A stretch of 39,701 bases of DNA from an uncultured Candidatus Saccharibacteria bacterium (GTDB lineage: Bacteria; Patescibacteriota; Minisyncoccia; Phycocordibacterales; CAIZLB01). Made by a program: the position numbers and the translations under genes. How positions within the stretch are numbered: position 1 is the first letter of the stretch; the number at the start of each line of letters is the position of its first letter. Below the pieces are notes generated by a model. That model worked only from the letters and a program-made list of their open reading frames with translations. It searched no databases and was not told the origin of the DNA. This document shows, one piece after another, positions 1-39,701 of the stretch. Location of the stretch: the NCBI GenBank assembly GCA_964532765.1, contig CAZHNC010000001.1, positions 1 through 39,701 on the forward strand, read 5' to 3'.

Positions 1-914
1 GAAGTTTTAAGCACATCTCCAGTAAACATTAAAGCTCTTCCAAGGCCAATTATTAAACCTGTTATATTGCTTATTAACTCCTCATTTTCTGATAAACTTT
101 CAATAGAATTGTTTAAATTTCTTAAGAATTTATTAAATTCTGGGTCAAGTTGTTTACCTAAAGAAGCATATAGATTAGTCATATTACTTTTAAGAACTTT
201 CATTTGATTAGCAGTACTTCCTATGGTTCTCTCTGCATCGCCTTGCAAAAATGCTGTTTTACTAAGCACAAAGTTATATCTAAGTTGAACTCTTTCAGCT
301 TCTGTCATATCTTTATAAAGTTTTGTTATACCTTGTTGCATAGCAAAGTTTTTAAGATTAACTTCGGTCATTACTACACCAAAACGTTTAAGTGTTTCTG
401 TCTCCCCTGTGTATATACTGTTTAAAGCTGTCTGCGCTTCACTATCAGCTACATTCCAAAAACTTCCTATGTCTACAGCTCTTTTAGTAAGTGTCATCCC
501 CATTTCTTCAAGTTTATCACTAGTAAATCCAGCACCTTTTCCTAATGCTCCAAACTGTGAAACCATTTGACGCATTTGTAGGTTACTTCTACCCATGGCT
601 TTACCCATCATATCAGCATTTAAAGCTATTGCGCTAAATCTATCTTCGCCAAACGTAACATTAATTACGTTATCTAGTTCAGTCATTGCACTAGCCGTTT
701 TAATACTTTCAACTGCTATATCTTTTAGAGTTTTTACTGCTATTGCCGATACTGCTGCCCATGCTACTTTTGAAGCATTTTCTATAGAGAATATATCGTT
801 TTTAATGCTTCCAGTAGTTTTTTTACTTAAATTTTCTGCGTCTTGCATACTTCTTTTATAGTCCTTATCATTCAGCTTGAGGACTGCTTCCAAGTCTGCT
901 ACTTGCATTGCCAT
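1..914 (-). CDS. Tail tape measure protein, N-terminal part (continues across the window ends into 37652..39701)
   Basis: ATG at 914 behind a GGGGG RBS. The minus frame is open to nt 1. Translation MAMQVADLEAVLKLNDKDYK...FGEDRFSAIALNADMMGKAMGRS...GALGKGAGF looks like a TP901-type tape-measure core. Absent from the ORF track because no stop lies in this part. Confidence 0.9.
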   Translation of the reverse strand, partial: MAMQVADLEAVLKLNDKDYKRSMQDAENLSKKTTGSIKNDIFSIENASKVAWAAVSAIAVKTLKDIAVESIKTASAMTELDNVINVTFGEDRFSAIALNADMMGKAMGRSNLQMRQMVSQFGALGKGAGFTSDKLEEMGMTLTKRAVDIGSFWNVADSEAQTALNSIYTGETETLKRFGVVMTEVNLKNFAMQQGITKLYKDMTEAERVQLRYNFVLSKTAFLQGDAERTIGSTANQMKVLKSNMTNLYASLGKQLDPEFNKFLRNLNNSIESLSENEELISNITGLIIGLGRALMFTGDVLKT

Positions 915-928
915 ATTTTAACCCCCTT

Positions 929-1551
929 TCAGTTCATAAGGATTTCGTTTATTTCTTCTAAAAGTTCAAAGTTTTCTTCAAACTCAATCGGTGCTTTATG
1001 TTCTCTTTTAACAAGTTCAATAGGTTTGTATTTACCGCCCATCATGGAATGTGGAGCTAACCAGTTCAATTGAGTTTCTAATAAAGTTAATTTTTCTTTA
1101 AAATATTCATTGTCTGATTCAACTTTTATAGTAACTTCAAATAATGTTAAATTTAAAAATTGCTCTAATGTGCAAAAGTTTTTCTTGATAAAGTTCTTAT
1201 AAAGTTCTCTGTAATCTAAATAGAACTCTCTTTCTTTGACAACATTTCTTTTGTTCTTAGATACATTAGAGCTCTTAGAAAACCCTCTGGGTCAACATAC
1301 CTCATAAAAATCATTGTACACTCTTTAACTAGATTTTTCTCTGTATTATTGCTTAAAAACTCTTCTAGCTCGTTTCCTGTTCCTGTGTTACATAAGTCTA
1401 GGAAGTATCTTAAAAACACTTTATCAGCCTTTAAAATGGCTTGTGTTATGCACTCGTTTAAATCTGCACCTTCATATCCTTGAAGTATAATTCCTTTTTG
1501 GTGTGATAGCTGTAATTCTATTGCTTTTTTTAAATTATATTCAAATTTCAT
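929..1551 (-). CDS. Tail assembly chaperone, -1 frameshift fusion product (gpGT-like, ~207 aa)
   Basis: The -1 frame relative to 1216..1551 stays open from the heptamer at 1279..1285 to TGA 929..931, just before the tape-measure RBS. This is the classic position between the major tail and tape measure genes. Confidence 0.7.
1216..1551 (-). CDS. Tail assembly chaperone (gpG-like, 111 aa)
   Basis: ORF track. Lies immediately upstream of the tape measure gene and downstream of the major tail gene. About 300 nt with no zero-frame ORF follows it. Confidence 0.75.
   Translation of the reverse strand: MKFEYNLKKAIELQLSHQKGIILQGYEGADLNECITQAILKADKVFLRYFLDLCNTGTGNELEEFLSNNTEKNLVKECTMIFMRYVDPEGFLRALMYLRTKEMLSKKESSI
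1279..1285 (-). promoter_or_regulatory. -1 programmed ribosomal frameshift slippery heptamer G_GGT_TTT
   Basis: Plus strand aaaaccc is GGGTTTT on the coding strand. Zero-frame codons are GAG GGT TTT (frame checked from ATG 1551), which fits X_XXY_YYZ. Confidence 0.65.
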
Positions 1552-1565
1552 TTTGACCTCCTATT

Positions 1566-1590
1566 AAAAAAAGGGCTTTTCAGCCCCTTT
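1566..1590 (-). terminator. Intrinsic terminator/attenuator after the major tail gene
   Basis: Coding strand AAAGGGGC-TGAAAA-GCCCTTTTTTT: a GGGC/GCCC stem followed by T7. Confidence 0.55.
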
Positions 1591-1594
1591 AGGT

Positions 1595-2413
1595 TTACAT
1601 AAAGTCAGGAACTTCTCCATCAACTAAAATTGTTTGTCTTTGTATTGCTCCAACGTTTGAGAAAGCTAGGCTATACTCAAGTTTACCTGTTCCATCAACT
1701 GCACCAGTTTTATTAAAATCATTAACTAATACAGTTTGATTATAAATAGTATCATAAGTCATAGTTGTTGCTCCATGTCTTACTTCTAATTCTGCTCCTG
1801 AATCTTTAGCTTTGTTTATTTGTACCATAGTATGAAATGTAGGCATAAAATGACCTGTTCCACTTAATGCAGCACTTTCTAAACCAAGTATAAATGATTC
1901 TACTCCTCCACTATCTGCATCATTTGTATCTATTTGAGCTTTAGTGTTAGCAAAATCATAATTAGATAATTGAGCTATGTTAAACCAAGCTTCATCAACT
2001 ATAATTGCAGCAGTGTAACCAGTTGTTATTGTTGTTCCTACTGTAAAATCAGTTGCAGTATTTGAAACTATTTTTTGTACTTGGTGGTCCACTAAAGAAA
2101 TTTCATGAAATTTAGTTGTTGAAGTTTCTAAAGTAGTTGTGTCTGCTTGTTTCCACATTACAGCATATTTGTCTTTTAATTCGTCAACTGTCCAAACAGG
2201 CGATACACTCGGTGTGAATTTAACAGTTGCCACCGTTCCTGAAAATTTTAAAGCAGTAGGCCAAAATGGTTTTAACTTTGTTGCATAATCAGTTCTTGTT
2301 TTAATTTTTTCATAGTTTGCATTAGCAGCAATAGCTCCTTGCAAATTTATCTTTAAATCAAGAAACTTTTCATTACCATTAAGTCTTGTTTTTCTGTAAT
2401 TTATTAATGACAT
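1595..2413 (-). CDS. Major tail (tube) protein
   Basis: 272-aa ORF directly upstream of the chaperone/tape-measure genes and followed by a terminator. Call is by position and size. Confidence 0.65.
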   Translation of the reverse strand: MSLINYRKTRLNGNEKFLDLKINLQGAIAANANYEKIKTRTDYATKLKPFWPTALKFSGTVATVKFTPSVSPVWTVDELKDKYAVMWKQADTTTLETSTTKFHEISLVDHQVQKIVSNTATDFTVGTTITTGYTAAIIVDEAWFNIAQLSNYDFANTKAQIDTNDADSGGVESFILGLESAALSGTGHFMPTFHTMVQINKAKDSGAELEVRHGATTMTYDTIYNQTVLVNDFNKTGAVDGTGKLEYSLAFSNVGAIQRQTILVDGEVPDFM

Positions 2414-2423
2414 TGTTACCTCC

Positions 2424-2771
2424 TTATTTATTTTCTGATGTTGTAAAGTTAATTACATAATCATTTCTATTGTTTAAATACCCAAGATTAACAGAATTTA
2501 TATACATTACATCTGCAATTGCTTGAATTTTTTTAAAAACATCTTTTGCTAATTCCTTAGATTGATTAAACGCTAATATTTTATTAGGACTAGATACGCA
2601 AACTAAAAGTTGTATATCTACCATATTACCTTCTGAATCCCCACCAACTGAATTATATTCGTTTAAGTATATCCCACTTTGTGTAGGACTAGGAAAGCCT
2701 ATTATAGCATTAATATTATATTCACTCTTAAGCAATTGCCCTATTTCGTCTATTACATTATCTACTATCAT
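2424..2771 (-). CDS. Tail completion / tail terminator-position protein
   Basis: 115-aa ORF between the gp10-like gene and the major tail gene. Call by synteny only. Confidence 0.4.
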   Translation of the reverse strand: MIVDNVIDEIGQLLKSEYNINAIIGFPSPTQSGIYLNEYNSVGGDSEGNMVDIQLLVCVSSPNKILAFNQSKELAKDVFKKIQAIADVMYINSVNLGYLNNRNDYVINFTTSENK

Positions 2772-3138
2772 TTCTTTCTCCTTTCAATACTTCTTTAAAA
2801 ACTCTTAAAGCATGAGTTTTGAAAGGTTTTTCAATAAATTTAGGACCACTTCCTGGTTTGGTCCATTTTATATTAGGATCTAGCCATTCGTGAACTCTTA
2901 CGTTATAAGGTGCTATATTACCTTTGTTTACTATTTTAGCATATGGTTTATTTACTGTTGCATGTTCAGTAGCATTGGCTTTTTCAAGTTCTCCCTCATA
3001 ATGAGGTGTTATTGGGTCAACGTATTTGTTAAGCAATATTTCAACTGTTTTATTAGCTGCTCTTATTGTTATATCACTAACCTCTTTTATTACTGCTTTA
3101 TTCCAAACATTTTTAGCACTCATACCATAACCACCCAT
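2758..3138 (-). CDS. HK97 gp10-family-like neck/tail component
   Basis: 126 aa with overlapping neighbours. Size and position match the HK97 gp10 family in head-tail joining modules. Confidence 0.5.
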   Translation of the reverse strand: MGGYGMSAKNVWNKAVIKEVSDITIRAANKTVEILLNKYVDPITPHYEGELEKANATEHATVNKPYAKIVNKGNIAPYNVRVHEWLDPNIKWTKPGSGPKFIEKPFKTHALRVFKEVLKGERNDSR

Positions 3139-3503
3139 TCGCTTGGTAAAGCTCCGTTTATAGTTTCTTCATAAGTTGGACTGCCTTGTACATTAATCAC
3201 GTCAAAACAGAAATTAGTGGGTTCTGTATCTGTTATCAAGTCGTTAGAATCTTTCAACTTAATCTTAATAGTATCATAAGTTTTCAAGTCTAATGTTTGC
3301 TCAATTACATACTGTGCAAAACTCGTAACTTCTTCGCCTTGCCTAGATAAAGTTTTACGTTGTTTCTGCACATACTCACAAGGCGTTTCTATACGTTCCC
3401 ATACAGGAACACTTCCCCAACCTTGACTCTTCAAAATCCATATAATAGCCGTAAACGAGTTATGACCTAAGTCACTTGCTAATCCCATATATCCGACCTC
3501 CAA
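3120..3503 (-). CDS. Head closure / head-tail adaptor protein
   Basis: 127 aa, second gene after the capsid gene block. Call by synteny. Confidence 0.45.
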   Translation of the reverse strand: MEVGYMGLASDLGHNSFTAIIWILKSQGWGSVPVWERIETPCEYVQKQRKTLSRQGEEVTSFAQYVIEQTLDLKTYDTIKIKLKDSNDLITDTEPTNFCFDVINVQGSPTYEETINGALPSEWVVMV

Positions 3504-3961
3504 ACATCATTATAAACCCTTGAGCCTGTTTCAGCTGTTTTGGTAGTGTAAGGATATATTAAAGCCATTGCTTCATTGGATTGCCAACTTGAAAACATAT
3601 CTAAACTGAATAGATTTCCTTTTGTAGCTTTGAAACTTACAGAAGCCGATTGAGTACTATCTGATACTATTCCTTGTTTTTGCTTTAAAGCTATTTTGTC
3701 AATTTTACCAACTGATAGCTTGAACTGTCCAAGAGCTTCATATGCGCAAGCTACTTTTACTATTTGTGGTACTTTAGTTTGTCCAGTCCAAGGAAATTTG
3801 TTTTCTAAACCATGACAAATATTTTCATATCTATATGGTAAACTATCTATAAATATTGTAGAAATAGCAATAAACTTTTCTTTTTCTACTTGCGTTAATG
3901 CTAACCAGTCAGCATCAGTGATTAAAGCATCAGCTTCCGTATATGTAACATAACTAGCCAT
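3479..3961 (-). CDS. Head-tail connector (gp6-like) protein
   Basis: 160 aa, first neck gene after the capsid block. Call by synteny. Confidence 0.45.
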   Translation of the reverse strand: MASYVTYTEADALITDADWLALTQVEKEKFIAISTIFIDSLPYRYENICHGLENKFPWTGQTKVPQIVKVACAYEALGQFKLSVGKIDKIALKQKQGIVSDSTQSASVSFKATKGNLFSLDMFSSWQSNEAMALIYPYTTKTAETGSRVYNDVWRSDIWD

Positions 3962-3975
3962 GTGTACCCCCTTTC

Positions 3976-4005
3976 AAAAGAAAAGGGATACTATAGCCCC
4001 TTTTC
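3976..4005 (-). terminator. Terminator-like hairpin after the capsid gene block
   Basis: GAAAAGGG (3980..3987) pairs with CCCTTTTC (3998..4005) across a 10-nt loop. A TTTT run follows on the coding strand. Confidence 0.45.
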
Positions 4006-4269
4006 TAACTCTAATATAAGTCTTATTCTTTCCTCGACTGTGCTTCTTTCGTCTGCAGTTCCACCAAGATTTTCAATTAATACTAATTGTTCCTCTTTTT
4101 TCATAGCCATTAATTCAAAAACTCTTTTTTGTTGCTTTTCTGCTAATTCTTTAGCATTTTGCAAAGCATTAGCTTCGTCAAAATTTTTCCAACCTCTATT
4201 TCTATACTCTTGTATGTGAGCTTCTTCAACTTCTATTGAAACTCCATCTATAAACATTTTAACTAACAT
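3991..4269 (-). CDS. Hypothetical protein (92 aa) downstream of the major capsid gene
   Basis: ORF track, trimmed to the ATG at 4269 that follows the RBS TAGGAGGT. Charged, helical-looking sequence. Confidence 0.5.
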   Translation of the reverse strand: MLVKMFIDGVSIEVEEAHIQEYRNRGWKNFDEANALQNAKELAEKQQKRVFELMAMKKEEQLVLIENLGGTADERSTVEERIRLILELEKGL

Positions 4270-4288
4270 ATGACCTCCTAAATTTAAA

Positions 4289-5182
4289 TTAAGTTGTTTT
4301 GTAATGTGCATAAATACCTTTTTTCTTGTTATCCATAATAACTAAACCGTGATACATTCTAAATTTCATTGTATCAGCCCAAGAAACTGCGTTATCTCCT
4401 GCTGCTATAATATCAGATGGTGCATATTTAATTATTCCACCTTTTGCAGACGGTACATGAACTAATATGAAATTTAAATCTCTTCCAGTTGTTGCTGTTT
4501 TTTCAAATCCACCATTTGCAGTGTTTAATAAAGTTACTTGAGTGTAGAATCTTCCAGGTTCAACACCTATTAATGGAATCCCTTTATAAGCTGTTACAAC
4601 TTTTCCAACGTTTCCTGGTAAAGTATAATCTACATTTCTTGTAAATCCATCAGCTTTTTCAAGTAAATCAATTACATCCCAAGTACAGAAAAATACTCTA
4701 TCCATTCTAGGTACAGAAGCTTTGTTCATTGCTAAAATAGCCGTGTCCATTGCTGCCGTTACTGTTAAATTTGTCAAGTCTGCCGATACTGGTGTATATC
4801 CTGCTTTTGCATAAAGATTAGCAAATCTAATTGCATCAAGTTCAGGAATTGCATTACTTCTCATAAACTCTGCTCCAGCTCTTCCAAAAGCAATATCAGA
4901 AGTTTCTTCGTTGTCCATAGGGTCAACTTTGAAAGACGTACCTCTATCGTATGGTAGAGTGTAGTTTACAGTTGCTACTGTTACAGAGCCTTCGTGCGGT
5001 GTTCCTCCTCTTGTTACATTCCCAAAACCAGTTGTCGAGATATTTTGTACTTTTACTGTATTAACCCCAGTAAAGTTTAAATCTCCTTGTCCTGCATCTA
5101 ATACTCTTGTAATACCTTCTTGTACATAAGTTTGGTCTAGCATTGCTAGAAACTTATCTCTTAAAGCTATTGAATTTGCCAT
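4289..5182 (-). CDS. Major capsid protein
   Basis: 297 aa directly after the scaffold-like gene. N-terminus MANSIALRDKF..., size and position are typical of SPP1/HK97-fold capsid genes. Confidence 0.7.
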   Translation of the reverse strand: MANSIALRDKFLAMLDQTYVQEGITRVLDAGQGDLNFTGVNTVKVQNISTTGFGNVTRGGTPHEGSVTVATVNYTLPYDRGTSFKVDPMDNEETSDIAFGRAGAEFMRSNAIPELDAIRFANLYAKAGYTPVSADLTNLTVTAAMDTAILAMNKASVPRMDRVFFCTWDVIDLLEKADGFTRNVDYTLPGNVGKVVTAYKGIPLIGVEPGRFYTQVTLLNTANGGFEKTATTGRDLNFILVHVPSAKGGIIKYAPSDIIAAGDNAVSWADTMKFRMYHGLVIMDNKKKGIYAHYKTT

Positions 5183-5201
5183 TTTTTACCTCCATTTATT
5201 T

Positions 5202-5768
5202 TTATTTGACACCTACTTTTCTTAAGTAGTCGTCTATTTCTGCCTGTGCGTTGTTTGGTGGTGTTGGATTTGGTGCAGGTGTTTTTATAATTGGTTTAAC
5301 TGTTTGTTGACTACCAAATAAACCTTGCAATTTGTCCAACCCTTCATATGTTCCATCATCTTTTTTTACTATTTTAGGCATATAAGCCTCTATAATATCC
5401 TTGTTGTTTTCAAAATTTTCTTTACCTATAGTTTGGATTATCTCAAATTTCTTCAAAGTGTTTTCATGAGTATTTGAAAGCTCGTCATAAGAGTTTTTAG
5501 GAATAAAACTAATATTTAATTCATCAGCTGTTAATTCCTTTACTTTCTTTCCTAATGCTTTTGCAATTTGTCTTTGTCTAGCCTTTTCCTCTAATTTGTC
5601 ATTTAAAGACTGATTACCACTAAGAAGATTTTCTAACTCCTCATCAGTATATTTCTTTTCAATTTCTTTTTCAATAGTAAACTTGCTAGATAAAGCTCCT
5701 TTTAACTCTTCATTATCTGCGTTTGCTTCAATGTGCTGCAAAACTACTTCGTTTGTTAATCCTTCCAT
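5202..5768 (-). CDS. Scaffolding protein
   Basis: 188 aa, acidic and coiled-coil-like, immediately upstream of the capsid gene. Confidence 0.6.
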   Translation of the reverse strand: MEGLTNEVVLQHIEANADNEELKGALSSKFTIEKEIEKKYTDEELENLLSGNQSLNDKLEEKARQRQIAKALGKKVKELTADELNISFIPKNSYDELSNTHENTLKKFEIIQTIGKENFENNKDIIEAYMPKIVKKDDGTYEGLDKLQGLFGSQQTVKPIIKTPAPNPTPPNNAQAEIDDYLRKVGVK

Positions 5769-5818
5769 CTTAAAACCTCCGTTTATCCTCTCGAAATTTC
5801 TCCCAAGAAAATGTATTT

Positions 5819-5874
5819 AGTACTAACTAGTACTATTATAAGACTAGTATAATCTATATTACATAAAAATGCAA
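5819..5874 (-). promoter_or_regulatory. Promoter of the scaffold/capsid operon with a 16-bp palindromic motif
   Basis: Coding strand TTGCAT-17-TATACT overlaps TGTAAT-17-TATAAT (-10 at 5835..5840). AGTACTAGTTAGTACT (5819..5834) follows directly. Confidence 0.5.
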
Positions 5875-5910
5875 GTATATGTATTTTATTTTGCATAGTT
5901 GTGTAGAAAT

Positions 5911-5938
5911 AAAAAAAAGACTGGTTTTATTCAGTCTT
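5911..5938 (-). terminator. Intrinsic terminator after the antirepressor gene
   Basis: AAGACTG (5917..5923) pairs with CAGTCTT (5932..5938). The stop codon lies in the loop, and T8 follows on the coding strand. Confidence 0.65.
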
Positions 5939-6610
5939 TAAAAGTTTATTTATATAATCTACTCCCTTTTGGAATACAACTGTTTTAATGTGTATTTTAA
6001 CATCTCCACCATGAATATAACTTGTTTCTATAGTCCTAAAATATCCTCTGTCTATGTAAGTTTGATAAGGTTGATTTTTACTATCAAGAATTTTTCTTTC
6101 TCTTAAAATTTCAAACAGTTTGTTTCTTCCTAAATTCCTAATATTTAAAGTTTTTGCTAGTGACCCAATATCTATAGTGTCTTTACTATCAATTATTTGG
6201 TCGTAAAATTCAACTTTAGGCTTTTGGTACTCAATTTCTTTCTTGTAGTTTTCAATTTCTTTTTGTGCAATTTGTAAGGCTCTTGCCATTATTCGTGTAG
6301 GACTATTCCAAGCTTTTTCCAATTCTATCAAATAGTTTCTATACTCAAAAGCTTTTTTAGTTGGCATTTGCATAACTAAATTTTTAGCCATTTCTAGTGT
6401 GCAACAATAATCTTTAGTTTCGTTGCCGTTCGTCATTAAGACGAAGGACTGATAATCAATGTTTTCTACAAAGAATATATTTTCTTCTACATTTTTAATT
6501 ATCCATCTCGACCAGTTGCTCTTTTCCATTTCTGCACCCAAGTAAATTTCTTTTAAACTCTGTACAAATTGTGTGTTGTCCTTTTCTGTTACTTTGATTA
6601 ATTCTTGCAT
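5927..6610 (-). CDS. ant: Phage antirepressor (AntA-like N-terminal domain + KilAC C-terminal domain)
   Basis: N-terminal SNWSRWIIKNVEENIFFVENIDY resembles AntA. C-terminal SLAKTLNIRNLGRNKLFEILRERKILDSKNQPYQTYIDRGYF resembles KilAC. Confidence 0.8.
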   Translation of the reverse strand: MQELIKVTEKDNTQFVQSLKEIYLGAEMEKSNWSRWIIKNVEENIFFVENIDYQSFVLMTNGNETKDYCCTLEMAKNLVMQMPTKKAFEYRNYLIELEKAWNSPTRIMARALQIAQKEIENYKKEIEYQKPKVEFYDQIIDSKDTIDIGSLAKTLNIRNLGRNKLFEILRERKILDSKNQPYQTYIDRGYFRTIETSYIHGGDVKIHIKTVVFQKGVDYINKLLKTE

Positions 6611-6643
6611 TTGTGATTCCTCCTAATTTATTTTTTTTAAATA

Positions 6644-6672
6644 AAAAAGCCATATTGATTTACATCAAAATG
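6644..6672 (-). terminator. Weak terminator-like hairpin in the antirepressor leader
   Basis: CATATTGAT (6651..6659) pairs with ATCAAAATG (6664..6672) with 1 mismatch. GC TTTTTT follows on the coding strand, upstream of the ant RBS. Confidence 0.3.
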
Positions 6673-6727
6673 ACTTGGAGTAGTAGGAAAGCACCCTACA
6701 ATTAGTTACTCATATTCTGCTTTTAAT

Positions 6728-6755
6728 AGTATATTTCTTCATACACATTACTCAA
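6728..6755 (-). promoter_or_regulatory. Candidate promoter of the antirepressor cassette
   Basis: Coding strand TTGAGT-16-TATACT. Confidence 0.4.
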
Positions 6756-6807
6756 TAAATAAATTTTACAAATTTAACAATAACAATATACCACTATTCT
6801 AAAAATT

Positions 6808-7911
6808 TTACAACTCTTTTTTTACTTCTTTTATTCTTTGCGTGTATTTTCTAGATGTTTGCTCTAACCTCTTAATTTTTCTTTTATCCTTGTCCAGTTG
6901 CGATTCTGATAAACTCTTTCTTTTCTCTAAATTATTCTTTTTAGCGTATCTAAGTTTATTTAACTTCTGTTCGTTGTCATATTGCTTAATCTGTGCCTTT
7001 GTACGTGTATCTGTAAGGTTGTTTGAGTACTTTTTAACCTCTTCTACATTATCGCTGTAATCTTCGTAATATGCTGTTATACGGTGTTTACAACGATTGT
7101 GCAATTGATTATATCCTTTCTTAAATCCTGGGATATCGTATAAGTAAGGATAATCACTTCTATTCTTGTTAGTTGTATACACTCTACCTTCAGCATACGT
7201 TCCACATACAGGACAACAAGTATAATGTGTGCTAAACTGCACTAAATCATTTTCTAGTTGCTCGTTACTATCAACTACTGCTTGATTGGTAGCACAGGCT
7301 ATACTTGACCTAATTTGTATCTCTGCATAGGATTTTAGATTTATACTCCTCATATTACCTAGACTATCTGCATAGATAAAACTAGTCATACCGTAATCAG
7401 TCATTTTCTGCATTATATTAGCTACAGACTGTTTTCTAAGGTCTCCGCCTATTATTTGATTGTTAGCTTGGTCCTTAACTATATCTGCTATGTACTTTTT
7501 ATTTTCCAATTCCATGGCACTCAACTGATTTTGTATACCCTTGAAGTATTTTTCTTGTCCTTGTTGCATATAGTTTATATATTCCTCTTGCAACCTTAAA
7601 ATATCCTTGCTATCTGTATAATTCCAGTCATTTTCAAACTTTTTACCTGTTATCATTTCAAATAGTCTTAAACTATCTTCTACATTTATCGTATAAGCTT
7701 GCTTAATCTTTTTTAAGAAGCTTCTTGACGTTACATCTAATCTTAATAAGTCATCTTTCAGCTGCTTTAATAAAGAGATTTTACGTTGTTTGTTGAAACT
7801 TCCTTTTTCATCATAAAATTTAGGATTAGATAATTGAGAAGTTAAGTTTGCACTCAACCTCTCTATTTGTTTTTTATATTCACTTACTATATATTCGACC
7901 TCTTTGTCCAT
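6808..7911 (-). CDS. Head morphogenesis / minor capsid protein (SPP1 gp7 / Mu F-like)
   Basis: Motifs HYTCCPVCGTYAEGRVY and LHNRCKHRITAY are typical of the Mu F/gp7 family. Long basic C-terminal tail. Confidence 0.8.
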   Translation of the reverse strand: MDKEVEYIVSEYKKQIERLSANLTSQLSNPKFYDEKGSFNKQRKISLLKQLKDDLLRLDVTSRSFLKKIKQAYTINVEDSLRLFEMITGKKFENDWNYTDSKDILRLQEEYINYMQQGQEKYFKGIQNQLSAMELENKKYIADIVKDQANNQIIGGDLRKQSVANIMQKMTDYGMTSFIYADSLGNMRSINLKSYAEIQIRSSIACATNQAVVDSNEQLENDLVQFSTHYTCCPVCGTYAEGRVYTTNKNRSDYPYLYDIPGFKKGYNQLHNRCKHRITAYYEDYSDNVEEVKKYSNNLTDTRTKAQIKQYDNEQKLNKLRYAKKNNLEKRKSLSESQLDKDKRKIKRLEQTSRKYTQRIKEVKKEL

Positions 7912-7924
7912 TTGTTACTCCTTT

Positions 7925-9193
7925 TTAAAATAACTCTTCCCATGAAGTTGTTAAGGCCACATCACTGGCTCCAGTAGAAGTCATTATATAACATATATAA
8001 TCATTTGGTAAACTTCTTATTTCTTGATTAAGCAAATCTAATGTTTTGGAATCAACTTTAGATAGAGATACAGCAAAAGTAAGTTCTGCATCTGTTAAAT
8101 CAACTGTAGCAGTTGGATTAACTTCTATCATGGAATTAGTACTTATATCTGACCAGGTTCCACCTGTGGGGGTTGTTGCTAGTTTCCATCTTTCAAAAGT
8201 TACATTTTTAGTTCCATCTGTGGCTATTGTTAAATATTTTAATAGGCTTTCAACTCTATTTTCTACTGGCGTGGTTCCATAATTTTGTTTTAAATGAAAT
8301 AAATTTATTACATTATTTATGTTTGCTGTCAAAGTTTTTGTAGTTTTACTTGTAAAAATCCTGCTAGATATTATCCTATTATATCCTCCTATACTTCCGC
8401 AAGCCACTGAAGCACTTGAAACTTTAACATTTGTAGTATTTCCACTATTTACATTCTCTATACCTATTTTTAAATAAGGCAAACTTACATGAGGAGTTGT
8501 GTTTCTATTTTGATATTCTATAGTGTGGAAATTTACCCAACCTGTATCAGTTAGTACCCAATATTTAATTGACCCAGCACCTAAATATATAAAGCTTATT
8601 CTAAATACATTTAATTTTGTTGTATCTATTAAAAATTTACTTTCTCCAGTCCCATCTAATTTGTCCTGGTTGAAATCTTCTTGTTTTATAAATTCTAAAT
8701 CAACCGAATCTTTTCTTCTTAGTATCCCAAAGTCTAACCCATTAAATCCTATTGCATAACCGTTTAAATTGTCAAATAATCCTATAAATCTTTTGTTATT
8801 AACAACCGGACTATCCCATGTAGCCGTAAAAAAGCAAAACGCTTCTTGACCTGCTTTATAAGGTAAACTTCTTTTACTTCTACCTATAGAACTTCCACTT
8901 GCATTCGTTCCGCTTCCTAAAACTAGCATACTATTTGTATTTGAAATGGTTCCACCTAGAGCCAATATACTTTGCAGTTTTCTAGTGTCTGATTGATAAG
9001 CAAAATTAGAAACAAAGGCCATATTTACATCTCCAACTATTTGTTCTCCGAATCCACTTTTAAAATTACTTTCCCCCAAAGGGTTAGCATCTCCGTTAAT
9101 TGTTAAACCTTTCATAATCTTCTTGTTAGCTTCCATTTCAAGATACCCTGCGTTAATATCATCCAAATCCACACCATTAAAAATATCTGCCAT
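7925..9193 (-). CDS. Hypothetical beta-rich protein (422 aa) heading the head-morphogenesis transcription unit
   Basis: ORF track, GGGG RBS and own promoter. Composition and alternating patterns suggest a beta-sandwich. No family recognised. Confidence 0.55.
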   Translation of the reverse strand: MADIFNGVDLDDINAGYLEMEANKKIMKGLTINGDANPLGESNFKSGFGEQIVGDVNMAFVSNFAYQSDTRKLQSILALGGTISNTNSMLVLGSGTNASGSSIGRSKRSLPYKAGQEAFCFFTATWDSPVVNNKRFIGLFDNLNGYAIGFNGLDFGILRRKDSVDLEFIKQEDFNQDKLDGTGESKFLIDTTKLNVFRISFIYLGAGSIKYWVLTDTGWVNFHTIEYQNRNTTPHVSLPYLKIGIENVNSGNTTNVKVSSASVACGSIGGYNRIISSRIFTSKTTKTLTANINNVINLFHLKQNYGTTPVENRVESLLKYLTIATDGTKNVTFERWKLATTPTGGTWSDISTNSMIEVNPTATVDLTDAELTFAVSLSKVDSKTLDLLNQEIRSLPNDYICYIMTSTGASDVALTTSWEELF

Positions 9194-9214
9194 AATCTCA
9201 ACCCCTTTATTTTA

Positions 9215-9243
9215 ATTATAGTACTAATTAGTAATAAATTCAA
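9215..9243 (-). promoter_or_regulatory. Promoter of the 422-aa/gp7-like unit with the palindromic motif in the spacer
   Basis: Coding strand TTGAAT-17-TATAAT. ATTACTAATTAGTACT (9220..9235) overlaps the spacer and the -10. Confidence 0.5.
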
Positions 9244-9265
9244 ATAAAAAAGAGTAGAAATTAAT

Positions 9266-9397
9266 CTAGTCAAATATAAACTTAACTGTTAGCATAAATA
9301 AGCTATAAATCCATAAGCTTGTTATTGTCACAAATAAAATTTTTATACTTGGGTAGAATAGTTTACTGTTGTAGAATAATAGCCATAGTTTTTTCAT
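9266..9397 (-). CDS. Small hydrophobic protein (43 aa)
   Basis: Hand-translated MKKLWLLFYNSKLFYPSIKILFVTITSLWIYSLFMLTVKFIFD. Below the track cutoff. Confidence 0.35.
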   Translation of the reverse strand: MKKLWLLFYNSKLFYPSIKILFVTITSLWIYSLFMLTVKFIFD

Positions 9398-9532
9398 TAT
9401 ATCACACCTTGAAATTTACTGTCTGCATCATATGTATCTTTTATTTTTTTCATAAAAAGCACACTCCTCATTGTTAGTTAATAATTGTTTTTAATTCATT
9501 GTTAATAATCATTCTTATTAGATTCTACTTTG

Positions 9533-9612
9533 CTAGAGAGGGGGTCTAAAGCAAACTAGAGAGGGGGTGTCTACTAAAGTAGAGAGGCTACTAGAGCAAA
9601 CTAGAGAGGGTC
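9533..9612. repeat. Four iteron-like direct repeats (22-23 bp period)
   Basis: CTAGAGAGGGGGT at 9533 and 9556 (identical), GTAGAGAGGC at 9579, CTAGAGAGGGTC at 9601. A G-rich patch in an AT-rich genome that ends 3 nt from the RepA_N-like stop codon. Confidence 0.8.
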
Positions 9613-9614
9613 TT

Positions 9615-9977
9615 TTATTCTTCAACTAAATATGCTATATATATAAGTGTAGAAGAATCATACTGATGTTTCCTTTCTATCAGTGCTTTTTTCTCTAATA
9701 AATCAAGTGCATTAGATATTGGGGTATTAGTAACATTTAACTTGTCCTTTAGCTCGGTATAAGTGTATTTTACATATACCCCTTTATCATCATAATAACC
9801 ATTTTTAGCAGATAATTTACCCCTATCAAATAACAACACATAAATTTTAAAAGCTGTTTCAGTAATTTCTTTTCTCATAAACATATCAAATACAAGCTTC
9901 TGAACTTGATAATAAATAAATCCATGACCTTCTAAATCTTCAAATACTTCTTTAGTAAAATAATAGTGTTTTATCAT
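9615..9977 (-). CDS. RepA_N-like winged-helix protein (120 aa)
   Basis: AFKIYVLLFDRGKLSAKNGYYDDKGVYVKYTYTELKDKLNVTNTPISNALDLLEKKALIERK follows the RepA_N pattern (AK.lY.LL.DR..LS.kNgw.De.G.vY...t..EL). Confidence 0.65.
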   Translation of the reverse strand: MIKHYYFTKEVFEDLEGHGFIYYQVQKLVFDMFMRKEITETAFKIYVLLFDRGKLSAKNGYYDDKGVYVKYTYTELKDKLNVTNTPISNALDLLEKKALIERKHQYDSSTLIYIAYLVEE

Positions 9978-9980
9978 TCA

Positions 9981-10109
9981 TCAATTACTCTCCTCTATTT
10001 CAATCGTTATTCTTTCCCCTTTCTCAAGATTTAATTTTTCCATTACATCTTTAGGAATAACTACTCCAATACTTGCACCTACAGTTACTAATTTTAATGT
10101 TAATTTCAT
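9981..10109 (-). CDS. AbrB/SpoVT/MazE-type small DNA-binding protein (42 aa)
   Basis: Hand-translated MKLTLKLVTVGASIGVVIPKDVMEKLNLEKGERITIEIEESN behind the RBS GGAGGT. The V/IPKD...L.L..GD/E motif is present. Confidence 0.6.
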   Translation of the reverse strand: MKLTLKLVTVGASIGVVIPKDVMEKLNLEKGERITIEIEESN

Positions 10110-10135
10110 GTATTACCTCCTTTTTATTATAATTA

Positions 10136-10164
10136 ATTATAACTCTTTATAAATAAAAAGTCAA
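10136..10164 (-). promoter_or_regulatory. Near-consensus promoter of the AbrB-like/RepA_N-like unit
   Basis: Coding strand TTGACT-17-TATAAT. Confidence 0.6.
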
Positions 10165-10169
10165 CTAAA

Positions 10170-10197
10170 TAAAAAAGAGCAGTAATTAAACTACTCT
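10170..10197 (-). terminator. Intrinsic terminator after the 525-aa gene
   Basis: AGAGUAGU pairs with ACUGCUCU (one G-U pair). T6 follows on the coding strand. Confidence 0.55.
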
Positions 10198-10206
10198 TAG
10201 TGTAAA

Positions 10207-11784
10207 TTAATTTATAGTTTTTGTAACAACTTGTTCCCCTGTATATTGTCCACCTATTTGGTCATCCCAAACTAAATGATACTCTATTTCACTTCCTTGA
10301 GTAAGTTTTGAACTATCTATGTTCCATTCAAAATAGTATCTTTCTTTACCATCGAATATTAGCATAGATTTAAATTCTCCTATAGATGTTCTAATTACTA
10401 CAAAAGGTAGTCTTACTAGTTCCCATGACATAGCTTCTAAGTCTAAATATACTTTAGTTAATAAAGGAGTAGAAATTGATATATCATCAACACCATTTAA
10501 TCTTAAATATGGCTTCCACGGAATAGGTGCTTCTGGAACTACAGGAACAAATTTTAATATTTCAATTAATGTTTTTGAACTTCCATCAGGGTCGAGAAAG
10601 TAAATAAATTCTCCATCAGTATCGCTTATGTGATATGAAGCTGAATATCTTTCTAATAAATCTATGTTATCAACTCTTACTGCTATACCACGGCTTCCAC
10701 AATTAACAATAATAGAATCTTTTTCAGTTATACCCAGTATGTTTAACTCTAAAAGTTGTCTTGCTCCTGTAGGCACACCATCATCTTTATAAATTGATTT
10801 TGGAATTAAAGGCAAATTAGGCTCAATCCAAGGTTTCCAATCTCCATTATACATTTGCAATGTGTGCCTTCTTCCACTTCTTATATCTAAAGCCTCAAGT
10901 ATTTTATAGTTTTGGCTAGTATCGAAAACATTTACATAGAAATCATTATCTCCTACATTGTATCCAGTTGGCAAATTATCTGTCATTCCAAAACATCTAT
11001 ATAAACCACTTTTATCAAAGAAAGTTTGGAAATTTTTTGTTTTATCTTTGAATTTACCTATAAGATTATCTGTGAAATAATCTGAAAATTTACCTTGACC
11101 AGTAAACAATTGGTCATACACATCATAATCCCAATAATTTAACCATCTCCAGCATAAAGTAGTTCCTTTAAAAATATTACCACTACCAAATTTTACACCA
11201 AATTTACCATCAGGATATCCATCATCTACGTTATGTGTTATGTATGCAGATGCTCCCCAACTGCTATAAATAAAATCAAATTTAATTGGGTTTATGACAT
11301 CACTATCATGGTTTACAAACTCTATAGTGTCTTTATTCACTGTTAGATTTTTGTAGTCATCACCATACCAAGTTAAGCATGTTTGGATTGATTTATCATT
11401 TATAGTATTATTATTAAACCAAAGGATAATTGGCTTTTCATCTGTTGGGTCATCTTGAATAACATAGGAATACTCTCTTATTATATTTTTATCACTATAA
11501 ACTACAGGGTTAGTATTTCCAGTACACCCATATGAAGCGTTTATTTCACTTCTTATAAGAGATTTATCCTCTCCTACAGCATGCTTAATATTTAGATTAT
11601 ATTCCCTCAAATCTAAATAATTAGCGTCAACCCATTCTCCAGTTGACCTTAGGTATCTTCCTTGAGGAGAATCTTCTACACCTTGATTGTATTCTCCATT
11701 ATCAGATAAAAATTTTGTACCTTTCCCATCAAATATGAAATATATACCTCTATTTTTACAGCTTATCTTTTTTTTATTTTTCAT
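10207..11784 (-). CDS. Hypothetical protein (525 aa), W/Y/D/N/G-rich, function unknown
   Basis: ORF track. Second gene of a promoter/terminator-bounded two-gene cassette. No family recognised. Confidence 0.6.
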   Translation of the reverse strand: MKNKKKISCKNRGIYFIFDGKGTKFLSDNGEYNQGVEDSPQGRYLRSTGEWVDANYLDLREYNLNIKHAVGEDKSLIRSEINASYGCTGNTNPVVYSDKNIIREYSYVIQDDPTDEKPIILWFNNNTINDKSIQTCLTWYGDDYKNLTVNKDTIEFVNHDSDVINPIKFDFIYSSWGASAYITHNVDDGYPDGKFGVKFGSGNIFKGTTLCWRWLNYWDYDVYDQLFTGQGKFSDYFTDNLIGKFKDKTKNFQTFFDKSGLYRCFGMTDNLPTGYNVGDNDFYVNVFDTSQNYKILEALDIRSGRRHTLQMYNGDWKPWIEPNLPLIPKSIYKDDGVPTGARQLLELNILGITEKDSIIVNCGSRGIAVRVDNIDLLERYSASYHISDTDGEFIYFLDPDGSSKTLIEILKFVPVVPEAPIPWKPYLRLNGVDDISISTPLLTKVYLDLEAMSWELVRLPFVVIRTSIGEFKSMLIFDGKERYYFEWNIDSSKLTQGSEIEYHLVWDDQIGGQYTGEQVVTKTIN

Positions 11785-11796
11785 ATAGCACCTCCA

Positions 11797-12246
11797 TTAA
11801 GCTTCAAAAGTTTGAACTAAATCAGAATCATATTTTATCATTCTTGTATCTCTAAACTCAATACTCAATGTATAAGTTCTGCTTGATAAAGTAGAAAAAT
11901 CCATTGGAGACAAAATATAATATCCAGTTTCATCTTTTTCAACGTCCAAACTAATCCAACCACCACTGTAATCAATAGTTATAGTAGCTTTATCAAATAA
12001 ACTCTGATTTTGTATAGCTAAAGTAATATTTATCCTTTCATTTTCTGCTTTCTTAGGTAAAAAACTTGCATTAAAACTAGTTATAATTGGATAAGAAAAG
12101 TTTGTTCCTGGACTTATTCCACCTTCAATTACTTGTACACAAGCCATCGCTATTAGTGTGGTTGTTGCTAACTCGCTTGTTTCTAACCCTAGAATCTTCA
12201 TCGCTGCCATTCGTTCAAGTGTACTTGTTGCTACATTATTATCCAT
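11797..12246 (-). CDS. Hypothetical protein (149 aa)
   Basis: ORF track, trimmed to the ATG at 12246, which is properly spaced from the GGGGG RBS. Confidence 0.55.
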   Translation of the reverse strand: MDNNVATSTLERMAAMKILGLETSELATTTLIAMACVQVIEGGISPGTNFSYPIITSFNASFLPKKAENERINITLAIQNQSLFDKATITIDYSGGWISLDVEKDETGYYILSPMDFSTLSSRTYTLSIEFRDTRMIKYDSDLVQTFEA

Positions 12247-12275
12247 ACATACCATACCCCCTTTTTTATATCTTA

Positions 12276-12304
12276 ATTATATAACTAATATATAATAAAA
12301 TCAA
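12276..12304 (-). promoter_or_regulatory. Candidate promoter of the 149-aa/525-aa cassette
   Basis: Coding strand TTGATT-17-TATAAT. Confidence 0.45.
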
Positions 12305-12323
12305 TTGACTAAATAAAGTAAAT

Positions 12324-12346
12324 AAAAAAAGACTAGTTTCCTAGTC
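12324..12346 (-). terminator. Intrinsic terminator ending the small-gene operon
   Basis: GACTAG-GAAA-CTAGTC hairpin followed by T7 on the coding strand. Confidence 0.65.
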
Positions 12347-12347
12347 C

Positions 12348-12428
12348 TCAACTAAAATCATAAAAAAATATATACAAAGCACAAATTACAACAAATAACC
12401 ATTCCCATTTTGACATTTTACTATTCAT
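12348..12428 (-). CDS. Possible 26-aa hydrophobic peptide
   Basis: MNSKMSKWEWLFVVICALYIFFYDFS. Start overlaps the upstream stop as TAATG. Confidence 0.25.
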   Translation of the reverse strand: MNSKMSKWEWLFVVICALYIFFYDFS

Positions 12429-12679
12429 TAATCCCCTTCAATCTCAACTATTATATCATACTTCTTCATCAAATCCTCTAATTCTAACTTATCAATATTT
12501 ACTTTCTCATCGTCAACCTCTTTAAAGTATCTAATACGTCCACTAGATTGTTTTATGGCAGTTATCTTATACTTTTCCCTCTCTTGAATCTTATTGCTTA
12601 TATAACCAATCCTATACAGTAATAAGCATATACCTATTACACACAATACTATTAAAAAATCTATAAATCTACTTCTCAT
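12428..12679 (-). CDS. Membrane-anchored small protein (83 aa)
   Basis: ORF track. N-terminal hydrophobic segment FIDFLIVLCVIGICLLLYRIGY followed by a charged domain. Confidence 0.5.
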   Translation of the reverse strand: MRSRFIDFLIVLCVIGICLLLYRIGYISNKIQEREKYKITAIKQSSGRIRYFKEVDDEKVNIDKLELEDLMKKYDIIVEIEGD

Positions 12680-12688
12680 TAAAACCTC

Positions 12689-12883
12689 CTAGTACCTATT
12701 CGATATCTCATCATATAAATAATTGCTTTGTGTCCTTCTTATTCTTTTCACATATGCTTTAAGTATATCAACATTAACATATTTAAACTCTTTTTTCAAT
12801 TGTTTCCAGGTACAATCATTTTTTAATCTTTCTTGTATCTTAAGGCAATTTGCACAACCTATCACATAAACTGGGTCAATCAT
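12689..12883 (-). CDS. Hypothetical protein (64 aa)
   Basis: ORF track. Tightly packed in the operon. Confidence 0.45.
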   Translation of the reverse strand: MIDPVYVIGCANCLKIQERLKNDCTWKQLKKEFKYVNVDILKAYVKRIRRTQSNYLYDEISNRY

Positions 12884-13110
12884 TATTTTTCTCCTTTTAT
12901 TTCAATAAATTTTGGTTTAATTTTAGAATTTATCCATTTTTCTTGGTTTAAATCTTCGTGTACATCTTTATAATCAAGCTTTCTATCTTTACCATACTTT
13001 TGTGGATTCTCATAAACATCAATCAATTGTTTAGGCATATTATTGTCTAACTTTAAATCAATTTTTGATAATTTATCCATGATTTCTTCAATCCATTTAT
13101 CTTTTTCCAT
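12883..13110 (-). CDS. Hypothetical protein (75 aa)
   Basis: ORF track. 1-nt overlaps with neighbours. Confidence 0.45.
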   Translation of the reverse strand: MEKDKWIEEIMDKLSKIDLKLDNNMPKQLIDVYENPQKYGKDRKLDYKDVHEDLNQEKWINSKIKPKFIEIKGEK

Positions 13111-13485
13111 TTAAACCTCCAAAAGTTCAGGATTTTCATAAATGTTGCCTATAACTTTAAAATTTTCATTTATACAATGTTTTAATATACTTCCAGTTTC
13201 ATTTAATCTTTCAAATATAAAACAACCTTCTTTAAATTTAATTATACCTTTATGAAATCCTTTGTTTCCATATGAACAATATTCTTTACATATATCTCCC
13301 TCGTAAATCTCTACACCGTTAATGTCTTTTAAGCCTGTCCATAAATCTTTTGATATAATTTCATAATTTTTTATATCAAATAATTTTTCTAATCCTTTTT
13401 CTATTTGTTTTAAAAAATACCATTTATAATGAATTTTATTGTCAAATTTTCCTTTTAAATTATATCTAAACTTAATTTCTCTCAT
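13111..13485 (-). CDS. YopX-family protein
   Basis: MREIKFR...DINGVEIYEGDI...VIGNIYENPELLE is the characteristic YopX pattern. Confidence 0.85.
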   Translation of the reverse strand: MREIKFRYNLKGKFDNKIHYKWYFLKQIEKGLEKLFDIKNYEIISKDLWTGLKDINGVEIYEGDICKEYCSYGNKGFHKGIIKFKEGCFIFERLNETGSILKHCINENFKVIGNIYENPELLEV

Positions 13486-13637
13486 TATATACCTCCTACA
13501 CTCTTTCTAATCTCCATAAATCTTTCTTTAACTTCGTGTAATTCAAAACTATCGTGTATTTTTAACCAGGTTCCAACGATAAACTTGTGGAATCCTTCTT
13601 TCTGTTTGTATATATTATTGTTGTGGTAGAATATCAT
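13485..13637 (-). CDS. Hypothetical protein (50 aa)
   Basis: Hand-translated MIFYHNNNIYKQKEGFHKFIVGTW... The stop overlaps the YopX start. Confidence 0.35.
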   Translation of the reverse strand: MIFYHNNNIYKQKEGFHKFIVGTWLKIHDSFELHEVKERFMEIRKSVGGI

Positions 13638-13859
13638 TTAGTCCTCCTTTGGTGGTTCAGGTAAATCCATCCAATACGTTATAGTTATTATTTCATCAAA
13701 ATTACTCGGTATACACCATCTAGGCTCTTTTCCTTTTATTTTTTCATATCTATAACACCTAACTTCTTTGTATCCCCACATAATGCTACCTATATTGCAA
13801 TAACATATATAATCATCAGTGTATTGTGGTAATTTATCATTTATTTTTATCCATTCCAT
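13638..13859 (-). CDS. DUF551-like protein
   Basis: MEWIKINDKLP...ITYWMDLPEPPKED matches the DUF551 pattern (W...d.lP......thWmpLPePP). Confidence 0.7.
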   Translation of the reverse strand: MEWIKINDKLPQYTDDYICYCNIGSIMWGYKEVRCYRYEKIKGKEPRWCIPSNFDEIITITYWMDLPEPPKED

Positions 13860-14201
13860 TTAAACCACCTCAAACTTATCAAAATAAATTATCTCTTCAT
13901 CCCACATTTTATGCTCTCCTACTACATCAAGCTCCCAAGTTAGCCCGTTGTTGCATACAGTTTTTATTTTAGCAACAAATACCAAATCAACATCAAATAT
14001 AAGCTCGTTATAAGACTTTTTAGTAGTTTCTAGGCACAAGTTTGTAAATTCCTCTTTATCAAAGTAAATTGCTCCTGTAATGCTTTTAGCTTCGTATATC
14101 GGCATACCTTGAAAAGTCGTTTCTCCTTCTACTTGTTCGCTAATTAAATTTATATCCTTGTCTATTACCTCTAGTTTATTTAAATTAACTTTTACTTTCA
14201 T
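13860..14201 (-). CDS. Hypothetical protein (113 aa)
   Basis: ORF track. Confidence 0.5.
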   Translation of the reverse strand: MKVKVNLNKLEVIDKDINLISEQVEGETTFQGMPIYEAKSITGAIYFDKEEFTNLCLETTKKSYNELIFDVDLVFVAKIKTVCNNGLTWELDVVGEHKMWDEEIIYFDKFEVV

Positions 14202-14340
14202 TTTTACCTCCGATTAGTTTTATTAAACTTTGTGCAGTTCTTTCTCTTTTAAATATAACTTTTAACCTTAGAAAAGCTTGTTTAAGTTCTTCTCTTTCCT
14301 CTTCAGAATTGCATATTATCTGTAACGGGTATCTTTTCAT
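14185..14340 (-). CDS. Hypothetical protein (51 aa)
   Basis: Hand-translated MKRYPLQIICNSEEEREELKQAF... Overlaps the next gene start. Confidence 0.3.
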   Translation of the reverse strand: MKRYPLQIICNSEEEREELKQAFLRLKVIFKRERTAQSLIKLIGGKNESKS

Positions 14341-14370
14341 TTAAACCTCCTTAAAATTGATTTAAAAAAT

Positions 14371-14667
14371 TTAGTAGTAACAATGAGTTGTTAAGTTTTC
14401 TTCGTTTAATTCAACTATAAATTCAAATTCTTCTACTCTTAATTTGATGTCTTGATTTCCGTATTCGTTTTGTTTTCTGTTAATTTCTTTTAATCCTACT
14501 ATGTTTTTATTTAATCTTCTTAATGTAACTATAGGTCTAAACTCTGCAAAAGTTCTTTCACTTTGATAGTCACTGTCAGAAAACCATTGTTTATTTTTTT
14601 CTGTTAATTCTATTTTACCATTTCCGTTCATTCCAAACTCTTTTAAAAAACTTATTACTTTTTCCAT
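14371..14667 (-). CDS. Hypothetical protein (98 aa), first gene of the small-gene operon
   Basis: ORF track. RBS GGAGGT upstream. Confidence 0.5.
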   Translation of the reverse strand: MEKVISFLKEFGMNGNGKIELTEKNKQWFSDSDYQSERTFAEFRPIVTLRRLNKNIVGLKEINRKQNEYGNQDIKLRVEEFEFIVELNEENLTTHCYY

Positions 14668-14709
14668 TTTAATTACCTCCGTTTTATTTGTTTTGTTTCT
14701 TATATTAAG

Positions 14710-14738
14710 ATTATACTACACAAGTAATTACTTGTCAA
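14710..14738 (-). promoter_or_regulatory. Perfect-consensus promoter with embedded 16-bp palindrome
   Basis: Coding strand TTGACA-17-TATAAT. The perfect palindrome ACAAGTAATTACTTGT (14720..14735) overlaps the -35 and spacer. Confidence 0.7.
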
Positions 14739-14774
14739 CACTTTTTATTAAATATTTTTATTTACTTTTTAAAA

Positions 14775-14799
14775 ATAAAAAAAGAGGTATAAACCCCTT
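14775..14799 (-). terminator. Intrinsic terminator after the portal gene
   Basis: AAGGGGU pairs with ACCUCUU (one G-U pair). T7 follows on the coding strand. Confidence 0.5.
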
Positions 14800-16337
14800 T
14801 AATTATTGATATCTTCATTATTATAAAGTTGTGGTAACCGTGCAACTTGTTGTTCTATAATCAGTTTGGCTTTCTCTGCTGCTTCCTCAACTGGTATGTT
14901 ATGAAGTTCTGCAATAGCTTCCTCACTTGACATCAAACCACTCTCAACCAATTTGACATATTTATCAATTTTCTCCATTTCAGTTAGGGTAAGCATTGAA
15001 GATTTAGGGAAACTTATTTCTAGTTGTTCACCTTTCTCTTGTCTATATATAAACTCAAGTATTCTCTCAATTCCTGTCGCAACTGCTGTTTTAACCTTAC
15101 TAGACTTGATTAATACTCTAAACATATCGATTGTCTTTGCTGAAACTGCTTGAAATCCCTTTTCAGTTGTTCCTGTAGATGTTTCATTTATTCCTAGTTC
15201 AATAAAGGCTTGTTTCTGATTGCTTGATATAGTTTTGTCAACTTCTTCTCTCTTTAAATCAGTCTTAATTTGCTCAAACAAAGGCTTTTGTCCACTTCCG
15301 TTATCTCTGTAAACCAAAACCCCGTCTTGCCATTCAATTTTTGGTGTTCCTAAGTCATCATTTGACTTGGTTACAAAACCTTCATCCATAATTATCTTTG
15401 GCCTAAGTAATTCATCCATGGATTGACCATATATAGTACTGAAAACAATTATATCTCTTGCTGCAATCTTGCTTCCTTCTGTGTAAGAAGATTTACCGTA
15501 TACTTTACGGTAACCTTTTGCAGTATAAACTTCACTTACTGCCCAACCTTCGTATTCTTCTTCTATTTCTCCTTCTGAAGCAACTAAAAGATTATAGAAA
15601 TTTTCATCAAATCCAAATTGTTTTAATAATTCTAGTTCTGGAATAGTTGTTTCTAGTTCTTCATCTTCTCCTATCTCTTCTACAAACTTCATAGTAGTTT
15701 TACCATTCTCGTATATAGTTAGGAAGTAGACTTCTTTTTTATCGTTGCCTTTTTTATACTCAAACTCTTGGTGTTCTACATATGCAAGAATCTTTCTAGT
15801 GTTGTATTTAGAATATATAGGGAAATAGTTTAAAGGTGTTATCATATCGATACTATACTTTTCTTCATCGTCTTTTACTGCTTTTAATAATACGGACCCT
15901 ATTCCATGAGCATAGTTAAAGCAATCGTCAAACAATTCACTGAAACATACATCTTTATCTTTCTCATCCATCCATGTATCGTCATTCGTCGTATAACTTC
16001 CCTCTAAGTCATTCAAAGCTAATTCCTTAAGTATATCAGTAGAAATCATGTGAACGTTGTACGAGGTTACAATATCCCTTACAAAGTCGTTTAGTTTAGT
16101 TGTTCGTGTGATTAATCCATCTTTACCTACTCCATAAGCTGTTGGTATGGTCCAGTTTCTCATATCTTCACTACTAAAATTTCCATTTGCATATTTAAGT
16201 TTAACTCTTTTCATTATAACATCTTTGAAATGTTCTCCACTTCTACCATCTAGAAGCATCCTATTCTCTTCATAATTCTGATAGTCTGCATCATGCTCGG
16301 CTAGTTCCCAAGCTTGCTTTATTAAGTTGTTTTCCAT
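14799..16337 (-). CDS. Portal protein
   Basis: 512 aa downstream of terL, separated from it by one small ORF. Trimmed to the ATG at 16337, which forms a TAATG overlap with the upstream ORF behind RBS AGAGGTG. Confidence 0.75.
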   Translation of the reverse strand: MENNLIKQAWELAEHDADYQNYEENRMLLDGRSGEHFKDVIMKRVKLKYANGNFSSEDMRNWTIPTAYGVGKDGLITRTTKLNDFVRDIVTSYNVHMISTDILKELALNDLEGSYTTNDDTWMDEKDKDVCFSELFDDCFNYAHGIGSVLLKAVKDDEEKYSIDMITPLNYFPIYSKYNTRKILAYVEHQEFEYKKGNDKKEVYFLTIYENGKTTMKFVEEIGEDEELETTIPELELLKQFGFDENFYNLLVASEGEIEEEYEGWAVSEVYTAKGYRKVYGKSSYTEGSKIAARDIIVFSTIYGQSMDELLRPKIIMDEGFVTKSNDDLGTPKIEWQDGVLVYRDNGSGQKPLFEQIKTDLKREEVDKTISSNQKQAFIELGINETSTGTTEKGFQAVSAKTIDMFRVLIKSSKVKTAVATGIERILEFIYRQEKGEQLEISFPKSSMLTLTEMEKIDKYVKLVESGLMSSEEAIAELHNIPVEEAAEKAKLIIEQQVARLPQLYNNEDINN

Positions 16338-16585
16338 TAATTCACCTCTGCTATAAGCTTTTGAATTTCTTGTATTAATTCTATGCTTACTTTTAAAGTG
16401 CAAATTCCATCTTTTTGACCTTCTTCAAGTATTTTTTCAATGAGTTTATTAACAAAATCTTTTAAAATTTTGTTTTCTTTTTCAATCTTTGTACTTTCTA
16501 ATAAAATACTTCTTAATCCTTCGTATCCTACATCAGATTTTTTCATTAAATTAATTATTTTTTCATTTTCATTTTCGTTATGCAT
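16337..16585 (-). CDS. Hypothetical protein (82 aa) between terL and portal
   Basis: ORF track. Confidence 0.5.
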   Translation of the reverse strand: MHNENENEKIINLMKKSDVGYEGLRSILLESTKIEKENKILKDFVNKLIEKILEEGQKDGICTLKVSIELIQEIQKLIAEVN

Positions 16586-16596
16586 TTTTACCCCCT

Positions 16597-18333
16597 TTAA
16601 TATCCTGTCATTCTTACACTAGTAAAGTTTCCTAGCCTTCTTCTAGCTTCTTCATGTACTGCATAAGCAATTGCAACTGCTATCACTCTATCTTTTCCGT
16701 TAGTTTCAACTTTTCCGTTTTCCGTTTGAATGGTCCTCATTTGCTTTAATGTCCTAACACTGTTAATTTTAATACTCTCTTCTCTATGTGCTTGGTCTAA
16801 TTTATCTAACATAATATATTTACTTTTACCATTTGTGGACCACCCTAATTTTTCAACTGTGGTATTTCTTATCTTATCAACTGTCTTTTCAATATAAAGG
16901 TTTCTTCTATATCCTAGCTCATTATCTAAAGTATTTAATGTACTGTGTCCATGATTGTTCCGTTCTACTGCTATAAAAGCATTATTGTATTTCTTAGCCC
17001 ATTCGTGAAGTATTCTTGCGTGATTTTCAGGCTTTTCTATATACTCCCCATTGGCTACCTCTTCCATTGTTTCTAGGTCCAGTATAAAGAAAGTAGAACT
17101 ATCTCTATCCTCTAAACCTTCCGCAACGTCTGACCCTATACAATACTTTCTATTCTTAACAGGCTCATGGTATACTTCTACATCTCCACCTTTTAACATT
17201 TTAAAGTTATTCAAGTCTTTCATTTCGTTTATTTGATAATCTAGTAATTCAATATCAAAGTAAGGTGTACCACTGTGTAAAAATGCTTGCTCTGGGAAAC
17301 AAGGATATTCCTGGTATACTTTAGCCTTTAACTCTTGCCTTTTGCTAAAATACCAGTGAAGCTGTTCAAGTGTTAGTTTATCTTTCATGGTTCCTAGGAA
17401 CTTCATAAACTCACTATCTACACCTTTAAATCTTTCCCCTAGTTCAACTGCTCTTAAGAAATCATATTCGGTATAGTCTAACCCTCTAAACTCTCTTTGA
17501 TACTCGCTTGTTTTAAACCACTCATAAAAAAATGCTTTATAGTTTGAGTTTCCTTCTTGTGCTAAATCCCAAGCTTCTTTAAACAAGTTATAGCCATTTG
17601 CTGTAGTTTCTACTATCTCAATACTGTGTTTAGCTAGGGCTTGTCCTATTGCTGCTTTGTTAACTTCCATATTTTCCCAAAAGGCCTGTTCAGAAGAGTG
17701 TAACATTCTAAGTTTTTTTCCCCTACCGGCTCCCTTACTTCCTGCAGTAGCTATTCTCCAAGCTGAATCATTGCTTTCTAATACCAACTCTTTAGCGTTT
17801 GACCTTTTAGGATTTTCCTTCACTTCGTCAATCAAGTTATCGTACATATTTTTAGCAATGTCACTAAATATGCTTGAAGTAGAATCCGTATCATGTGCCA
17901 TTGTAAACCCTCTGAACCCATGTTCTACCATTGAAAAGCTCAATTGGATAGCTGTTATTAGTGTACTAAATCCTTGTTGTCTACCTTTTAAAACTATATA
18001 CTTGATTGAATCCATTTCTCTTTTTCTCTGCTTTTCATAGTCTACACAAAAATGTTTTTCCATGAAATCAGTTTGTACTTCATTGTAGAAAAACGGCACC
18101 GTTACAAAGTCTTTGTTAGTTAGCCTAAAGAATAACTCAATCAGTAAAAAAGGTTGTTTCCTAATTTCTTCTGTCATTTCTTTTCCTATGTATTTACCTT
18201 TATAAGGACCTTCATTATTCCATAACATAGCCACATACCTATTAAACTCTTTGTCCTCTTCTATATCCTTATACTGTTCCCAAATTTTCTTTCTTTTTTC
18301 AATAAGTTCTTTAACTATCTGCATACTTATCAC
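16597..18333 (-). CDS. terL: Terminase large subunit
   Basis: 578 aa following terS. ATPase-type segment VLKGRQQGFSTLI is present. Size and order are typical. Confidence 0.88.
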   Translation of the reverse strand: MISMQIVKELIEKRKKIWEQYKDIEEDKEFNRYVAMLWNNEGPYKGKYIGKEMTEEIRKQPFLLIELFFRLTNKDFVTVPFFYNEVQTDFMEKHFCVDYEKQRKREMDSIKYIVLKGRQQGFSTLITAIQLSFSMVEHGFRGFTMAHDTDSTSSIFSDIAKNMYDNLIDEVKENPKRSNAKELVLESNDSAWRIATAGSKGAGRGKKLRMLHSSEQAFWENMEVNKAAIGQALAKHSIEIVETTANGYNLFKEAWDLAQEGNSNYKAFFYEWFKTSEYQREFRGLDYTEYDFLRAVELGERFKGVDSEFMKFLGTMKDKLTLEQLHWYFSKRQELKAKVYQEYPCFPEQAFLHSGTPYFDIELLDYQINEMKDLNNFKMLKGGDVEVYHEPVKNRKYCIGSDVAEGLEDRDSSTFFILDLETMEEVANGEYIEKPENHARILHEWAKKYNNAFIAVERNNHGHSTLNTLDNELGYRRNLYIEKTVDKIRNTTVEKLGWSTNGKSKYIMLDKLDQAHREESIKINSVRTLKQMRTIQTENGKVETNGKDRVIAVAIAYAVHEEARRRLGNFTSVRMTGY

Positions 18334-18703
18334 TCATTTCGCTGAATGTAGTTTTCTTGTCATTCTGCTTTTCTACAAATCCACCTTGTGCCTTATAAAG
18401 CAACTCAGATGCCTTTATACGGTCTCCACTTTTTACCTCACTATTATTCAACATATTAGTCCAAAACTCTCTAATCTCCTCTAGGGTGGCTATACGTTTA
18501 TTTGTGTGTATGTTTGAGAATTTACTTATGTATTCTTTTACGTTAGCGTTGGTTAGTAATTTACTAGCATTTACCTTTGCTGTTTCATCTGTCTTGCAAG
18601 TTTTATAAGCTGTTTTATATGCTAACGCACCATTACCATGTTTTGCGTACTCTTCACAAAATATCTTTTGTTTTGGGTTAAGTTCTTTTTCTTCCTTACC
18701 CAT
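18311..18703 (-). CDS. terS: Terminase small subunit
   Basis: LNPKQKIFCEEYAKHGNGALAYKTAYK...AKVNASKLLTNANVKEYI follows the Terminase_2 pattern (kq..F..eY...gN...A...AGY). Confidence 0.8.
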   Translation of the reverse strand: MGKEEKELNPKQKIFCEEYAKHGNGALAYKTAYKTCKTDETAKVNASKLLTNANVKEYISKFSNIHTNKRIATLEEIREFWTNMLNNSEVKSGDRIKASELLYKAQGGFVEKQNDKKTTFSEMSDKYADS

Positions 18704-18743
18704 ATTTACCACATTCTTTCATATATTTGACCTCCATCAATTT

Positions 18744-18788
18744 ATTACTAACTAGTACTATTCTACTCTAAAAATAATTTTTTATCAA
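18744..18788 (-). promoter_or_regulatory. Promoter of the terS-terL-portal unit with the palindromic motif
   Basis: Coding strand TTGATA-17-TAGAAT, immediately followed by AGTACTAGTTAGTAAT (18744..18759). Confidence 0.55.
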
Positions 18789-18794
18789 GAATAT

Positions 18795-18820
18795 AAAAAA
18801 GACTAAAATTAATTAGTCTT
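18795..18820 (-). terminator. Intrinsic terminator at the early/late boundary
   Basis: AAGACTAA (18799..18806) pairs with TTAGTCTT (18813..18820). A run of six T follows the hairpin on the coding strand. Confidence 0.55.
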
Positions 18821-19023
18821 TAATAAATTGTATACTTTTCTTTTATTCCTTCTTTTTTATATTTTTCATATTGAACTTTATTTATTTCTTCGTATTTTTC
18901 TTTTCCACAATTTTTACATATTTTCCATAAAAAATAAACATTACTTCCAAAACTCATAATTCCTTCTATATAATTTTCATATTTATGATTTAAAAAACAC
19001 CTCTTCTTGTTAAATGCTTTCAT
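18820..19023 (-). CDS. Hypothetical Cys-containing protein (67 aa)
   Basis: ORF track. Contains a CKNCG motif. Confidence 0.45.
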   Translation of the reverse strand: MKAFNKKRCFLNHKYENYIEGIMSFGSNVYFLWKICKNCGKEKYEEINKVQYEKYKKEGIKEKYTIY

Positions 19024-19035
19024 TTGTTAGCTCCT

Positions 19036-19155
19036 TTATATTTCATCTTTAACAACTTTTTTTATCCACCATTTTATAATTTTCAATAAAAATTGAAATG
19101 AAAATCTACCTATTGCAAACCCAAACGCCATTAATAAAATTAATTTAATATCCAT
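19036..19155 (-). CDS. Small membrane protein (39 aa)
   Basis: Hand-translated MDIKLILLMAFGFAIGRFSFQFLLKIIKWWIKKVVKDEI. Confidence 0.3.
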   Translation of the reverse strand: MDIKLILLMAFGFAIGRFSFQFLLKIIKWWIKKVVKDEI

Positions 19156-19157
19156 TC

Positions 19158-19673
19158 CTACTCGACTCCATTCAATTTTTTATCTACATTTTCCAAAGCT
19201 TCTAATATCTTTTTATCTGCTTCTATAACTTTATCATAGTTACCTTCTATTATATTTTTGAAAGTTTCTAAGTTTTGCTCGTATTCTTTACCTATCTCAT
19301 ATTTTTTTATAGTCCTCTCTATCTTTCTCTCCACCCATTTTCTAACTTCTTCCTTGCTAAAGTAAAACTTGTCTATTCCATAACAATGAAATATTCTTGA
19401 AGTGCTGTAATTAATTCTCATTTCGTCATATGCTTCCTCAAACTCTAAGTTTTTTAACTGCATTCTCATTAAAACATTGTCCGCAAATTCCTCATTACAA
19501 TCAGTTATTAACTCCTCTCTAAGTACATCTTGACATATTCCTTGCTCTTCTCTTAAGTCGTATAAAGCAAGTTTATTAAGTGCTATTTCTAACTCCAATC
19601 TTTCCTCTTTTGCTTTCAATCTCTGTTTTTCTTCTCCAAAGTGATAAAATATTAATTGTGCTTGTTTTTTCAT
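19158..19673 (-). CDS. Possible MazG-like all-alpha NTP pyrophosphohydrolase
   Basis: HFGEEKQRLKAKEERLELEIAL and NEEFADNVLMRMQL resemble the EExxEL / EExADV helices of MazG-like proteins. Tentative. Confidence 0.4.
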   Translation of the reverse strand: MKKQAQLIFYHFGEEKQRLKAKEERLELEIALNKLALYDLREEQGICQDVLREELITDCNEEFADNVLMRMQLKNLEFEEAYDEMRINYSTSRIFHCYGIDKFYFSKEEVRKWVERKIERTIKKYEIGKEYEQNLETFKNIIEGNYDKVIEADKKILEALENVDKKLNGVE

Positions 19674-19948
19674 TTATTAAGTTCCTCCTTTTGCTGTTCC
19701 CAAGATATTAACTCCACATTAAATCCACACTTTTGTAGTAATTTTGTGTACTCTTTAGTTGTATCTCCACCATAGAATGTGTGCGTAGATAAGTAATGTT
19801 CTTCTTCCCAAGTATTGCCGATAGGGTTATTTGGAACTATCCAAAATGTGTTGTAATCCGAATCATCGTCGTCAACGTCTACCTGAATGTGATGTGTTGC
19901 ACTAGGTGGAACTTTTGATAGTTCTTCCCAATTATGTATTTTTTTCAT
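19670..19948 (-). CDS. Hypothetical protein (92 aa)
   Basis: ORF track. 4-nt overlap with the downstream gene. Confidence 0.5.
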   Translation of the reverse strand: MKKIHNWEELSKVPPSATHHIQVDVDDDDSDYNTFWIVPNNPIGNTWEEEHYLSTHTFYGGDTTKEYTKLLQKCGFNVELISWEQQKEELNK

Positions 19949-19951
19949 TTC

Positions 19952-20113
19952 TTAACCTCCAATAATTTTAATTTCAGAAATTTCTTCTATAGGTACAATA
20001 ACTTCTTTAATCTTTAAATAAGGTATTTCTATTTCAAAATAATTCTCTCTAAATTCTTTTACAAAATAAAAATTTTCATCTTTATATCGTTTTATATAAA
20101 CTTGTTTTTTCAT
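19952..20113 (-). CDS. Hypothetical protein (53 aa)
   Basis: Hand-translated MKKQVYIKRYKDENFYFVKEF... Confidence 0.35.
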   Translation of the reverse strand: MKKQVYIKRYKDENFYFVKEFRENYFEIEIPYLKIKEVIVPIEEISEIKIIGG

Positions 20114-20587
20114 TTAATCATCTCCTATTCTCTCCACAACTATATTTTTAAAAGTATCTATGTTACTTAAACAATTTTCAGTTTCTTTTTCTAAAAATTC
20201 TATAATTTGTTTTCTAATATCTTCTTTATTATTTCCAAAAAAGTTTATTTTAATCTCACTGTTACACCTAGTACTACTCAAAGTATACCTATGTTTTATT
20301 ATTAAATATCCTTTGTTTCCACAAAATTGTCTATAATCAGTTGAAAAAACCATATTTTTATTTCCTATAAAAAATTCTTTTTCTAAACTTCCATTAGGTA
20401 TGAAAAAAATATCTATATCTGTTATAAAAGTTATGCCAAATTCTTCAATAAGCATACCGTGTATTTCCCCTTGCATAATTTTTCCATCTGTACATTTAAA
20501 ATAAAAAATGTCATTTTCTTTCAAATCTTTTATTTTTTTGTTTTCACTATTAAATTCATATTCAAGTAAAAAACGTAATTCACACAT
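20114..20587 (-). CDS. Hypothetical protein (157 aa)
   Basis: ORF track. TAATG overlap with the upstream small ORF. Confidence 0.5.
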   Translation of the reverse strand: MCELRFLLEYEFNSENKKIKDLKENDIFYFKCTDGKIMQGEIHGMLIEEFGITFITDIDIFFIPNGSLEKEFFIGNKNMVFSTDYRQFCGNKGYLIIKHRYTLSSTRCNSEIKINFFGNNKEDIRKQIIEFLEKETENCLSNIDTFKNIVVERIGDD

Positions 20588-20739
20588 TACTCCTCACTCC
20601 TCTTCTCAACTAAAATTTTTCTTTTGTCTGCATAAAACTTATTTCTAACATCTAAAAAAATTTGATTTAATGTTTCTTTATCTTCTTTTTTACACCTAAC
20701 AGGGTTAGTCTGTGAATCAAAATTCTTTTTTTTAGCCAT
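20587..20739 (-). CDS. Hypothetical basic protein (50 aa)
   Basis: Hand-translated MAKKKNFDSQTNPVRCKKEDKETLNQIF... RBS GAGGAGG. TAATG junctions at both ends. Confidence 0.4.
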   Translation of the reverse strand: MAKKKNFDSQTNPVRCKKEDKETLNQIFLDVRNKFYADKRKILVEKRSEE

Positions 20740-20923
20740 TAATCCTCCTCAACTTCTATTTCTTTTTTACAAAGCATACAAACACCTTTTAAATTAACTT
20801 CTATGTTTTTTTACCGTCAAATCTTTCATAATCAACTTGCGTAACTTCTAATCCACAAGAACTTCTATATTTCATTCTTGTAGGCTCATTATAAACTCTT
20901 CCAATTTTTGTATATTTGCACAT
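20739..20923 (-). CDS. Small Cys-containing protein interrupted at an A7 tract
   Basis: The 40-aa ORF MCKYTKIG...FDGKKT stops at 20801. The -1 frame from the A7 run (plus-strand T7 at 20806..20812) continues ...NIEVNLKGVCMLCKKEIEVEED to a TAATG junction at 20739. Confidence 0.35.
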
Positions 20924-20955
20924 TTTTACCAACTCCTTATTTTATTTGTTAATTA

Positions 20956-20984
20956 AGTATAACATATGATATGCGCATTGTCAA
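20956..20984 (-). promoter_or_regulatory. Near-consensus promoter
   Basis: Coding strand TTGACA-17-TATACT upstream of the ORF starting at 20923. Confidence 0.6.
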
Positions 20985-21005
20985 ATTATTTCAATAAAAA
21001 AAGAG

Positions 21006-21218
21006 CTAAACTTCTAGCCCTTTACAATTTGTGCATATTTTACTTGATTTAACATCTTCCAACTCGTCTTTTAACTCAAAATTTTCTTTCCTAAGTTGTT
21101 TATTTTCCTTGTGCAGTATCGTGTATATCCCTATGATACCCTTAGCTATTCCAATTAAAGCTACTGTTTTTAATAAGTTTGGTAAGTTCTCCAGGAACTT
21201 TACAATTGATTCTTCCAT
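21006..21218 (-). CDS. Single-pass membrane protein (70 aa)
   Basis: ORF track. Hydrophobic LLKTVALIGIAKGIIGIYTIL followed by a coiled-coil-like charged tail. Confidence 0.5.
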   Translation of the reverse strand: MEESIVKFLENLPNLLKTVALIGIAKGIIGIYTILHKENKQLRKENFELKDELEDVKSSKICTNCKGLEV

Positions 21219-21310
21219 TATTTACCTAACATCTGCATAGTTATCAAAAGTCCGCTGCATAAACCTATGGTAACTATATTTTTAATGATTCCACTTGCTT
21301 TATTTTTCAT
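21218..21310 (-). CDS. Small hydrophobic protein (30 aa)
   Basis: Hand-translated MKNKASGIIKNIVTIGLCSGLLITMQMLGK. GGGGG RBS. TAATG junction with the next gene. Confidence 0.3.
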   Translation of the reverse strand: MKNKASGIIKNIVTIGLCSGLLITMQMLGK

Positions 21311-21397
21311 TATTGTTCGCCCCCTTTTAATTTAAAATAAACTATTAACCAAAATATGACAGTTGGGTAAAGTGCTAAATGAATTTTTAATCCTTTT

Positions 21398-21619
21398 TTA
21401 TCTGGGTAAAATGTTTTCTACACCCACAAATGAATCAGCTAGTTTTTTAGATGCTGCATAATCGTTGTAATCTCTTAGCTTATCAATAGCTAATTCTAAC
21501 AACTCAAAATCAAACTCACTAATCTCAATATCAGCAGCCATTTTCATTTCAATTACATCTACCTTCTCTTTTATCAACCCTTTAACATCATTAAAATATG
21601 CTTTTTTCTTATCTACCAT
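21398..21619 (-). CDS. Hypothetical protein (73 aa)
   Basis: ORF track. RBS AGGAGG. Confidence 0.5.
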   Translation of the reverse strand: MVDKKKAYFNDVKGLIKEKVDVIEMKMAADIEISEFDFELLELAIDKLRDYNDYAASKKLADSFVGVENILPR

Positions 21620-21678
21620 ATAACAACCTCCTGTTTTTATTATAATACATTGTAACCTAAAAAATTATTTTTTACAAA

Positions 21679-21703
21679 TAAAAAAAGCTAGAATTAACTA
21701 GCT
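21679..21703 (-). terminator. Intrinsic terminator after the methyltransferase-like gene
   Basis: AGCTAG-TTAATT-CTAGCT hairpin followed by T7 on the coding strand. The stop codon lies in the stem. Confidence 0.6.
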
Positions 21704-22321
21704 TAATGTACTTATAAAAAATGCTTTTGAAAATCCTTTAGGAGTTTCTTGTCTAGCTTCTTTACACTCTTCTGAAGCCCATTTAATTTTTGTTCCATCT
21801 TTTCTAATTGGCTCGTGTATTTTTTTATTGTTTATACACTTCAAATTTCCTTTTAAACTTTGCAATTTTTTATAGTTAAAATTTCCATATAAAGAAGTTT
21901 TTTTGCTATATTGTTCATCTTTGTTTGAAAAATGTGCATATTCGTATGGATGAAAATACATTTTAGGTTTTCCTATCCATGTATTTAAAGTATGTATCCT
22001 GGATACAGGATTTTCTATTACCCAAAATTCTGGTTGAAAATAATCAATTATTTCTTTTGTTTTTTTTACTAATTCTTGGCTTTTTTCTGTAGTGCCGTTT
22101 ATATCTTTTTCTTTAAACCATCTAGCACCACTTACTGCATAATCTGTACAAGGTATAGCAGCAAGTATTCCTTTTACATTTTCTTTTTTTATTTTTTTAT
22201 AATCCCAGGATAATATATCTATACCGTTTTTAATATCTATTTTTATAACTTCGTAATCGTTTTCAAAAGGTTGGCTCCAATTCCCAGTATAATCAAATAA
22301 ACTTAAAATAATTTTTTTCAT
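21698..22321 (-). CDS. Short C5-cytosine DNA methyltransferase-like protein (207 aa)
   Basis: LSLFDYTGNW resembles motif I, AIPCTDYAVSG is the motif IV Pro-Cys, and FWVIENPVS resembles motif VI ENV. No obvious target-recognition domain or motifs IX/X. Confidence 0.55.
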   Translation of the reverse strand: MKKIILSLFDYTGNWSQPFENDYEVIKIDIKNGIDILSWDYKKIKKENVKGILAAIPCTDYAVSGARWFKEKDINGTTEKSQELVKKTKEIIDYFQPEFWVIENPVSRIHTLNTWIGKPKMYFHPYEYAHFSNKDEQYSKKTSLYGNFNYKKLQSLKGNLKCINNKKIHEPIRKDGTKIKWASEECKEARQETPKGFSKAFFISTLS

Positions 22322-22494
22322 ACAAAACTCCCTGTGATCTCATCTTTTTTACTTTTATCTTCCAGCAACTTAAACTGTTTTTTCTCTATTATCTCAATAT
22401 CATGCTTTATTAACCTCTTCATTCTCTCACGTTTACACTCTTTTAAGTTTGATTTAAGGTTAATTTTGCATTGTTCTAGTTTTGTGTAGTTCAT
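22318..22494 (-). CDS. Hypothetical protein (58 aa)
   Basis: ORF track, trimmed to the ATG at 22494 behind GGAGGA. Confidence 0.4.
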   Translation of the reverse strand: MNYTKLEQCKINLKSNLKECKRERMKRLIKHDIEIIEKKQFKLLEDKSKKDEITGSFV

Positions 22495-22616
22495 TATTCC
22501 TCCAAATACATATCTATTAAATTTTCTTGCAATTCCCAAACTTTTTCTAAATCAAAACCTCTAACAGCTATTGTATAATGTGCTATCAATTCCTTAAACT
22601 TCTCAACATCTTTCAT
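22494..22616 (-). CDS. Hypothetical protein (40 aa)
   Basis: Hand-translated MKDVEKFKELIAHYTIAVRGFDLEKVWELQENLIDMYLEE. Confidence 0.3.
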   Translation of the reverse strand: MKDVEKFKELIAHYTIAVRGFDLEKVWELQENLIDMYLEE

Positions 22617-22620
22617 TTAA

Positions 22621-23457
22621 TCAACTCCTTTTACTTTTTTTAACTGGCAAATACCAATTAAGAACTTCTTCTCCAGTTTTCCATTCTGTTTTCATTCCTC
22701 TTTCTTCTCTAACTTTCAACATTCTTTCAAAACATTTAATATAAGCATTTTTGAATTTAGGAAATCTTTCTAATACTTCCCTACCATTAGAACTCAAAGG
22801 GCAACCTATACAACCTATTCTTTTAAATCCTTCATCATAAAGTTTAGGGTATGGCAAATTAAAATGTTTTATAAACTCCCAAACTTCTGAATCACTCCAA
22901 GAAATTATTGGATTAATAACCCATTTTCTTTTATCAGCACACATCTCTACTGTTTTTCTTCTAGTATCATTGTCACTATTTAACATTATTTCTTTTAGTT
23001 CTAATGTTTTTTTACTAGTGCTTTTGTCAAACAATTCAACTTCTTTTCTATTGTTTTTTCTTTTTGCACTTTCAGCCCATCTTACACCTGTTACAATTAC
23101 TCTACCTTCTCCTCCGCTTTCTTTTAACTTATCACAACAATATCTTATCATTCTAGTTGGTGGCATAGCTTTATGTGTTATCCATTGAAACATAGATTTT
23201 TCTGGTTTATGTATTTCACAATTTTTATAATTTTCTTTTATAAATTTTAAAATTTCTGGAGGGTCTACAGTAGTAAAACTGTGGTGTAAATCATATTTAA
23301 CACCAGCTATTTTGCACAAATATTCTATTGTTATGCTGTCTTTACCTCCACTAAAAGTTACGTAATATCCTTCTGGTGGTTCAAACTCTTTTAAAAATTC
23401 TATAGCTATATCTATTTTATTTCTTTCTTTGAATAGTTCTTTATCAAATATACTCAT
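22621..23457 (-). CDS. PAPS reductase / PP-loop ATP pyrophosphatase-family protein (278 aa)
   Basis: PP-loop TFSGGKDS. C-terminal CIGCP Cys pair. Trimmed to the ATG at 23457 behind AAGGAG. Confidence 0.8.
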   Translation of the reverse strand: MSIFDKELFKERNKIDIAIEFLKEFEPPEGYYVTFSGGKDSITIEYLCKIAGVKYDLHHSFTTVDPPEILKFIKENYKNCEIHKPEKSMFQWITHKAMPPTRMIRYCCDKLKESGGEGRVIVTGVRWAESAKRKNNRKEVELFDKSTSKKTLELKEIMLNSDNDTRRKTVEMCADKRKWVINPIISWSDSEVWEFIKHFNLPYPKLYDEGFKRIGCIGCPLSSNGREVLERFPKFKNAYIKCFERMLKVREERGMKTEWKTGEEVLNWYLPVKKSKRS

Positions 23458-23622
23458 TCTTTCTCCTTTACATTTCCATATTTTTCTAGTAAACTCTAAT
23501 TGACCTCGAGTTTTATTTGTTGTGAGAGCTTTCCCCATTGGGAGGGCTCTTTTTAACTTAAAATTACTATTAATGCTATTACACATAGTATACTTATTAA
23601 CGTTTTCATTATCAACCACCAA

Positions 23623-23748
23623 TCAATCTATAAAATACCAAAATACACCAAATAATAAATTTATCAAAATAACAATATCTTTTTTCCAATATTTTTTAGT
23701 TATAAGTACTTGAAAAAACAAAACTAATAACAATAAATAAAATTTCAT
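23623..23748 (-). CDS. Small membrane protein (41 aa)
   Basis: Hand-translated MKFYLLLLVLFFQVLITKKYWKKDIVILINLLFGVFWYFID. RBS AGGAGGG. Confidence 0.4.
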   Translation of the reverse strand: MKFYLLLLVLFFQVLITKKYWKKDIVILINLLFGVFWYFID

Positions 23749-23760
23749 TCCTAATCCCTC

Positions 23761-23898
23761 CTATTTCGTATTATTCTTCTTTTCTATCTCTTGCCTAAAT
23801 ATTTCATCAAACAAATTTAACTTTGCTTTATTCGGCTTTATGTTGAGTTTTACAGTGTGTTTCTTATCGTAAAGTTTTGGTATGTTTAGGACTAGCAT
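23761..23898 (-). CDS. Hypothetical basic protein (45 aa)
   Basis: Hand-translated MLVLNIPKLYDKKHTVKLNIKPNKAKLNLFDEIF... Confidence 0.3.
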   Translation of the reverse strand: MLVLNIPKLYDKKHTVKLNIKPNKAKLNLFDEIFRQEIEKKNNTK

Positions 23899-24152
23899 TC
23901 TTCTAATTCCAAAAGTAGTCTATCCATAGATGTTGCTATATATTGTTTTATTCCGTCGAAATTTTCTAAAATAACAAAATCTTTTTCTAAGTCGAATTCT
24001 GTTAGTTGGTAAGAGTCTAAATCTGTTTTTAATTCCCATGTATACTCGTCGCAATCATACTCTAAGTTTTCAACAACCACTTCATCAAAATATTTTCCTT
24101 CTAAAAAAGAATGTACAAGACTATCTTTTCTTAATTCACTAAACTTTTTCAT
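23892..24152 (-). CDS. Strongly acidic small protein (86 aa)
   Basis: ORF track. By hand count, 23 D/E against 9 K/R. Confidence 0.5.
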   Translation of the reverse strand: MKKFSELRKDSLVHSFLEGKYFDEVVVENLEYDCDEYTWELKTDLDSYQLTEFDLEKDFVILENFDGIKQYIATSMDRLLLELEEC

Positions 24153-24352
24153 TCCTTAACCTCCACATAAAATTGATTCCCTACCAAAAGACTTCTATTG
24201 TTATTCCAGTTTAACACATCTAATATTGATTTCTTGCCACTTTTAGCATTAACCACGTGTATTTTGTTGTTTTTAACTTCAATCACGTTTAAAGTGGCTT
24301 TTATCTCGTTTTGTAAGTTGTATAAATTTAAATTTTTGGCTTGTTTAATCAT
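24149..24352 (-). CDS. Hypothetical protein (67 aa)
   Basis: ORF track. Overlapping junctions. Confidence 0.45.
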   Translation of the reverse strand: MIKQAKNLNLYNLQNEIKATLNVIEVKNNKIHVVNAKSGKKSILDVLNWNNNRSLLVGNQFYVEVKE

Positions 24353-24704
24353 TTAAACTCTTCAATTTATTCAAATCATAATTACTTTCTATAAATTCTA
24401 TACAAAGTTTTCTATTGCAGTCATTTCCTAGATAAGTATATATAAGTTCCATATCTTCGTGGGTAAAATTTTTATTTAAATAAGCATTTATACCATTCAA
24501 CATTTTAGTTTGACATCTTTTTTTAGTTCCTTTACAAGCTGACCTAGAACACCAACTAATTAATTTAACTTTTAACATCTGTAAATCATTAATATCTTCT
24601 AATCTAAAATATACATTTTCTTGCATATCTAAAATTAATTCATAATTATAGTTTATAAAACTTTGTGGAAAAAATCTCATTAATTTTAATATTTCTTGTA
24701 TCAT
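24345..24704 (-). CDS. Hypothetical protein (119 aa)
   Basis: ORF track. Confidence 0.5.
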   Translation of the reverse strand: MIQEILKLMRFFPQSFINYNYELILDMQENVYFRLEDINDLQMLKVKLISWCSRSACKGTKKRCQTKMLNGINAYLNKNFTHEDMELIYTYLGNDCNRKLCIEFIESNYDLNKLKSLND

Positions 24705-24736
24705 CTAATCACTCTCCTAATATTTTCTCAAAATGT

Positions 24737-25522
24737 TTAATTTTTTAACATTTCTAACAACTCGTCTTTTGTATACTCGATATTATGTGCCTTTGGTTTT
24801 TCTATTCTTTTTATTTCTAAATTTTCCAAGATATCATCAACACTTTTAAATTCTGATACATACTCTAATTGTTTTGGCTCTTCTTTAATATATCCTAGCT
24901 GCTTATATTTTTCTTTGTTAGCTAAATCTAACTGATTTTTGTTAAAGTATGCATTATTCCATTTTAAGCATTTTTCTTTATTGCCTACATAGTTAATCAA
25001 AATTTCTTCTTTCTGATTTCCTAGGCTGTTTTGGTGTGTTGCAATACCTTCTAAGAATAAAGGTACTTCTTTTATTTTGCTTTCTCTGTAAAATTTGTAA
25101 ATCTTTGGGAAATCCCACTTCATTAAATTTTCAAACTCTTCAATTTCCATTCTGCACATTTTAACCCATGAACCAAATAAATTTTGTATAACTTTGTGTA
25201 TGATAGGATTATCAAAACACACATTTGTATAGGCTCCATATTTTTTTATAGCTTGCCTAATTTTTATTTGTTCGTTAATAATTTCTGATTCAATATCATC
25301 TTTTCTTTTACAAGCTTCTAAAAATTCTGCCGGCTTTGGGAAACTTGGGAAAACTCTTGTTTTTATAACTAATAAAGCAGATTTTGTAAACTCTTCATCA
25401 TTTTCAAACTCTTGTGAAAATATATTAAAATATAAATCGTGTATTTCTACTGGTGGCACATCTTTACTATAAAGAAAGCTTAATTGATTCATTATAGTGT
25501 TAAAAGCTTCTCTTGATATCAT
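24737..25522 (-). CDS. Possible helicase-loader (G39P-like N-terminal region)
   Basis: Follows the replisome organizer. The N-terminal pattern ...QLSFLYSKD...IHDLYFNIF...VFPSFPKPAEFLEA resembles SPP1 G39P-type loaders. Tentative. Confidence 0.35.
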   Translation of the reverse strand: MISREAFNTIMNQLSFLYSKDVPPVEIHDLYFNIFSQEFENDEEFTKSALLVIKTRVFPSFPKPAEFLEACKRKDDIESEIINEQIKIRQAIKKYGAYTNVCFDNPIIHKVIQNLFGSWVKMCRMEIEEFENLMKWDFPKIYKFYRESKIKEVPLFLEGIATHQNSLGNQKEEILINYVGNKEKCLKWNNAYFNKNQLDLANKEKYKQLGYIKEEPKQLEYVSEFKSVDDILENLEIKRIEKPKAHNIEYTKDELLEMLKN

Positions 25523-25530
25523 TTATCCCC

Positions 25531-26235
25531 CTATACATTCCATATTGGAATTGATTTTTGTTTTGATGTAGTTGTAAATTGTTGTTTTATTTCTTTAGGA
25601 AAAATACCTTTATATCCTTTTGCTATAGAAAAATCTATACTATCGGTAAGATGTTTTTCATCAATATAATCTTTTCCTAATTGATTTAATGTTTTTGTTA
25701 TGCTCAACATAGTTTTAACTGGATTTTTTATTTCTTCTTTATAATCAAACCATTCTTTGAAACTTTCTTTTAAAAATTCAGATAAATTTAGCTTTTCAAG
25801 TTCTTCTGAGAATAATTGTTTATTAAGTTGTTTATTTTTACTTTTTTTATTAATACTTTCTTTATTACTTGAAAAATTTTGAATACTAGTATTTAATTTT
25901 TTTAAAGGCAAGTCTTTAAAATTTTTAAATACTAGTCTTTGAATAGTTTCATAATCAATTTTAAAATATCTTTTCCTAGGCATACCTTTATTTTGTTGAT
26001 ATAAAGCTCCAATTTCTATTAATTGATTAATACATAAAGTTTGCTTATTATTACTTAATCCTGTTAATTCTTCTAAAGTTTCAGAAGTTTGATAAAACCA
26101 ACCTTCTTCATCTGCCATCATGCTTTCTGCTTCTGATAAATTACTTAATAAAAAAGCAGTTTCGATTCCAAATTCTTTGACTATAGACTTATTCAAAACC
26201 CAATAACCACTAGACATTAAAAGTTCTTTAATCAA
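25531..26235 (-). CDS. Replisome organizer / DnaD-like replication initiation protein
   Basis: N-terminal winged-helix-like region (ETLEELTGLSNNKQTLCINQLIEIGAL). The C-terminus ...WFDYK...DSIDFSIAKGYKGIF resembles the conserved phage C-terminal Phg_2220_C-type domain. Confidence 0.55.
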   Translation of the reverse strand: MIKELLMSSGYWVLNKSIVKEFGIETAFLLSNLSEAESMMADEEGWFYQTSETLEELTGLSNNKQTLCINQLIEIGALYQQNKGMPRKRYFKIDYETIQRLVFKNFKDLPLKKLNTSIQNFSSNKESINKKSKNKQLNKQLFSEELEKLNLSEFLKESFKEWFDYKEEIKNPVKTMLSITKTLNQLGKDYIDEKHLTDSIDFSIAKGYKGIFPKEIKQQFTTTSKQKSIPIWNV

Positions 26236-26247
26236 CTATTAAACCCC

Positions 26248-26376
26248 CTATTTAGCTTTTAAAGCTTTTTCTCTTAAATATGCAGATAAAAACTTGCCTT
26301 CTTTTTTAGCTTTTTCTTCTAAAATTTTTAACTCTTTTTCACTAAGTCTAACACCTATTACTTTTTCTTTGTTCAT
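26248..26376 (-). CDS. Ribbon-helix-helix-like small protein (42 aa)
   Basis: Hand-translated MNKEKVIGVRLSEKELKILEEKAKKEGKFLSAYLREKALKAK. This is the beta-alpha-alpha pattern of CopG/MobC-type RHH proteins. Confidence 0.5.
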   Translation of the reverse strand: MNKEKVIGVRLSEKELKILEEKAKKEGKFLSAYLREKALKAK

Positions 26377-26549
26377 TAATCCTCCTCGTTATTTCTATCA
26401 ATTTCAGTTTCTAATTCGTTTATTTTTTCTTCTAGTTCTTCTTTAGATTCTTTCAACTCAACTATTTCTTGCCTTAATTCTAATATTAAATCCACCATTT
26501 CTTCAAAAGTATAGTTGTGAAAACTATTTAATTCATTTTGCCAAGCCAT
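26376..26549 (-). CDS. Coiled-coil small protein (57 aa)
   Basis: Hand-translated MAWQNELNSFHNYTFEEMVDLILELRQEIVELKESKEELEEKINELETEIDRNNEED. Confidence 0.4.
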   Translation of the reverse strand: MAWQNELNSFHNYTFEEMVDLILELRQEIVELKESKEELEEKINELETEIDRNNEED

Positions 26550-26580
26550 TTATATCAACTCCTTTTTTAATTTATACTTA

Positions 26581-26609
26581 AGTATAACATTTGTTTTACA
26601 ATTTGTCAA
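26581..26609 (-). promoter_or_regulatory. Near-consensus promoter of the replication operon
   Basis: Coding strand TTGACA-17-TATACT. Confidence 0.65.
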
Positions 26610-26621
26610 ACATATTTTTTC

Positions 26622-26652
26622 AAAAAATAAAAATAGTAGGTTTTACCCTACT
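26622..26652 (-). terminator. Intrinsic terminator after the 177-aa/55-aa unit
   Basis: AGUAGG pairs with CCUACU. UAUUUUUAUUUUUU follows on the coding strand. Confidence 0.55.
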
Positions 26653-26810
26653 ACCTTCACATAATATTTATGGTCTTTCTTTTCTATCTTATATACATTA
26701 TTATCCTTTGATTCTAACTTGTAATTCCATTCTCCTAGTATAGAGTTAAGGAAATGTACAAACCATTGTAAATCGCTTGGTATGGTGTTTAATAGTGTTG
26801 GTAAGTCCAT
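26643..26810 (-). CDS. Hypothetical protein (55 aa)
   Basis: Hand-translated MDLPTLLNTIPSDLQWFVHFLNSILGEWNYKLESKD... RBS GGAGGT. Confidence 0.4.
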   Translation of the reverse strand: MDLPTLLNTIPSDLQWFVHFLNSILGEWNYKLESKDNNVYKIEKKDHKYYVKVVG

Positions 26811-26824
26811 ATTACCTCCTAGTA

Positions 26825-27358
26825 TTATTTACCGTAGTTTCTTAAAACTGCTGCTTCTATACAAAATCTGATAGTTTGGATCGTGTATCTTTGACCGTTT
26901 GTTTCAAAATCATGTACTAGCATATCTTTTGCTATTTTGAATTTAGTTTCTCCTTTTTCCACAAGTGCTTTAGTTAAATCTTTGGCATAGTCTACAGCTC
27001 CACCTATGATACTATCTTGAGTTAGAACTAATTTTCTAAGTTGGTCAACATTTTGAATTTCTAAGAGCAATTCATTCCAATGTGGTAAATCCTCATCATA
27101 AATATGTAATTCTGGATTCATTACCTCAATTTCTGATAAAACTTCTTGAGCTGTCAAATTAGGTTTCTCTCTTGAGATATCCTCGAACTCTTCGATTGAA
27201 TGCACAAGGTTATTTACTTTCTCTTGTATCTCCTGGATAATATCCCCTTTTTCATTAGAAAACAATCCCAATAAGAATTCTAAAAACTTCTTGCTCTCAA
27301 ATCTGAAAAACTTAAACTTTGTTAAAAATGTTAAAACTTTCTGTAAAAATCTACCCAT
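26825..27358 (-). CDS. Hypothetical protein (177 aa) next to the switch region
   Basis: ORF track. Own promoter carrying the palindromic motif. No family recognised. Confidence 0.55.
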   Translation of the reverse strand: MGRFLQKVLTFLTKFKFFRFESKKFLEFLLGLFSNEKGDIIQEIQEKVNNLVHSIEEFEDISREKPNLTAQEVLSEIEVMNPELHIYDEDLPHWNELLLEIQNVDQLRKLVLTQDSIIGGAVDYAKDLTKALVEKGETKFKIAKDMLVHDFETNGQRYTIQTIRFCIEAAVLRNYGK

Positions 27359-27382
27359 ATTAAAACCTCCTGTATTTTATTT

Positions 27383-27427
27383 ACTACTAACTAGTAATAG
27401 TTTACCATTGTTTTTATTAAATTTCAA
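27383..27427 (-). promoter_or_regulatory. Promoter of the 177-aa unit with the palindromic motif
   Basis: Coding strand TTGAAA-17-TAAACT, immediately followed by ATTACTAGTTAGTAGT (27383..27398). Confidence 0.5.
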
Positions 27428-27430
27428 ATA

Positions 27431-27643
27431 TTAGTCTTTTATAAAAATAAAATCATCTGTAATTAAAATACCTTCTTTTTCTTCAATTGATACGCTCCTT
27501 ATATTATGATTATTATTTGAATTTTTAGTTTTAAAAACGATTACATATATATTTAAAAGTTCAAAATTATATTTTTCTATTGATGTATAGTGTATAATTG
27601 GTTTTCCTAACTTTTCCAACTCTTTAATTTCATCTTCTAACAT
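27431..27643 (-). CDS. Hypothetical protein (70 aa)
   Basis: ORF track, trimmed to the ATG at 27643 (GGGGGAAATAATATG), directly after the AbrB-like gene. Confidence 0.45.
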   Translation of the reverse strand: MLEDEIKELEKLGKPIIHYTSIEKYNFELLNIYVIVFKTKNSNNNHNIRSVSIEEKEGILITDDFIFIKD

Positions 27644-27644
27644 A

Positions 27645-27806
27645 TTATTTCCCCCTATCCAACAAAATTTTCTCTCCATCAAATACAAAAGTTAATTTAT
27701 CCTTATCTTTTATATTACACATTCTAGCAATGTCTTTTGGTATGTTTAAAACTAACTGACCTTTTTTGCTTAATTGTTGAACTGTTGATGTTTTTTCTAT
27801 GTTCAT
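27645..27806 (-). CDS. AbrB/SpoVT-type small DNA-binding protein (53 aa), first leftward gene of the switch
   Basis: Hand-translated MNIEKTSTVQQLSKKGQLVLNIPKDIARMCNIKDKDKLTFVFDGEKILLDRGK. RBS AAGGAG. Carries the IPKD motif seen in the 9981..10109 paralogue. Confidence 0.55.
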   Translation of the reverse strand: MNIEKTSTVQQLSKKGQLVLNIPKDIARMCNIKDKDKLTFVFDGEKILLDRGK

Positions 27807-27827
27807 TATATCAACTCCTTTTTATAA

Positions 27828-27911
27828 ATATTAACACAAAAAAAATAATTTGTCAATATTCAAAAAAATATTAAAATTAATATTGACATTAACTATTTTT
27901 AGGTATATAAT
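27828..27911. promoter_or_regulatory. Divergent back-to-back promoters with operator-like symmetry (genetic switch)
   Basis: Rightward TTGACA(27883..27888)-17-TATAAT(27906..27911). Leftward TTGACA(rc 27851..27856)-17-TAATAT(rc 27828..27833). Inverted repeat TGTCAATATT/AATATTGACA. AATATT boxes at 27855, 27867 and 27879. Confidence 0.7.
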
Positions 27912-27940
27912 CTAATTAACAAATACATAGGAGGTCAACT

Positions 27941-28174
27941 ATGAGAATAAATTTAGAGGTATTTTTAACAGAAAGAGAAATTGCTAAAAAAACAGGAAAT
28001 ACAAACTTTTTAACTTGGTTAGATTTTCAAATTGAAAAGTATTTAATGCAAGAGGAAATAAAAGTAGCTAAACGTAACAAATTAGCTGAAATAGAGTTTT
28101 TATTAGGAGATTCAAGTATTCCTAAAGATATTTTGTTAAATGCTAAAAATGAGATTATAGGAGGTTTGATATGA
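27941..28174 (+). CDS. First rightward early gene (77 aa), possible Cro-like regulator
   Basis: ORF track. RBS AGGAGGT. LTEREIAKKTGNTNFLTWL could be a helix-turn-helix. Call is mainly positional. Confidence 0.35.
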   Translation: MRINLEVFLTEREIAKKTGNTNFLTWLDFQIEKYLMQEEIKVAKRNKLAEIEFLLGDSSIPKDILLNAKNEIIGGLI

Positions 28175-28815
28175 TATATAAAAAGTTGTTAGCTGTACAA
28201 AAAGAAATAAAAGGTCTTGGAAAAGATGCAACAAGTGGTTCTGGCAATTTTGGATATAAATATGTAACTGGGTCAAAAGTTTTAGAAGCTATAAAGCCAA
28301 TACTTAACGAACAAGGTTTAATATTAAAGCAAGAAATTGTTAAAGTTGAAAATGAAAGAATTGATTATACTACTAAAAACGGAAGTAAATCAGAAATGTT
28401 ATATAAAGTTTGGCAAAAATTTACGTGGATTGATACAGAAACAGGAGAAAAAGACGAAAACGAATTTTATGCAGCAGGTCAAAACGATTGGGAAAAAGGT
28501 TTAGGAAGTGCTTTAACTTATGCTGAAAGGTATTTTTTATTAAAATATTTCCACATAGCTACTGATGAAGATGATATAGATAACTCTGAAAGAAAAGCAG
28601 AAGAGCAAAAGAAATCAATTGCAGAAGAAAACAAAAGAAAAGATGCAGCAATTAAATTTATAACCGAATTTGTAGGAAATGACATGGATAAATTTGAAAA
28701 AGTTTTAGCACACATGAATAAAACTTTTAATAGTAATCACAAAGGATTCAACACATTTAATTTAGAAGAACTTGAAGGATATAATGAAGCTTTAAAAAAG
28801 AAAGGTGGTAAATGA
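28171..28815 (+). CDS. erf: ERF-family single-strand annealing recombinase
   Basis: KKLLAVQKEIKGLGKDA...FGYKYVTGSKVLEAIKPILNEQGL...GSALTYAERYFLLKYFHIATDEDDID is the typical ERF pattern. Confidence 0.85.
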   Translation: MIYKKLLAVQKEIKGLGKDATSGSGNFGYKYVTGSKVLEAIKPILNEQGLILKQEIVKVENERIDYTTKNGSKSEMLYKVWQKFTWIDTETGEKDENEFYAAGQNDWEKGLGSALTYAERYFLLKYFHIATDEDDIDNSERKAEEQKKSIAEENKRKDAAIKFITEFVGNDMDKFEKVLAHMNKTFNSNHKGFNTFNLEELEGYNEALKKKGGK

Positions 28816-29225
28816 TGGCTGTATTTAGTTTAAAAAATAGTTTTGTCAATAAAGTAGAAGAAAAAAATGGATTTATTAAAGCTAATCTTTCTGATAGTAG
28901 AAAGAAAGCTGATGGTACTTGGGAAAGTTTCCAATGGTTAGGTTGCTCGATTATGTGGAATGCTAAATCTGTGGAGATTAAAGAAGGTGACAAGATTAAT
29001 GCAGAAGGTATAATTTATCAAGAAAAGTATCAAGATAAATGGTTTACAAAAGTAGTTATATTTGGAATATCAATAGAAGGCCACAAAGGAGAAACTAAAA
29101 CAGAAGCACCTAAAAAGTCAAATAAAATTAAAATGAATGATGTTAAAGTGGATTTACCTAAATCTGAATTACCTGATATACAATTTGATGATGATGACGA
29201 GTTTGACAAAATATTTGGTCAATAA
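28812..29225 (+). CDS. ssb: Single-stranded DNA-binding protein-like (OB-fold with acidic tail)
   Basis: Follows erf. Acidic C-terminal tail DIQFDDDDEFDKIF. Size fits a short SSB. Confidence 0.55.
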   Translation: MMAVFSLKNSFVNKVEEKNGFIKANLSDSRKKADGTWESFQWLGCSIMWNAKSVEIKEGDKINAEGIIYQEKYQDKWFTKVVIFGISIEGHKGETKTEAPKKSNKIKMNDVKVDLPKSELPDIQFDDDDEFDKIFGQ

Positions 29226-29273
29226 TACAGTTTGCTAGTTCTATTAAAAAACTAGCTAAAATTGGAGGTCAAT

Positions 29274-29735
29274 ATGAAATTATACGAGTTGCAAGTTATG
29301 AATAATCAATTACTAGAATTACTTGAAAAAGAAGAAATAACTCAAGAAGATTATGAAGATAACAAACAAATGTTAGTTGAATTATTAGAAGATAAATCTG
29401 AAAGTTTAGTTTTTGTAAATATGGAATTTGATTCTGAAATTAACAGGTTAAAAGAAGTTGAAAAAATGTTAGTTGAAAAAAGAAAAAAACTTGAAGCTAA
29501 ACAAGAAAAATTTAAAGAATTTGTTTTAAATACACTTGATTCTTTAGGAATTGAAAAAGTTAAAACTACAATTGGAGAAATAAAAATAACTAAATCAACA
29601 AGCACTATTGTAGATGAAAGTAAACTAGGAAACAACTGTTTTGATTATATCCCTAAAAGAAAAACTATAAAAGAAATTGAAGCACTTGGATATGAATTAG
29701 AAAAACAAACAAATAGAAAAATAACAATAAAATAA
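29274..29735 (+). CDS. Siphovirus Gp157-like protein
   Basis: MKLYELQVMNNQLLELLEKEE N-terminus and ~153-aa size, located in an Erf/SSB module. Trimmed to the ATG at 29274 behind GGAGGT. Confidence 0.55.
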   Translation: MKLYELQVMNNQLLELLEKEEITQEDYEDNKQMLVELLEDKSESLVFVNMEFDSEINRLKEVEKMLVEKRKKLEAKQEKFKEFVLNTLDSLGIEKVKTTIGEIKITKSTSTIVDESKLGNNCFDYIPKRKTIKEIEALGYELEKQTNRKITIK

Positions 29736-29749
29736 CTGGAGGTCAACAA

Positions 29750-30682
29750 ATGAGAAAAGCAAGTCACGAGAAAACACTTCACTACACAATAGGAGAAGCA
29801 GGAGGGCAAATAGGGGAAATATTCAAACAGAATAAATATGATGTTATAGCTTATAATACAGCTAAAGCTGATATGGATAAGTTAAAACAAATTACTGATA
29901 AAAGACTTATAGGAATCACAGAAGGAAGTGGAAAAGATAGAAAACTTTCTGCAAAATCTTTTGAGGATAACATAGATAAAATAAGAACTTCTGTTACACA
30001 AGATATGTCAAACAAGGAAGTTGCTTTTGTTTATACTTCTATGAGTGGTGGTACAGGAAGTGGATCCGCAATAAGACTAGCTAAACTGATTAACCAATTA
30101 GGTAAAAAAGCTATCATAGTTGCTGTAAAGCCTGTCAATGGAGAAATAGGAAAAGCTGAAAATAACTATTTGCAATTTTTAGCTGAATTTGAAAAAGATA
30201 AAAATGATCTAGTGTTAAATATGTTTGAGAATGAATTTGATTATGTAAAAATTAACAAGTACATCTATGAAACAATTGATAATTTCTTAAATCCTGTAGG
30301 AGAAAGTATCACAACTTTTGACTTTATGGACTCTTTAAAAGCTTTTAGAAGTGGTTATTGTGTAATGGCTACTGGAAACACTAAAGAAATTATAATAAAC
30401 TCAATGTTTGAATTAAACAAGTCTGAAACTTGTGTGTTAATCTCTCAAAGCCCACAATCTGTAGATGGATACCAAGAAATGACAAAGAGAAATTACGGTT
30501 ACCTGGATAGACAATACTACGAATACAGAGTTCAAGAAAATCCTAAGTGGACTATATTGATTGGTGGTTTACAGTTACCAGTTGAAACTATTTCAGTTTT
30601 AGCAAAAGAAGTTAATCAGAAAGCACAATTGCTTAATGCTAAAAAAGATGCTTTAACTTTCAACATTTTAGGTATAGATTAA
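29750..30682 (+). CDS. Tubulin/FtsZ-superfamily GTPase (PhuZ/TubZ-like, 310 aa)
   Basis: Loops in canonical order: T1 TIGEAGGQIGEIF, AYNTAKAD, T3 GITEGSGKD, T4 SMSGGTGSGS (fits the tubulin signature [SAG]GGTG[SA]G), T5 VKPVNGE, T7 TFDFMD...GYCVMATG. Confidence 0.85.
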   Translation: MRKASHEKTLHYTIGEAGGQIGEIFKQNKYDVIAYNTAKADMDKLKQITDKRLIGITEGSGKDRKLSAKSFEDNIDKIRTSVTQDMSNKEVAFVYTSMSGGTGSGSAIRLAKLINQLGKKAIIVAVKPVNGEIGKAENNYLQFLAEFEKDKNDLVLNMFENEFDYVKINKYIYETIDNFLNPVGESITTFDFMDSLKAFRSGYCVMATGNTKEIIINSMFELNKSETCVLISQSPQSVDGYQEMTKRNYGYLDRQYYEYRVQENPKWTILIGGLQLPVETISVLAKEVNQKAQLLNAKKDALTFNILGID

Positions 30683-30691
30683 GGAGTATAT

Positions 30692-31177
30692 ATGAAACAC
30701 CTACTAATATTTTTAATTTTATCAATTTCGTGTTTAGCTGAAACTTTTAGTTTTGGCTATTCACTTAATACAACTCATATAAAGTCGCCTAGTCGTGATT
30801 ATGACTTTGTAGAGGATAATCAAGTATTTACACTAGAGAAACGCAATGGAAGCGAAATAAAAGGTTTTACGCACTTTACAAACAGTTTTGGAAATGAAAG
30901 TGCAATGATATACATAGGACAAATTAAAGATAAGAATAATAAATGTTTGTATTTTAAATACTCTTTTGGATTGTGTAAAGGTTATAATGAAGTTGATAAA
31001 TTACCGAGCAAAACTATTAAAAATATGTATTGGGAGTTTAGAAATTATACTGTATTTTATAAAGATTATTCAATAGTTCCAATGGTTTCAGTAGGTTATC
31101 AATTCAGCAAGGATTTAGCATTAGAAACACTTTTAGTAGGAAATGCTTTTGTTACTAATATTAAAATAACTTTTTAG
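30692..31177 (+). CDS. Small secreted outer-membrane beta-barrel candidate (161 aa)
   Basis: Signal peptide MKHLLIFLILSISCLA. C-terminal beta-signal FVTNIKITF with alternating hydrophobic residues and a terminal Phe. Mature size ~145 aa fits an 8-stranded barrel. Confidence 0.55.
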   Translation: MKHLLIFLILSISCLAETFSFGYSLNTTHIKSPSRDYDFVEDNQVFTLEKRNGSEIKGFTHFTNSFGNESAMIYIGQIKDKNNKCLYFKYSFGLCKGYNEVDKLPSKTIKNMYWEFRNYTVFYKDYSIVPMVSVGYQFSKDLALETLLVGNAFVTNIKITF

Positions 31178-31185
31178 GAGGAATA

Positions 31186-31335
31186 ATGGAAAATAGAAAA
31201 GCAAATGAAGAGTATACGAATGATGAACTTTTTAATTTTGTTAAAAGTGGAGAAATACCTCGCGGAGTTTTTCAAGTTATGAAGAAAAGAGCTTCGTTGA
31301 ATAGATTAAAATTTGTATGGGTATTGAAAGTATGA
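31186..31335 (+). CDS. Hypothetical protein (49 aa)
   Basis: Hand-translated MENRKANEEYTNDELFNFVKSGEIPRGVFQVMKKRASLNRLKFVWVLKV. RBS AGGAGG. ATGA overlap with the next gene. Confidence 0.4.
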   Translation: MENRKANEEYTNDELFNFVKSGEIPRGVFQVMKKRASLNRLKFVWVLKV

Positions 31336-31814
31336 GAAATGAGAAAATACTTTTATCTATAGACCCTGGTAATGAATTTTCTGCATATTGTTTAATTGAT
31401 ATGAATACATATAAACCAATAAAATTTGGAAAAGTTACTAATCAAGAATTAAAAGATTATTTACAAAGCGAAGAATTTTCAGATATTTTCTCAAATAATT
31501 ATATGTATTTTTCAATAGAAATGATTGCATCTTATGGAATGGCTGTAGGACAAACTGTATTTGAAACTTGTGTATGGATAGGTAGATTTATTGAAATAAT
31601 GTGTTGCACACATAAATTTATATACAGAAAAGATGTTAAAATAAATTTATGTGGCACTATGAAAGCAAAAGATACAAATATAAGACAAGCTTTAATTGAT
31701 AGGTTTGGAGAAGTTGGAACTAAAAAAAATCAAGGTTTCTTTTATGGATTTAAAGCTGATATATGGAGTGCATATGCTGTTGGAGTAACTTTTATAGATA
31801 CTTGTAAACACTAG
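31332..31814 (+). CDS. RuvC-like Holliday junction resolvase
   Basis: ILLSIDPGNEFSAYCLID, SIEMIASYG and ADIWSAYAVG match the acidic-residue motifs of phage RuvC-fold resolvases. Trimmed to the ATG at 31332. Confidence 0.65.
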   Translation: MRNEKILLSIDPGNEFSAYCLIDMNTYKPIKFGKVTNQELKDYLQSEEFSDIFSNNYMYFSIEMIASYGMAVGQTVFETCVWIGRFIEIMCCTHKFIYRKDVKINLCGTMKAKDTNIRQALIDRFGEVGTKKNQGFFYGFKADIWSAYAVGVTFIDTCKH

Positions 31815-31840
31815 AATAGAAATAATAGTGTAGGAAATAT

Positions 31841-31866
31841 AAAAGGGCAATTAAGCCCTTTTTAAA
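31841..31866. terminator. Bidirectional terminator between convergent operons
   Basis: AAAGGGC (31842..31848) pairs with GCCCTTT (31855..31861), with T/A runs on both sides. Confidence 0.65.
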
Positions 31867-32245
31867 TTTTTAATAATTCAATTCTAAGTTTTTTAGCATT
31901 TTCTTCTAATTCTATTAGTTTATTTCTATCAAAATCAGTACCTATTCCTATATTTATATTTCTATTAGGTCTTATAGATTGCAAATCAATTTTATCTAAT
32001 TCATTTAAAATTTGTTGTTTTTTATTTTCTTTTTCATATATCATTTTTTGTTCTTCTAAAATTTTGTTTTCTATTTCTGACCATTCTTGAATAGTTTTAA
32101 TTTCCCAATTTTCACCATTCCATTTAGCTCTTTCTAGTTTTTTATCGAATATAGGCTCTTTAGTATCTATAGAACCTTCAAAGTTGTTGTAAGTAGGTTC
32201 AATAAAGAATCCTTGGCTATCAGTTTGCATATATAATTTACTCAT
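31862..32245 (-). CDS. Hypothetical protein (127 aa), possible tail fibre assembly/chaperone by position
   Basis: Lies directly downstream of the tail fibre gene. Coiled-coil C-terminus. Call by position only. Confidence 0.3.
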   Translation of the reverse strand: MSKLYMQTDSQGFFIEPTYNNFEGSIDTKEPIFDKKLERAKWNGENWEIKTIQEWSEIENKILEEQKMIYEKENKKQQILNELDKIDLQSIRPNRNINIGIGTDFDRNKLIELEENAKKLRIELLKI

Positions 32246-32261
32246 AATTTCCTCCTTTTTT

Positions 32262-33107
32262 TTATTTATACCAACGACCTAATATAGTTGCTTGCACTCT
32301 ATTTGCTAAAGTGCTTTGAGAAATAAATCTAGCATTTAAATCAGAAGCTCCACCGTATGTATAATAATTGTAGTCGTTTAGTGCCGAAGGCTCTATAGAT
32401 ATTGTAGGTTGTGTTTTTTCGATTGGAACTATAAATCCAGTCCCTAGACATAATATAAGTTTAACAGTATTTGCAGTATAACCACTAGAACTCATCCCAG
32501 TAGAAATAAAAGTTCCATCATATCTCATAACAAAACTATTCCATTCATCTGTGTAACCAGTACATTTACCACCTATAATATCCCATCTAGTTGCACTAAC
32601 TTTTTTAATTCTCCAAAAATCGCTATCAGTATTTAGATATATTTGAGTTAATAAACTAGTAGTAAATTTTTCGTTTGTATCAGATAATGTTATATTAACT
32701 TGCCCTGTTGTACCAGTCTTTCTAATTTCATATATATATCCAATTGGTTTTGATGCAGGGATAACTACTGGTGCTCCTCCATTGTTTCCTACTACATTTA
32801 TAATAGTTCCTATAACTTCTTGCACAAAAGCTGATGTAGCTATACTAGTATCGTTATCTCCAAAAGTAGGAGTAGGAGCTTGTGGATTTCCTGTAAATGC
32901 AGGACTATCTAAATTAGCTTTATTATTTTCTAAAGTAGTTACCCTTGCTTTAACTCCTGTAATTGGTGTATCTAAATCACCGATAATATTATTTATATTT
33001 TCCTCATGACTTTCTAAAATACTCGGCAATTTTTCTTTAAAAGCCGTTTCCCCTGTTTTCCCATTCAAAGGGTCTTTGAAATAATTAATATCTGCTGTAT
33101 TATTCAT
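32262..33107 (-). CDS. Tail fibre / receptor-binding protein
   Basis: LDSPAFTGNPQAPTPTFGDNDTSIATSAFVQ is the conserved phage tail-fibre motif (SP.FTG.P.APT....D.S..iAT..FV). Confidence 0.75.
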   Translation of the reverse strand: MNNTADINYFKDPLNGKTGETAFKEKLPSILESHEENINNIIGDLDTPITGVKARVTTLENNKANLDSPAFTGNPQAPTPTFGDNDTSIATSAFVQEVIGTIINVVGNNGGAPVVIPASKPIGYIYEIRKTGTTGQVNITLSDTNEKFTTSLLTQIYLNTDSDFWRIKKVSATRWDIIGGKCTGYTDEWNSFVMRYDGTFISTGMSSSGYTANTVKLILCLGTGFIVPIEKTQPTISIEPSALNDYNYYTYGGASDLNARFISQSTLANRVQATILGRWYK

Positions 33108-33108
33108 T

Positions 33109-33702
33109 TTAACCTCCTATTATTTCTTGTATTTGCAATTCTTTAAAATACTTTTTAGCATACTCTCTTTTCTTTTCTAAATGCTCTTTTAAGAATCCAG
33201 TTATATAATCCTTTCCAAATCCTTGAATAGATTTTGTGATTATGTCTGCTACTGTGTTTATATCTCTAATTTCATTTAAACTAGGATATTTACTTAAAGC
33301 AGTCTTTTTTATGTATTCTATAGCTATTAAAACTGCTATATCTTCTCTTAAAGCTAAATCAGGGTTATTTACTAAGTCTAGTTTTAAAACTTCACTATAA
33401 GCTTTATAATTAACTATACCAGTTATTTGAATATAACCCCTTCCTCTGTATCTATAACCACCAAGCTCTTTGTATACTAAATCCCCTAATTTAGAAGGAT
33501 TTTTAGTATAAGTTTCAATTTCTGCCAAACTCATATTTTTAAATTTACTTGGAAAAGTTCTCATAAGAGTTTCAGCTTTAGTGTAGTACATATTTTCAGC
33601 TTGTAGCTTGAAACCACACTCTACCTTTATATTTCCCAAAACTCCACAAATTACTTCGTTTGAAAATCCATAATTTTTCATTGTGTCAATTAATTTCTGC
33701 AT
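33109..33702 (-). CDS. Endolysin, glycoside hydrolase family 19 type
   Basis: GNIKVECGF plus YRGRGYIQITGIVNYKAY match the GH19 signature ([FHY]GRG.xQ[IL][ST]...NY). No cell-wall-binding domain. Confidence 0.85.
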   Translation of the reverse strand: MQKLIDTMKNYGFSNEVICGVLGNIKVECGFKLQAENMYYTKAETLMRTFPSKFKNMSLAEIETYTKNPSKLGDLVYKELGGYRYRGRGYIQITGIVNYKAYSEVLKLDLVNNPDLALREDIAVLIAIEYIKKTALSKYPSLNEIRDINTVADIITKSIQGFGKDYITGFLKEHLEKKREYAKKYFKELQIQEIIGG

Positions 33703-33756
33703 CCTAACCTCCGTTACTTGCTCGGTTGCTATCCGAGGAGAGTTTATTTTATTTGT

Positions 33757-36700
33757 TTATAAATTAAATCCTGCGTTCGCTGTATCAGCTCCAACAACAG
33801 GTATTAGATATGTGTTATCTGACCCGTTGAGTGAAGAAAAACAATTATTATATTTTTCATTACAATTTATAGTTGAATTTTTATAAAGCCCAAAAGATAA
33901 ACTGAATCCTACTCTAGCATTTTTTACTATACATTCAGTAGCCTTTCCTGTAGTATAAAAACCAAATGTAGTTGCTGTAGATGGTGTAGTATTTACAAAT
34001 TCTACTATAGAATTTTTAACTTTATTTGCTTGTATTCCTGTACATGCTGTAGAATTTTGAAAATCATATAAAATACATTTTATACTATCAAAAGTTATTC
34101 TAGCACTATTTATAGCATCTGCAAAATATTCTCTTATACAAGTTGTATCTGTGTTGCTATTATCTGAAAAATAAGCTATTATTTTTAAATTTGAAACTGT
34201 CCTCAAATCTCCTAAATCTGCATCTCTATTTTCAAAACCTCTAAGACAATTAAATAATCTAAAAGTTGTATCGCTTCCTATTCCTGTAATATTTTTAAAA
34301 TATTCTAATCTCAAAGAGCCTATTCTACCACCAACTCCTGAAATATAATCTCCTTGAAGTTTATAATAACCATTAGGAACAGAATTTAAATTTAAGTTTT
34401 TATTAGTATAAGTACCAAATTTTTCTTTCAATTTACTCTCTAGCCCAGTTTCTATAGAGTTCGGTTGTGTAGTAAAAACATCTTTTTTCCATAACACATA
34501 ATTTTCTTGTTTATTTCCTTTATCTGCATTTGGAACTATCTCTATAGTATCAATGTTATCTATTAAATACTGATTAGTATATCCTATTAAATCAAATCTA
34601 TTGAAATACTCTACTTCATCATTTCCAGGGAATAACCTAATGTACCAAGTCCTATTTTGTATAGGATTATCAATTAAATAAACACCACAATCCACATCAA
34701 CATAAGCCCATTTACCTTTTACTTGTTCTTTTCCTGTTCCTCTAACTCTAATATTATATAATACTTGCTCTTTTAATACAAGTTTCATAGAATTTTCAGT
34801 TAGTGTTATAGTTTCGGCATTAGTCCAATCTTCTGTTGACTTCTTATATTGTACTTCATAGCTCGTTACATTCATTCCTATGAGTTTATTCCAACTTACC
34901 CTAGAGTAAACTACATAGTTTTGTAAATCGTCTATAGAAGGGTCTGAAGCTGTTAAATTAGTTACTGGAGGAAATACGTCAGCAGTATTAATTTTTGTAG
35001 TATCTGTGATGGTATTTTGTCCTCTTTCTACTTTCATTTCATAATATTTCCATTTTCCTAAGTGCATAATTTCAGATACTGTAAACTCTGTAAATTGTGG
35101 TCCCTCATTGATTGATTGTACAAATAAATTTTGTCCTAACAAATTAAATCTTGAACTATTTATTTTTACAACATCAAAGTTTTTTAGGAAAGGAAAATAT
35201 CTTGAGTAAACTTTAAATTTATAAGTTGCGTAAATATCTAAGTATTGATTTAGCAATAAGTTGCCAAAATTTGTAGCTTCAACATCCGTATCAATTTCGC
35301 TTGTACTGTCTAAGTCATAATAAGCTCTTTTAAGTCCATACTTTAAAGAATAAGTACCCATCATAAATAGATTAAAAGTACCACTTTCACTGAAAGCTAG
35401 ATTAACTCTATAAGTCGAGCTGTTTATAACTTCTACAACTTGCCTATACTCGTTATTAACTCTTATCGTGTTTGTACCTTCATCAATACTCAATAACTCG
35501 TCTGTGATTATTATATTGCGTTCTGTAGGAATTGTAACTTGATATATTGACATATCAAAGTCGTCAATTATTTTTCTTTCAACTTCGTTTGTTTCTGCTG
35601 AATAGTAGCCTATTTCATAACTATTAATTAATAAAGTTCCTGTGCTGTCAAATTGGACATTATCTTCTATATCTGCTTCAAATATCTCGAATTTTGCTAT
35701 GCTATTATTTTGAGGTATTTCTTGAAGTATCAACTCAAATCCGTTTGTACCTTGCTTAGTGCTTCTATCAATGTTGAAATATGTTTCAGTATCTTTTGTG
35801 TAGACAAAATGTAAACACATTCCACGTTTAGCAACTATATTTTGTAAGAAGCTCCAAAGGTTATCCATTTGCATTTCGCTAACTTTTGGTATAATTGCAA
35901 AATTACTAAAATCTTTTACAAACAAACTGTAGTTTAAACCTAGGTCATCAATGCAGTTTTGTATAAATTGTTCCAAAAATAAACTAGGTACATATTTTTT
36001 ATAAATAGAATAGTTTCCATTTTCAATTACTGTTACTGTAGCTGTTGTATTACTTGTTATTTCTATAGTAGTTTCGTAAAAGTTTTGGTCGTCATATAAA
36101 TAAACAGTTTCATTATTAATGAATTTTTCTTTTAAGTTGTTAAAAGTTACACTTAAAACATCACTTGAAACTATAGCCTTTGTGATTGCTTCCTCTTTTG
36201 TAAAAATAACTTCTCCAACTTTTTCTGTAAAATAATTACGGAAATCTTTAGGATTTATTTTCTTTTCTTGAAAATCATAAGACAAATCTTTACAGTTAAA
36301 TTTGCAAGTTTTAATATCACTTGTAACATTTCCATTTACTTTACCTACAAATTTTAACTCACTATCTACTAATGAAATTATTTTTCCAGTTATAAATACT
36401 TTTTCATCTGCTGCAATATTTCTATCAAAAGTAATTGTAGTGGAATTTGAAGTCGTTGTAAATCCTGTTATTTGTGCAGTTTCTACTACCTTAAACTTTT
36501 CAACTAATAAAGGCATTGAATAAATTTGTTCAAGAGTTAAACTGTATAAATATTCTAAACTTTCTATATATAAACCAGTTCTTTTTATAGCAGTTGCTAT
36601 TGTCAATAAAAAAACATCGTCAAGTTTTTTATTTAAAACTATTTGATTTGTACCATTTCCAATACTTTCAAAATATTCAAAATTAATATCTTTTATACTT

Positions 36701-37278
36701 TGCTCCCATACAAAAGTGTTTTTTTCTTGTATTAAAGGGCTGTAAGTAAGTTTTAAATCGTAATATAAATCGTCTAAACTTTGATTATAAATATCTTCTA
36801 GTGTTAATCCGTATATATCTTCTAAACTTTTTAAAGAATTGTAATCAAACAAATGATTAATAGGGTTTTTCTCATCAATATCTATATAAGTAACCCAAAT
36901 TTCAAGAGTTTGTCCTATTGGCAAGTTGTGAGATAACTCTATTTTACCTTTTATGTAAGTGCATCCATAATTCATATTAGGTGTAACAACTGATATTGTA
37001 TTAGTTTTTGGAGAATTATAGGTACTAGTTCCATTCCCTACTAAAGTTAAACTAATGTCATATTTTACTTTGTTAGCTTTGAAGTGTGGACTGTATAGCC
37101 TATTATTGCTATTTTGTAGACTAATTGACATAGTTCTGATTGGACTATCTGTGTATCCATCCCCTAGATTAAGTACAGAGCCTCCTTCGAGGTCTGCACT
37201 TATTATGTCATTTGTTAAGTCTACAATTTCTGTTTTGTCAGACTTGTACATATAATATTTATTTTCTGCTATTCTCAT
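33757..37278 (-). CDS. Tail tip / host-specificity protein (1173 aa) with an FN3-like domain
   Basis: Largest tail ORF after the tape-measure gene. The segment VTNLTASDP...YEVQYKKSTEDWTNAE...YNIRVRGTG looks like a fibronectin type III domain. Confidence 0.65.
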   Translation of the reverse strand: MRIAENKYYMYKSDKTEIVDLTNDIISADLEGGSVLNLGDGYTDSPIRTMSISLQNSNNRLYSPHFKANKVKYDISLTLVGNGTSTYNSPKTNTISVVTPNMNYGCTYIKGKIELSHNLPIGQTLEIWVTYIDIDEKNPINHLFDYNSLKSLEDIYGLTLEDIYNQSLDDLYYDLKLTYSPLIQEKNTFVWEQSIKDINFEYFESIGNGTNQIVLNKKLDDVFLLTIATAIKRTGLYIESLEYLYSLTLEQIYSMPLLVEKFKVVETAQITGFTTTSNSTTITFDRNIAADEKVFITGKIISLVDSELKFVGKVNGNVTSDIKTCKFNCKDLSYDFQEKKINPKDFRNYFTEKVGEVIFTKEEAITKAIVSSDVLSVTFNNLKEKFINNETVYLYDDQNFYETTIEITSNTTATVTVIENGNYSIYKKYVPSLFLEQFIQNCIDDLGLNYSLFVKDFSNFAIIPKVSEMQMDNLWSFLQNIVAKRGMCLHFVYTKDTETYFNIDRSTKQGTNGFELILQEIPQNNSIAKFEIFEADIEDNVQFDSTGTLLINSYEIGYYSAETNEVERKIIDDFDMSIYQVTIPTERNIIITDELLSIDEGTNTIRVNNEYRQVVEVINSSTYRVNLAFSESGTFNLFMMGTYSLKYGLKRAYYDLDSTSEIDTDVEATNFGNLLLNQYLDIYATYKFKVYSRYFPFLKNFDVVKINSSRFNLLGQNLFVQSINEGPQFTEFTVSEIMHLGKWKYYEMKVERGQNTITDTTKINTADVFPPVTNLTASDPSIDDLQNYVVYSRVSWNKLIGMNVTSYEVQYKKSTEDWTNAETITLTENSMKLVLKEQVLYNIRVRGTGKEQVKGKWAYVDVDCGVYLIDNPIQNRTWYIRLFPGNDEVEYFNRFDLIGYTNQYLIDNIDTIEIVPNADKGNKQENYVLWKKDVFTTQPNSIETGLESKLKEKFGTYTNKNLNLNSVPNGYYKLQGDYISGVGGRIGSLRLEYFKNITGIGSDTTFRLFNCLRGFENRDADLGDLRTVSNLKIIAYFSDNSNTDTTCIREYFADAINSARITFDSIKCILYDFQNSTACTGIQANKVKNSIVEFVNTTPSTATTFGFYTTGKATECIVKNARVGFSLSFGLYKNSTINCNEKYNNCFSSLNGSDNTYLIPVVGADTANAGFNL

Positions 37279-37652
37279 ACTACATCAACCCTTTGACAAG
37301 TTATTGAAAAGCTTCTGCCGTCTGATTGCCATTGTCCGTTTTTCCAAAATCTAGCAGTTTGAGTATCCATGGATAACTTTGCAAAAAACTTTTCTCCACT
37401 TTCTGTATCTTTAACTCCACAAGTATAATCTCCTGTTATTTTTCCATTGATATTTGTACCTTGTGTGTTTGTTTGAGTGTTATTCCTAAACTCGATAAAC
37501 CTAGCTATACGTTGCCAAATGTCTTTTGACTGTAAGTTAAAATTATATGTAGCTTGTCTATTCAAGTCAAATACTTCGCTTATATCACGAATTGGTGGAG
37601 TTGTAACAACTGGTATCGACCAATTATCGTCATTGTATAGTATAAGTGCCAT
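37275..37652 (-). CDS. Minor tail protein (distal tail position, 125 aa)
   Basis: Immediately follows the tape-measure gene (TAATG junction) and overlaps the tail tip gene (ATGA). Confidence 0.4.
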   Translation of the reverse strand: MALILYNDDNWSIPVVTTPPIRDISEVFDLNRQATYNFNLQSKDIWQRIARFIEFRNNTQTNTQGTNINGKITGDYTCGVKDTESGEKFFAKLSMDTQTARFWKNGQWQSDGRSFSITCQRVDVV

Positions 37653-39701
37653 TAGTAAGACCTCCTTGCGTTTCCTGTTTGATTAAATCTACTTTGATTT
37701 TGACTAGTTGCCACCATTTCGCTAAAATCTTTTGAGTAGTTGTTCTCAATTCTATATATAGTTTGATAAGTTTGGCCGTAACTTGCATTACTAGATTGAA
37801 ACTCTGCACTAGCTACTTTTAATCCAGTAGGTAAATTTTTTGTTGAAACTTGGTTTAGTTGTTCAGTTGCTGAACTTGCTGCAAGTCCTAATCGTTCTAA
37901 AATTTCTTGTAATTTTTCGCTAGAGGCTCCATAAATTTCGGTATAAGCTGCCAACATTTCTTCAAAACTCATACCTTTAAAATCTATTCCTAAATTAATT
38001 CCTTCAGTTGTTAATTCGTTTAGCAAAGCTTCAGATATTGCACCACTAAAGTTTTTATTAAGAGCTTCAAAGGCTTGTTGGCTAAAGAAAGCTTCTATCA
38101 AACCATTTTTAAACATATCTGTAACACTTTCAGATATACTTCCACCACTTTTAAATACATCTACCATGTTAGAAATAAAGTCTTGACTAGATAGACTTAA
38201 AGCTTCTGCAAACCCATCAATATTTGTCTGCCATGCTTCAGCAATCAATTTATTTATTTCTGCCATAGCTCCAGTTACATCATAACCACTTATATATGAC
38301 TTTTCTTTACCCCAGTCTGACAAATCTCTGTAAGTTTCTCTTTTTGCGTATTTACCAAAGATTGCGTCAACATCAATACCACTATAACCACCACCAGCAA
38401 GAGCTTTTTTAATCGCTGTAGTGTCGACTGTTGCGTTTTTAGAACCCCAAGAAACACTACCACCACCAAGTATACCACTTATTATGTCGAAAGGTGCAGT
38501 TAATAGACCTTGATTAAGTCCACCACCTCCAACACCACCAGCCATTAGATCACTTGGTTTTGTTAATTGTGCGAAAGATATCTTTTGTCCTAAAGTAAAA
38601 TCTTCAACTGACTTTTTGAAACTTTCAACAGCTTCTTGGAATTTAGTATTAGCTTCATTTTGCTTTTCTTCCATGTCACTATCATTTAAAAAACTATCTA
38701 ATTGATTAACTAAAGCTAAACCACTTGAAATACTCCCTAAAACATTTCCACTCATTAAGCTTGTAGCTAGGTTTCCACCAGCACCAATTAAACTTGCCAT
38801 AGCTCCTAGAAGGTCATCTTCAAATAATGTTGCTAACTCTCCAGCTATTTTAGAAGTTTCAGAAAATGCATCGCCAACTTTAGCTATTTTTTTTCTGTTT
38901 TCTTCTTGAATCCTTTGAGCTTCTTCGTTTGTTTTTTTAATGTTTTCTAATTCTTTGTTATTTTTTTCTTCCTGTAGTTTTATTTCTTTTTCTTTAGCTT
39001 CGTTTTCTTTATCTTGTTTTTTCTTTAGATTGTCCTCAAACTTTTGTTGTTGTCTTTTTTCAAAGTTATCGTAATCTTGCATAGCCTTTTCAAATCCAGC
39101 TTCTAATACTACATTAGTTTCTAAATCTGTAACAGTTGTTCCACCTGTACCAGTTGAGCTACTTCCTCCTGTACCTGTGCCTTTATTATTGTTTATATCG
39201 TTTACCCATTCATTATCTGTGAAAACTTTAAAATCTCCACTTTTACGCAAATCATTTAATAAAGTATCTTGATTTCCTGTATCTAGTCCTAAAGTTCCAA
39301 AAGTCATATTATAAGTTTTACTTGCTGCCGTTCCAGCTTCTTTATAACTTCCGCCTTTTTCAAGTATACTTCTAGCCGTTCCAAGTGCTGCAGTAACTGA
39401 AATTTGTTTTTTAACTTCTATACTCATTCCTTTTGTAAACTTTACATAAAAACTTAAAGTATCAAATAAATCTTGTCCTATTTCTGATTTTGTCTGTCTA
39501 CTAGAATTTATTAATTCTTTAAAACTTCCTTTAATTCCATCTGTAATATTTTCAATACTAGTTGCAGTTGTTTCTAAAGGTTTTTCTATTCCTAAAGCCC
39601 AATTTCCAACTTTTTCAAATATTCCACTAAACTGTTCAAAACCATTGGCTATATTAGTTAATGATTCTCCAAAAGTATCTACGTAACCTAGTGTTACAAA
39701 C
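37652..39701 (-). CDS. Tail tape measure protein, C-terminal part (continuation of 1..914)
   Basis: The frame of the tracked ORF 37652..39427 stays open upstream to 39701 (...FVTLGYVDTFGESLTNIANGF...KGMSIEVKKQ). Contains a coiled-coil K/E-rich centre and Gly-rich tracts. Confidence 0.9.
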   Translation of the reverse strand, partial: FVTLGYVDTFGESLTNIANGFEQFSGIFEKVGNWALGIEKPLETTATSIENITDGIKGSFKELINSSRQTKSEIGQDLFDTLSFYVKFTKGMSIEVKKQISVTAALGTARSILEKGGSYKEAGTAASKTYNMTFGTLGLDTGNQDTLLNDLRKSGDFKVFTDNEWVNDINNNKGTGTGGSSSTGTGGTTVTDLETNVVLEAGFEKAMQDYDNFEKRQQQKFEDNLKKKQDKENEAKEKEIKLQEEKNNKELENIKKTNEEAQRIQEENRKKIAKVGDAFSETSKIAGELATLFEDDLLGAMASLIGAGGNLATSLMSGNVLGSISSGLALVNQLDSFLNDSDMEEKQNEANTKFQEAVESFKKSVEDFTLGQKISFAQLTKPSDLMAGGVGGGGLNQGLLTAPFDIISGILGGGSVSWGSKNATVDTTAIKKALAGGGYSGIDVDAIFGKYAKRETYRDLSDWGKEKSYISGYDVTGAMAEINKLIAEAWQTNIDGFAEALSLSSQDFISNMVDVFKSGGSISESVTDMFKNGLIEAFFSQQAFEALNKNFSGAISEALLNELTTEGINLGIDFKGMSFEEMLAAYTEIYGASSEKLQEILERLGLAASSATEQLNQVSTKNLPTGLKVASAEFQSSNASYGQTYQTIYRIENNYSKDFSEMVATSQNQSRFNQTGNARRSY

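Follow-up and report, generated by a model that had tools for sequence, protein, structure and literature searches.

Does a tailed-phage genome that carries an antirepressor, a tubulin-like protein and a plasmid-type replication domain, yet no integrase, persist in its host as an extrachromosomal prophage? The window, by which we mean the whole analysed stretch of 39,701 nucleotides, raises this question, and an earlier interpretation made from the DNA alone (the sequence-only reading) had answered it with a low-copy phage-plasmid. Our best explanation, to which we assign as a whole a probability of about 0.45, is that the window is the entire genome of an uncultured, non-integrating, lambdoid-style siphovirus of Fusobacteriaceae, and that we infer this phage to be lytic or at most to enter an unstable carrier state. 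Non-integration is well supported. Persistence as a plasmid-like prophage is possible, yet unproven, since each of the two "plasmid" modules is short of components that known systems need. Stable plasmid lysogeny is not established.

Genome layout, early transcription and accessory cassettes

The window is the complete 39.7-kb circular genome of an uncultured tailed phage. Its 987-aa tape-measure ORF spans 37652-39701 and continues at 1-914, reading through both window ends, and the window is thus a closed or permuted circle. Pfam and PHROGs place a complete tailed-phage gene set (terminase, portal, capsid, tail, tape measure, and endolysin) on this one replicon (Table 1), and independent contigs from several runs are colinear with it. 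The structural genes have their relatives among Fusobacterium and Cetobacterium prophages, a point against a lytic reading. Fusobacteriaceae and not clostridia form the host clade, which displaces the clostridial framing of the sequence-only reading. In the 72%-identical relative L005, the early region likewise contains no integrase.

A back-to-back pair of consensus promoters would transcribe the entire genome. The rightward promoter (27883-27911) matches TTGACA-17-TATAAT at 12 of 12 positions and the leftward promoter, with its start at 27856, at 10 of 12, while both -35 boxes sit inside the inverted repeat TGTCAATATT/AATATTGACA. Leftward transcription leads from a small AbrB-type regulator via an O-like initiator with an intragenic origin to the genes for packaging, head, tail, and lysis. 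Rightward, a pL-like early operon comprises Erf, SSB, Gp157, the tubulin, an outer-membrane barrel, and a junction resolvase. The 161-aa barrel protein resembles PagP-type outer-membrane beta-barrels, and its gene adjoins the tubulin gene also in L005 (73% identity). Zero genes lie between the two divergent promoters and no CI, C1, or CB-like repressor is recognised among the window proteins, which speaks for our best explanation; the only small regulator candidates are AbrB-type proteins of 42 and 53 aa and an RHH protein of 42 aa, although a small repressor of an unfamiliar type may be encoded. Thus, the arrangement is of the pL/pR type and not a demonstrated CI/Cro switch; of the divergent switch proposed earlier, the divergent promoters stand.

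The 227-aa antirepressor-type protein matches ANT (E 1e-25), AntA, and PHROG 63 (E 8e-51), in line with what had been read from the sequence. At least four accessory cassettes are bounded by promoters and terminators. Three promoter-plus-terminator units lie between the portal gene and the gene for the 422-aa protein, which substantiates the earlier description of several independently promoted cassettes. Temperate phages typically carry such bounded accessory cassettes, an Ant protein, and an outer-membrane barrel, and these features count against a lytic reading.

Table 1. Features of the window (strand: +, rightward; -, leftward;., both or neither)
Feature	Coordinates	Strand	Details
Ant/AntA antirepressor-type protein	5927-6610	-	227 aa; hairpins or terminators on both sides
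Virion structural protein	7925-9193	-	422 aa; PHROG 1645, E 5e-32
Autonomous RepA_N cassette	9245-10164	-	
Hydrophobic ORF	9266-9397	-	43 aa; RepA_N cassette
Small ORF	9397-9471	-	RepA_N cassette
AT-rich tract	9468-9533		RepA_N cassette
Four iterons	9534-9610		22-23 bp; RepA_N cassette
RepA_N N-terminal domain protein	9615-9977	-	120 aa
AbrB/MazE-like ORF	9981-10109	-	42 aa
Cassette promoter	10136-10164	-	
Accessory unit	10175-12304	-	own promoter and terminator; 152-aa ORF and 525-aa protein
Accessory unit	12328-14738	-	12/12 consensus promoter to terminator; nine small genes including YopX, DUF551
Packaging genes	14799-18712	-	Pfam, PHROGs
Portal	14799-16403	-	
Large terminase	16597-18333	-	
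Small terminase	18311-18712	-	
Lambda-O-like replication initiator	25531-26235	-	234 aa; PHROGs
Divergent early promoter region	27806-27941	.	promoter matching
Rightward early operon	27941-31814	+	
First gene of rightward operon		+	77 aa; no assignment
Erf	28171-28815	+	
SSB-like protein	28812-29225	+	acidic tail
Gp157/Gam-like protein	29262-29735	+	157 aa
TubZ/PhuZ-type tubulin homologue	29750-30682	+	310 aa; Pfam, PHROGs, Foldseek
Outer-membrane beta-barrel-like protein	30692-31177	+	161 aa; signal peptide, C-terminus ...ITF
ORF between barrel and resolvase		+	49 aa
Holliday-junction resolvase	31317-31814	+	
Bidirectional terminator	31841-31862	.	separates convergent operons
Tape-measure gene, 5' part	37652-39701	-	rest of ORF at 1-914

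The tubulin homologue and the RepA_N cassette

The tubulin/FtsZ-like cytomotive protein noticed earlier is genuine. It reaches 43.6 bits against Pfam Tubulin (cut-off 33), keeps the GGTGSG loop and the DFMD T7-like motif intact, and matches PHROG 4733 "tubulin PhuZ" (E 1e-10), while its AF2 model (pTM 0.79) finds c-st TubZ (4xcq/3v3t) as the top Foldseek matches and also 3zbq and 9pm9. The gene shares its early transcription unit with the recombination genes (Erf/SSB/resolvase) and has no clearly separate autoregulated promoter.

Type III partition depends on TubR and on tubC repeats that precede tubR-tubZ (PMC6009700). In such systems TubR is a small protein that binds the centromere and is encoded right before tubZ, and TubZ contacts it through a flexible C-terminal tail. 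Directly upstream of the tubulin gene, TubR is absent and Gp157 is found in the window, DUF3799 in L005; two TubR-like proteins encoded at plasmid loci, used as tblastn queries, give no match in the window. Repeat arrays of the tubC type are absent around 29750 and ahead of the L005 tubulin gene, and the window's only comparable iterons are those at 9534-9610 and 25819-25951. In the alignment, the phage tubulin clade stops 25-50 residues short of its plasmid relatives, and the terminal D-[VI]-F..F motif is missing. The nearest plasmid homologue is encoded on a Cetobacterium somerae plasmid; in contrast to the window, the homologue on C. somerae p3 is preceded, at a distance of 2 nt, by a gene for 90 aa. 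A tubulin motor is present in the window, and neither an adaptor nor a centromere partner is recognisable. The claim that the RepA_N/iteron module and the tubulin-like protein together make up type III plasmid maintenance is not supported, as TubR, tubC, and the tail are missing and RepA_N serves replication, not partition.

Cytoskeletal proteins can serve replication or the lytic cycle (PMC4446434). The window tubulin would be a GTP-dependent, filament-forming relative of TubZ and PhuZ from which both the TubR/tubC adaptor system and the tail that binds the adaptor have been lost. Early in infection it most likely serves to position or organise the replicating phage DNA, in the manner of PhuZ in jumbo phages and AlpC in prophage CGP3; a role as canonical partition motor is less likely. 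We know of no direct precedent for a tubulin acting in the lytic growth of a 40-kb phage, and this counts against our best explanation.

The RepA_N cassette presents a similarly partial picture. Its 120-aa protein is marginal on Pfam RepA_N (30.2 bits, cut-off 30), and the family profile matches crystal structures of RepA N-terminal domains (4pta/4pt7/4pql/5kbj) over the whole length with E ~1e-13 to 1e-14. The protein stops precisely at the N-terminal-domain boundary of full-length homologues, its relatives at 58-91% identity all measure 117-120 aa, and tblastn with C. somerae RepA matches the N-terminal domain only in the window. The C-terminal domain is essential in pSK41 RepA (PMC5703833), and without it the cassette can probably not fire an origin alone. 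In initiators of this family that domain serves replication and the recruitment of host factors. Of the RepA_N/iteron module of the sequence-only reading, the N-terminal domain and the iterons are present and the C-terminal domain is absent.

At the DNA level, CCTCTCTA is present in four copies at 22-23-bp spacing (9534-9609) and occurs 7 times in the window versus 1.3 expected. Iterons and AT-rich tract directly follow the N-terminal-domain coding region, an order shared with the full-length genes L016, L017, and L020, and the cassette closes with a terminator. The nearest plasmid homologue of the domain again lies on a C. somerae plasmid. RepA_N initiators are also the ordinary replication proteins of the Fusobacterium prophage-like phages L016 and L017, and the domain is therefore not diagnostic of plasmids. 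Two further phage contigs from metagenomes, L028 and L029, hold versions of the orphan cassette in which the regulator is exchanged (RHH for AbrB) and the iteron family kept; one of the two is clearly another phage type. This conservation of the orphan N-terminal-domain cassette together with its iterons, at 58-66% identity, argues for a selected DNA-level function, possibly replication, and counts against our best explanation. The element would be an autoregulated cassette encoding an iteron-binding N-terminal domain beside its own four Rep boxes, more likely acting in copy control/handcuffing, in incompatibility/exclusion, or as an auxiliary origin that needs trans factors.

The main, complete origin is supplied by the O-like initiator gene with its internal iterons, 3.2 copies of a 23-nt repeat together with 15/27-nt AT-rich repeats at 25819-25951, and the L005 homologue has the same internal-origin layout. 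The presence of this origin speaks for our best explanation. Two iteron loci in one genome echo the dual replicons of P1, an observation that counts against a lytic reading.

We regard as possible, though doubtful, that the window is a true phage-plasmid, maintained as a low-copy circular prophage with the RepA_N N-terminal-domain/iteron cassette as maintenance origin and the tubulin as segregation motor. Helicase or primase would then be recruited by host or phage factors, one of the small AbrB-type proteins would give immunity, and a non-TubR adaptor, possibly the N-terminal domain on its iterons, could serve the tubulin. Temperate-type accessory cassettes and Ant in a genome that has no integrase speak for this proposal, as do the Cetobacterium plasmids that carry the nearest plasmid homologues of both proteins and c-st TubZ as the closest solved structure. 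The cassette has a consensus promoter, a small regulator, four iterons spaced by two helical turns, and an AT-rich tract, in the order of functional origins within full-length RepA_N genes, and the separate O-like origin could handle lytic replication. Moreover, the known plasmid prophage IEBH is likewise devoid of a recombinase (PMC8026635). Against it stand the missing essential C-terminal domain, the joint lack of TubR, tubC, and tubulin tail, the tubulin gene's want of a clearly separate autoregulated promoter, and the lack of an identified repressor in the window. In addition, the cassette lies ~20 kb from the tubulin gene, and in the portions retrieved from L028 (12 kb) and L029 (4.6 kb) the cassette is present and no tubulin match occurs.

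Relatives tell against a phage-plasmid as well. PLSDB holds nothing that matches the window, either at the DNA level or with the large-terminase protein as query, no GTDB genome matches the tubulin or the RepA_N N-terminal-domain family, and all cluster members lie on metagenome contigs of at most 39.7 kb, none on a longer one. Neither the separate circular replicon nor the copy with chromosomal flanks, which the sequence-only reading had proposed to tell apart, turned up in PLSDB, GTDB, or the metagenome contigs, and such absence is weak evidence. Of its extrachromosomal phage-plasmid, the lack of integration machinery and the plasmid-derived functions stand; TubR/tubC and the C-terminal domain are missing, and neither a repressor nor plasmid relatives were found.

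Integration machinery

When every ORF of 40 aa or more, 68 in total, was compared with Pfam (E<=0.01) and PHROGs (E<=0.001), none matched a tyrosine or serine recombinase, transposase, excisionase, or protelomerase family, nor an integrase or resolvase of the site-specific type. For ten proteins left without annotation, Pfam yielded no recombinase-type family even at the permissive threshold of E<=10, and tblastn with integrase, resolvase, and transposase from other loci gave zero matches in the window. Over the same window, ARAGORN reports 0 tRNAs and Rfam 0 matches, and no long non-coding attP candidate is found. The last genes of the convergent operons are only 48 bp apart, terminator included, which leaves no room for attP/int at this junction, the place where an att/int module would be expected; no long non-coding region lies there. 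None of the matching contigs carries host genes or host flanks. The statements that the genome has neither a recognisable integrase nor a tRNA-like attP candidate are thereby borne out, the former also by the profile search for recombinases that had been suggested as its check.

Two proteins had been left as unknowns. The one of 422 aa is a virion structural protein (PHROG 1645), and the one of 525 aa still has no annotation; the predicted model of the latter is all-beta and Ig-like, and an 88%-identical copy of its gene occurs in the unrelated phage L031. A temperate phage that integrates via an unrecognised recombinase or host Xer-type recombinases is improbable: the 525-aa protein and several small proteins leave unannotated candidates, but the 525-aa model is unlike any recombinase fold, its gene is a mobile accessory, and long attP candidates, tRNAs, and host flanks are all wanting. 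An assembly artefact, in which a chimera or a partial contig would be missing its lysogeny module, is very improbable: although the sequence stems from a metagenome and several Logan contigs end near the RepA_N cassette, the circle joins within the intact tape-measure ORF, contigs from several runs are independently colinear, and L005 is organised alike and is also integrase-free.

Comparison with known systems

TubZRC of c-st is the type III partition system of a Clostridium botulinum plasmid prophage. The window shares with it a phage-borne tubulin-fold GTPase, for which c-st TubZ is the best match by sequence and structure (~18% identity in the structural alignment), and neither genome has an integrase-based integration module. 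In contrast to c-st, the window has no TubR and no upstream tubC repeats, its 310-aa protein ends without a C-terminal adaptor tail, the gene lies inside an Erf/SSB/resolvase early operon, the genome measures 40 kb versus 186 kb, and the host is a diderm of Fusobacteriaceae.

The window resembles pSK41-type RepA_N theta replicons in its 120-aa winged-helix N-terminal domain and in the four direct repeats and AT-rich tract immediately 3' of the domain's coding region. Unlike in pSK41, whose C-terminal domain binds DnaG, the ORF ends before the repeats, linker and C-terminal domain are absent, and the cassette is embedded in a phage head-gene region. The phages L016 and L017 and the C. somerae megaplasmid RepA (L020) have N-terminal domains 35-43% identical to that of the window, directly followed by three to four iterons of 23-24 nt and AT-rich repeats; they differ by full-length proteins of 296-359 aa and other iteron sequences and, in the two phages, by DnaB- or DnaC-type partners after the RepA_N gene.

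The plasmid prophage P1 keeps its plasmid replicon apart from its lytic one and has an ant immunity region. Two iteron/origin loci, an Ant-type protein, and the lack of an integrase liken the window to it, whereas a ParAB-type motor-plus-adaptor pair, a C1-like repressor, a Cre/Xer-type resolvase, and a complete maintenance initiator set P1 apart.

The actin AlpC of the Corynebacterium prophage CGP3 differs from the window protein in fold and in having an adaptor, AlpA, that is transcribed together with it and comes with alpS repeats; CGP3 is, moreover, an integrated prophage. Like AlpC, the window protein would be a phage-encoded cytomotive filament protein with early expression, and AlpC, expressed early, is needed for efficient CGP3 DNA replication rather than for prophage inheritance (PMC4446434). 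The window is no jumbo genome and its tubulin has no evident acidic C-terminal knuckle, unlike PhuZ/phiKZ TubZ of jumbo phages; it shares with these proteins the length of about 310-315 aa, the lack of a known DNA adaptor, and, through its place in the early operon, a setting consistent with early expression.

Genome content, host, and regulatory region

With 39,701 bp and a GC content of ~29%, the window represents a closed or circularly permuted genome, because a 987-aa tape-measure ORF on the minus strand leaves the low-coordinate end and resumes in frame from the high-coordinate end. Nearly all of its 68 ORFs (each at least 40 aa) lie on the minus strand, the exception being a 3.9-kb plus-strand block. 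Pfam and PHROGs assign most of a siphovirus gene set, comprising small and large terminase, portal, an SPP1-gp7-type minor head protein, scaffold, major head protein (PHROG 422), head–tail connectors, major tail protein, tape measure, a 1173-aa tail protein, tail fibre, and a GH19/lysozyme endolysin. Matches to Serglycin were disregarded as spurious, as they were produced by the GS linkers joining concatenated ORFs.

The nearest named relatives of the large terminase belong to Fusobacterium ulcerans, Cetobacterium somerae, and C. ceti (53–60% identity). Together with a signal-peptide protein ending in ...ITF and resembling the outer-membrane barrel PagP, they identify the host as a diderm of the Fusobacteriaceae, not a clostridium. 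The large-terminase relatives in F. ulcerans and C. somerae genomes were rejected as a guide to lifestyle, since they are mosaic and share only packaging and head genes with the window. Exact or near-exact copies of window proteins occur in metagenomic contigs only, all ≤39.7 kb and mainly from the run series SRR100832xx besides other ENA/JGI metagenome contigs; at the nucleotide level, megablast matched the window to nothing among GenBank phages or in PLSDB. In the early-middle region, a DNA methyltransferase (PHROG 757) lies beside a PAPS-reductase/BrxP-like protein, and the two may form a DNA-modification or anti-restriction pair; PADLOC reports nothing in the window beyond these two matches.

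Coordinates of features in the window and of their counterparts on other contigs
Feature	Position	Strand	Counterpart
Leader of ant	6610-6808	-	
RepA_N cassette (accessory unit)	9245-10164		L028 1409-2110; L029 2141-2790
Hydrophobic 43-aa ORF	9266-9397	-	
AbrB/SpoVT-type protein of the cassette	9981-10109	-	
Accessory unit, 152-aa and 525-aa genes	10175-12304		
525-aa gene	10207-11784	-	L031 3869-5404
Accessory unit, nine small genes	12328-14738		
Methyltransferase and PAPS-reductase/BrxP-like genes	21698-23622	-	
AbrB/SpoVT-type protein of the leftward operon	27645-27806	-	
Divergent promoters	27806-27941		
Plus-strand block	27941-31814	+	
Tubulin gene	29750-30682		
Outer-membrane barrel gene	30692-31177	+	L005 10947-11432

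The regulatory region is built around two divergent promoters with no gene in between. The rightward promoter is a perfect TTGACA-17-TATAAT and the leftward one lies opposite, with the −35 boxes of both placed in the inverted repeat TGTCAATATT/AATATTGACA. The first rightward gene encodes a 77-aa protein without assignment, the first leftward gene a 53-aa AbrB-type protein that heads a long operon. A second small AbrB/SpoVT-type protein sits in the RepA_N cassette; only the family IPKD motif is common to the two. Thus, the back-to-back promoters of the divergent switch described previously are present, whereas a CI-like repressor was not found anywhere in the window. The proposed antirepressor is substantiated by the ANT and AntA domains of the Ant gene, which is flanked by hairpins on both sides. 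Its leader of ~200 nt contains two hairpins, one with a T-run directly before the ribosome-binding site, and has no Rfam match; it may be an attenuator or be antisense-controlled, like the leaders of other ant immunity regions.

We tentatively favour, at a probability of roughly 0.45, a non-integrating phage that would use plasmid-derived parts for early DNA handling or inter-element competition and grow lytically or in a carrier state. A true plasmid prophage, as the sequence-only reading proposed, is possible but rather doubtful. The observation behind it holds. The idea is coherent and its non-integrating part is well supported, but neither a repressor nor a plasmid relative nor an integrated relative was found, and each of its two modules falls short of what defines the system invoked.

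Tubulin and RepA_N cassette

The tubulin/FtsZ-like protein noted earlier is confirmed by matches to Pfam Tubulin (43.6 bits versus a cut-off of 33), the PHROG “tubulin PhuZ”, and PDB sequences, with TubZ of the Clostridium botulinum phage c-st scoring best (4xcq, 3v3t; E ~1e-7). Likewise, the AF2 model (pLDDT 76, pTM 0.79) is closest to c-st TubZ, followed by phiKZ TubZ, Goslar PhuZ, and Bacillus TubZ. Tubulin relatives were detected neither among phages (tblastn) nor in IMG/VR or GTDB genomes, and literature searches brought up neither a tubulin from a Fusobacteriaceae phage nor a phage-plasmid of this family.

Type III partition consists of TubZ, TubR, and tubC located upstream of tubR (PMC6009700). 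Only TubZ is present here: the window contains no TubR homologue and no repeat array near the tubulin gene. The earlier claim that both ingredients of type III maintenance are present is not supported. The position upstream of the gene is occupied by Gp157 in the window and by a DUF3799 nuclease in L005, a related ENA scaffold (38.1 kb) whose tubulin is 72% identical. Moreover, the phage tubulins end 25–50 residues earlier than the plasmid proteins, whose terminal motif they do not have. The gene shares its early operon with Erf, SSB, and a junction resolvase. Phage cytoskeletal proteins can act in DNA replication or positioning rather than inheritance, as do PhuZ and AlpC of CGP3 (PMC4446434).

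The conserved neighbour of the tubulin is the 161-aa PagP-like outer-membrane β-barrel, encoded 10 nt 3′ of it and 73% identical in L005. While this pair is kept in L005, the flanking recombination genes are swapped (Erf/SSB/Gp157/RuvC-like versus RecT/DUF3799/RecU). A distant tubulin clade, P0008, occurs at 30% identity in plasmid-like elements (at least 24 contigs, up to 40 kb), with an overlapping 88-aa gene upstream in the tubR position and surroundings of resolvase or integrase, KAP NTPase, and toxin–antitoxin genes.

The second module centres on a 120-aa protein with a marginal Pfam RepA_N match (30.2 bits versus a cut-off of 30). Its family profile aligns over the whole length with the RepA N-terminal domains 4pta, 4pt7, 4pql, and 5kbj (E ~1e-13 to 1e-14); TubR-like queries gave no match, and assignment as TubR was rejected. 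Fusobacterium prophage-like phages encode full-length RepA_N initiators (296–324 aa), followed by DnaB- or DnaC-type partners; the protein is 43% identical to the first 100 aa of these initiators and 35% identical to the C. somerae megaplasmid RepA (359 aa). In the window, the N-terminal domain is followed by four repeats at 22–23-bp spacing and an AT-rich tract. Of the RepA_N/iteron module reported earlier, the N-terminal domain and the iterons are therefore present, but the C-terminal domain is absent. A (recent) pseudogene can be discarded, as all relatives at 58–91% identity measure 117–120 aa and the architecture is kept in other phages.

Two further metagenomic phage contigs, L028 and L029, carry the complete cassette. 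Each copy has a dedicated promoter, a small regulator, the N-terminal domain, four iterons belonging to one sequence family, and the conserved AT-rich block TAATAAGAATGATTATTAA. The type of regulator differs, being an RHH protein in L028 and L029 but AbrB in the window, and the first three iterons of the window cassette are inverted; the iterons of the cassette occur nowhere else in the window. No relatives of the N-terminal-domain family were detected in IMG/VR or GTDB genomes, and a JGI metagenome search returned contigs <2.6 kb only. Just 3′ of the iterons, within the terminator-bounded unit of the cassette, a strongly hydrophobic 43-aa ORF (MKKLWLLFYNSKLFYPSIKILFVTITSLWIYSLFMLTVKFIFD) could encode a small membrane toxin or holin-like peptide under read-through control. 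Several independent assemblies among the Logan contigs (L023–L027) break within or beside the cassette; one ends 135 nt past the gene and three of 1.1–1.3 kb carry the cassette alone, which suggests repeat-induced breaks or population heterogeneity. A separate, complete origin lies in the main early operon, where a lambda-O-like initiator gene (PHROG 678) contains AT-rich repeats and iterons of 23 nt, an arrangement also seen in L005.

Two further arrangements are, even taken jointly, unlikely. In a split minimal maintenance system, the iteron-bound N-terminal domain of the orphan cassette would provide a maintenance origin, a centromere, or both, and the tail-less tubulin would be the motor without TubR. 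Alternatively, the tubulin might form a PhuZ-like spindle in lytic growth of a 40-kb non-jumbo siphovirus.

Accessory units and integration machinery

Portal and minor head genes adjoin in related Fusobacterium phages but lie ~6.9 kb apart in the window. Between them are three units, all of which have a strong promoter and a terminator, and then a 422-aa gene with its own promoter-like site, in line with the independently promoted cassettes described before. Temperate phages typically carry units of this kind, which are nevertheless no proof of temperate life.

Non-integration of the phage is well supported. The sequence-only reading saw no recognisable integrase and called for sensitive profile searches; these detected no tyrosine or serine recombinase, DDE transposase, excisionase, or protelomerase among the window ORFs (Pfam, E ≤ 0.01; PHROGs, E ≤ 0.001). 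Ten unannotated proteins yielded no recombinase at lenient Pfam settings (E ≤ 10), tblastn with recombinases from other loci had no match in the window, and neither tRNAs nor Rfam families, including c4-like RNA, are present. Further, the final genes of the two operons face each other across a gap of just 48 bp with a bidirectional terminator, at the position where lambdoid phages keep att/int.

The sequence-only reading left two large ORFs without assignment. The 422-aa ORF is now a virion structural protein (PHROG 1645, E 5e-32). The 525-aa protein still has no family, with no match in Pfam (E ≤ 10), PHROGs, PADLOC, or PDB, yet it is no recombinase: its low-confidence AF2 model (pLDDT 56) is all-beta and gives only Ig-like adhesin/fibre matches in Foldseek at very low TM-scores. 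Cryptic integration is very improbable. The 525-aa protein behaves as a mobile accessory or adhesin-like module; an 88%-identical copy resides in L031, which belongs to the same run series but is an unrelated phage with an HK97-type capsid, and the C-terminal 290 aa of the protein also form the C-terminus of 800–950-aa proteins without assignment elsewhere. An assembly artefact is hardly credible, because the early region of L005 is likewise integrase-free and the missing integrase is thus a property of the lineage rather than an assembly gap.

Significance and comparison with known systems

The orphan RepA_N N-terminal-domain/Rep-box cassette and the adaptor-less tubulin of a small phage are the features most worth attention. 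A split system, if true, would give Fusobacteriota their first described phage-plasmid and would be the first case of tubulin-based segregation through a non-TubR adaptor. A plasmid prophage would extend phage-plasmids to Fusobacteriota, which are clinically relevant and have few genetic tools, and would offer vector builders a segregation motor and, at ~0.9 kb, a very small candidate replicon. Whatever the lifestyle, at least two other phage contigs share the conserved cassette, in which a RepA_N N-terminal domain and Rep boxes stand without the C-terminal domain; this suggests that initiator DNA-binding domains have a use not described before, such as incompatibility, exclusion, or trans-dependent origins. 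Equally, a compact adaptor-less TubZ/PhuZ clade in ~40-kb phages bears on how phage tubulins moved between plasmid partition and viral DNA organisation.

The promoter arrangement resembles lambda pL/pR, but without cI. The nearest plasmid homologue of the tubulin, on C. somerae plasmid p3 (32% identity, 96% coverage), has a 90-aa gene 2 nt upstream and a parA neighbour; it shares the classical tubR–tubZ layout with clade P0008, unlike the phage clade. In the RepA_N plasmid pSK41, the DNA-binding part comprises residues 1–120, which contact four Rep boxes located inside rep; the C-terminal domain is essential (PMC5703833). All three full-length RepA_N genes likewise harbour iterons (23–24 nt) and AT-rich repeats internally, right behind the part coding for the N-terminal domain. 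The window follows the same order as these genes and pSK41, but its ORF stops before the repeats, and the protein lacks the C-terminal domain on which pSK41 depends.

Follow-up and report, generated by a model that had tools for sequence, protein, structure and literature searches.

The phage genome and its late units

The window, i.e. the whole stretch of 39,701 nucleotides that was analysed, is a phage genome with a GC content of about 29% which is present in wastewater and aquatic metagenomes. The tape-measure ORF runs off the window at base 1 and continues in frame from base 39701, and the window thus represents a complete circular or circularly permuted genome of 39.7 kb. Megablast against deposited phages returned no close DNA relative, no cultured phage exceeds approximately 32% identity at the protein level, and exact-peptide scans with TerL found no relatives; the TerL relatives discussed below were obtained only via a large protein search. 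Among its other genes are those for an ERF recombinase, Gp157, a tubulin/TubZ-like GTPase, a Holliday-junction resolvase, an antirepressor and a RepA_N winged-helix protein; neither an integrase nor a CI-type repressor was found in the phage. The GTPase (310 aa, window 29750-30682) belongs to the tubulin/FtsZ family (Pfam Tubulin E 4e-11, GGTGSG motif), and in this 40-kb phage its gene follows those for ERF, an SSB-like protein and Gp157. A 161-aa protein (window 30692-31177), which has a homolog of 28% identity in the related phage L113, carries a signal peptide and ends in an aromatic residue; it looks like a small outer-membrane beta-barrel moron, and a protein of this type would fit a diderm (Fusobacteria) host.

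Four units of this genome are headed by promoters that carry the same palindrome (Table 1). TerS of the packaging unit matches Pfam Terminase_2 above the cut-off; TerL and the portal match Terminase_6C and SPP1_portal below it, with homologs named terminase for the former and homologs that support the portal identity for the latter. A terminator-like hairpin with a T-run is located directly upstream of the terS promoter (by eye), and a scan places a terminator at the end of the packaging unit (14800-14781). One of the two head units encodes a 422-aa virion structural protein (phrog_1645, E 1.5e-32) and minor capsid protein 2 (Pfam Phage_min_cap2, E 9e-13). The other encodes a scaffold-like protein, the homologs of which in relatives L002-L005 are annotated Phage_scaffold, and the major head protein (phrog_422, E 1.6e-63), with head-tail and then tail genes downstream as far as the window start. 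The fourth unit encodes proteins of 177 and 55 aa, has its terminator at 26660-26627 and is possibly lysis-related. The assignment of a terS-terL-portal, a scaffold/capsid and a 422-aa unit in the preliminary description thus holds on Pfam, PHROG and homolog evidence.

A mini-ORF of nine codons (MKECGKYG*) with a strong GGAGG is found upstream of terS (window 18700-18735). Its stop codon overlaps the terS ATG (ATGGGTAA), which suggests translational coupling. In the relative L006, terS begins directly at the ATG that corresponds to that of the window.

Table 1. Operators, promoters, units and candidate DNA-binding proteins of the phage (window coordinates)
Feature	Coordinates	Strand	Description
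O-scaffold operator	5818..5835	-	TAGTACTAGTTAGTACTA; perfect palindrome except centre; abuts TATAAT 5835-5840
Scaffold promoter region	5835..5874	-	-35 TTGCAT 5869-5874; TATACT 5846-5851 (17-bp spacing); TATAAT 5835-5840 (by eye)
Scaffold and capsid genes	4289..5768	-	188-aa scaffold-like gene 5202-5768; major head protein 4289-5182
O-422 operator	9219..9236	-	TATTACTAATTAGTACTA; fills 17-bp spacer; last two bases are first two of -10
422-aa unit promoter	9215..9243	-	TTGAAT-17-TATAAT; promoter scan, 10/12 matches
422-aa unit	6808..9193	-	422-aa virion structural protein 7925-9193; 367-aa minor capsid protein 2, 6808-7911
O-terS operator	18743..18760	-	Perfect 18-mer TAGTACTAGTTAGTAATA; first base is last base of -10
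terS promoter	18760..18788	-	TTGATA-17-TAGAAT; promoter scan, 10/12 matches; heads terS, terL, 82-aa ORF, portal
Packaging unit	14799..18712	-	terS 18311-18712; terL 16597-18333; portal 14799-16403
O-177 operator	27382..27399	-	Perfect 18-mer TATTACTAGTTAGTAGTA; first base is last base of -10 TAAACT
177-aa unit promoter	27399..27427	-	TTGAAA-17-TAAACT; by eye; heads 177-aa and 55-aa genes
177-aa and 55-aa genes	26643..27358	-	177-aa C-terminus weakly Holin_LLH-like (E 2e-4, below cut-off)
AbrB/MazE-like protein, 53 aa	27645..27806	-	First gene of leftward early operon; alternative candidate binder
RHH-like protein, 51 aa	14185..14340	-	Fold judged from sequence pattern only; no Pfam hit; alternative candidate binder
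RepA_N winged-helix protein, 120 aa	9615..9977	-	Pfam RepA_N E 9e-9; sole winged-helix protein in the phage

The operator and its position in the promoters

The preliminary description had reported a 16-bp palindrome with a TACTA-N2-TAGTA core (TACTANNTAGTA) at four positions of the coding (minus) strand. A scan of the window with the core recovers all four exact matches at these positions where 0.15 are expected, and none of 100 dinucleotide-preserving shuffles reaches four; cores with one or two mismatches are found at chance level only (10 against 16.5 expected). Comparison with related sites shows the true unit to be an 18-bp palindrome, TAnTACTA-RY-TAGTAnTA (TANTACTARYTAGTANTA). The four copies are real, and their extent had been underestimated at first reading. 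All four are perfect 18-mers. The window holds no site with one or two mismatches to the 18-bp pattern and two with three mismatches (chance level), and the distribution is hence cleanly bimodal. Rather than occurring in coding sequence, all four copies are intergenic in a window of which 9.4% is intergenic (P ~8e-5), and they occupy four of 20 intergenic gaps. The operator consists of 8-bp half-sites with centres 10 bp apart, a geometry that fits the (pseudo)palindrome of 16-20 bp, with half-sites separated by roughly one helical turn, expected of MarR operators.

The promoter context agrees with what had been described. O-scaffold, O-terS and O-177 begin at the last base of the -10 element and O-422 fills the spacer between -35 and -10. 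Assuming that transcription starts approximately 7 nt downstream of the -10, the operator at the first three promoters would span about -7 to +11. By sequence all four operators overlap core promoter elements, which is consistent with repression. The operator-bearing promoters are four of about 11 strong intergenic promoters in the window. The other seven or so, which lack the operator, include the two in the divergent early region and those at 26609, 20984, 14738, 12304 and 10164, and neither the divergent early region (27807-27940) nor the other early promoters contain an operator within three mismatches.

The scaffold promoter is less regular. The TATAAT that abuts O-scaffold has a poor -35, and the good TTGCAT is instead spaced 17 bp from the upstream TATACT; if TATACT is used, O-scaffold may be positioned at about +5 to +22. 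The L113 scaffold promoter has an intact TTGCAT-17-TATAAT with the operator directly after it. Alignment with L113 reveals an 11-bp insertion in the window (5841-5868) which moves TTGCAT off TATAAT and creates TATACT at 17 bp, and L117 shares this insertion.

Conservation in related phages

The operator cassette is kept in the diverged relatives L006, L001, L113/L114, L117 and L126, and its flanks diverge. An orthologous operator is found upstream of terS in L006, L113/L114, L126 and L177, and the same cassette is located upstream of the scaffold homologs of L113 (17745) and L117. In L006, the TerL of which is 89% identical, the terS operator follows the -10, and a variant (TACTAATTAGTA) in the spacer upstream of the 422-aa homolog (14301) has the same place and the same central AT as O-422. 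L001 (TerL 68%) has two TATAAT-operator promoters, one of which heads a small-membrane-protein unit and the other a unit that extends into terS. L113 and L114 are IMG/VR phages that share 51% identity with the window in the capsid protein, 40% in TerS and 33% in the portal, and in L113 a TATAAT-operator promoter occurs three times, before a holin-like unit, before terS, and before scaffold plus capsid. When nine promoters of four diverged phages are aligned, invariance is confined to the -10, the operator and the two A's after it; the -35 boxes, spacers and leaders diverge. Retention of the candidate site at the same promoters supports both the view that its dyad symmetry reflects a dimeric regulator and the late-gene regulon signal that had been proposed, the regulon comprising packaging, head and probably lysis genes.

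L117 and L126 carry the window's own cassettes before different downstream genes, which marks the cassette as a mosaic module, and contig mosaic breakpoints are located just upstream of the terS promoter. The motif is absent from L002-L005, TerL relatives at 58% identity that encode cI-type HTH repressors, and hence does not characterise the TerL clade as a whole; the TerL relatives from Fusobacterium/Cetobacterium are without it. A first scan of viral sequences with AATAGTACTAGTTAGTA gave no matches. Runs labelled RNA-Seq contain only relatives of 90-95% identity as assembled contigs, which carry no 5'-end information.

In L006 (6387-8937) an ORF for a 170-aa HNH_3 endonuclease splits TerL into two pieces, which are 82% and 89% identical to the window TerL; the cause is probably either disruption by a homing endonuclease or an insertion of the intron or intein type.

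The same palindrome at chromosomal MarR genes

When 185,579 species genomes were scanned with ANTACTAGTTAGTANTAAA, 78 loci were obtained, about the number expected by chance. In 19 of these a gene for a MarR homolog of approximately 147 aa is no more than 170 bp away from the site (35 bp or less in most cases), and in 15 of the 19 the MarR gene is bracketed by two to three sites that are approximately 40 and 500 bp apart. Of the 59 loci without MarR, 57 have just one site, which is about the chance number. The MarR loci occur in Arcobacter, Poseidonibacter, Halarcobacter, Clostridium, Metaclostridioides, Vallitaleaceae, spirochaetes and Fusobacteriaceae, and at least five bacterial phyla are represented. 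MarR is the sole gene common to these loci, and no phage genes were found near them. Its neighbours outside the Fusobacteria (Arcobacter, Clostridium, spirochaetes) include YceI, pirin, nitroreductase and a WrbA-type flavodoxin. In Fusobacteriaceae MAGs (L110-L112, L094-L096) MarR is directly followed by panB-panC-panD with the operator between MarR and panB, which makes panBCD a candidate for a MarR-controlled pantothenate operon.

The phage and chromosomal sites also agree outside the search pattern, where the flanking T-A is present in 20 of 20 cases in 10 phage sites and in 81-89 of 92 in 46 MarR-locus sites, and at the centre, where both sets are restricted to A/G and then T/C. The spacer between -35 and -10 of MarR's own promoter contains the site in Fusobacteriaceae and Campylobacteraceae, and in Fusobacteriaceae the register is that of O-422. 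The Fusobacteriaceae MarR promoter (TTGAAA-aa-ATTACTAATTAGTAGT-ATAAT) and the O-422 promoter (TTGAAT-tt-ATTACTAATTAGTACT-ATAAT) are identical at 27 of 30 positions and share the central AT. We infer with high confidence that at the chromosomal loci the palindrome is the operator of an autoregulated MarR protein of about 147 aa. An 18-bp operator is thereby newly defined for a widespread, uncharacterised clade of MhqR-like MarR proteins; no relevant paper on the operator sequence was found in the literature searched.

The MarR protein reaches no NCBIfam equivalog, its best solved structure is the MarR-family entry 9qdr, and some source annotations read MhqR or '2-MHQ and catechol resistance regulon repressor'. 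No named Fusobacterium or Cetobacterium species is among the homologs found. MarR proteins of Ilyobacter have the same recognition helix and only degenerate sites, and the mapping from protein to site is therefore not one-to-one. Covariation of protein and operator was considered as a line of evidence and set aside as uninformative because the recognition helix is the same in MarR proteins with perfect and with degenerate sites. A MarR homolog of Fusibacter with 46% identity (L100:2950-3000) has TCACTAATTAGTGA in its own promoter spacer, where both arms read CACTA in place of TACTA, and carries a serine for a glycine ahead of the recognition helix; the two changes are a possible case of protein-operator co-variation.

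A phage without MarR and its likely host

The phage itself encodes no MarR protein. Tblastn with three members of the family against the window returned nothing even at E 10, the same search at E 1 against L001, L006, L090/L091 and L113/L114 returned only a 64-aa Cro-like HTH protein (E 0.1), and Pfam searches with most window ORFs found no MarR. The phage thus has putative operators of a host repressor on its promoters and no copy of the repressor.

Homologs of TerL that are named Fusobacterium ulcerans and Cetobacterium point to Fusobacteriaceae as the host family. A Fusobacteriaceae MAG, CAZHXU01, combines the operator-bearing MarR locus L096 with a CRISPR array (L052:2827-4900) of at least 32 repeats (GTTTACATTCCACTTTGGTTAGATAAAAAC), two spacers of which match the operator-bearing relative L001 at 35 of 35 positions. 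One of these two spacers corresponds to the promoter-operator cassette and also has a 25/25 nt match to window 5816-5840. The combination of a MarR locus and L001 spacers in one MAG indicates that a MarR-bearing member of the Fusobacteriaceae has met an operator-bearing phage of the group; the host of the window phage may carry MarR as well. A search for further CRISPR arrays with the L052 repeat found only L052 itself. In four metagenomes that hold the phage, and which may be virus-enriched, no MarR locus was found at 80% nucleotide identity or above and only the phage's promoter pieces matched. By targeting a regulatory cassette that is conserved, a spacer of this kind could act across several phages.

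Proposed repression of late promoters by a host MarR protein

Since the identical operator brackets a chromosomal MarR gene, the natural binder of the phage operators would be that MarR, and their effect would be repression, as operator position and the behaviour of the family suggest. On balance we consider it probable, if by no great measure, that a host MarR protein represses the four late promoters by occlusion. In this model the phage has placed perfect copies of the host MarR operator on four strong sigma-70-type promoters, where a MarR dimer would exclude RNA polymerase and thereby silence the terS-terL-portal operon, the two head operons (422-aa protein and minor capsid; scaffold/capsid onward) and the 177-aa unit. 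The early switch and the replication promoters, which are without operator, would be under phage control.

A host repressor on late promoters requires a relief mechanism during lytic growth, and none is evident. Speculatively, repression could be released when MarR binds a small-molecule effector or when replicating phage DNA titrates MarR out, an effect that autoregulation of MarR would partly buffer. In Fusobacteriaceae the panBCD context hints at an effector related to pantothenate or CoA; in the other taxa the effectors may be quinones or electrophiles. A more far-reaching version, which we regard as rather doubtful, is that this group of phages has no late activator, and that its late promoters are kept shut by a low-abundance host MarR sensor, the one associated in Fusobacteriaceae with the operon for pantothenate (vitamin B5) biosynthesis, and opened by titration, in the manner of a copy-number timer, or by a change in a host metabolite. 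Virion production would in that case be coupled directly to the metabolic or electrophile status of the host.

Two other roles of the palindrome were considered and rejected. For an RNA hairpin, the transcription start should fall inside the palindrome at three sites and the palindrome is untranscribed at the fourth; for an activator site, the sites overlap -10/+1 or the spacer at normal 17-bp spacing.

Alternative readings of the palindrome

The late regulators of phages are usually encoded by the phages themselves, and the preliminary description had looked to the RHH-like and AbrB-like small proteins as binders. A phage protein of this kind, or the RepA_N protein, could bind the palindrome and run the late regulon, with the match to the MarR sites being mimicry that acts on host targets, or coincidence. 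All three have counterparts in the distant, operator-bearing L113. The AbrB/MazE-like protein (Pfam MazE_antitoxin E 2e-4, below the cut-off; phrog_4681, E 5e-5) has a 49-aa analogue at a similar position, the RepA_N protein, which also gives a sub-threshold match to a MarR HTH (E 7e-5), has a homolog of 39% identity, and homologs of the RHH-like protein at 41-43% identity are encoded in L113/L114 and L177, where each gene precedes the terS operator by a few hundred bp. The closest relative, L006, nevertheless encodes a homolog of none of the three in 14.5 kb that are syntenic from portal to the 422-aa gene and keep two operators; the three proteins were likewise not found in L001, and both contigs are partial. 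The RepA_N protein appears to have its own iterons adjoining, since four iteron-like repeats (CCCTCTCTAGTTTGCT-type) are located at approximately 9520-9620, downstream of its gene and just upstream of O-422. A winged-helix dimer is better suited than proteins of the AbrB or RHH type to a palindrome of 18 bp whose half-sites are about 10 bp apart. The chromosomal MarR loci with the identical 18-bp site encode none of the three, and a phage binder would leave the agreement with the host sites in flanks, centre and promoter register unexplained. The small-protein candidates have gained no positive support, and a phage-encoded binder seems to us unlikely.

The mosaic nature of the cassettes raises the question of whether the palindrome is only a passenger of a mobile promoter cassette with no regulatory role, and maybe no more than a homology patch for module shuffling. 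The phages would then have captured, or would be exchanging, a strong promoter of host type. The identical cassettes before different genes in L117 and L126, the breakpoints just upstream of the terS promoter and the 27/30 identity between the O-422 promoter and a host MarR promoter would all be expected of such a passenger. A passenger would hardly be found in three to four independent copies per genome and in two promoter registers, each copy a perfect 18-mer beside -35 boxes, spacers and leaders that differ, nor be limited to late units, absent from the seven or so other strong promoters and conserved at 33-51% protein identity. These properties point to selection on the operator itself and make the passenger reading quite improbable. 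The sites could also serve as a sink, with four high-affinity-looking copies per genome that are multiplied by replication and titrate the host MarR in order to derepress host targets such as panBCD, which follows MarR in the Fusobacteriaceae loci, with control of phage genes being secondary. A sink does not, however, need an overlap in fixed register with the core promoter elements of late operons, nor is there evidence that pantothenate supply limits phage growth, and we give this idea scarcely any credence. Repression of the late promoters by the host MarR thus remains the preferred reading.

Relation to known systems

To our knowledge, the only well-known cases of phages that sense their host by means of one of its repressors involve LexA and the SOS response. 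If the proposed mechanism is correct, it would represent a different input channel, in which a metabolic or electrophile state takes the place of DNA damage and in which control is exerted at the late genes and not at the lysogeny switch. Temperate T7-like phages such as LUZ100 and the pelagiphages encode their own MarR repressor beside the integrase and have MarR palindromes dispersed over their promoters. The phage described here resembles them in the spread of MarR-type palindromic operators over its promoters and differs in that it encodes neither a MarR protein nor an integrase.

The annotations lead to MhqR (YkvE), a quinone-sensing, autoregulated MarR repressor of Bacillus subtilis and Staphylococcus aureus, which binds the palindrome TATCTCGAA-aTCGAaATA at -6 to +12, represses transcription and is released by methylhydroquinone (PMC6798810). 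The MhqR operator overlaps the transcription start, which is the position predicted here for the phage operators at the three promoters where they abut the -10, and the non-fusobacterial MarR genes likewise neighbour genes of quinone/electrophile detoxification. The 9-9 bp MhqR operator is, however, unrelated in sequence to TAnTACTA-RY-TAGTAnTA, so that the phage sites are not canonical MhqR operators, and panBCD lies beside MarR in Fusobacteriaceae, where the effector may differ. No MhqR sites on a phage were found in the literature searched.

According to the abstract of the study, loss of the MarR-like protein PamR (YdcH) of B. subtilis alters prophage gene expression at the transcriptome level, and only its own promoter is a direct target (PMC5730154). 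PamR is thus similar in being a MarR-type host regulator with an influence on (pro)phage genes, as is proposed here; it differs in that no defined operator on the late promoters of a phage is described for it.

A closer parallel in logic is provided by GIL01 and other SOS-box phages, which employ the host LexA as a repressor. In GIL01, an extrachromosomal temperate phage, LexA works together with the helper gp7 at the early lysogenic promoter, and the late genes need a phage activator (PMC4551915, PMC6182141). In both cases operators of a host stress sensor would be located on promoters for which the phage has no repressor of its own, and host physiology would gate phage development. The sensor differs, being a putative MarR rather than LexA, as does the signal, which for GIL01 is DNA damage. 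Furthermore, the distribution is the reverse of what would be expected of an operator at an early or lysogeny promoter, as in the window the early switch is without operator and the late promoters carry it.

The operator is usable as a host-prediction marker for these uncultured phages. It is also found in two metagenome contigs (L160:2018-2749 and L180:2574-3337) on a phage-like element with a GC content of 32% and no homologs of window genes, in which two perfect 18-bp operators, approximately 750 bp apart and each with a short hairpin beside it, flank a gene for a 160-aa protein. This element may have borrowed the operator independently.

Follow-up and report, generated by a model that had tools for sequence, protein, structure and literature searches.

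What a plasmid-style gene module is doing inside a phage genome is the question raised by a locus in the 39,701-nt stretch of DNA that we analyzed (hereafter, the window). The original prediction had recognized there an AbrB-like gene and a RepA_N-like gene followed by four iterons, compared the arrangement to an iteron-controlled plasmid origin or centromere, and suggested that the genome might carry a second replicon or a partition site. All of the elements that it described were present at their positions, with both genes on the minus strand and in the order promoter, 42-aa AbrB/MazE-fold gene, 120-aa RepA_N gene, four iterons, and AT-rich tract. The region that holds this cassette, between the portal and head genes, is variable. 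The upstream edge of its transcription unit is an intrinsic terminator at 10175..10198 (minus strand, read from 10198 to 10175), which has a 9-pair stem and then TTTTATTT, terminates the 525-aa gene ahead of it, and is the sole terminator-like site in 9000-10400. The downstream edge of the variable region is a promoter-like TTGAAT-17-TATAAT at 9215..9243 (minus strand) that precedes a 422-aa virion protein gene, and there the sequence shared with a sister phage resumes (comparison with L024 9925-10000). An Rfam search of 9100-10300 gave no meaningful match to an RNA element, and no close DNA relatives of the window were found among deposited phages.

Directly after the terminator lies a sigma-70-type promoter, TTGACT-17-TATAAT (10136..10164, minus strand, read from 10164 to 10136; 11/12 matches), which precedes the 42-aa and 120-aa genes as had been proposed. 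Inspection by eye revealed TTGAC(T/A)-17-TATAAT or TATACT at the same place in 7 homologous loci that reach the promoter (L001, L002, L004, L005, L015, L016, and L019), and L018 carries a close variant, TTGACA-17-TATTAT, at the equivalent place, so that the promoter is present in 8/8 loci with sufficient upstream DNA. The first gene (9981..10109, minus strand, read from 10109 to 9981) encodes a 42-aa DNA-binding protein of the AbrB/MazE (swapped-hairpin) fold, an assignment that Pfam PF04014 (MazE/AbrB) upheld with 37.2 bits against a cut-off of 24.7. A perfect 16-bp palindrome, TTATAATTAATTATAA, can be read from the sequence at 10127..10142, where it overlaps the -10 box, and we infer that it is a candidate operator for the AbrB-like protein. 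The 42-aa protein is probably an autorepressor, with a predicted role like that of a plasmid copy-control ('Cop') repressor. A small gene for either an AbrB-fold or a ribbon-helix-helix (RHH) protein sits 3-4 nt upstream of the RepA_N gene in the 11 loci that reach that far; one of two RHH proteins replaces AbrB in homologous cassettes, the regulators being interchangeable, and promoter and small-regulator gene swap together between loci. Autoregulation of the promoter by the winged-helix product of the second gene was unsupported, as no iteron sites occur elsewhere in the window, including at the cassette promoter.

The second gene (9615..9977, minus strand, read from 9977 to 9615) encodes a stand-alone, 120-aa N-terminal winged-helix domain of the RepA_N type. 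The profile search for PF06970 that had been suggested as a check was positive (35.5 bits; gathering score, 30), and residues 9-114 matched the RepA NTD crystal structures 4PTA, 4PT7, 4PQL, and 5KBJ in phmmer (E 4e-7 to 2e-5). An AlphaFold model of the protein (pLDDT 88.5) was compared with the PDB using Foldseek, and the top 7 matches were all RepA NTD chains (4PQL, 5KBJ, 4PT7, and 4PTA), with TM 0.52-0.58 and rmsd 1.8-3.4 Å over 80-85 columns. By sequence and by model, the 120-aa protein is the N-terminal DNA-binding domain (NTD) of RepA_N initiators and nothing more. It ends at residue 120, and none of the ten family members has the C-terminal domain; the homologues are 117-120 aa long, except for one 109-aa fragment, and all nine have a precomputed PF06970 match. 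A search of the window for a separately encoded ORF resembling the C-terminal domain returned one very weak match only, to the 234-aa main initiator of the phage (E 0.0095 in a tiny database). The family is rare, with 9 homologues among 5.8 billion proteins, and a pattern scan of IMG/VR, GTDB genomes, and JGI metagenomes confirmed no further relative. The best match outside the family reached ~100 bits, compared with 217 inside, and among phages and plasmids the best matches had 42% identity or lower. One full-length relative, L023, has four repeats at ~22 bp directly after the NTD, and P0012 and P0013 have repeated peptide motifs in the linker that follows the NTD. A full-length RepA_N gene was also found beside parA on an Apilactobacillus plasmid of 38.6 kb, which has holin and lysozyme genes as well.

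The four iterons occupy 9524..9610, with periods of 23, 23, and 22 bp as originally described. The spacing of 3 nt given for them stood less well: from the stop codon (9615-9617) to the closest repeat it comes to 1-4 nt, according to the boundary chosen for that repeat. On the plus strand, the units span 9524-9544 (u1), 9545-9567 (u2), 9568-9587 (u3), and 9588-9610 (u4), with u1 extending leftward to 9524 (TCTACTTTGCTAGAG). The 8-mer TAGAGAGG begins at 9534, 9557, 9580, and 9602; CTAGAGAGGGGGT is exact at 9533 and 9556, with degenerate copies GTAGAGAGGCTAC at 9579 and CTAGAGAGGGTCT at 9601. Two exact and two degenerate copies were thus confirmed, but the unit is more than a simple 13-mer. Each is a semi-palindrome, or two TAGAG-like pentamers spaced 10 bp apart, around an A/T tract, as in TCTAC-TAAA-GTAGA at 9570-9583 and in CTCTAC-TAAA-GTAGAG. 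TRF described the array as period 23, 3.4 copies, score 79. With ~1 copy expected per 39.7 kb, TAGAGAGG occurs 7 times in the window, 4/7 of them inside the 78-bp array, and 0/100 shuffles reached 7 copies. The array is indeed a G-rich patch in an AT-rich genome (47% versus 29% GC), and 0.02% of 87-nt windows are equally GC-rich. Because the window holds no iteron copies outside the array, the only visible target of the 120-aa protein lies in cis. The protein is predicted to bind these iterons, and we consider it likely that the locus is a RepA_N-derived module with cognate iteron binding. In the clade of the window, u2-u4 and the G-run of u1 are inverted with respect to homologues outside the clade (alignment scores 83 vs 17). 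An invertible switch is unlikely, since four independent assemblies of the phage are identical across the array.

Adjoining the array is an AT-rich tract at 9470..9523 (54 bp, 15% GC, in the lowest 2% of 54-nt windows), which is filled by about four copies of a 14-bp-period repeat, TTAATAACAATGA on the minus strand (TRF 9468-9520). An AT tract lies in the equivalent place in every locus extending far enough; it is 67-87% identical between clades, its position being conserved and its sequence largely so. On these sequence features, the tract is a candidate DNA-unwinding element. No promoter inside it is conserved across loci. The tract would also be crossed by the cassette transcript, because no terminator-like site lies between promoter and tract in the window (search of 9000-10400). 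Beyond it are two ORFs of variable cargo on the minus strand. The first, an 18-aa ORF read from the sequence at 9397..9453 (MKKIKDTYDADSKFQGVI), has a GAGGAG ribosome-binding site upstream and no terminator separating it from the cassette genes; its stop is overlapped by the start of the second, a 43-aa hydrophobic ORF (9266..9397) with no Pfam or PHROG match.

Comparison with 13 homologous loci showed that the order of small regulator, NTD gene, and iterons is common to them, with an array of 3-4 iterons in the equivalent place in all. Loci that extend downstream show the AT tract and a ribosome-binding site, and every locus extending far enough has a co-oriented cargo ORF with a strong ribosome-binding site 60-75 bp past the last iteron; the cargo gene differs from locus to locus, and these genes are mutually unrelated. 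The parts of this replication module are therefore shuffled between phages, in regulator type, in iteron orientation and number, and in cargo. The left half-site of the iterons differs between protein clades, and L018 has 3 iterons versus 4 in L016 with an identical encoded protein. Sequence comparison suggests that both the NTD gene and the iterons appear to be under purifying selection: dN/dS of the gene is 0.08-0.34 in all between-clade pairs, its stop position is conserved across clades, and L002 and L005 have diverged to a dS of 1.24 at synonymous sites, yet their iteron arrays are 95% identical. The cassette, with its own promoter, occupies differing genome positions in different phages, for instance ~1.6 kb upstream of the terminase region in L001 and after the lysis genes in L002.

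Neither the cassette nor an iteron array occurs in the sister phage (scaffold_593), of whose 38.1-kb contig 36.5 kb were examined; the identity of this phage to the window is 82-89% for TerL, 80% for the virion protein, and 72% for the tubulin. It keeps the main replication module, the tubulin gene, and the 161-aa neighbor of the tubulin. Therefore, the cassette is accessory rather than core, and that phage type can do without it. In the window, the main replication module (about 24.7-26.6 kb) comprises a promoter, a 57-aa ORF, a 42-aa RHH ORF, the 234-aa initiator, with 23-nt repeats that begin ~100 codons into its gene, and then a DUF6475 partner; in the sister phage, the main initiator has an AbrB-like ORF ahead of it. 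Promoter, small RHH gene, and initiator with 23-nt repeats are laid out as in the cassette. However, the main initiator is full-length (234 aa), has the DUF6475 partner, and its repeats are unlike the cassette iterons. The 234-aa and 120-aa proteins have no detectable homology, and the former has no PDB sequence match. These observations support the earlier statement of a separate module: the cassette lies apart from the main one at 24.7-26.4 kb, and the repeats differ between the two.

The closest likeness is to the RepA_N plasmids pSK41 and pTZ2162. The pSK41 NTD is the first 120 residues of the protein and binds four Rep boxes central in rep, whereas its C-terminal domain is essential for replication and binds DnaG primase (PMC5703833). 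RepA_N iterons have been described as semi-palindromic direct repeats, with inverted repeats converging on a poly-A tract (PMC7145576). The cassette NTD is homologous to those of the plasmids over its whole length and equal to them in its 120-residue size, and four A-tract semi-palindromic iterons lie immediately 3' of its coding sequence, at the place of the four Rep boxes in pSK41 (PMC5703833, PMC7145576). It differs from the plasmids in having no linker or C-terminal domain, in iterons that are intergenic and 1-4 nt past the stop, in the 54-bp AT-rich tract that follows them, and in an upstream control element that is a small AbrB or RHH protein; moreover, it is accessory cargo in a phage genome, not a plasmid's sole replicon. 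The cassette thus looks like a plasmid replication origin minus the protein half that is essential in pSK41. The second replicon that had been envisaged was not shown, the C-terminal domain being absent here and in every homologue.

Two further systems offer partial parallels. RepA/ori of the Vibrio cholerae PLE also combines a RepA_N-type NTD with intergenic iterons on a phage-associated element, NTD and origin co-vary as one module swapped between elements, and PLE replication depends on the helper phage (PMC7145576, PMC8263062). In contrast to the cassette protein, PLE RepA keeps a C-terminal domain conserved across PLEs, and the PLE is a satellite in a Gram-negative host, whereas the cassette resides inside a complete low-GC phage. 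The cop-rep-ori arrangement of Inc18 (pAMbeta1, pIP501) and pMV158-type plasmids resembles the cassette in the small gene upstream of rep, which encodes a repressor there and probably one here, in the ori (here, a candidate ori) immediately downstream, and in a rep transcript that enters, or here would enter, the ori. At pAMbeta1, where the ori is immediately downstream of repE, this transcription is essential and supplies the primer (PMC5703833). The Rep proteins of these plasmids are full-length and belong to the PriCT_1 or Rep_2 families, not RepA_N, and pAMbeta1 has a single 25-bp RepE site as opposed to the four iterons of the cassette.

The explanation that we tentatively favor, at somewhat below even confidence, is that the locus descends from a RepA_N theta replicon and forms a conserved, mobile cassette of regulator, initiator NTD, and origin, with an accessory, cis-acting origin-like site as its likeliest nature. 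The likeness to a plasmid replication region that had first been proposed stood in three respects: the small repressor-type gene, the RepA_N-type protein, and the 3' iterons with an AT tract beyond them. Also in favor are the conservation of the layout across the homologous loci, the signs of selection on gene and iterons, the confinement of the iterons to this array, the parallel layout of the main replication module, the lack of a terminator-like site ahead of the AT tract, and a lifestyle in which no integrase was detected. In such a cassette, the sigma-70 promoter would drive synthesis of the small AbrB-fold protein, which would probably repress the same promoter via the -10 palindrome. 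The same transcript would encode the 120-aa RepA_N NTD, dimers of which would bind the four semi-palindromic A-tract iterons and, to judge from their homology to the pSK41 and pTZ2162 NTDs, would bend and bridge DNA. The resulting nucleoprotein complex would adjoin the 54-bp tract of 15% GC, which the cassette transcript would also traverse. In function it would most likely be an origin, either a secondary one or one for a plasmid mode of replication. With no C-terminal domain to bind primase, it could fire only through priming and melting by the transcript, as at the pAMbeta1 ori, or through the phage's own replisome, in the way that PLE RepA depends on the helper phage.

It is plausible, if somewhat doubtful, that this candidate origin fires. 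Several features argue against an origin. The array in the window clade is mostly inverted relative to the AT tract, which would be unusual if iteron polarity mattered for unwinding. Variable genome position and an own promoter are typical of accessory cargo. In addition, all ten family members lack the C-terminal domain, for which the window offers no more than the very weak match to the main initiator, the sister phage does without the cassette, no DnaA boxes lie near the cassette (their window-wide count is at chance level), and the number of iterons varies with the same protein.

The alternative that survives best, although we regard it as unlikely, is a replication-interference or incompatibility element, in which the NTD would act as a dominant-negative origin blocker or handcuffing protein against competing phages, satellites, or plasmids with related iterons, and the resident iterons would buffer or titrate the NTD. 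This follows the logic of ICP1 Odn (Gp88) without the fused nuclease: Odn joins a RepA_N-like NTD and a T5orf172 nuclease in one phage protein that cleaves the satellite origin (PMC8263062). As in the cassette, a phage-borne RepA_N-like NTD is detached from an initiator there, and a T5orf172/MUG113 gene directly follows the cassette in four homologous loci (L013, L014, L016, and L017). Also in keeping with interference, every family member is NTD-only, and the cassette is accessory, with its own promoter, variable positions, and no counterpart in the sister phage. RepA NTDs assemble into tetramers (PMC5703833), and bridging of two iteron-bearing DNAs could thereby be possible. Odn differs, however, in being a single fused polypeptide whose target iterons are in another genome, whereas the cassette NTD is stand-alone, has cognate-looking iterons beside its own gene, and has no T5orf172 neighbor in the window; the nuclease neighbor is confined to one sub-clade. 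Nor is a target replicon visible, and the searches gave no full-length RepA_N protein whose NTD is closely related. The iterons next to the gene are conserved beyond synonymous-site divergence, which argues for a function in cis and not for leftover sites.

Less probable still is a transcriptional control device, in which the iteron-bound NTD would be a roadblock or operator that sets read-through into the cargo gene, either from the cassette promoter or from a weak promoter-like site, TTTAGA-17-TAGAAT, that overlaps the last iteron. The co-oriented cargo ORF with its strong ribosome-binding site so soon past the last iteron and the lack of an intervening terminator in the window agree with such a role, as does the tolerance of semi-palindromic sites to inversion, and RNA polymerase has been proposed to stall at the Rep-bound ori of pAMbeta1 (PMC5703833). 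Yet the -10-like TAGAAT is not conserved (TAGAGA in L001 and TCGATT in L002), the unrelated cargo genes leave no common regulated function evident, and four phased sites plus a conserved AT tract exceed the needs of a simple operator. Origin binding is, besides, the only established role of the protein family.

A centromere, the other architecture that had been considered, is very improbable. Under this explanation, the winged-helix protein and the repeats would form a partition complex moved by the phage tubulin, in the manner of type III TubZ/TubR/tubC systems such as those of pBtoxis and the Clostridium botulinum prophage c-st, or by another partition system. The phage does encode a tubulin-family GTPase (29750-30682; PF00091, 43.9 bits, cut-off 33), PHROG and Pfam scans of 47 ORFs, among them all those of at least 150 aa, detected no integrase, and TubR is likewise a small winged-helix protein that binds arrays of direct repeats (PMC6009700). 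The fold, though, is that of a RepA NTD: among the 50 structural matches listed, RepA NTDs were present and none was described as TubR. By its published description, tubC invariably precedes tubR and shares an operon with tubZ (PMC6009700), whereas the repeats here are downstream of the gene, and the cassette shares no operon with the tubulin gene, which is 20 kb distant on the opposite strand. The sister phage retains the tubulin gene and its 161-aa neighbor without cassette or iterons, and neither ParA nor ParB was seen. We rejected the TubR/tubC reading on the grounds of fold, gene order, and comparison with the sister phage.

Weakest of all are a pac/TerS recognition site, which repeats near packaging genes can be and which the L001 cassette upstream of the terminase region might suggest, and a decaying, functionless rep remnant, which is conceivable in that truncated rep genes occur and P0011 resembles a truncated copy of P0012; the former was rejected because the array follows a winged-helix gene and not terS, lies 9 kb from terS in the window and after the lysis genes in L002, and is missing from the sister phage, and the latter is made unlikely by purifying selection on gene and iterons, the fixed 117-120 aa length, and the conserved stop position.

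A broader possibility, to which we give limited credence, is that a stand-alone origin-binding domain, an iteron array, and an AT tract form a self-contained mobile phage cassette without a replisome-recruiting domain, in which the regulator and the cargo, including T5orf172 nucleases, are exchangeable. It could be either a minimal transcript-primed origin, through which an integrase-less phage persists or over-replicates, or an immunity device that mimics an origin and captures or blocks competitors' replication machinery.

The way in which RepA_N initiators begin replication has yet to be worked out (PMC7145576); the host-specific step is attributed to the C-terminal domain. Here, a naturally selected family keeps the NTD and the iterons but not that domain. 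Such a family makes it easy to test what NTD and iterons can do alone, whether DNA melting, DNA pairing, origin blocking, or transcription-assisted priming. Should the cassette fire, phages without an integrase would have in it a minimal origin module; should it block, it would join ICP1 Odn as a second natural example of a phage turning an origin-binding domain against competitors.

The two cassette genes lie on the minus strand, beyond the terminator (10198 to 10175, minus strand) that ends an upstream 525-aa gene. The original prediction had placed both genes behind a TTGACT-17-TATAAT promoter, which we found downstream of this terminator at 10164 to 10136 (minus strand, 11 of 12 matches). 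The first gene (10109..9981, minus strand) encodes a 42-aa protein whose proposed AbrB-like identity is borne out by the Pfam MazE/AbrB profile (PF04014, 37.2 bits, cut-off 24.7). The second, 3 nt further on (9977..9615, minus strand), encodes a 120-aa protein, and a search with the Pfam RepA_N profile confirmed its assignment (PF06970, 35.5 bits, cut-off 30). Overlapping the -10 box, a palindrome of 16 bp at 10127-10142 is a candidate operator, through which the small AbrB protein would repress the promoter.

Residues 9-114 of the 120-aa protein align with the crystallized N-terminal DNA-binding domains (NTDs) of staphylococcal RepA proteins (4PTA, 4PT7, 4PQL, and the DNA complex 5KBJ; E-values 4e-7 to 2e-5). 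These same entries are the best PDB matches of its AlphaFold model (pLDDT 88.5); MarR-like winged helices rank far below them, and no TubR is among the matches listed. Across 1.8 billion representative proteins, a full HMMER scan returned 2179 relatives. The best matches beyond the immediate family are mostly 260-360 aa long and carry the domain at about residues 8-110, so the 120-aa protein is just the DNA-binding domain. Because tests for the RepA_N domain recognized the protein and the test for full-length RepA_N architecture did not, its C-terminal domain being missing, we classify it as a RepA_N-derived NTD-only variant and not a standard initiator. In pSK41, the NTD comprises the first 120 residues and binds four Rep boxes that are central in rep, and the C-terminal domain, which contacts DnaG, is essential (PMC5703833, a review of staphylococcal plasmid replication). 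One locus with a full-length relative, L022 (NZ_CP093364.1, 23995-32243), belongs to a 38.6-kb Apilactobacillus plasmid with holin and lysozyme genes, in which a gene for a 302-aa RepA_N-like protein, called a MarR regulator in its annotation, is divergent from parA; it looks like a phage-plasmid using a full-length RepA_N replicon.

The predicted repeat array was recovered, with exact copies of CTAGAGAGGGGGT at 9533 and 9556 and degenerate copies at 9579 and 9601 (TRF: period 23, 3.4 copies). Within it, TAGAGAGG occurs four times against about one occurrence expected in the whole window, and the array is indeed a G-rich patch in an AT-rich genome (47% versus 29% GC; only 0.02% of windows of its size are equally GC-rich). 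No iteron-like sites were found elsewhere in the window. Every unit is built around an A/T tract and can be read as a semi-palindrome or as two TAGAG-like pentamers spaced 10 bp apart (TCTAC-TAAA-GTAGA at 9570-9583; CTCTAC-TAAA-GTAGAG in the homologous locus L019). This fits the published description of RepA_N iterons as direct repeats of semi-palindromic form, with inverted repeats that meet at a poly-A tract (PMC7145576). In number and position the array agrees with pSK41, four repeats standing directly after the NTD-coding sequence, and the locus of a full-length relative (L023) likewise has four repeats at ~22 bp in its linker region; in two further relatives, P0012 and P0013, peptide motifs recur in that linker. 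Past the last iteron lies a 54-bp AT tract (9470-9523; 15% GC, lowest 2% of windows) in which a 14-bp repeat occurs about four times. NTD family membership, RepA_N-type iterons in the place typical of the family, and a flanking AT tract are all shown. In the clade formed by the window, L010, and L011, three and a half units run in the opposite orientation to those of every other clade, with the breakpoint within the last unit (alignment scores 83 versus 17); four independent assemblies of the window phage agree on the sequence. On the 3' side of the AT tract, an 18-aa ORF with a GAGGAG ribosome-binding site overlaps an ORF for a very hydrophobic 43-aa peptide (MKKLWLLFYNSKLFYPSIKILFVTITSLWIYSLFMLTVKFIFD; 9266-9453, minus strand). 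Neither has a family match, and the closest cassette relatives, L010 and L011, have a different gene there.

Searching 5.8 billion proteins, we found nine homologs of the 120-aa protein (58-91% identical), eight of them 117-120 aa long and one a 109-aa fragment. Thirteen loci encoding homologs were recovered, each with a common layout as far as its available sequence reaches. The promoter reads TTGAC(T/A)-17-TATAAT or TATACT in seven loci, with a close variant, TTGACA-17-TATTAT, in L018. The small DNA-binding gene comes in three forms (AbrB-like, RHH_3-like, and NikA-like ribbon-helix-helix), and one winged-helix protein of the family, P0007, is accompanied by either of two regulators. Next is the NTD gene, whose stop codon is directly followed by three or four iterons. 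An AT tract starting with the conserved motif GTAGAATCTAATAA comes after them, and the layout closes with a ribosome-binding site ahead of an unrelated cargo gene. Iteron count can differ with the same protein (three in L018, four in L016). All between-clade pairs gave dN/dS values of 0.08-0.34, which indicates purifying selection on the NTD gene. The iterons also appear to be under purifying selection, because the arrays of L002 and L005 are still 95% identical despite a dS of 1.24. The left half-site varies between protein clades, and the right half TAGAG is kept. Since the truncated layout is common to all clades, protein and repeats have diversified together in the NTD-only state, which speaks for a present-day role in cis.

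The window represents an entire phage genome (~40 kb) with packaging and virion genes (terS, terL, portal, head, tail), recombination genes (Erf, Sipho_Gp157, a RusA-like resolvase), a tubulin-family GTPase, and an antirepressor; no integrase was found by PHROG and Pfam among 47 ORFs, including all of at least 150 aa. Its main replication module consists of a promoter, a 57-aa ORF, a 42-aa ribbon-helix-helix ORF, a 234-aa initiator, and a 261-aa DUF6475 protein. Cassette and main module have the same layout; their repeats differ, and no homology is detectable between the 120-aa protein and the 234-aa initiator. A candidate main origin, 3.2 copies of a 23-nt repeat (25868-25940, minus strand), lies ~100 codons into the initiator gene. 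The 42-aa ORF directly upstream of that gene (26248-26376, minus strand) resembles one small regulator of the homologous cassettes (shared ...LSAY.R motif), and an AbrB-like 44-aa ORF takes its place in a sister phage, scaffold_593.

This sister phage is 82-89% identical to the window in TerL, 80% in a 422-aa virion protein, and 72% in the tubulin, with different genes between portal and virion protein gene. It lacks the cassette, the 525-aa gene, and the iteron array, and retains the main replication module, the tubulin gene, and the latter's 161-aa neighbor. Because the main module persists where the cassette is missing, the cassette is accessory cargo; elsewhere it sits before terminase genes (L001) or after lysis genes (L002). 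NTD gene, iterons, and AT tract are conserved and under selection, and the cassette that holds them is accessory. The variable cargo region lies within the head-gene block, from portal to the 422-aa gene (window 9200-14700; L024, a sister-phage piece, 6430-10000). In the window it contains YopX, several small ORFs, the unannotated 525-aa protein, and the cassette, and the sequence in common with the sister phage picks up again at the terminator and promoter that immediately precede the 422-aa gene. In the window, an AntA/KilAC antirepressor gene (5927-6610, minus strand) separates the minor head protein gene from the next gene of the head region, a 188-aa ORF without a family match. The sister phage has an N6/N4 DNA methyltransferase gene at that spot (L024 12799-13533), which makes it the second site at which accessory cargo is swapped. 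TerL is one 578-aa ORF in the window; in the sister phage, two ORFs of 244 and 335 aa (TerL residues 1-247 and 249-578; L024 2070-4611) flank a 170-aa HNH_3 endonuclease gene. A second AbrB-like ORF of 53 aa (...GQLVLNIPKDIARMCNIKDKDKLTF...; 27645-27806, minus strand) and a 12-bp tandem repeat (27855-27897) occupy the region where the leftward and rightward gene blocks diverge, which may be the genetic switch of the phage; we identified no CI-type repressor in the window. ORFs run off both window ends (1-917 and 37655-39701, minus strand), the contig has no terminal overlap, and a 993-aa product in L006 spans the end junction. It probably represents a circularly permuted genome, complete or nearly so, that was cut within a long gene beside the tail genes.

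How might the cassette work? NTD dimers would occupy all four sites and, by analogy with 5KBJ and pSK41, would bend or bridge the DNA, and we tentatively prefer to see this complex, which lacks the C-terminal domain, as an accessory origin. In layout the cassette resembles a cop-rep-ori region. The RepA_N-type NTD and the iterons of the original prediction hold; the missing C-terminal domain counts against its second replicon. No terminator-like site was found between the cassette promoter and the AT tract, and the transcript would run through iterons and AT tract. This supports an accessory origin by comparison with pAMbeta1, where repE is immediately followed by ori, transcription across ori is essential, and the stalled transcript primes Pol I before PriA assembles the replisome (PMC5703833). 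A primase-binding domain is not needed on this route. RepA of PLE lends further support, since RepA_N replicons on phage-associated elements can depend on a helper phage (PMC7145576).

The heaviest rival, unlikely though it seems, is a dominant-negative NTD that causes replication interference or handcuffing. In one sub-clade, a 163-aa T5orf172/MUG113 (GIY-YIG-like) nuclease gene directly follows the cassette (L013 671-1162; L014 585-1073; L016 794-1285; L017 706-1197), which recalls ICP1 Odn, in which a RepA_N-like NTD and T5orf172 form one fusion (PMC8263062). This neighbor may be a homing endonuclease standing on its own, or else a functional partner. Against interference, we found no replicon with matching iterons or closely related full-length initiator. 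A roadblock or operator controlling the cargo gene ranks second and is less probable still. That the cassette is a centromere for the tubulin is highly improbable: the RepA NTD fold, the gene order, and the sister phage, which has the tubulin gene and neither cassette nor iterons, all contradict the suggested partition site. The 310-aa tubulin/FtsZ-family GTPase (PF00091 above cut-off; weak PhuZ PHROG match) sits in a phage of only ~40 kb, no TubR-like gene or centromere is evident beside it, and with its conserved neighbor (29750-31177, plus strand; L026, another sister-phage piece, 10001-11432) it persists in the sister phage despite an exchange of the recombination genes on its flanks (Erf/Gp157 in the window, RecT/DUF3799 in the sister phage); tblastn against 50,697 deposited phages gave no match at E 1e-5. 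A pac site or decaying remnant comes last, with hardly any weight.

No account of a conserved, NTD-only RepA_N family in phages that has its own external iterons came up in our literature searches. The RepA_N family itself is already known; what is new here is a phage variant of it, reduced to the NTD and equipped with external iterons of its own.

Follow-up and report, generated by a model that had tools for sequence, protein, structure and literature searches.

Two kinds of phage tubulin have been described so far, PhuZ in nucleus-forming phages with genomes larger than 200 kb and TubZ in the 186-kb plasmid prophage c-st (PMC3678025, PMC10299810). In c-st, TubZ acts together with a centromere and the proteins TubR (the adaptor) and TubY; its C-terminal tail is about 40 residues long (PMC7762940, PMC3678025). 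In type III partition systems the winged-helix TubR gene adjoins tubZ, normally just upstream and in one operon, and the centromere consists of direct or inverted repeats that precede the operon (PMC7762940). The C-terminal tail of PhuZ is extended and carries an acidic “knuckle” for binding to the neighboring subunit (PMC3678025). Beyond the tubulins, the AlpC/AlpA proteins of the Corynebacterium prophage CGP3, which is integrated (PMC8026635), are reported to be needed for efficient replication and transport of the viral DNA (PMC4446434, PMC5539076). We found no report of tubulins in small phages or phage-plasmids in the openly accessible literature.

The window analyzed here (the whole stretch of DNA, 39.7 kb) is a circularly closed genome of siphovirus type, in line with the first-pass annotation, which had named a siphovirus-type phage of roughly 40 kb as the source. 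That annotation had also proposed a 310-aa tubulin/FtsZ-superfamily GTPase at positions 29750..30682 of the + strand, and these coordinates are exact. The gene follows the stop codon of the preceding Gp157 gene after a gap of 14 nt, and a Shine-Dalgarno sequence that can be read directly (GGAGGT, 29738..29743, + strand) lies 6 nt 5' of its ATG. The protein matches Pfam PF00091 (Tubulin; 43.9 bits, E = 4.2e-11, gathering cut-off 33), a domain that its homologues likewise bear, and PHROG 4733 (“tubulin PhuZ”; 2.8e-11) over residues 5-195 only. Searches with profiles of this kind, including PhuZ and TubZ models, had been suggested as a check; the matches are significant and the best is c-st TubZ. 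In a phmmer search of the PDB, c-st TubZ (4xcq) is the top match (1.3e-7), followed by CetZ and FtsZ. When the family profile is used, c-st TubZ is matched over the full length (2-294 versus 3-310) at 7e-26, as against 1.5e-7 for phiKZ PhuZ (3zbp). The N-terminal GTPase domain of FtsZ and CetZ is matched at 1e-16 to 1e-22, whereas their C-terminal domain has no detectable sequence similarity, and the score with the FtsZ equivalog TIGR00065 is 26.6 bits (cut-off 295.2). The window protein also differs from FtsZ in having no C-terminal linker or membrane-anchor-binding peptide.

The AlphaFold2 model (63-sequence alignment; pLDDT 89.1, pTM 0.89) has the canonical order of strands and helices and a complete two-domain tubulin/FtsZ fold, including the activation domain. 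Foldseek matched it to more than 1000 tubulin/FtsZ-family structures in the PDB. The top match is again c-st TubZ (E = 5e-18, TM 0.80/0.81 over 310 columns); FtsZ, CetZ and TubZ structures in general give TM values of 0.65-0.77 (0.65-0.75 for FtsZ and CetZ), and the PhuZ of phage Noxifer 0.70. This bears out the expectation that a structure prediction compared with PhuZ, TubZ, FtsZ and CetZ would return this fold. The c-st protein (PDB 3v3t, 4xcq) and the window protein are both phage-encoded and share the two-domain fold, a long helix H11, the GGTGSG loop and the acidic T7 pair, yet they are only about 20% identical. Sequence comparison and the predicted structure together confirm that a 40-kb tailed phage encodes a genuine tubulin/FtsZ-superfamily GTPase of the TubZ lineage. 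It is nearer to c-st TubZ and to the TubZ of Cetobacterium plasmids than to PhuZ or FtsZ.

The nucleotide-binding and polymerization loops had been assigned correctly and in canonical order, and the motifs fall on columns that are invariant or nearly so in the family. T1 spans residues 13-25 with the glycine-rich stretch GEAGGQIG at 15-22, T4 is GGTGSG at 100-105, the T7 acidic pair is D191/D194, and H11 (278-306) leads to the C-terminal end ...NILGID. The tubulin signature [SAG]-G-G-T-G-[SA]-G is satisfied by SGGTGSG at 99-105. Invariant or nearly invariant positions are G15, G18, N36, D41, G59, K62, G100-G101-T102-G103-S104-G105, P128, E132, N139, N161, N169, D191, D194 and G202. G100, G101 and G103 do not change over 63 sequences, and the GGTGxG motif, N161, N169, D191 and D194 show no variation across 10-63 homologues. 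Judged from the alignment, this placement of motifs on conserved columns is far beyond chance. T3, T5, the T7 acidic pair and the complete activation domain are intact and invariant across sequences that are 26-72% identical. Compared with a 72%-identical allele, the tubulin gene has dN = 0.22 and dS = 1.05 (dN/dS about 0.2), a substitution pattern that indicates purifying selection. The invariant catalytic residues and this ratio led us to reject a decaying remnant.

The window tubulin belongs to a monophyletic clade (94% bootstrap) of proteins of 305-318 aa, apparently an undescribed group of short tubulins in 35-40-kb phages. The clade is rare, with 8 representatives at E < 1e-30 among 1.84 billion. 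Its sister group (92% bootstrap), and the closest clade outside the phages, consists of tubR-tubZ genes on Cetobacterium plasmids (C. somerae p3, NZ_CP143322.1, 189 kb, and a Cetobacterium MAG contig). The Cetobacterium TubZ is 32-33% identical to the window protein over 96% of its length and is encoded at similarly low G+C. It differs in being longer (329 aa, with a longer tail), in having a 90-aa winged-helix gene within 3 nt upstream, and in the divergent ParA operon that lies beside the pair. The phage clade has lost the winged-helix partner, the ParA neighbor and the longer tail. The hosts of the phage group are probably Fusobacteriota, an assignment based on the Cetobacterium sister clade, a G+C content of 29% and an OMP-like gene in the window. 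Three samples (SRR10083243, SRR10083299 and SRR10083291) contain the identical phage; a literature search for sample accessions gave no hits.

The gene order around the window tubulin is that of an early operon on the + strand. A perfect sigma-70 consensus promoter (TTGACA-17-TATAAT; 27883..27911, + strand, pattern match) heads it, and the corresponding promoter matches 12/12 consensus positions in one relative (L001) and 11/12 in two others (L021, L030). The first ORF (77 aa; 27941..28174, + strand) has no family match and weak similarity to the first operon ORF of L001. It is followed by an Erf-family single-strand annealing protein (28171..28815, + strand; PF04404, 3.3e-28; PHROG 2324/155), a 137-aa ORF with the acidic C-terminal end ...DDDDEFDKIFGQ (28812..29225, + strand), and a siphovirus Gp157 or Gam-like end-protection protein (29262..29735, + strand; PF05565, 7.2e-13; PHROG 253). 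The first-pass annotation had described this as an Erf-SSB-Gp157 operon. Its Erf and Gp157 assignments hold; its SSB label lacks a profile match, since the 137-aa ORF gave no match in Pfam, PHROG, NCBIfam or the PDB and has the position of an SSB, a slot that holds true SSB genes in three relatives (L022, L024, L031). Downstream of the tubulin gene lie a 161-aa ORF (30692..31177, + strand), a 49-aa ORF with the C-terminal motif KFVWV (31186..31335, + strand), and a RuvC-like Holliday-junction resolvase as the last gene (31317..31814, + strand; PHROG 1770, 1.5e-20). A bidirectional, intrinsic-terminator-like hairpin (31841..31862, pattern match) closes the operon, which has a single consensus promoter and no terminator-like site on the + strand before its end. 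A divergent early operon begins with a 53-aa AbrB/MazE-fold protein (27645..27806, − strand; Pfam/PHROG) and leads to a lambda-O-like initiator at 25531-26235.

Two of the downstream genes were considered as partners of the tubulin. The 161-aa protein has a signal peptide, ends in ...NIKITF, and has the look of an OMP-like beta-barrel (PHROG 3600, PagP-like, 9.4e-6); its single-sequence AlphaFold2 model has a pLDDT of 37, and searches of the PDB and of plasmids were empty. Its conservation between the window and L001 matches that of the tubulin (73% and 72% identity, respectively), yet it occurs only in the window, L001 and L020 and is missing from seven other lineages (L019, L021-L024, L030, L031), so we rejected it as a partner and regard it as probably a moron. 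A small ORF of 43-63 aa, the 49-aa ORF in the window, lies downstream of the tubulin gene in every lineage and is a speculative candidate for a partner or modulator.

We compared this context across 10 phage lineages, the window included; most of the relatives' genomes are seen in part, and those contigs that are long enough for a size to be judged measure 35-39 kb. In all 10 the tubulin gene stands behind a single-strand-annealing recombinase in a phage early operon, often with an SSB gene. The type of recombinase changes (Erf in the window, L023 and L024; RecT in L001 and L021; Rad52 in L030 and L031), and a small HTH or AbrB regulator is transcribed divergently from the operon. The tubulin gene is kept while its neighbors are swapped in an otherwise mosaic neighborhood. 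In five lineages (L021-L024 and L030) lysozyme or M15 peptidase genes lie further along the operon; this continuation into lysis genes leads us to expect tubulin expression during lytic growth.

Of the features that define type III partition, the window has a TubZ-lineage GTPase, and an adjacent TubR, an upstream centromere and a long tail are absent. The gene upstream of the tubulin is Gp157, in agreement with the annotation's remark that no TubR-like gene lies directly upstream, and phmmer (--max) searches with three TubR-like proteins (L013, L014, L005) against the 493 stop-to-stop ORFs of the window returned nothing better than E > 0.7. None of the 10 lineages has a TubR-like gene, nearby iterons or a long C-terminal tail, and no winged-helix or other detected DNA-binding-domain gene adjoins the tubulin in any of them; a structurally divergent adaptor may be encoded among the small ORFs. 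Centromere-like repeats were likewise not found in the window at 27300-32300 or in L001 at 7400-12600 beyond short two-copy matches. The annotation had described a short C-terminal domain and a tail. In the model, H11 runs to residue 306 of 310; the “tail” is an ending of about 10 residues past the last conserved helix positions, with a conserved acidic/hydrophobic motif (LGID, LDID, VEID, IEDIF or NLF), and is not of TubZ type. The model, the alignment and the pI of the last 30 residues (4.3-5.6 in 9/10 clade members) show no long or basic tail in the window tubulin or its clade. TubY is also absent from the window phage, and the c-st genes form an autoregulated tubRZ operon in a 186-kb plasmid prophage with type III partition, whereas the tubulin here sits in the early recombination operon of a 40-kb genome.

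The reading that we favor, with a probability of roughly 0.45, is that the tubulin forms an adaptor-free cytomotive filament of the lytic cycle that positions or organizes replicating phage DNA. A group of 35-40-kb siphophages would have recruited a TubZ-lineage tubulin as a fixed early gene, which a strong early promoter would express together with recombination and replication-restart genes (annealing protein, SSB, Gam-like protein and resolvase). The predicted GTP-dependent filaments would assemble during lytic growth and, with no TubR/tubC adaptor, act on the phage DNA as it replicates and recombines, by positioning, spreading or corralling it. The short acidic/hydrophobic C-terminal peptide may strengthen subunit contacts, much as the PhuZ knuckle does, or dock a small partner, possibly the 43-63-aa ORF behind the tubulin gene. 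The polymerization, the lytic timing and DNA as the cargo are inferences. The circularly closed genome yielded neither an integrase nor a CI-type repressor, which is in keeping with this reading, although many ORFs are unannotated and a repressor or unusual integrase could have escaped detection among them. Among the three roles offered by the first-pass annotation, we favor the positioning of replicating DNA over prophage segregation and FtsZ interference because the predicted transcript also carries recombination genes and, in relatives, lysis genes; because TubR, a nearby centromere and a long tail are missing in 10/10 lineages; and because the iteron module at 9.5 kb, which the annotation had linked to segregation, belongs to a RepA_N cassette of its own at a distance of 20 kb.

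Two known systems would be analogous to such an organization of DNA, PhuZ in the jumbo phages and the actin AlpC of prophage CGP3. PhuZ acts in lytic growth without a TubR-type adaptor. In phages 201phi2-1, phiKZ and phiPA3 it resembles the window protein as a phage tubulin with an acidic/hydrophobic C-terminal peptide after H11, although the conserved end in the window is much shorter than the PhuZ tail, and the function we propose, the positioning of phage DNA, is analogous. The setting differs, in that PhuZ phages exceed 200 kb and build a chimallin nucleus, whereas we found no chimallin-like protein in the 39.7-kb window. The only large unassigned non-tail ORF, an orphan of 525 aa, was considered as a chimallin-like shell and set aside, having no match in the PDB, PHROG or Pfam. 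AlpC is the closest functional precedent, a cytoskeleton that serves phage DNA replication outside the jumbo phages; it differs in its actin fold and in its use of the DNA-binding adaptor AlpA and alpS sites. One caution concerns the constant neighborhood, which may reflect the conserved gene order of a mosaic phage group and not a functional coupling to recombination. Another is descent: since c-st TubZ and the plasmid tubRZ pairs, the closest characterized relatives, work as partition motors, it points to segregation. The features of temperate or plasmid-like elements in the window phage, listed below, also speak against a lytic-cycle role.

A partition role is the best of the alternatives and, in our estimate, an unlikely one. 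The tubulin would be the type III motor of an extrachromosomal plasmid prophage, and its adaptor and centromere would be non-canonical; the RepA_N winged-helix protein acting on its four iterons (sequence CTAGAGAGGGG, 9533-9611) is one candidate pair. Both the nearest solved relative and the sister clade suit this idea, and so does the life style that the genome could support: it is circularly closed, with no integrase detected, and it carries the temperate- or plasmid-type accessories of an Ant anti-repressor, the OMP-like moron and the RepA_N DNA-binding domain with adjacent iterons. The tubulin allele is 46% identical beside a flank that is 100% identical, the pattern expected from incompatibility-driven divergence of partition systems. 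Against it stand the missing TubR homologue, the 0/10 lineages with a detected DNA-binding-domain gene beside the tubulin, the lack of repeats near the gene and the loss of the TubR-binding tail. The RepA_N/iteron cassette is itself a poor substitute, being bounded by its own terminator-like repeats 20 kb from the tubulin; its iteron occurs nowhere else in the window, and further iterons are found only inside the O-like gene. A recombination operon with a consensus promoter, co-transcribed with lysis genes in relatives, would also be unfit for a lysogen unless it has unseen internal regulation. Finally, searches of 72,556 plasmids and 185,579 species genomes yielded no related element, no lysogeny module was detected in the window, and its operon is of lytic type.

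Interference with the host divisome is considerably less probable. In this scenario the phage tubulin would be a host-takeover factor that caps or co-assembles with host FtsZ and blocks septation during infection. The kil genes of lambda and P22 lie beside recombination genes, and the slot of the tubulin in a PL-like operon, next to annealing-protein, Gam-like and SSB genes, mirrors that of lambdoid kil; early expression, as judged from promoter and operon structure, and the lack of a long C-terminal linker or anchor peptide would also fit. However, the protein is of the TubZ and not the FtsZ lineage, far below the FtsZ equivalog cut-off, and its FtsZ matches are limited to the N-terminal domain at 14-18% identity. 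A simple capper would need neither the T7 catalytic pair nor the entire C-terminal domain, and both are kept under purifying selection. About equally improbable is a GTPase past its cytomotive function, serving as a nucleotide-dependent switch or scaffold for recombination proteins or riding along as a conserved passenger, which would agree with the lack of a detected adaptor, long tail or cargo, with the mosaic neighborhood, and with a frameshifted copy in L020, from which the gene may be dispensable in some backgrounds, but not with the invariance of the polymerization-linked T3, T5, T7 acidic pair and activation domain at 26-72% identity, the low dN/dS, or the retention of the gene while its neighbors were exchanged.

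Returning to the favored reading of a lytic-cycle filament, we raise, as a tentative extension, a third class of phage tubulins alongside PhuZ and the c-st type of TubZ. Its members would be TubZ derivatives reduced to a minimum, with neither adaptor nor tail, and would belong to the core early genes of lytic or non-integrating siphophages of ordinary size (35-40 kb). They would work with the recombination-dependent replication machinery, for instance by spreading or tethering concatemeric DNA or by clearing space for it. A tblastn search for c-st TubZ relatives among 50,697 GenBank phage records returned large phages only. Searches with the terminase (TerL) and the major capsid protein in GenBank phages and plasmids gave distant matches only (identity at most 33%), and a scan of the 185,579 GTDB species genomes with the tubulin family and TerL gave nothing. 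PLSDB held no related plasmid. In IMG/VR the close tubulin family found no match, and the broader family a single UViG of 36 kb.

The finding suggests that small phages, and not giant ones alone, can carry their own cytoskeleton. If the third class is real, cytoskeleton-driven organization of viral DNA is not limited to jumbo phages and plasmid prophages, and a conserved tubulin in 35-40-kb phages would mean that small phages organize their DNA by a filament of their own. With a 310-aa protein and a genome of 40 kb, it would also be a very small model in which to study the adaptor-free engagement of DNA by a tubulin filament, and the clade may yield compact polymerizing tags or tools. Should the protein instead be a partition motor, it would define type III partition with an adaptor of a new kind. 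The clade also records an evolutionary transition in which a partition motor of plasmids became a lytic gene of phages.

The 310-aa ORF at 29750-30682 (+), for which our coordinates and length agree with the first-pass annotation, had been read there as a tubulin/FtsZ-superfamily GTPase of a ~40-kb siphovirus-type phage. Profile, fold and motif results show that this finding is real and support the interpretation. The ATG follows a GGAGGT ribosome-binding site 6 nt upstream, across a 14-nt gap from the preceding stop codon. The protein matches the Pfam Tubulin/FtsZ GTPase domain (PF00091; E = 4.2e-11) with 43.9 bits, above the curated threshold of 33 bits, and a PHROG family named "tubulin PhuZ" at 2.8e-11. 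Its best solved relative (phmmer, 1.3e-7) is TubZ, the partition GTPase of the Clostridium botulinum plasmid prophage c-st, with CetZ and many FtsZs ranking below. The FtsZ equivalog model gives 26.6 bits, below its threshold of 295, and an identity as FtsZ was rejected on this score.

An AlphaFold2 model built on 63 homologues (pLDDT 89.1, pTM 0.89) predicts the canonical order S1-H1 ... T4-H4 ... H7-T7-H8, with four strands in the activation domain and a long helix (residues 278-306) at the end. The top Foldseek match of this model is again c-st TubZ, over the whole length (E = 5e-18, TM 0.80/0.81), followed in turn by CetZ, Bacillus TubZ and FtsZ; only ten proteins of a viral structure library match it, including PhuZ and some metagenomic "FtsZ" proteins. 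Among homologues, GGTGSG (100-105), N161, N169 and D191 are invariant and D194 nearly so, and each of the motifs picked out originally falls on a conserved column. Superfamily membership is thus upheld by the Pfam threshold, the signature and the fold. By model and alignment, the tubulin/FtsZ fold is intact, with all nucleotide-contact and T7 catalytic residues present. The dN/dS between this allele and that of the related contig L001 is ~0.2, and the gene is under purifying selection.

Close relatives are rare. Only five occur among 5.8 billion clustered proteins, and an exhaustive HMMER search of 1.84 billion representatives returned 416 matches, just eight of them with E < 1e-30. The family was not found in 185,579 species genomes scanned, nor its close members in a scan of IMG/VR. 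No match was obtained by tblastn against 50,697 GenBank phage records, a set in which c-st TubZ as query retrieved only large phages (c-st, D-1873, phage G and Proteus phage 10). The family profile aligns with c-st TubZ over the full length (7e-26), with FtsZ, CetZ and Bacillus TubZ/RepX over the N-terminal domain only (1e-15 to 1e-22), and with phiKZ PhuZ at 1.5e-7.

The nearest tubulins outside the phage group (329 aa, 32-33% identity) are located on a 189-kb Cetobacterium somerae plasmid and a Cetobacterium MAG contig. Each has a 90-aa winged-helix gene within 3 nt upstream and an adjoining divergent ParA operon, which is the classical tubR-tubZ arrangement. In a neighbour-joining distance tree (200 bootstraps, computed without PhuZ or Bacillus TubZ references), the short phage-type tubulins form one clade (94% bootstrap), sister to the Cetobacterium plasmid clade (92%), and c-st TubZ is placed in an adjacent, TubR-linked group. 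By these sequence comparisons, the phage clade descends from plasmid-partition TubZs. A more distant 350-aa tubulin (30% identity), representing 261 member sequences, occurs on Logan contigs of ~40 kb and shorter (L005-L008), overlapped by an 88-aa upstream gene in a tubR-tubZ-like pair. The element also carries genes for a resolvase or integrase, a KAP NTPase, HU and choline-binding proteins; it is probably a plasmid or phage-plasmid of Gram-positive bacteria.

Type III partition loci have an adjacent TubR, an upstream centromere and a C-terminal tail, whereas the phage system lacks all three. A winged-helix gene lies beside the tubulin in none of ten phage lineages, no TubR-like ORF is present among those of the window, and no repeat array was found within or near the tubulin operon. 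All phage-clade tubulins stop ~10 residues past helix H11 in acidic/hydrophobic motifs (LGID, LDID, VEID, IEDIF or NLF), whereas the tails of plasmid TubZs are long and often basic (PMC7762940). Adaptor, centromere and tail have been lost in the phage clade. Thus, although the protein belongs by sequence to the TubZ lineage, the failure of these defining features led us to set aside classification as a TubZRC system. PhuZ in the strict sense was also rejected, given the distant sequence and the absence of a jumbo or chimallin context.

The tape measure gene, a 987-codon minus-strand ORF, reads in frame over the joined window ends (1-917 and 37655-39701), which makes the window an apparently complete, closed circular genome opened within that gene; an independent 35-kb contig from a different run is identical in sequence. 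Siphovirus-type genes include small and large terminase, portal, major head protein, tail fibre and endolysin, with a weak major-tail match. Also encoded are a methyltransferase, a PAPS-reductase-like protein, an Ant anti-repressor and a lambda-O-like initiator with internal iterons (25531-26235, minus); searches of the window genes revealed no integrase, transposase or CI-type repressor. The initiator gene contains tandem repeats (periods of 15, 23 and 27 nt; 25819-25940) that are probably the lytic origin, by analogy with lambda. Three copies of ATTTAnTACTAACTAGTAcTA, with the self-complementary TAGTACTA within, lie at 5815-5840, 18740-18765 and 27379-27404, each 20-50 nt ahead of the gene that opens a minus-strand block (a 188-aa ORF after Ant, the small terminase and a 177-aa early ORF, respectively). 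This element looks like a phage-specific promoter or dispersed operator. We infer that the host belongs to the Fusobacteriota.

Nearly all window genes are on the minus strand, the exception being one plus-strand unit that holds the tubulin gene. It is headed by a perfect consensus promoter (TTGACA-17-TATAAT, 27883-27911), ends at a bidirectional terminator-like hairpin (consensus match, 31841-31862) and diverges from an AbrB/MazE-fold gene. The gene order is a 77-aa ORF, Erf (PF04404, 3e-28), a 137-aa ORF in the SSB slot (no profile match), the Gam-like Gp157 (PF05565, 7e-13), tubulin, a 161-aa signal-peptide protein, a 49-aa ORF and a RuvC-like resolvase (PHROG 1770, 1.5e-20). Upstream of Gp157, a near-perfect 20-bp palindrome (TTGACAAAATATTTGGTCAA, 29203-29222) extends across the 3' end of the SSB-like ORF, whose stop lies at 29225, and overlaps a promoter-like site (TTGACA-17-TACAGT); it may be an internal operator or promoter. 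The 161-aa protein (30692-31177, +), with its signal peptide (MKHLLIFLILSISCLA), C-terminal ...NIKITF and weak PagP-like PHROG match, looks like a small outer-membrane beta-barrel, which implies a diderm host. Because its gene is present in three of the ten lineages and missing from seven, it is probably a moron and was ruled out as a partner of the tubulin.

We compared the neighbourhood of the gene in the window and nine partly covered relatives (L001, L019-L024, L030 and L031). Where contigs are long enough to judge, they span 35-39 kb, and the tubulin operon lies on the plus strand, divergent from a small HTH or AbrB gene and headed by a consensus or near-consensus promoter (consensus matches). 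A single-strand-annealing recombinase of one superfamily or another always precedes the tubulin, often with an SSB or Gp157 gene in between. The window, L023 and L024 have Erf, L001 and L021 have RecT together with an exonuclease, and L030 and L031 have Rad52. Downstream of the tubulin there is always an ORF of 43-63 aa. In four lineages these ORFs (43-49 aa) share a C-terminal KFV(W/F/R)V motif (window 31186-31335, L019 1057-1206, L001 11443-11574, L023 5036-5170); elsewhere, unrelated-looking ORFs of 45-63 aa occupy the same slot. Lysozyme or M15-peptidase genes follow further along the operon in L021-L024 and L030, and pattern matching in L021 and L030 found no plus-strand terminator-like site before them. 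The window and L001 have non-homologous recombination genes and resolvases, one set having replaced the other, whereas their tubulins are 72% identical. These comparisons show that in small phages the tubulin has become a fixed early gene of the recombination operon.

Some lineages show further local variation. The last 22 Gp157 residues in L019 (2-1017) are 100% identical to those of the window but the adjacent tubulin is only 46% identical, a sign that the tubulin allele has been replaced, or has diverged very fast, in phages that are otherwise nearly identical. The L020 gene (3-877, 62% identical) is frameshifted, with the N-terminal 59 residues in another frame, reflecting either a sequencing/assembly error or a pseudogene. 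A G+C-rich hairpin in a short spacer directly 5' of the tubulin in L030 (7959-7980) and L001 (9930-9960), a spacer that the window lacks, may be an attenuator or RNA-processing site. Two genes past the tubulin, the IMG/VR relative L024 carries a TnpB/IS605 OrfB-type gene (11214-12344) with Cas12f1-like TNB and OrfB_IS605 domains.

Because the fold is intact and under purifying selection, the protein descends from TubZ, adaptor, centromere and tail are lost, and the gene is fixed in an early recombination operon, we favour, with a probability of about 0.45, a PhuZ- or AlpC-like cytomotive filament. The protein would polymerise with GTP and, judging from operon structure, would be made during lytic growth; its cargo would be phage DNA, which the filament would position or organise during replication and recombination. 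The short C-terminal peptide could serve to join subunits, like the PhuZ knuckle (PMC3678025), or it could dock a small partner.

A role as partition motor is less likely. TubZ ancestry, a circular genome without integrase and the presence of Ant are in its favour, as is an accessory cassette inserted between head genes (9200-10217), but the latter is 20 kb away, a separate unit within terminator-like repeats, and a lysogen would not keep on an operon with recombination genes and, in relatives, lysis genes. The cassette encodes an AbrB/SpoVT-like ORF (9981-10109, minus, 42 aa) and a 120-aa protein (9615-9977, minus; Pfam 9e-9, PDB 4pta 4e-7) that consists solely of the DNA-binding domain found at the N terminus of RepA_N plasmid initiators, next to four iterons CTAGAGAGGGG (9533-9611). 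It also holds 24-aa and 43-aa ORFs, the latter hydrophobic. On either side (9242-9292 and 10167-10217) lies a 51-nt imperfect direct repeat that includes a terminator-like hairpin. The cassette may serve as a plasmid-type origin, an exclusion/incompatibility device or a toxin-antitoxin-like module. Interference with host FtsZ, hinted at only by the kil-like position, is improbable given the TubZ ancestry and conserved catalytic machinery, and a non-polymerising or passenger protein seems equally improbable.

In the literature searched, jumbo phages and c-st-type plasmid prophages are the only phages for which tubulins have been described. Neither the protein family nor the concept of phage-encoded tubulins is new, and the function proposed here is inferred; what is new is a monophyletic group of tubulins that are short, lack both tail and adaptor, and have become fixed in the recombination operon of phages of 35-40 kb. 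With this comparative pattern, the finding stands on firmer ground, and is easier to test, than the lone gene suggested.
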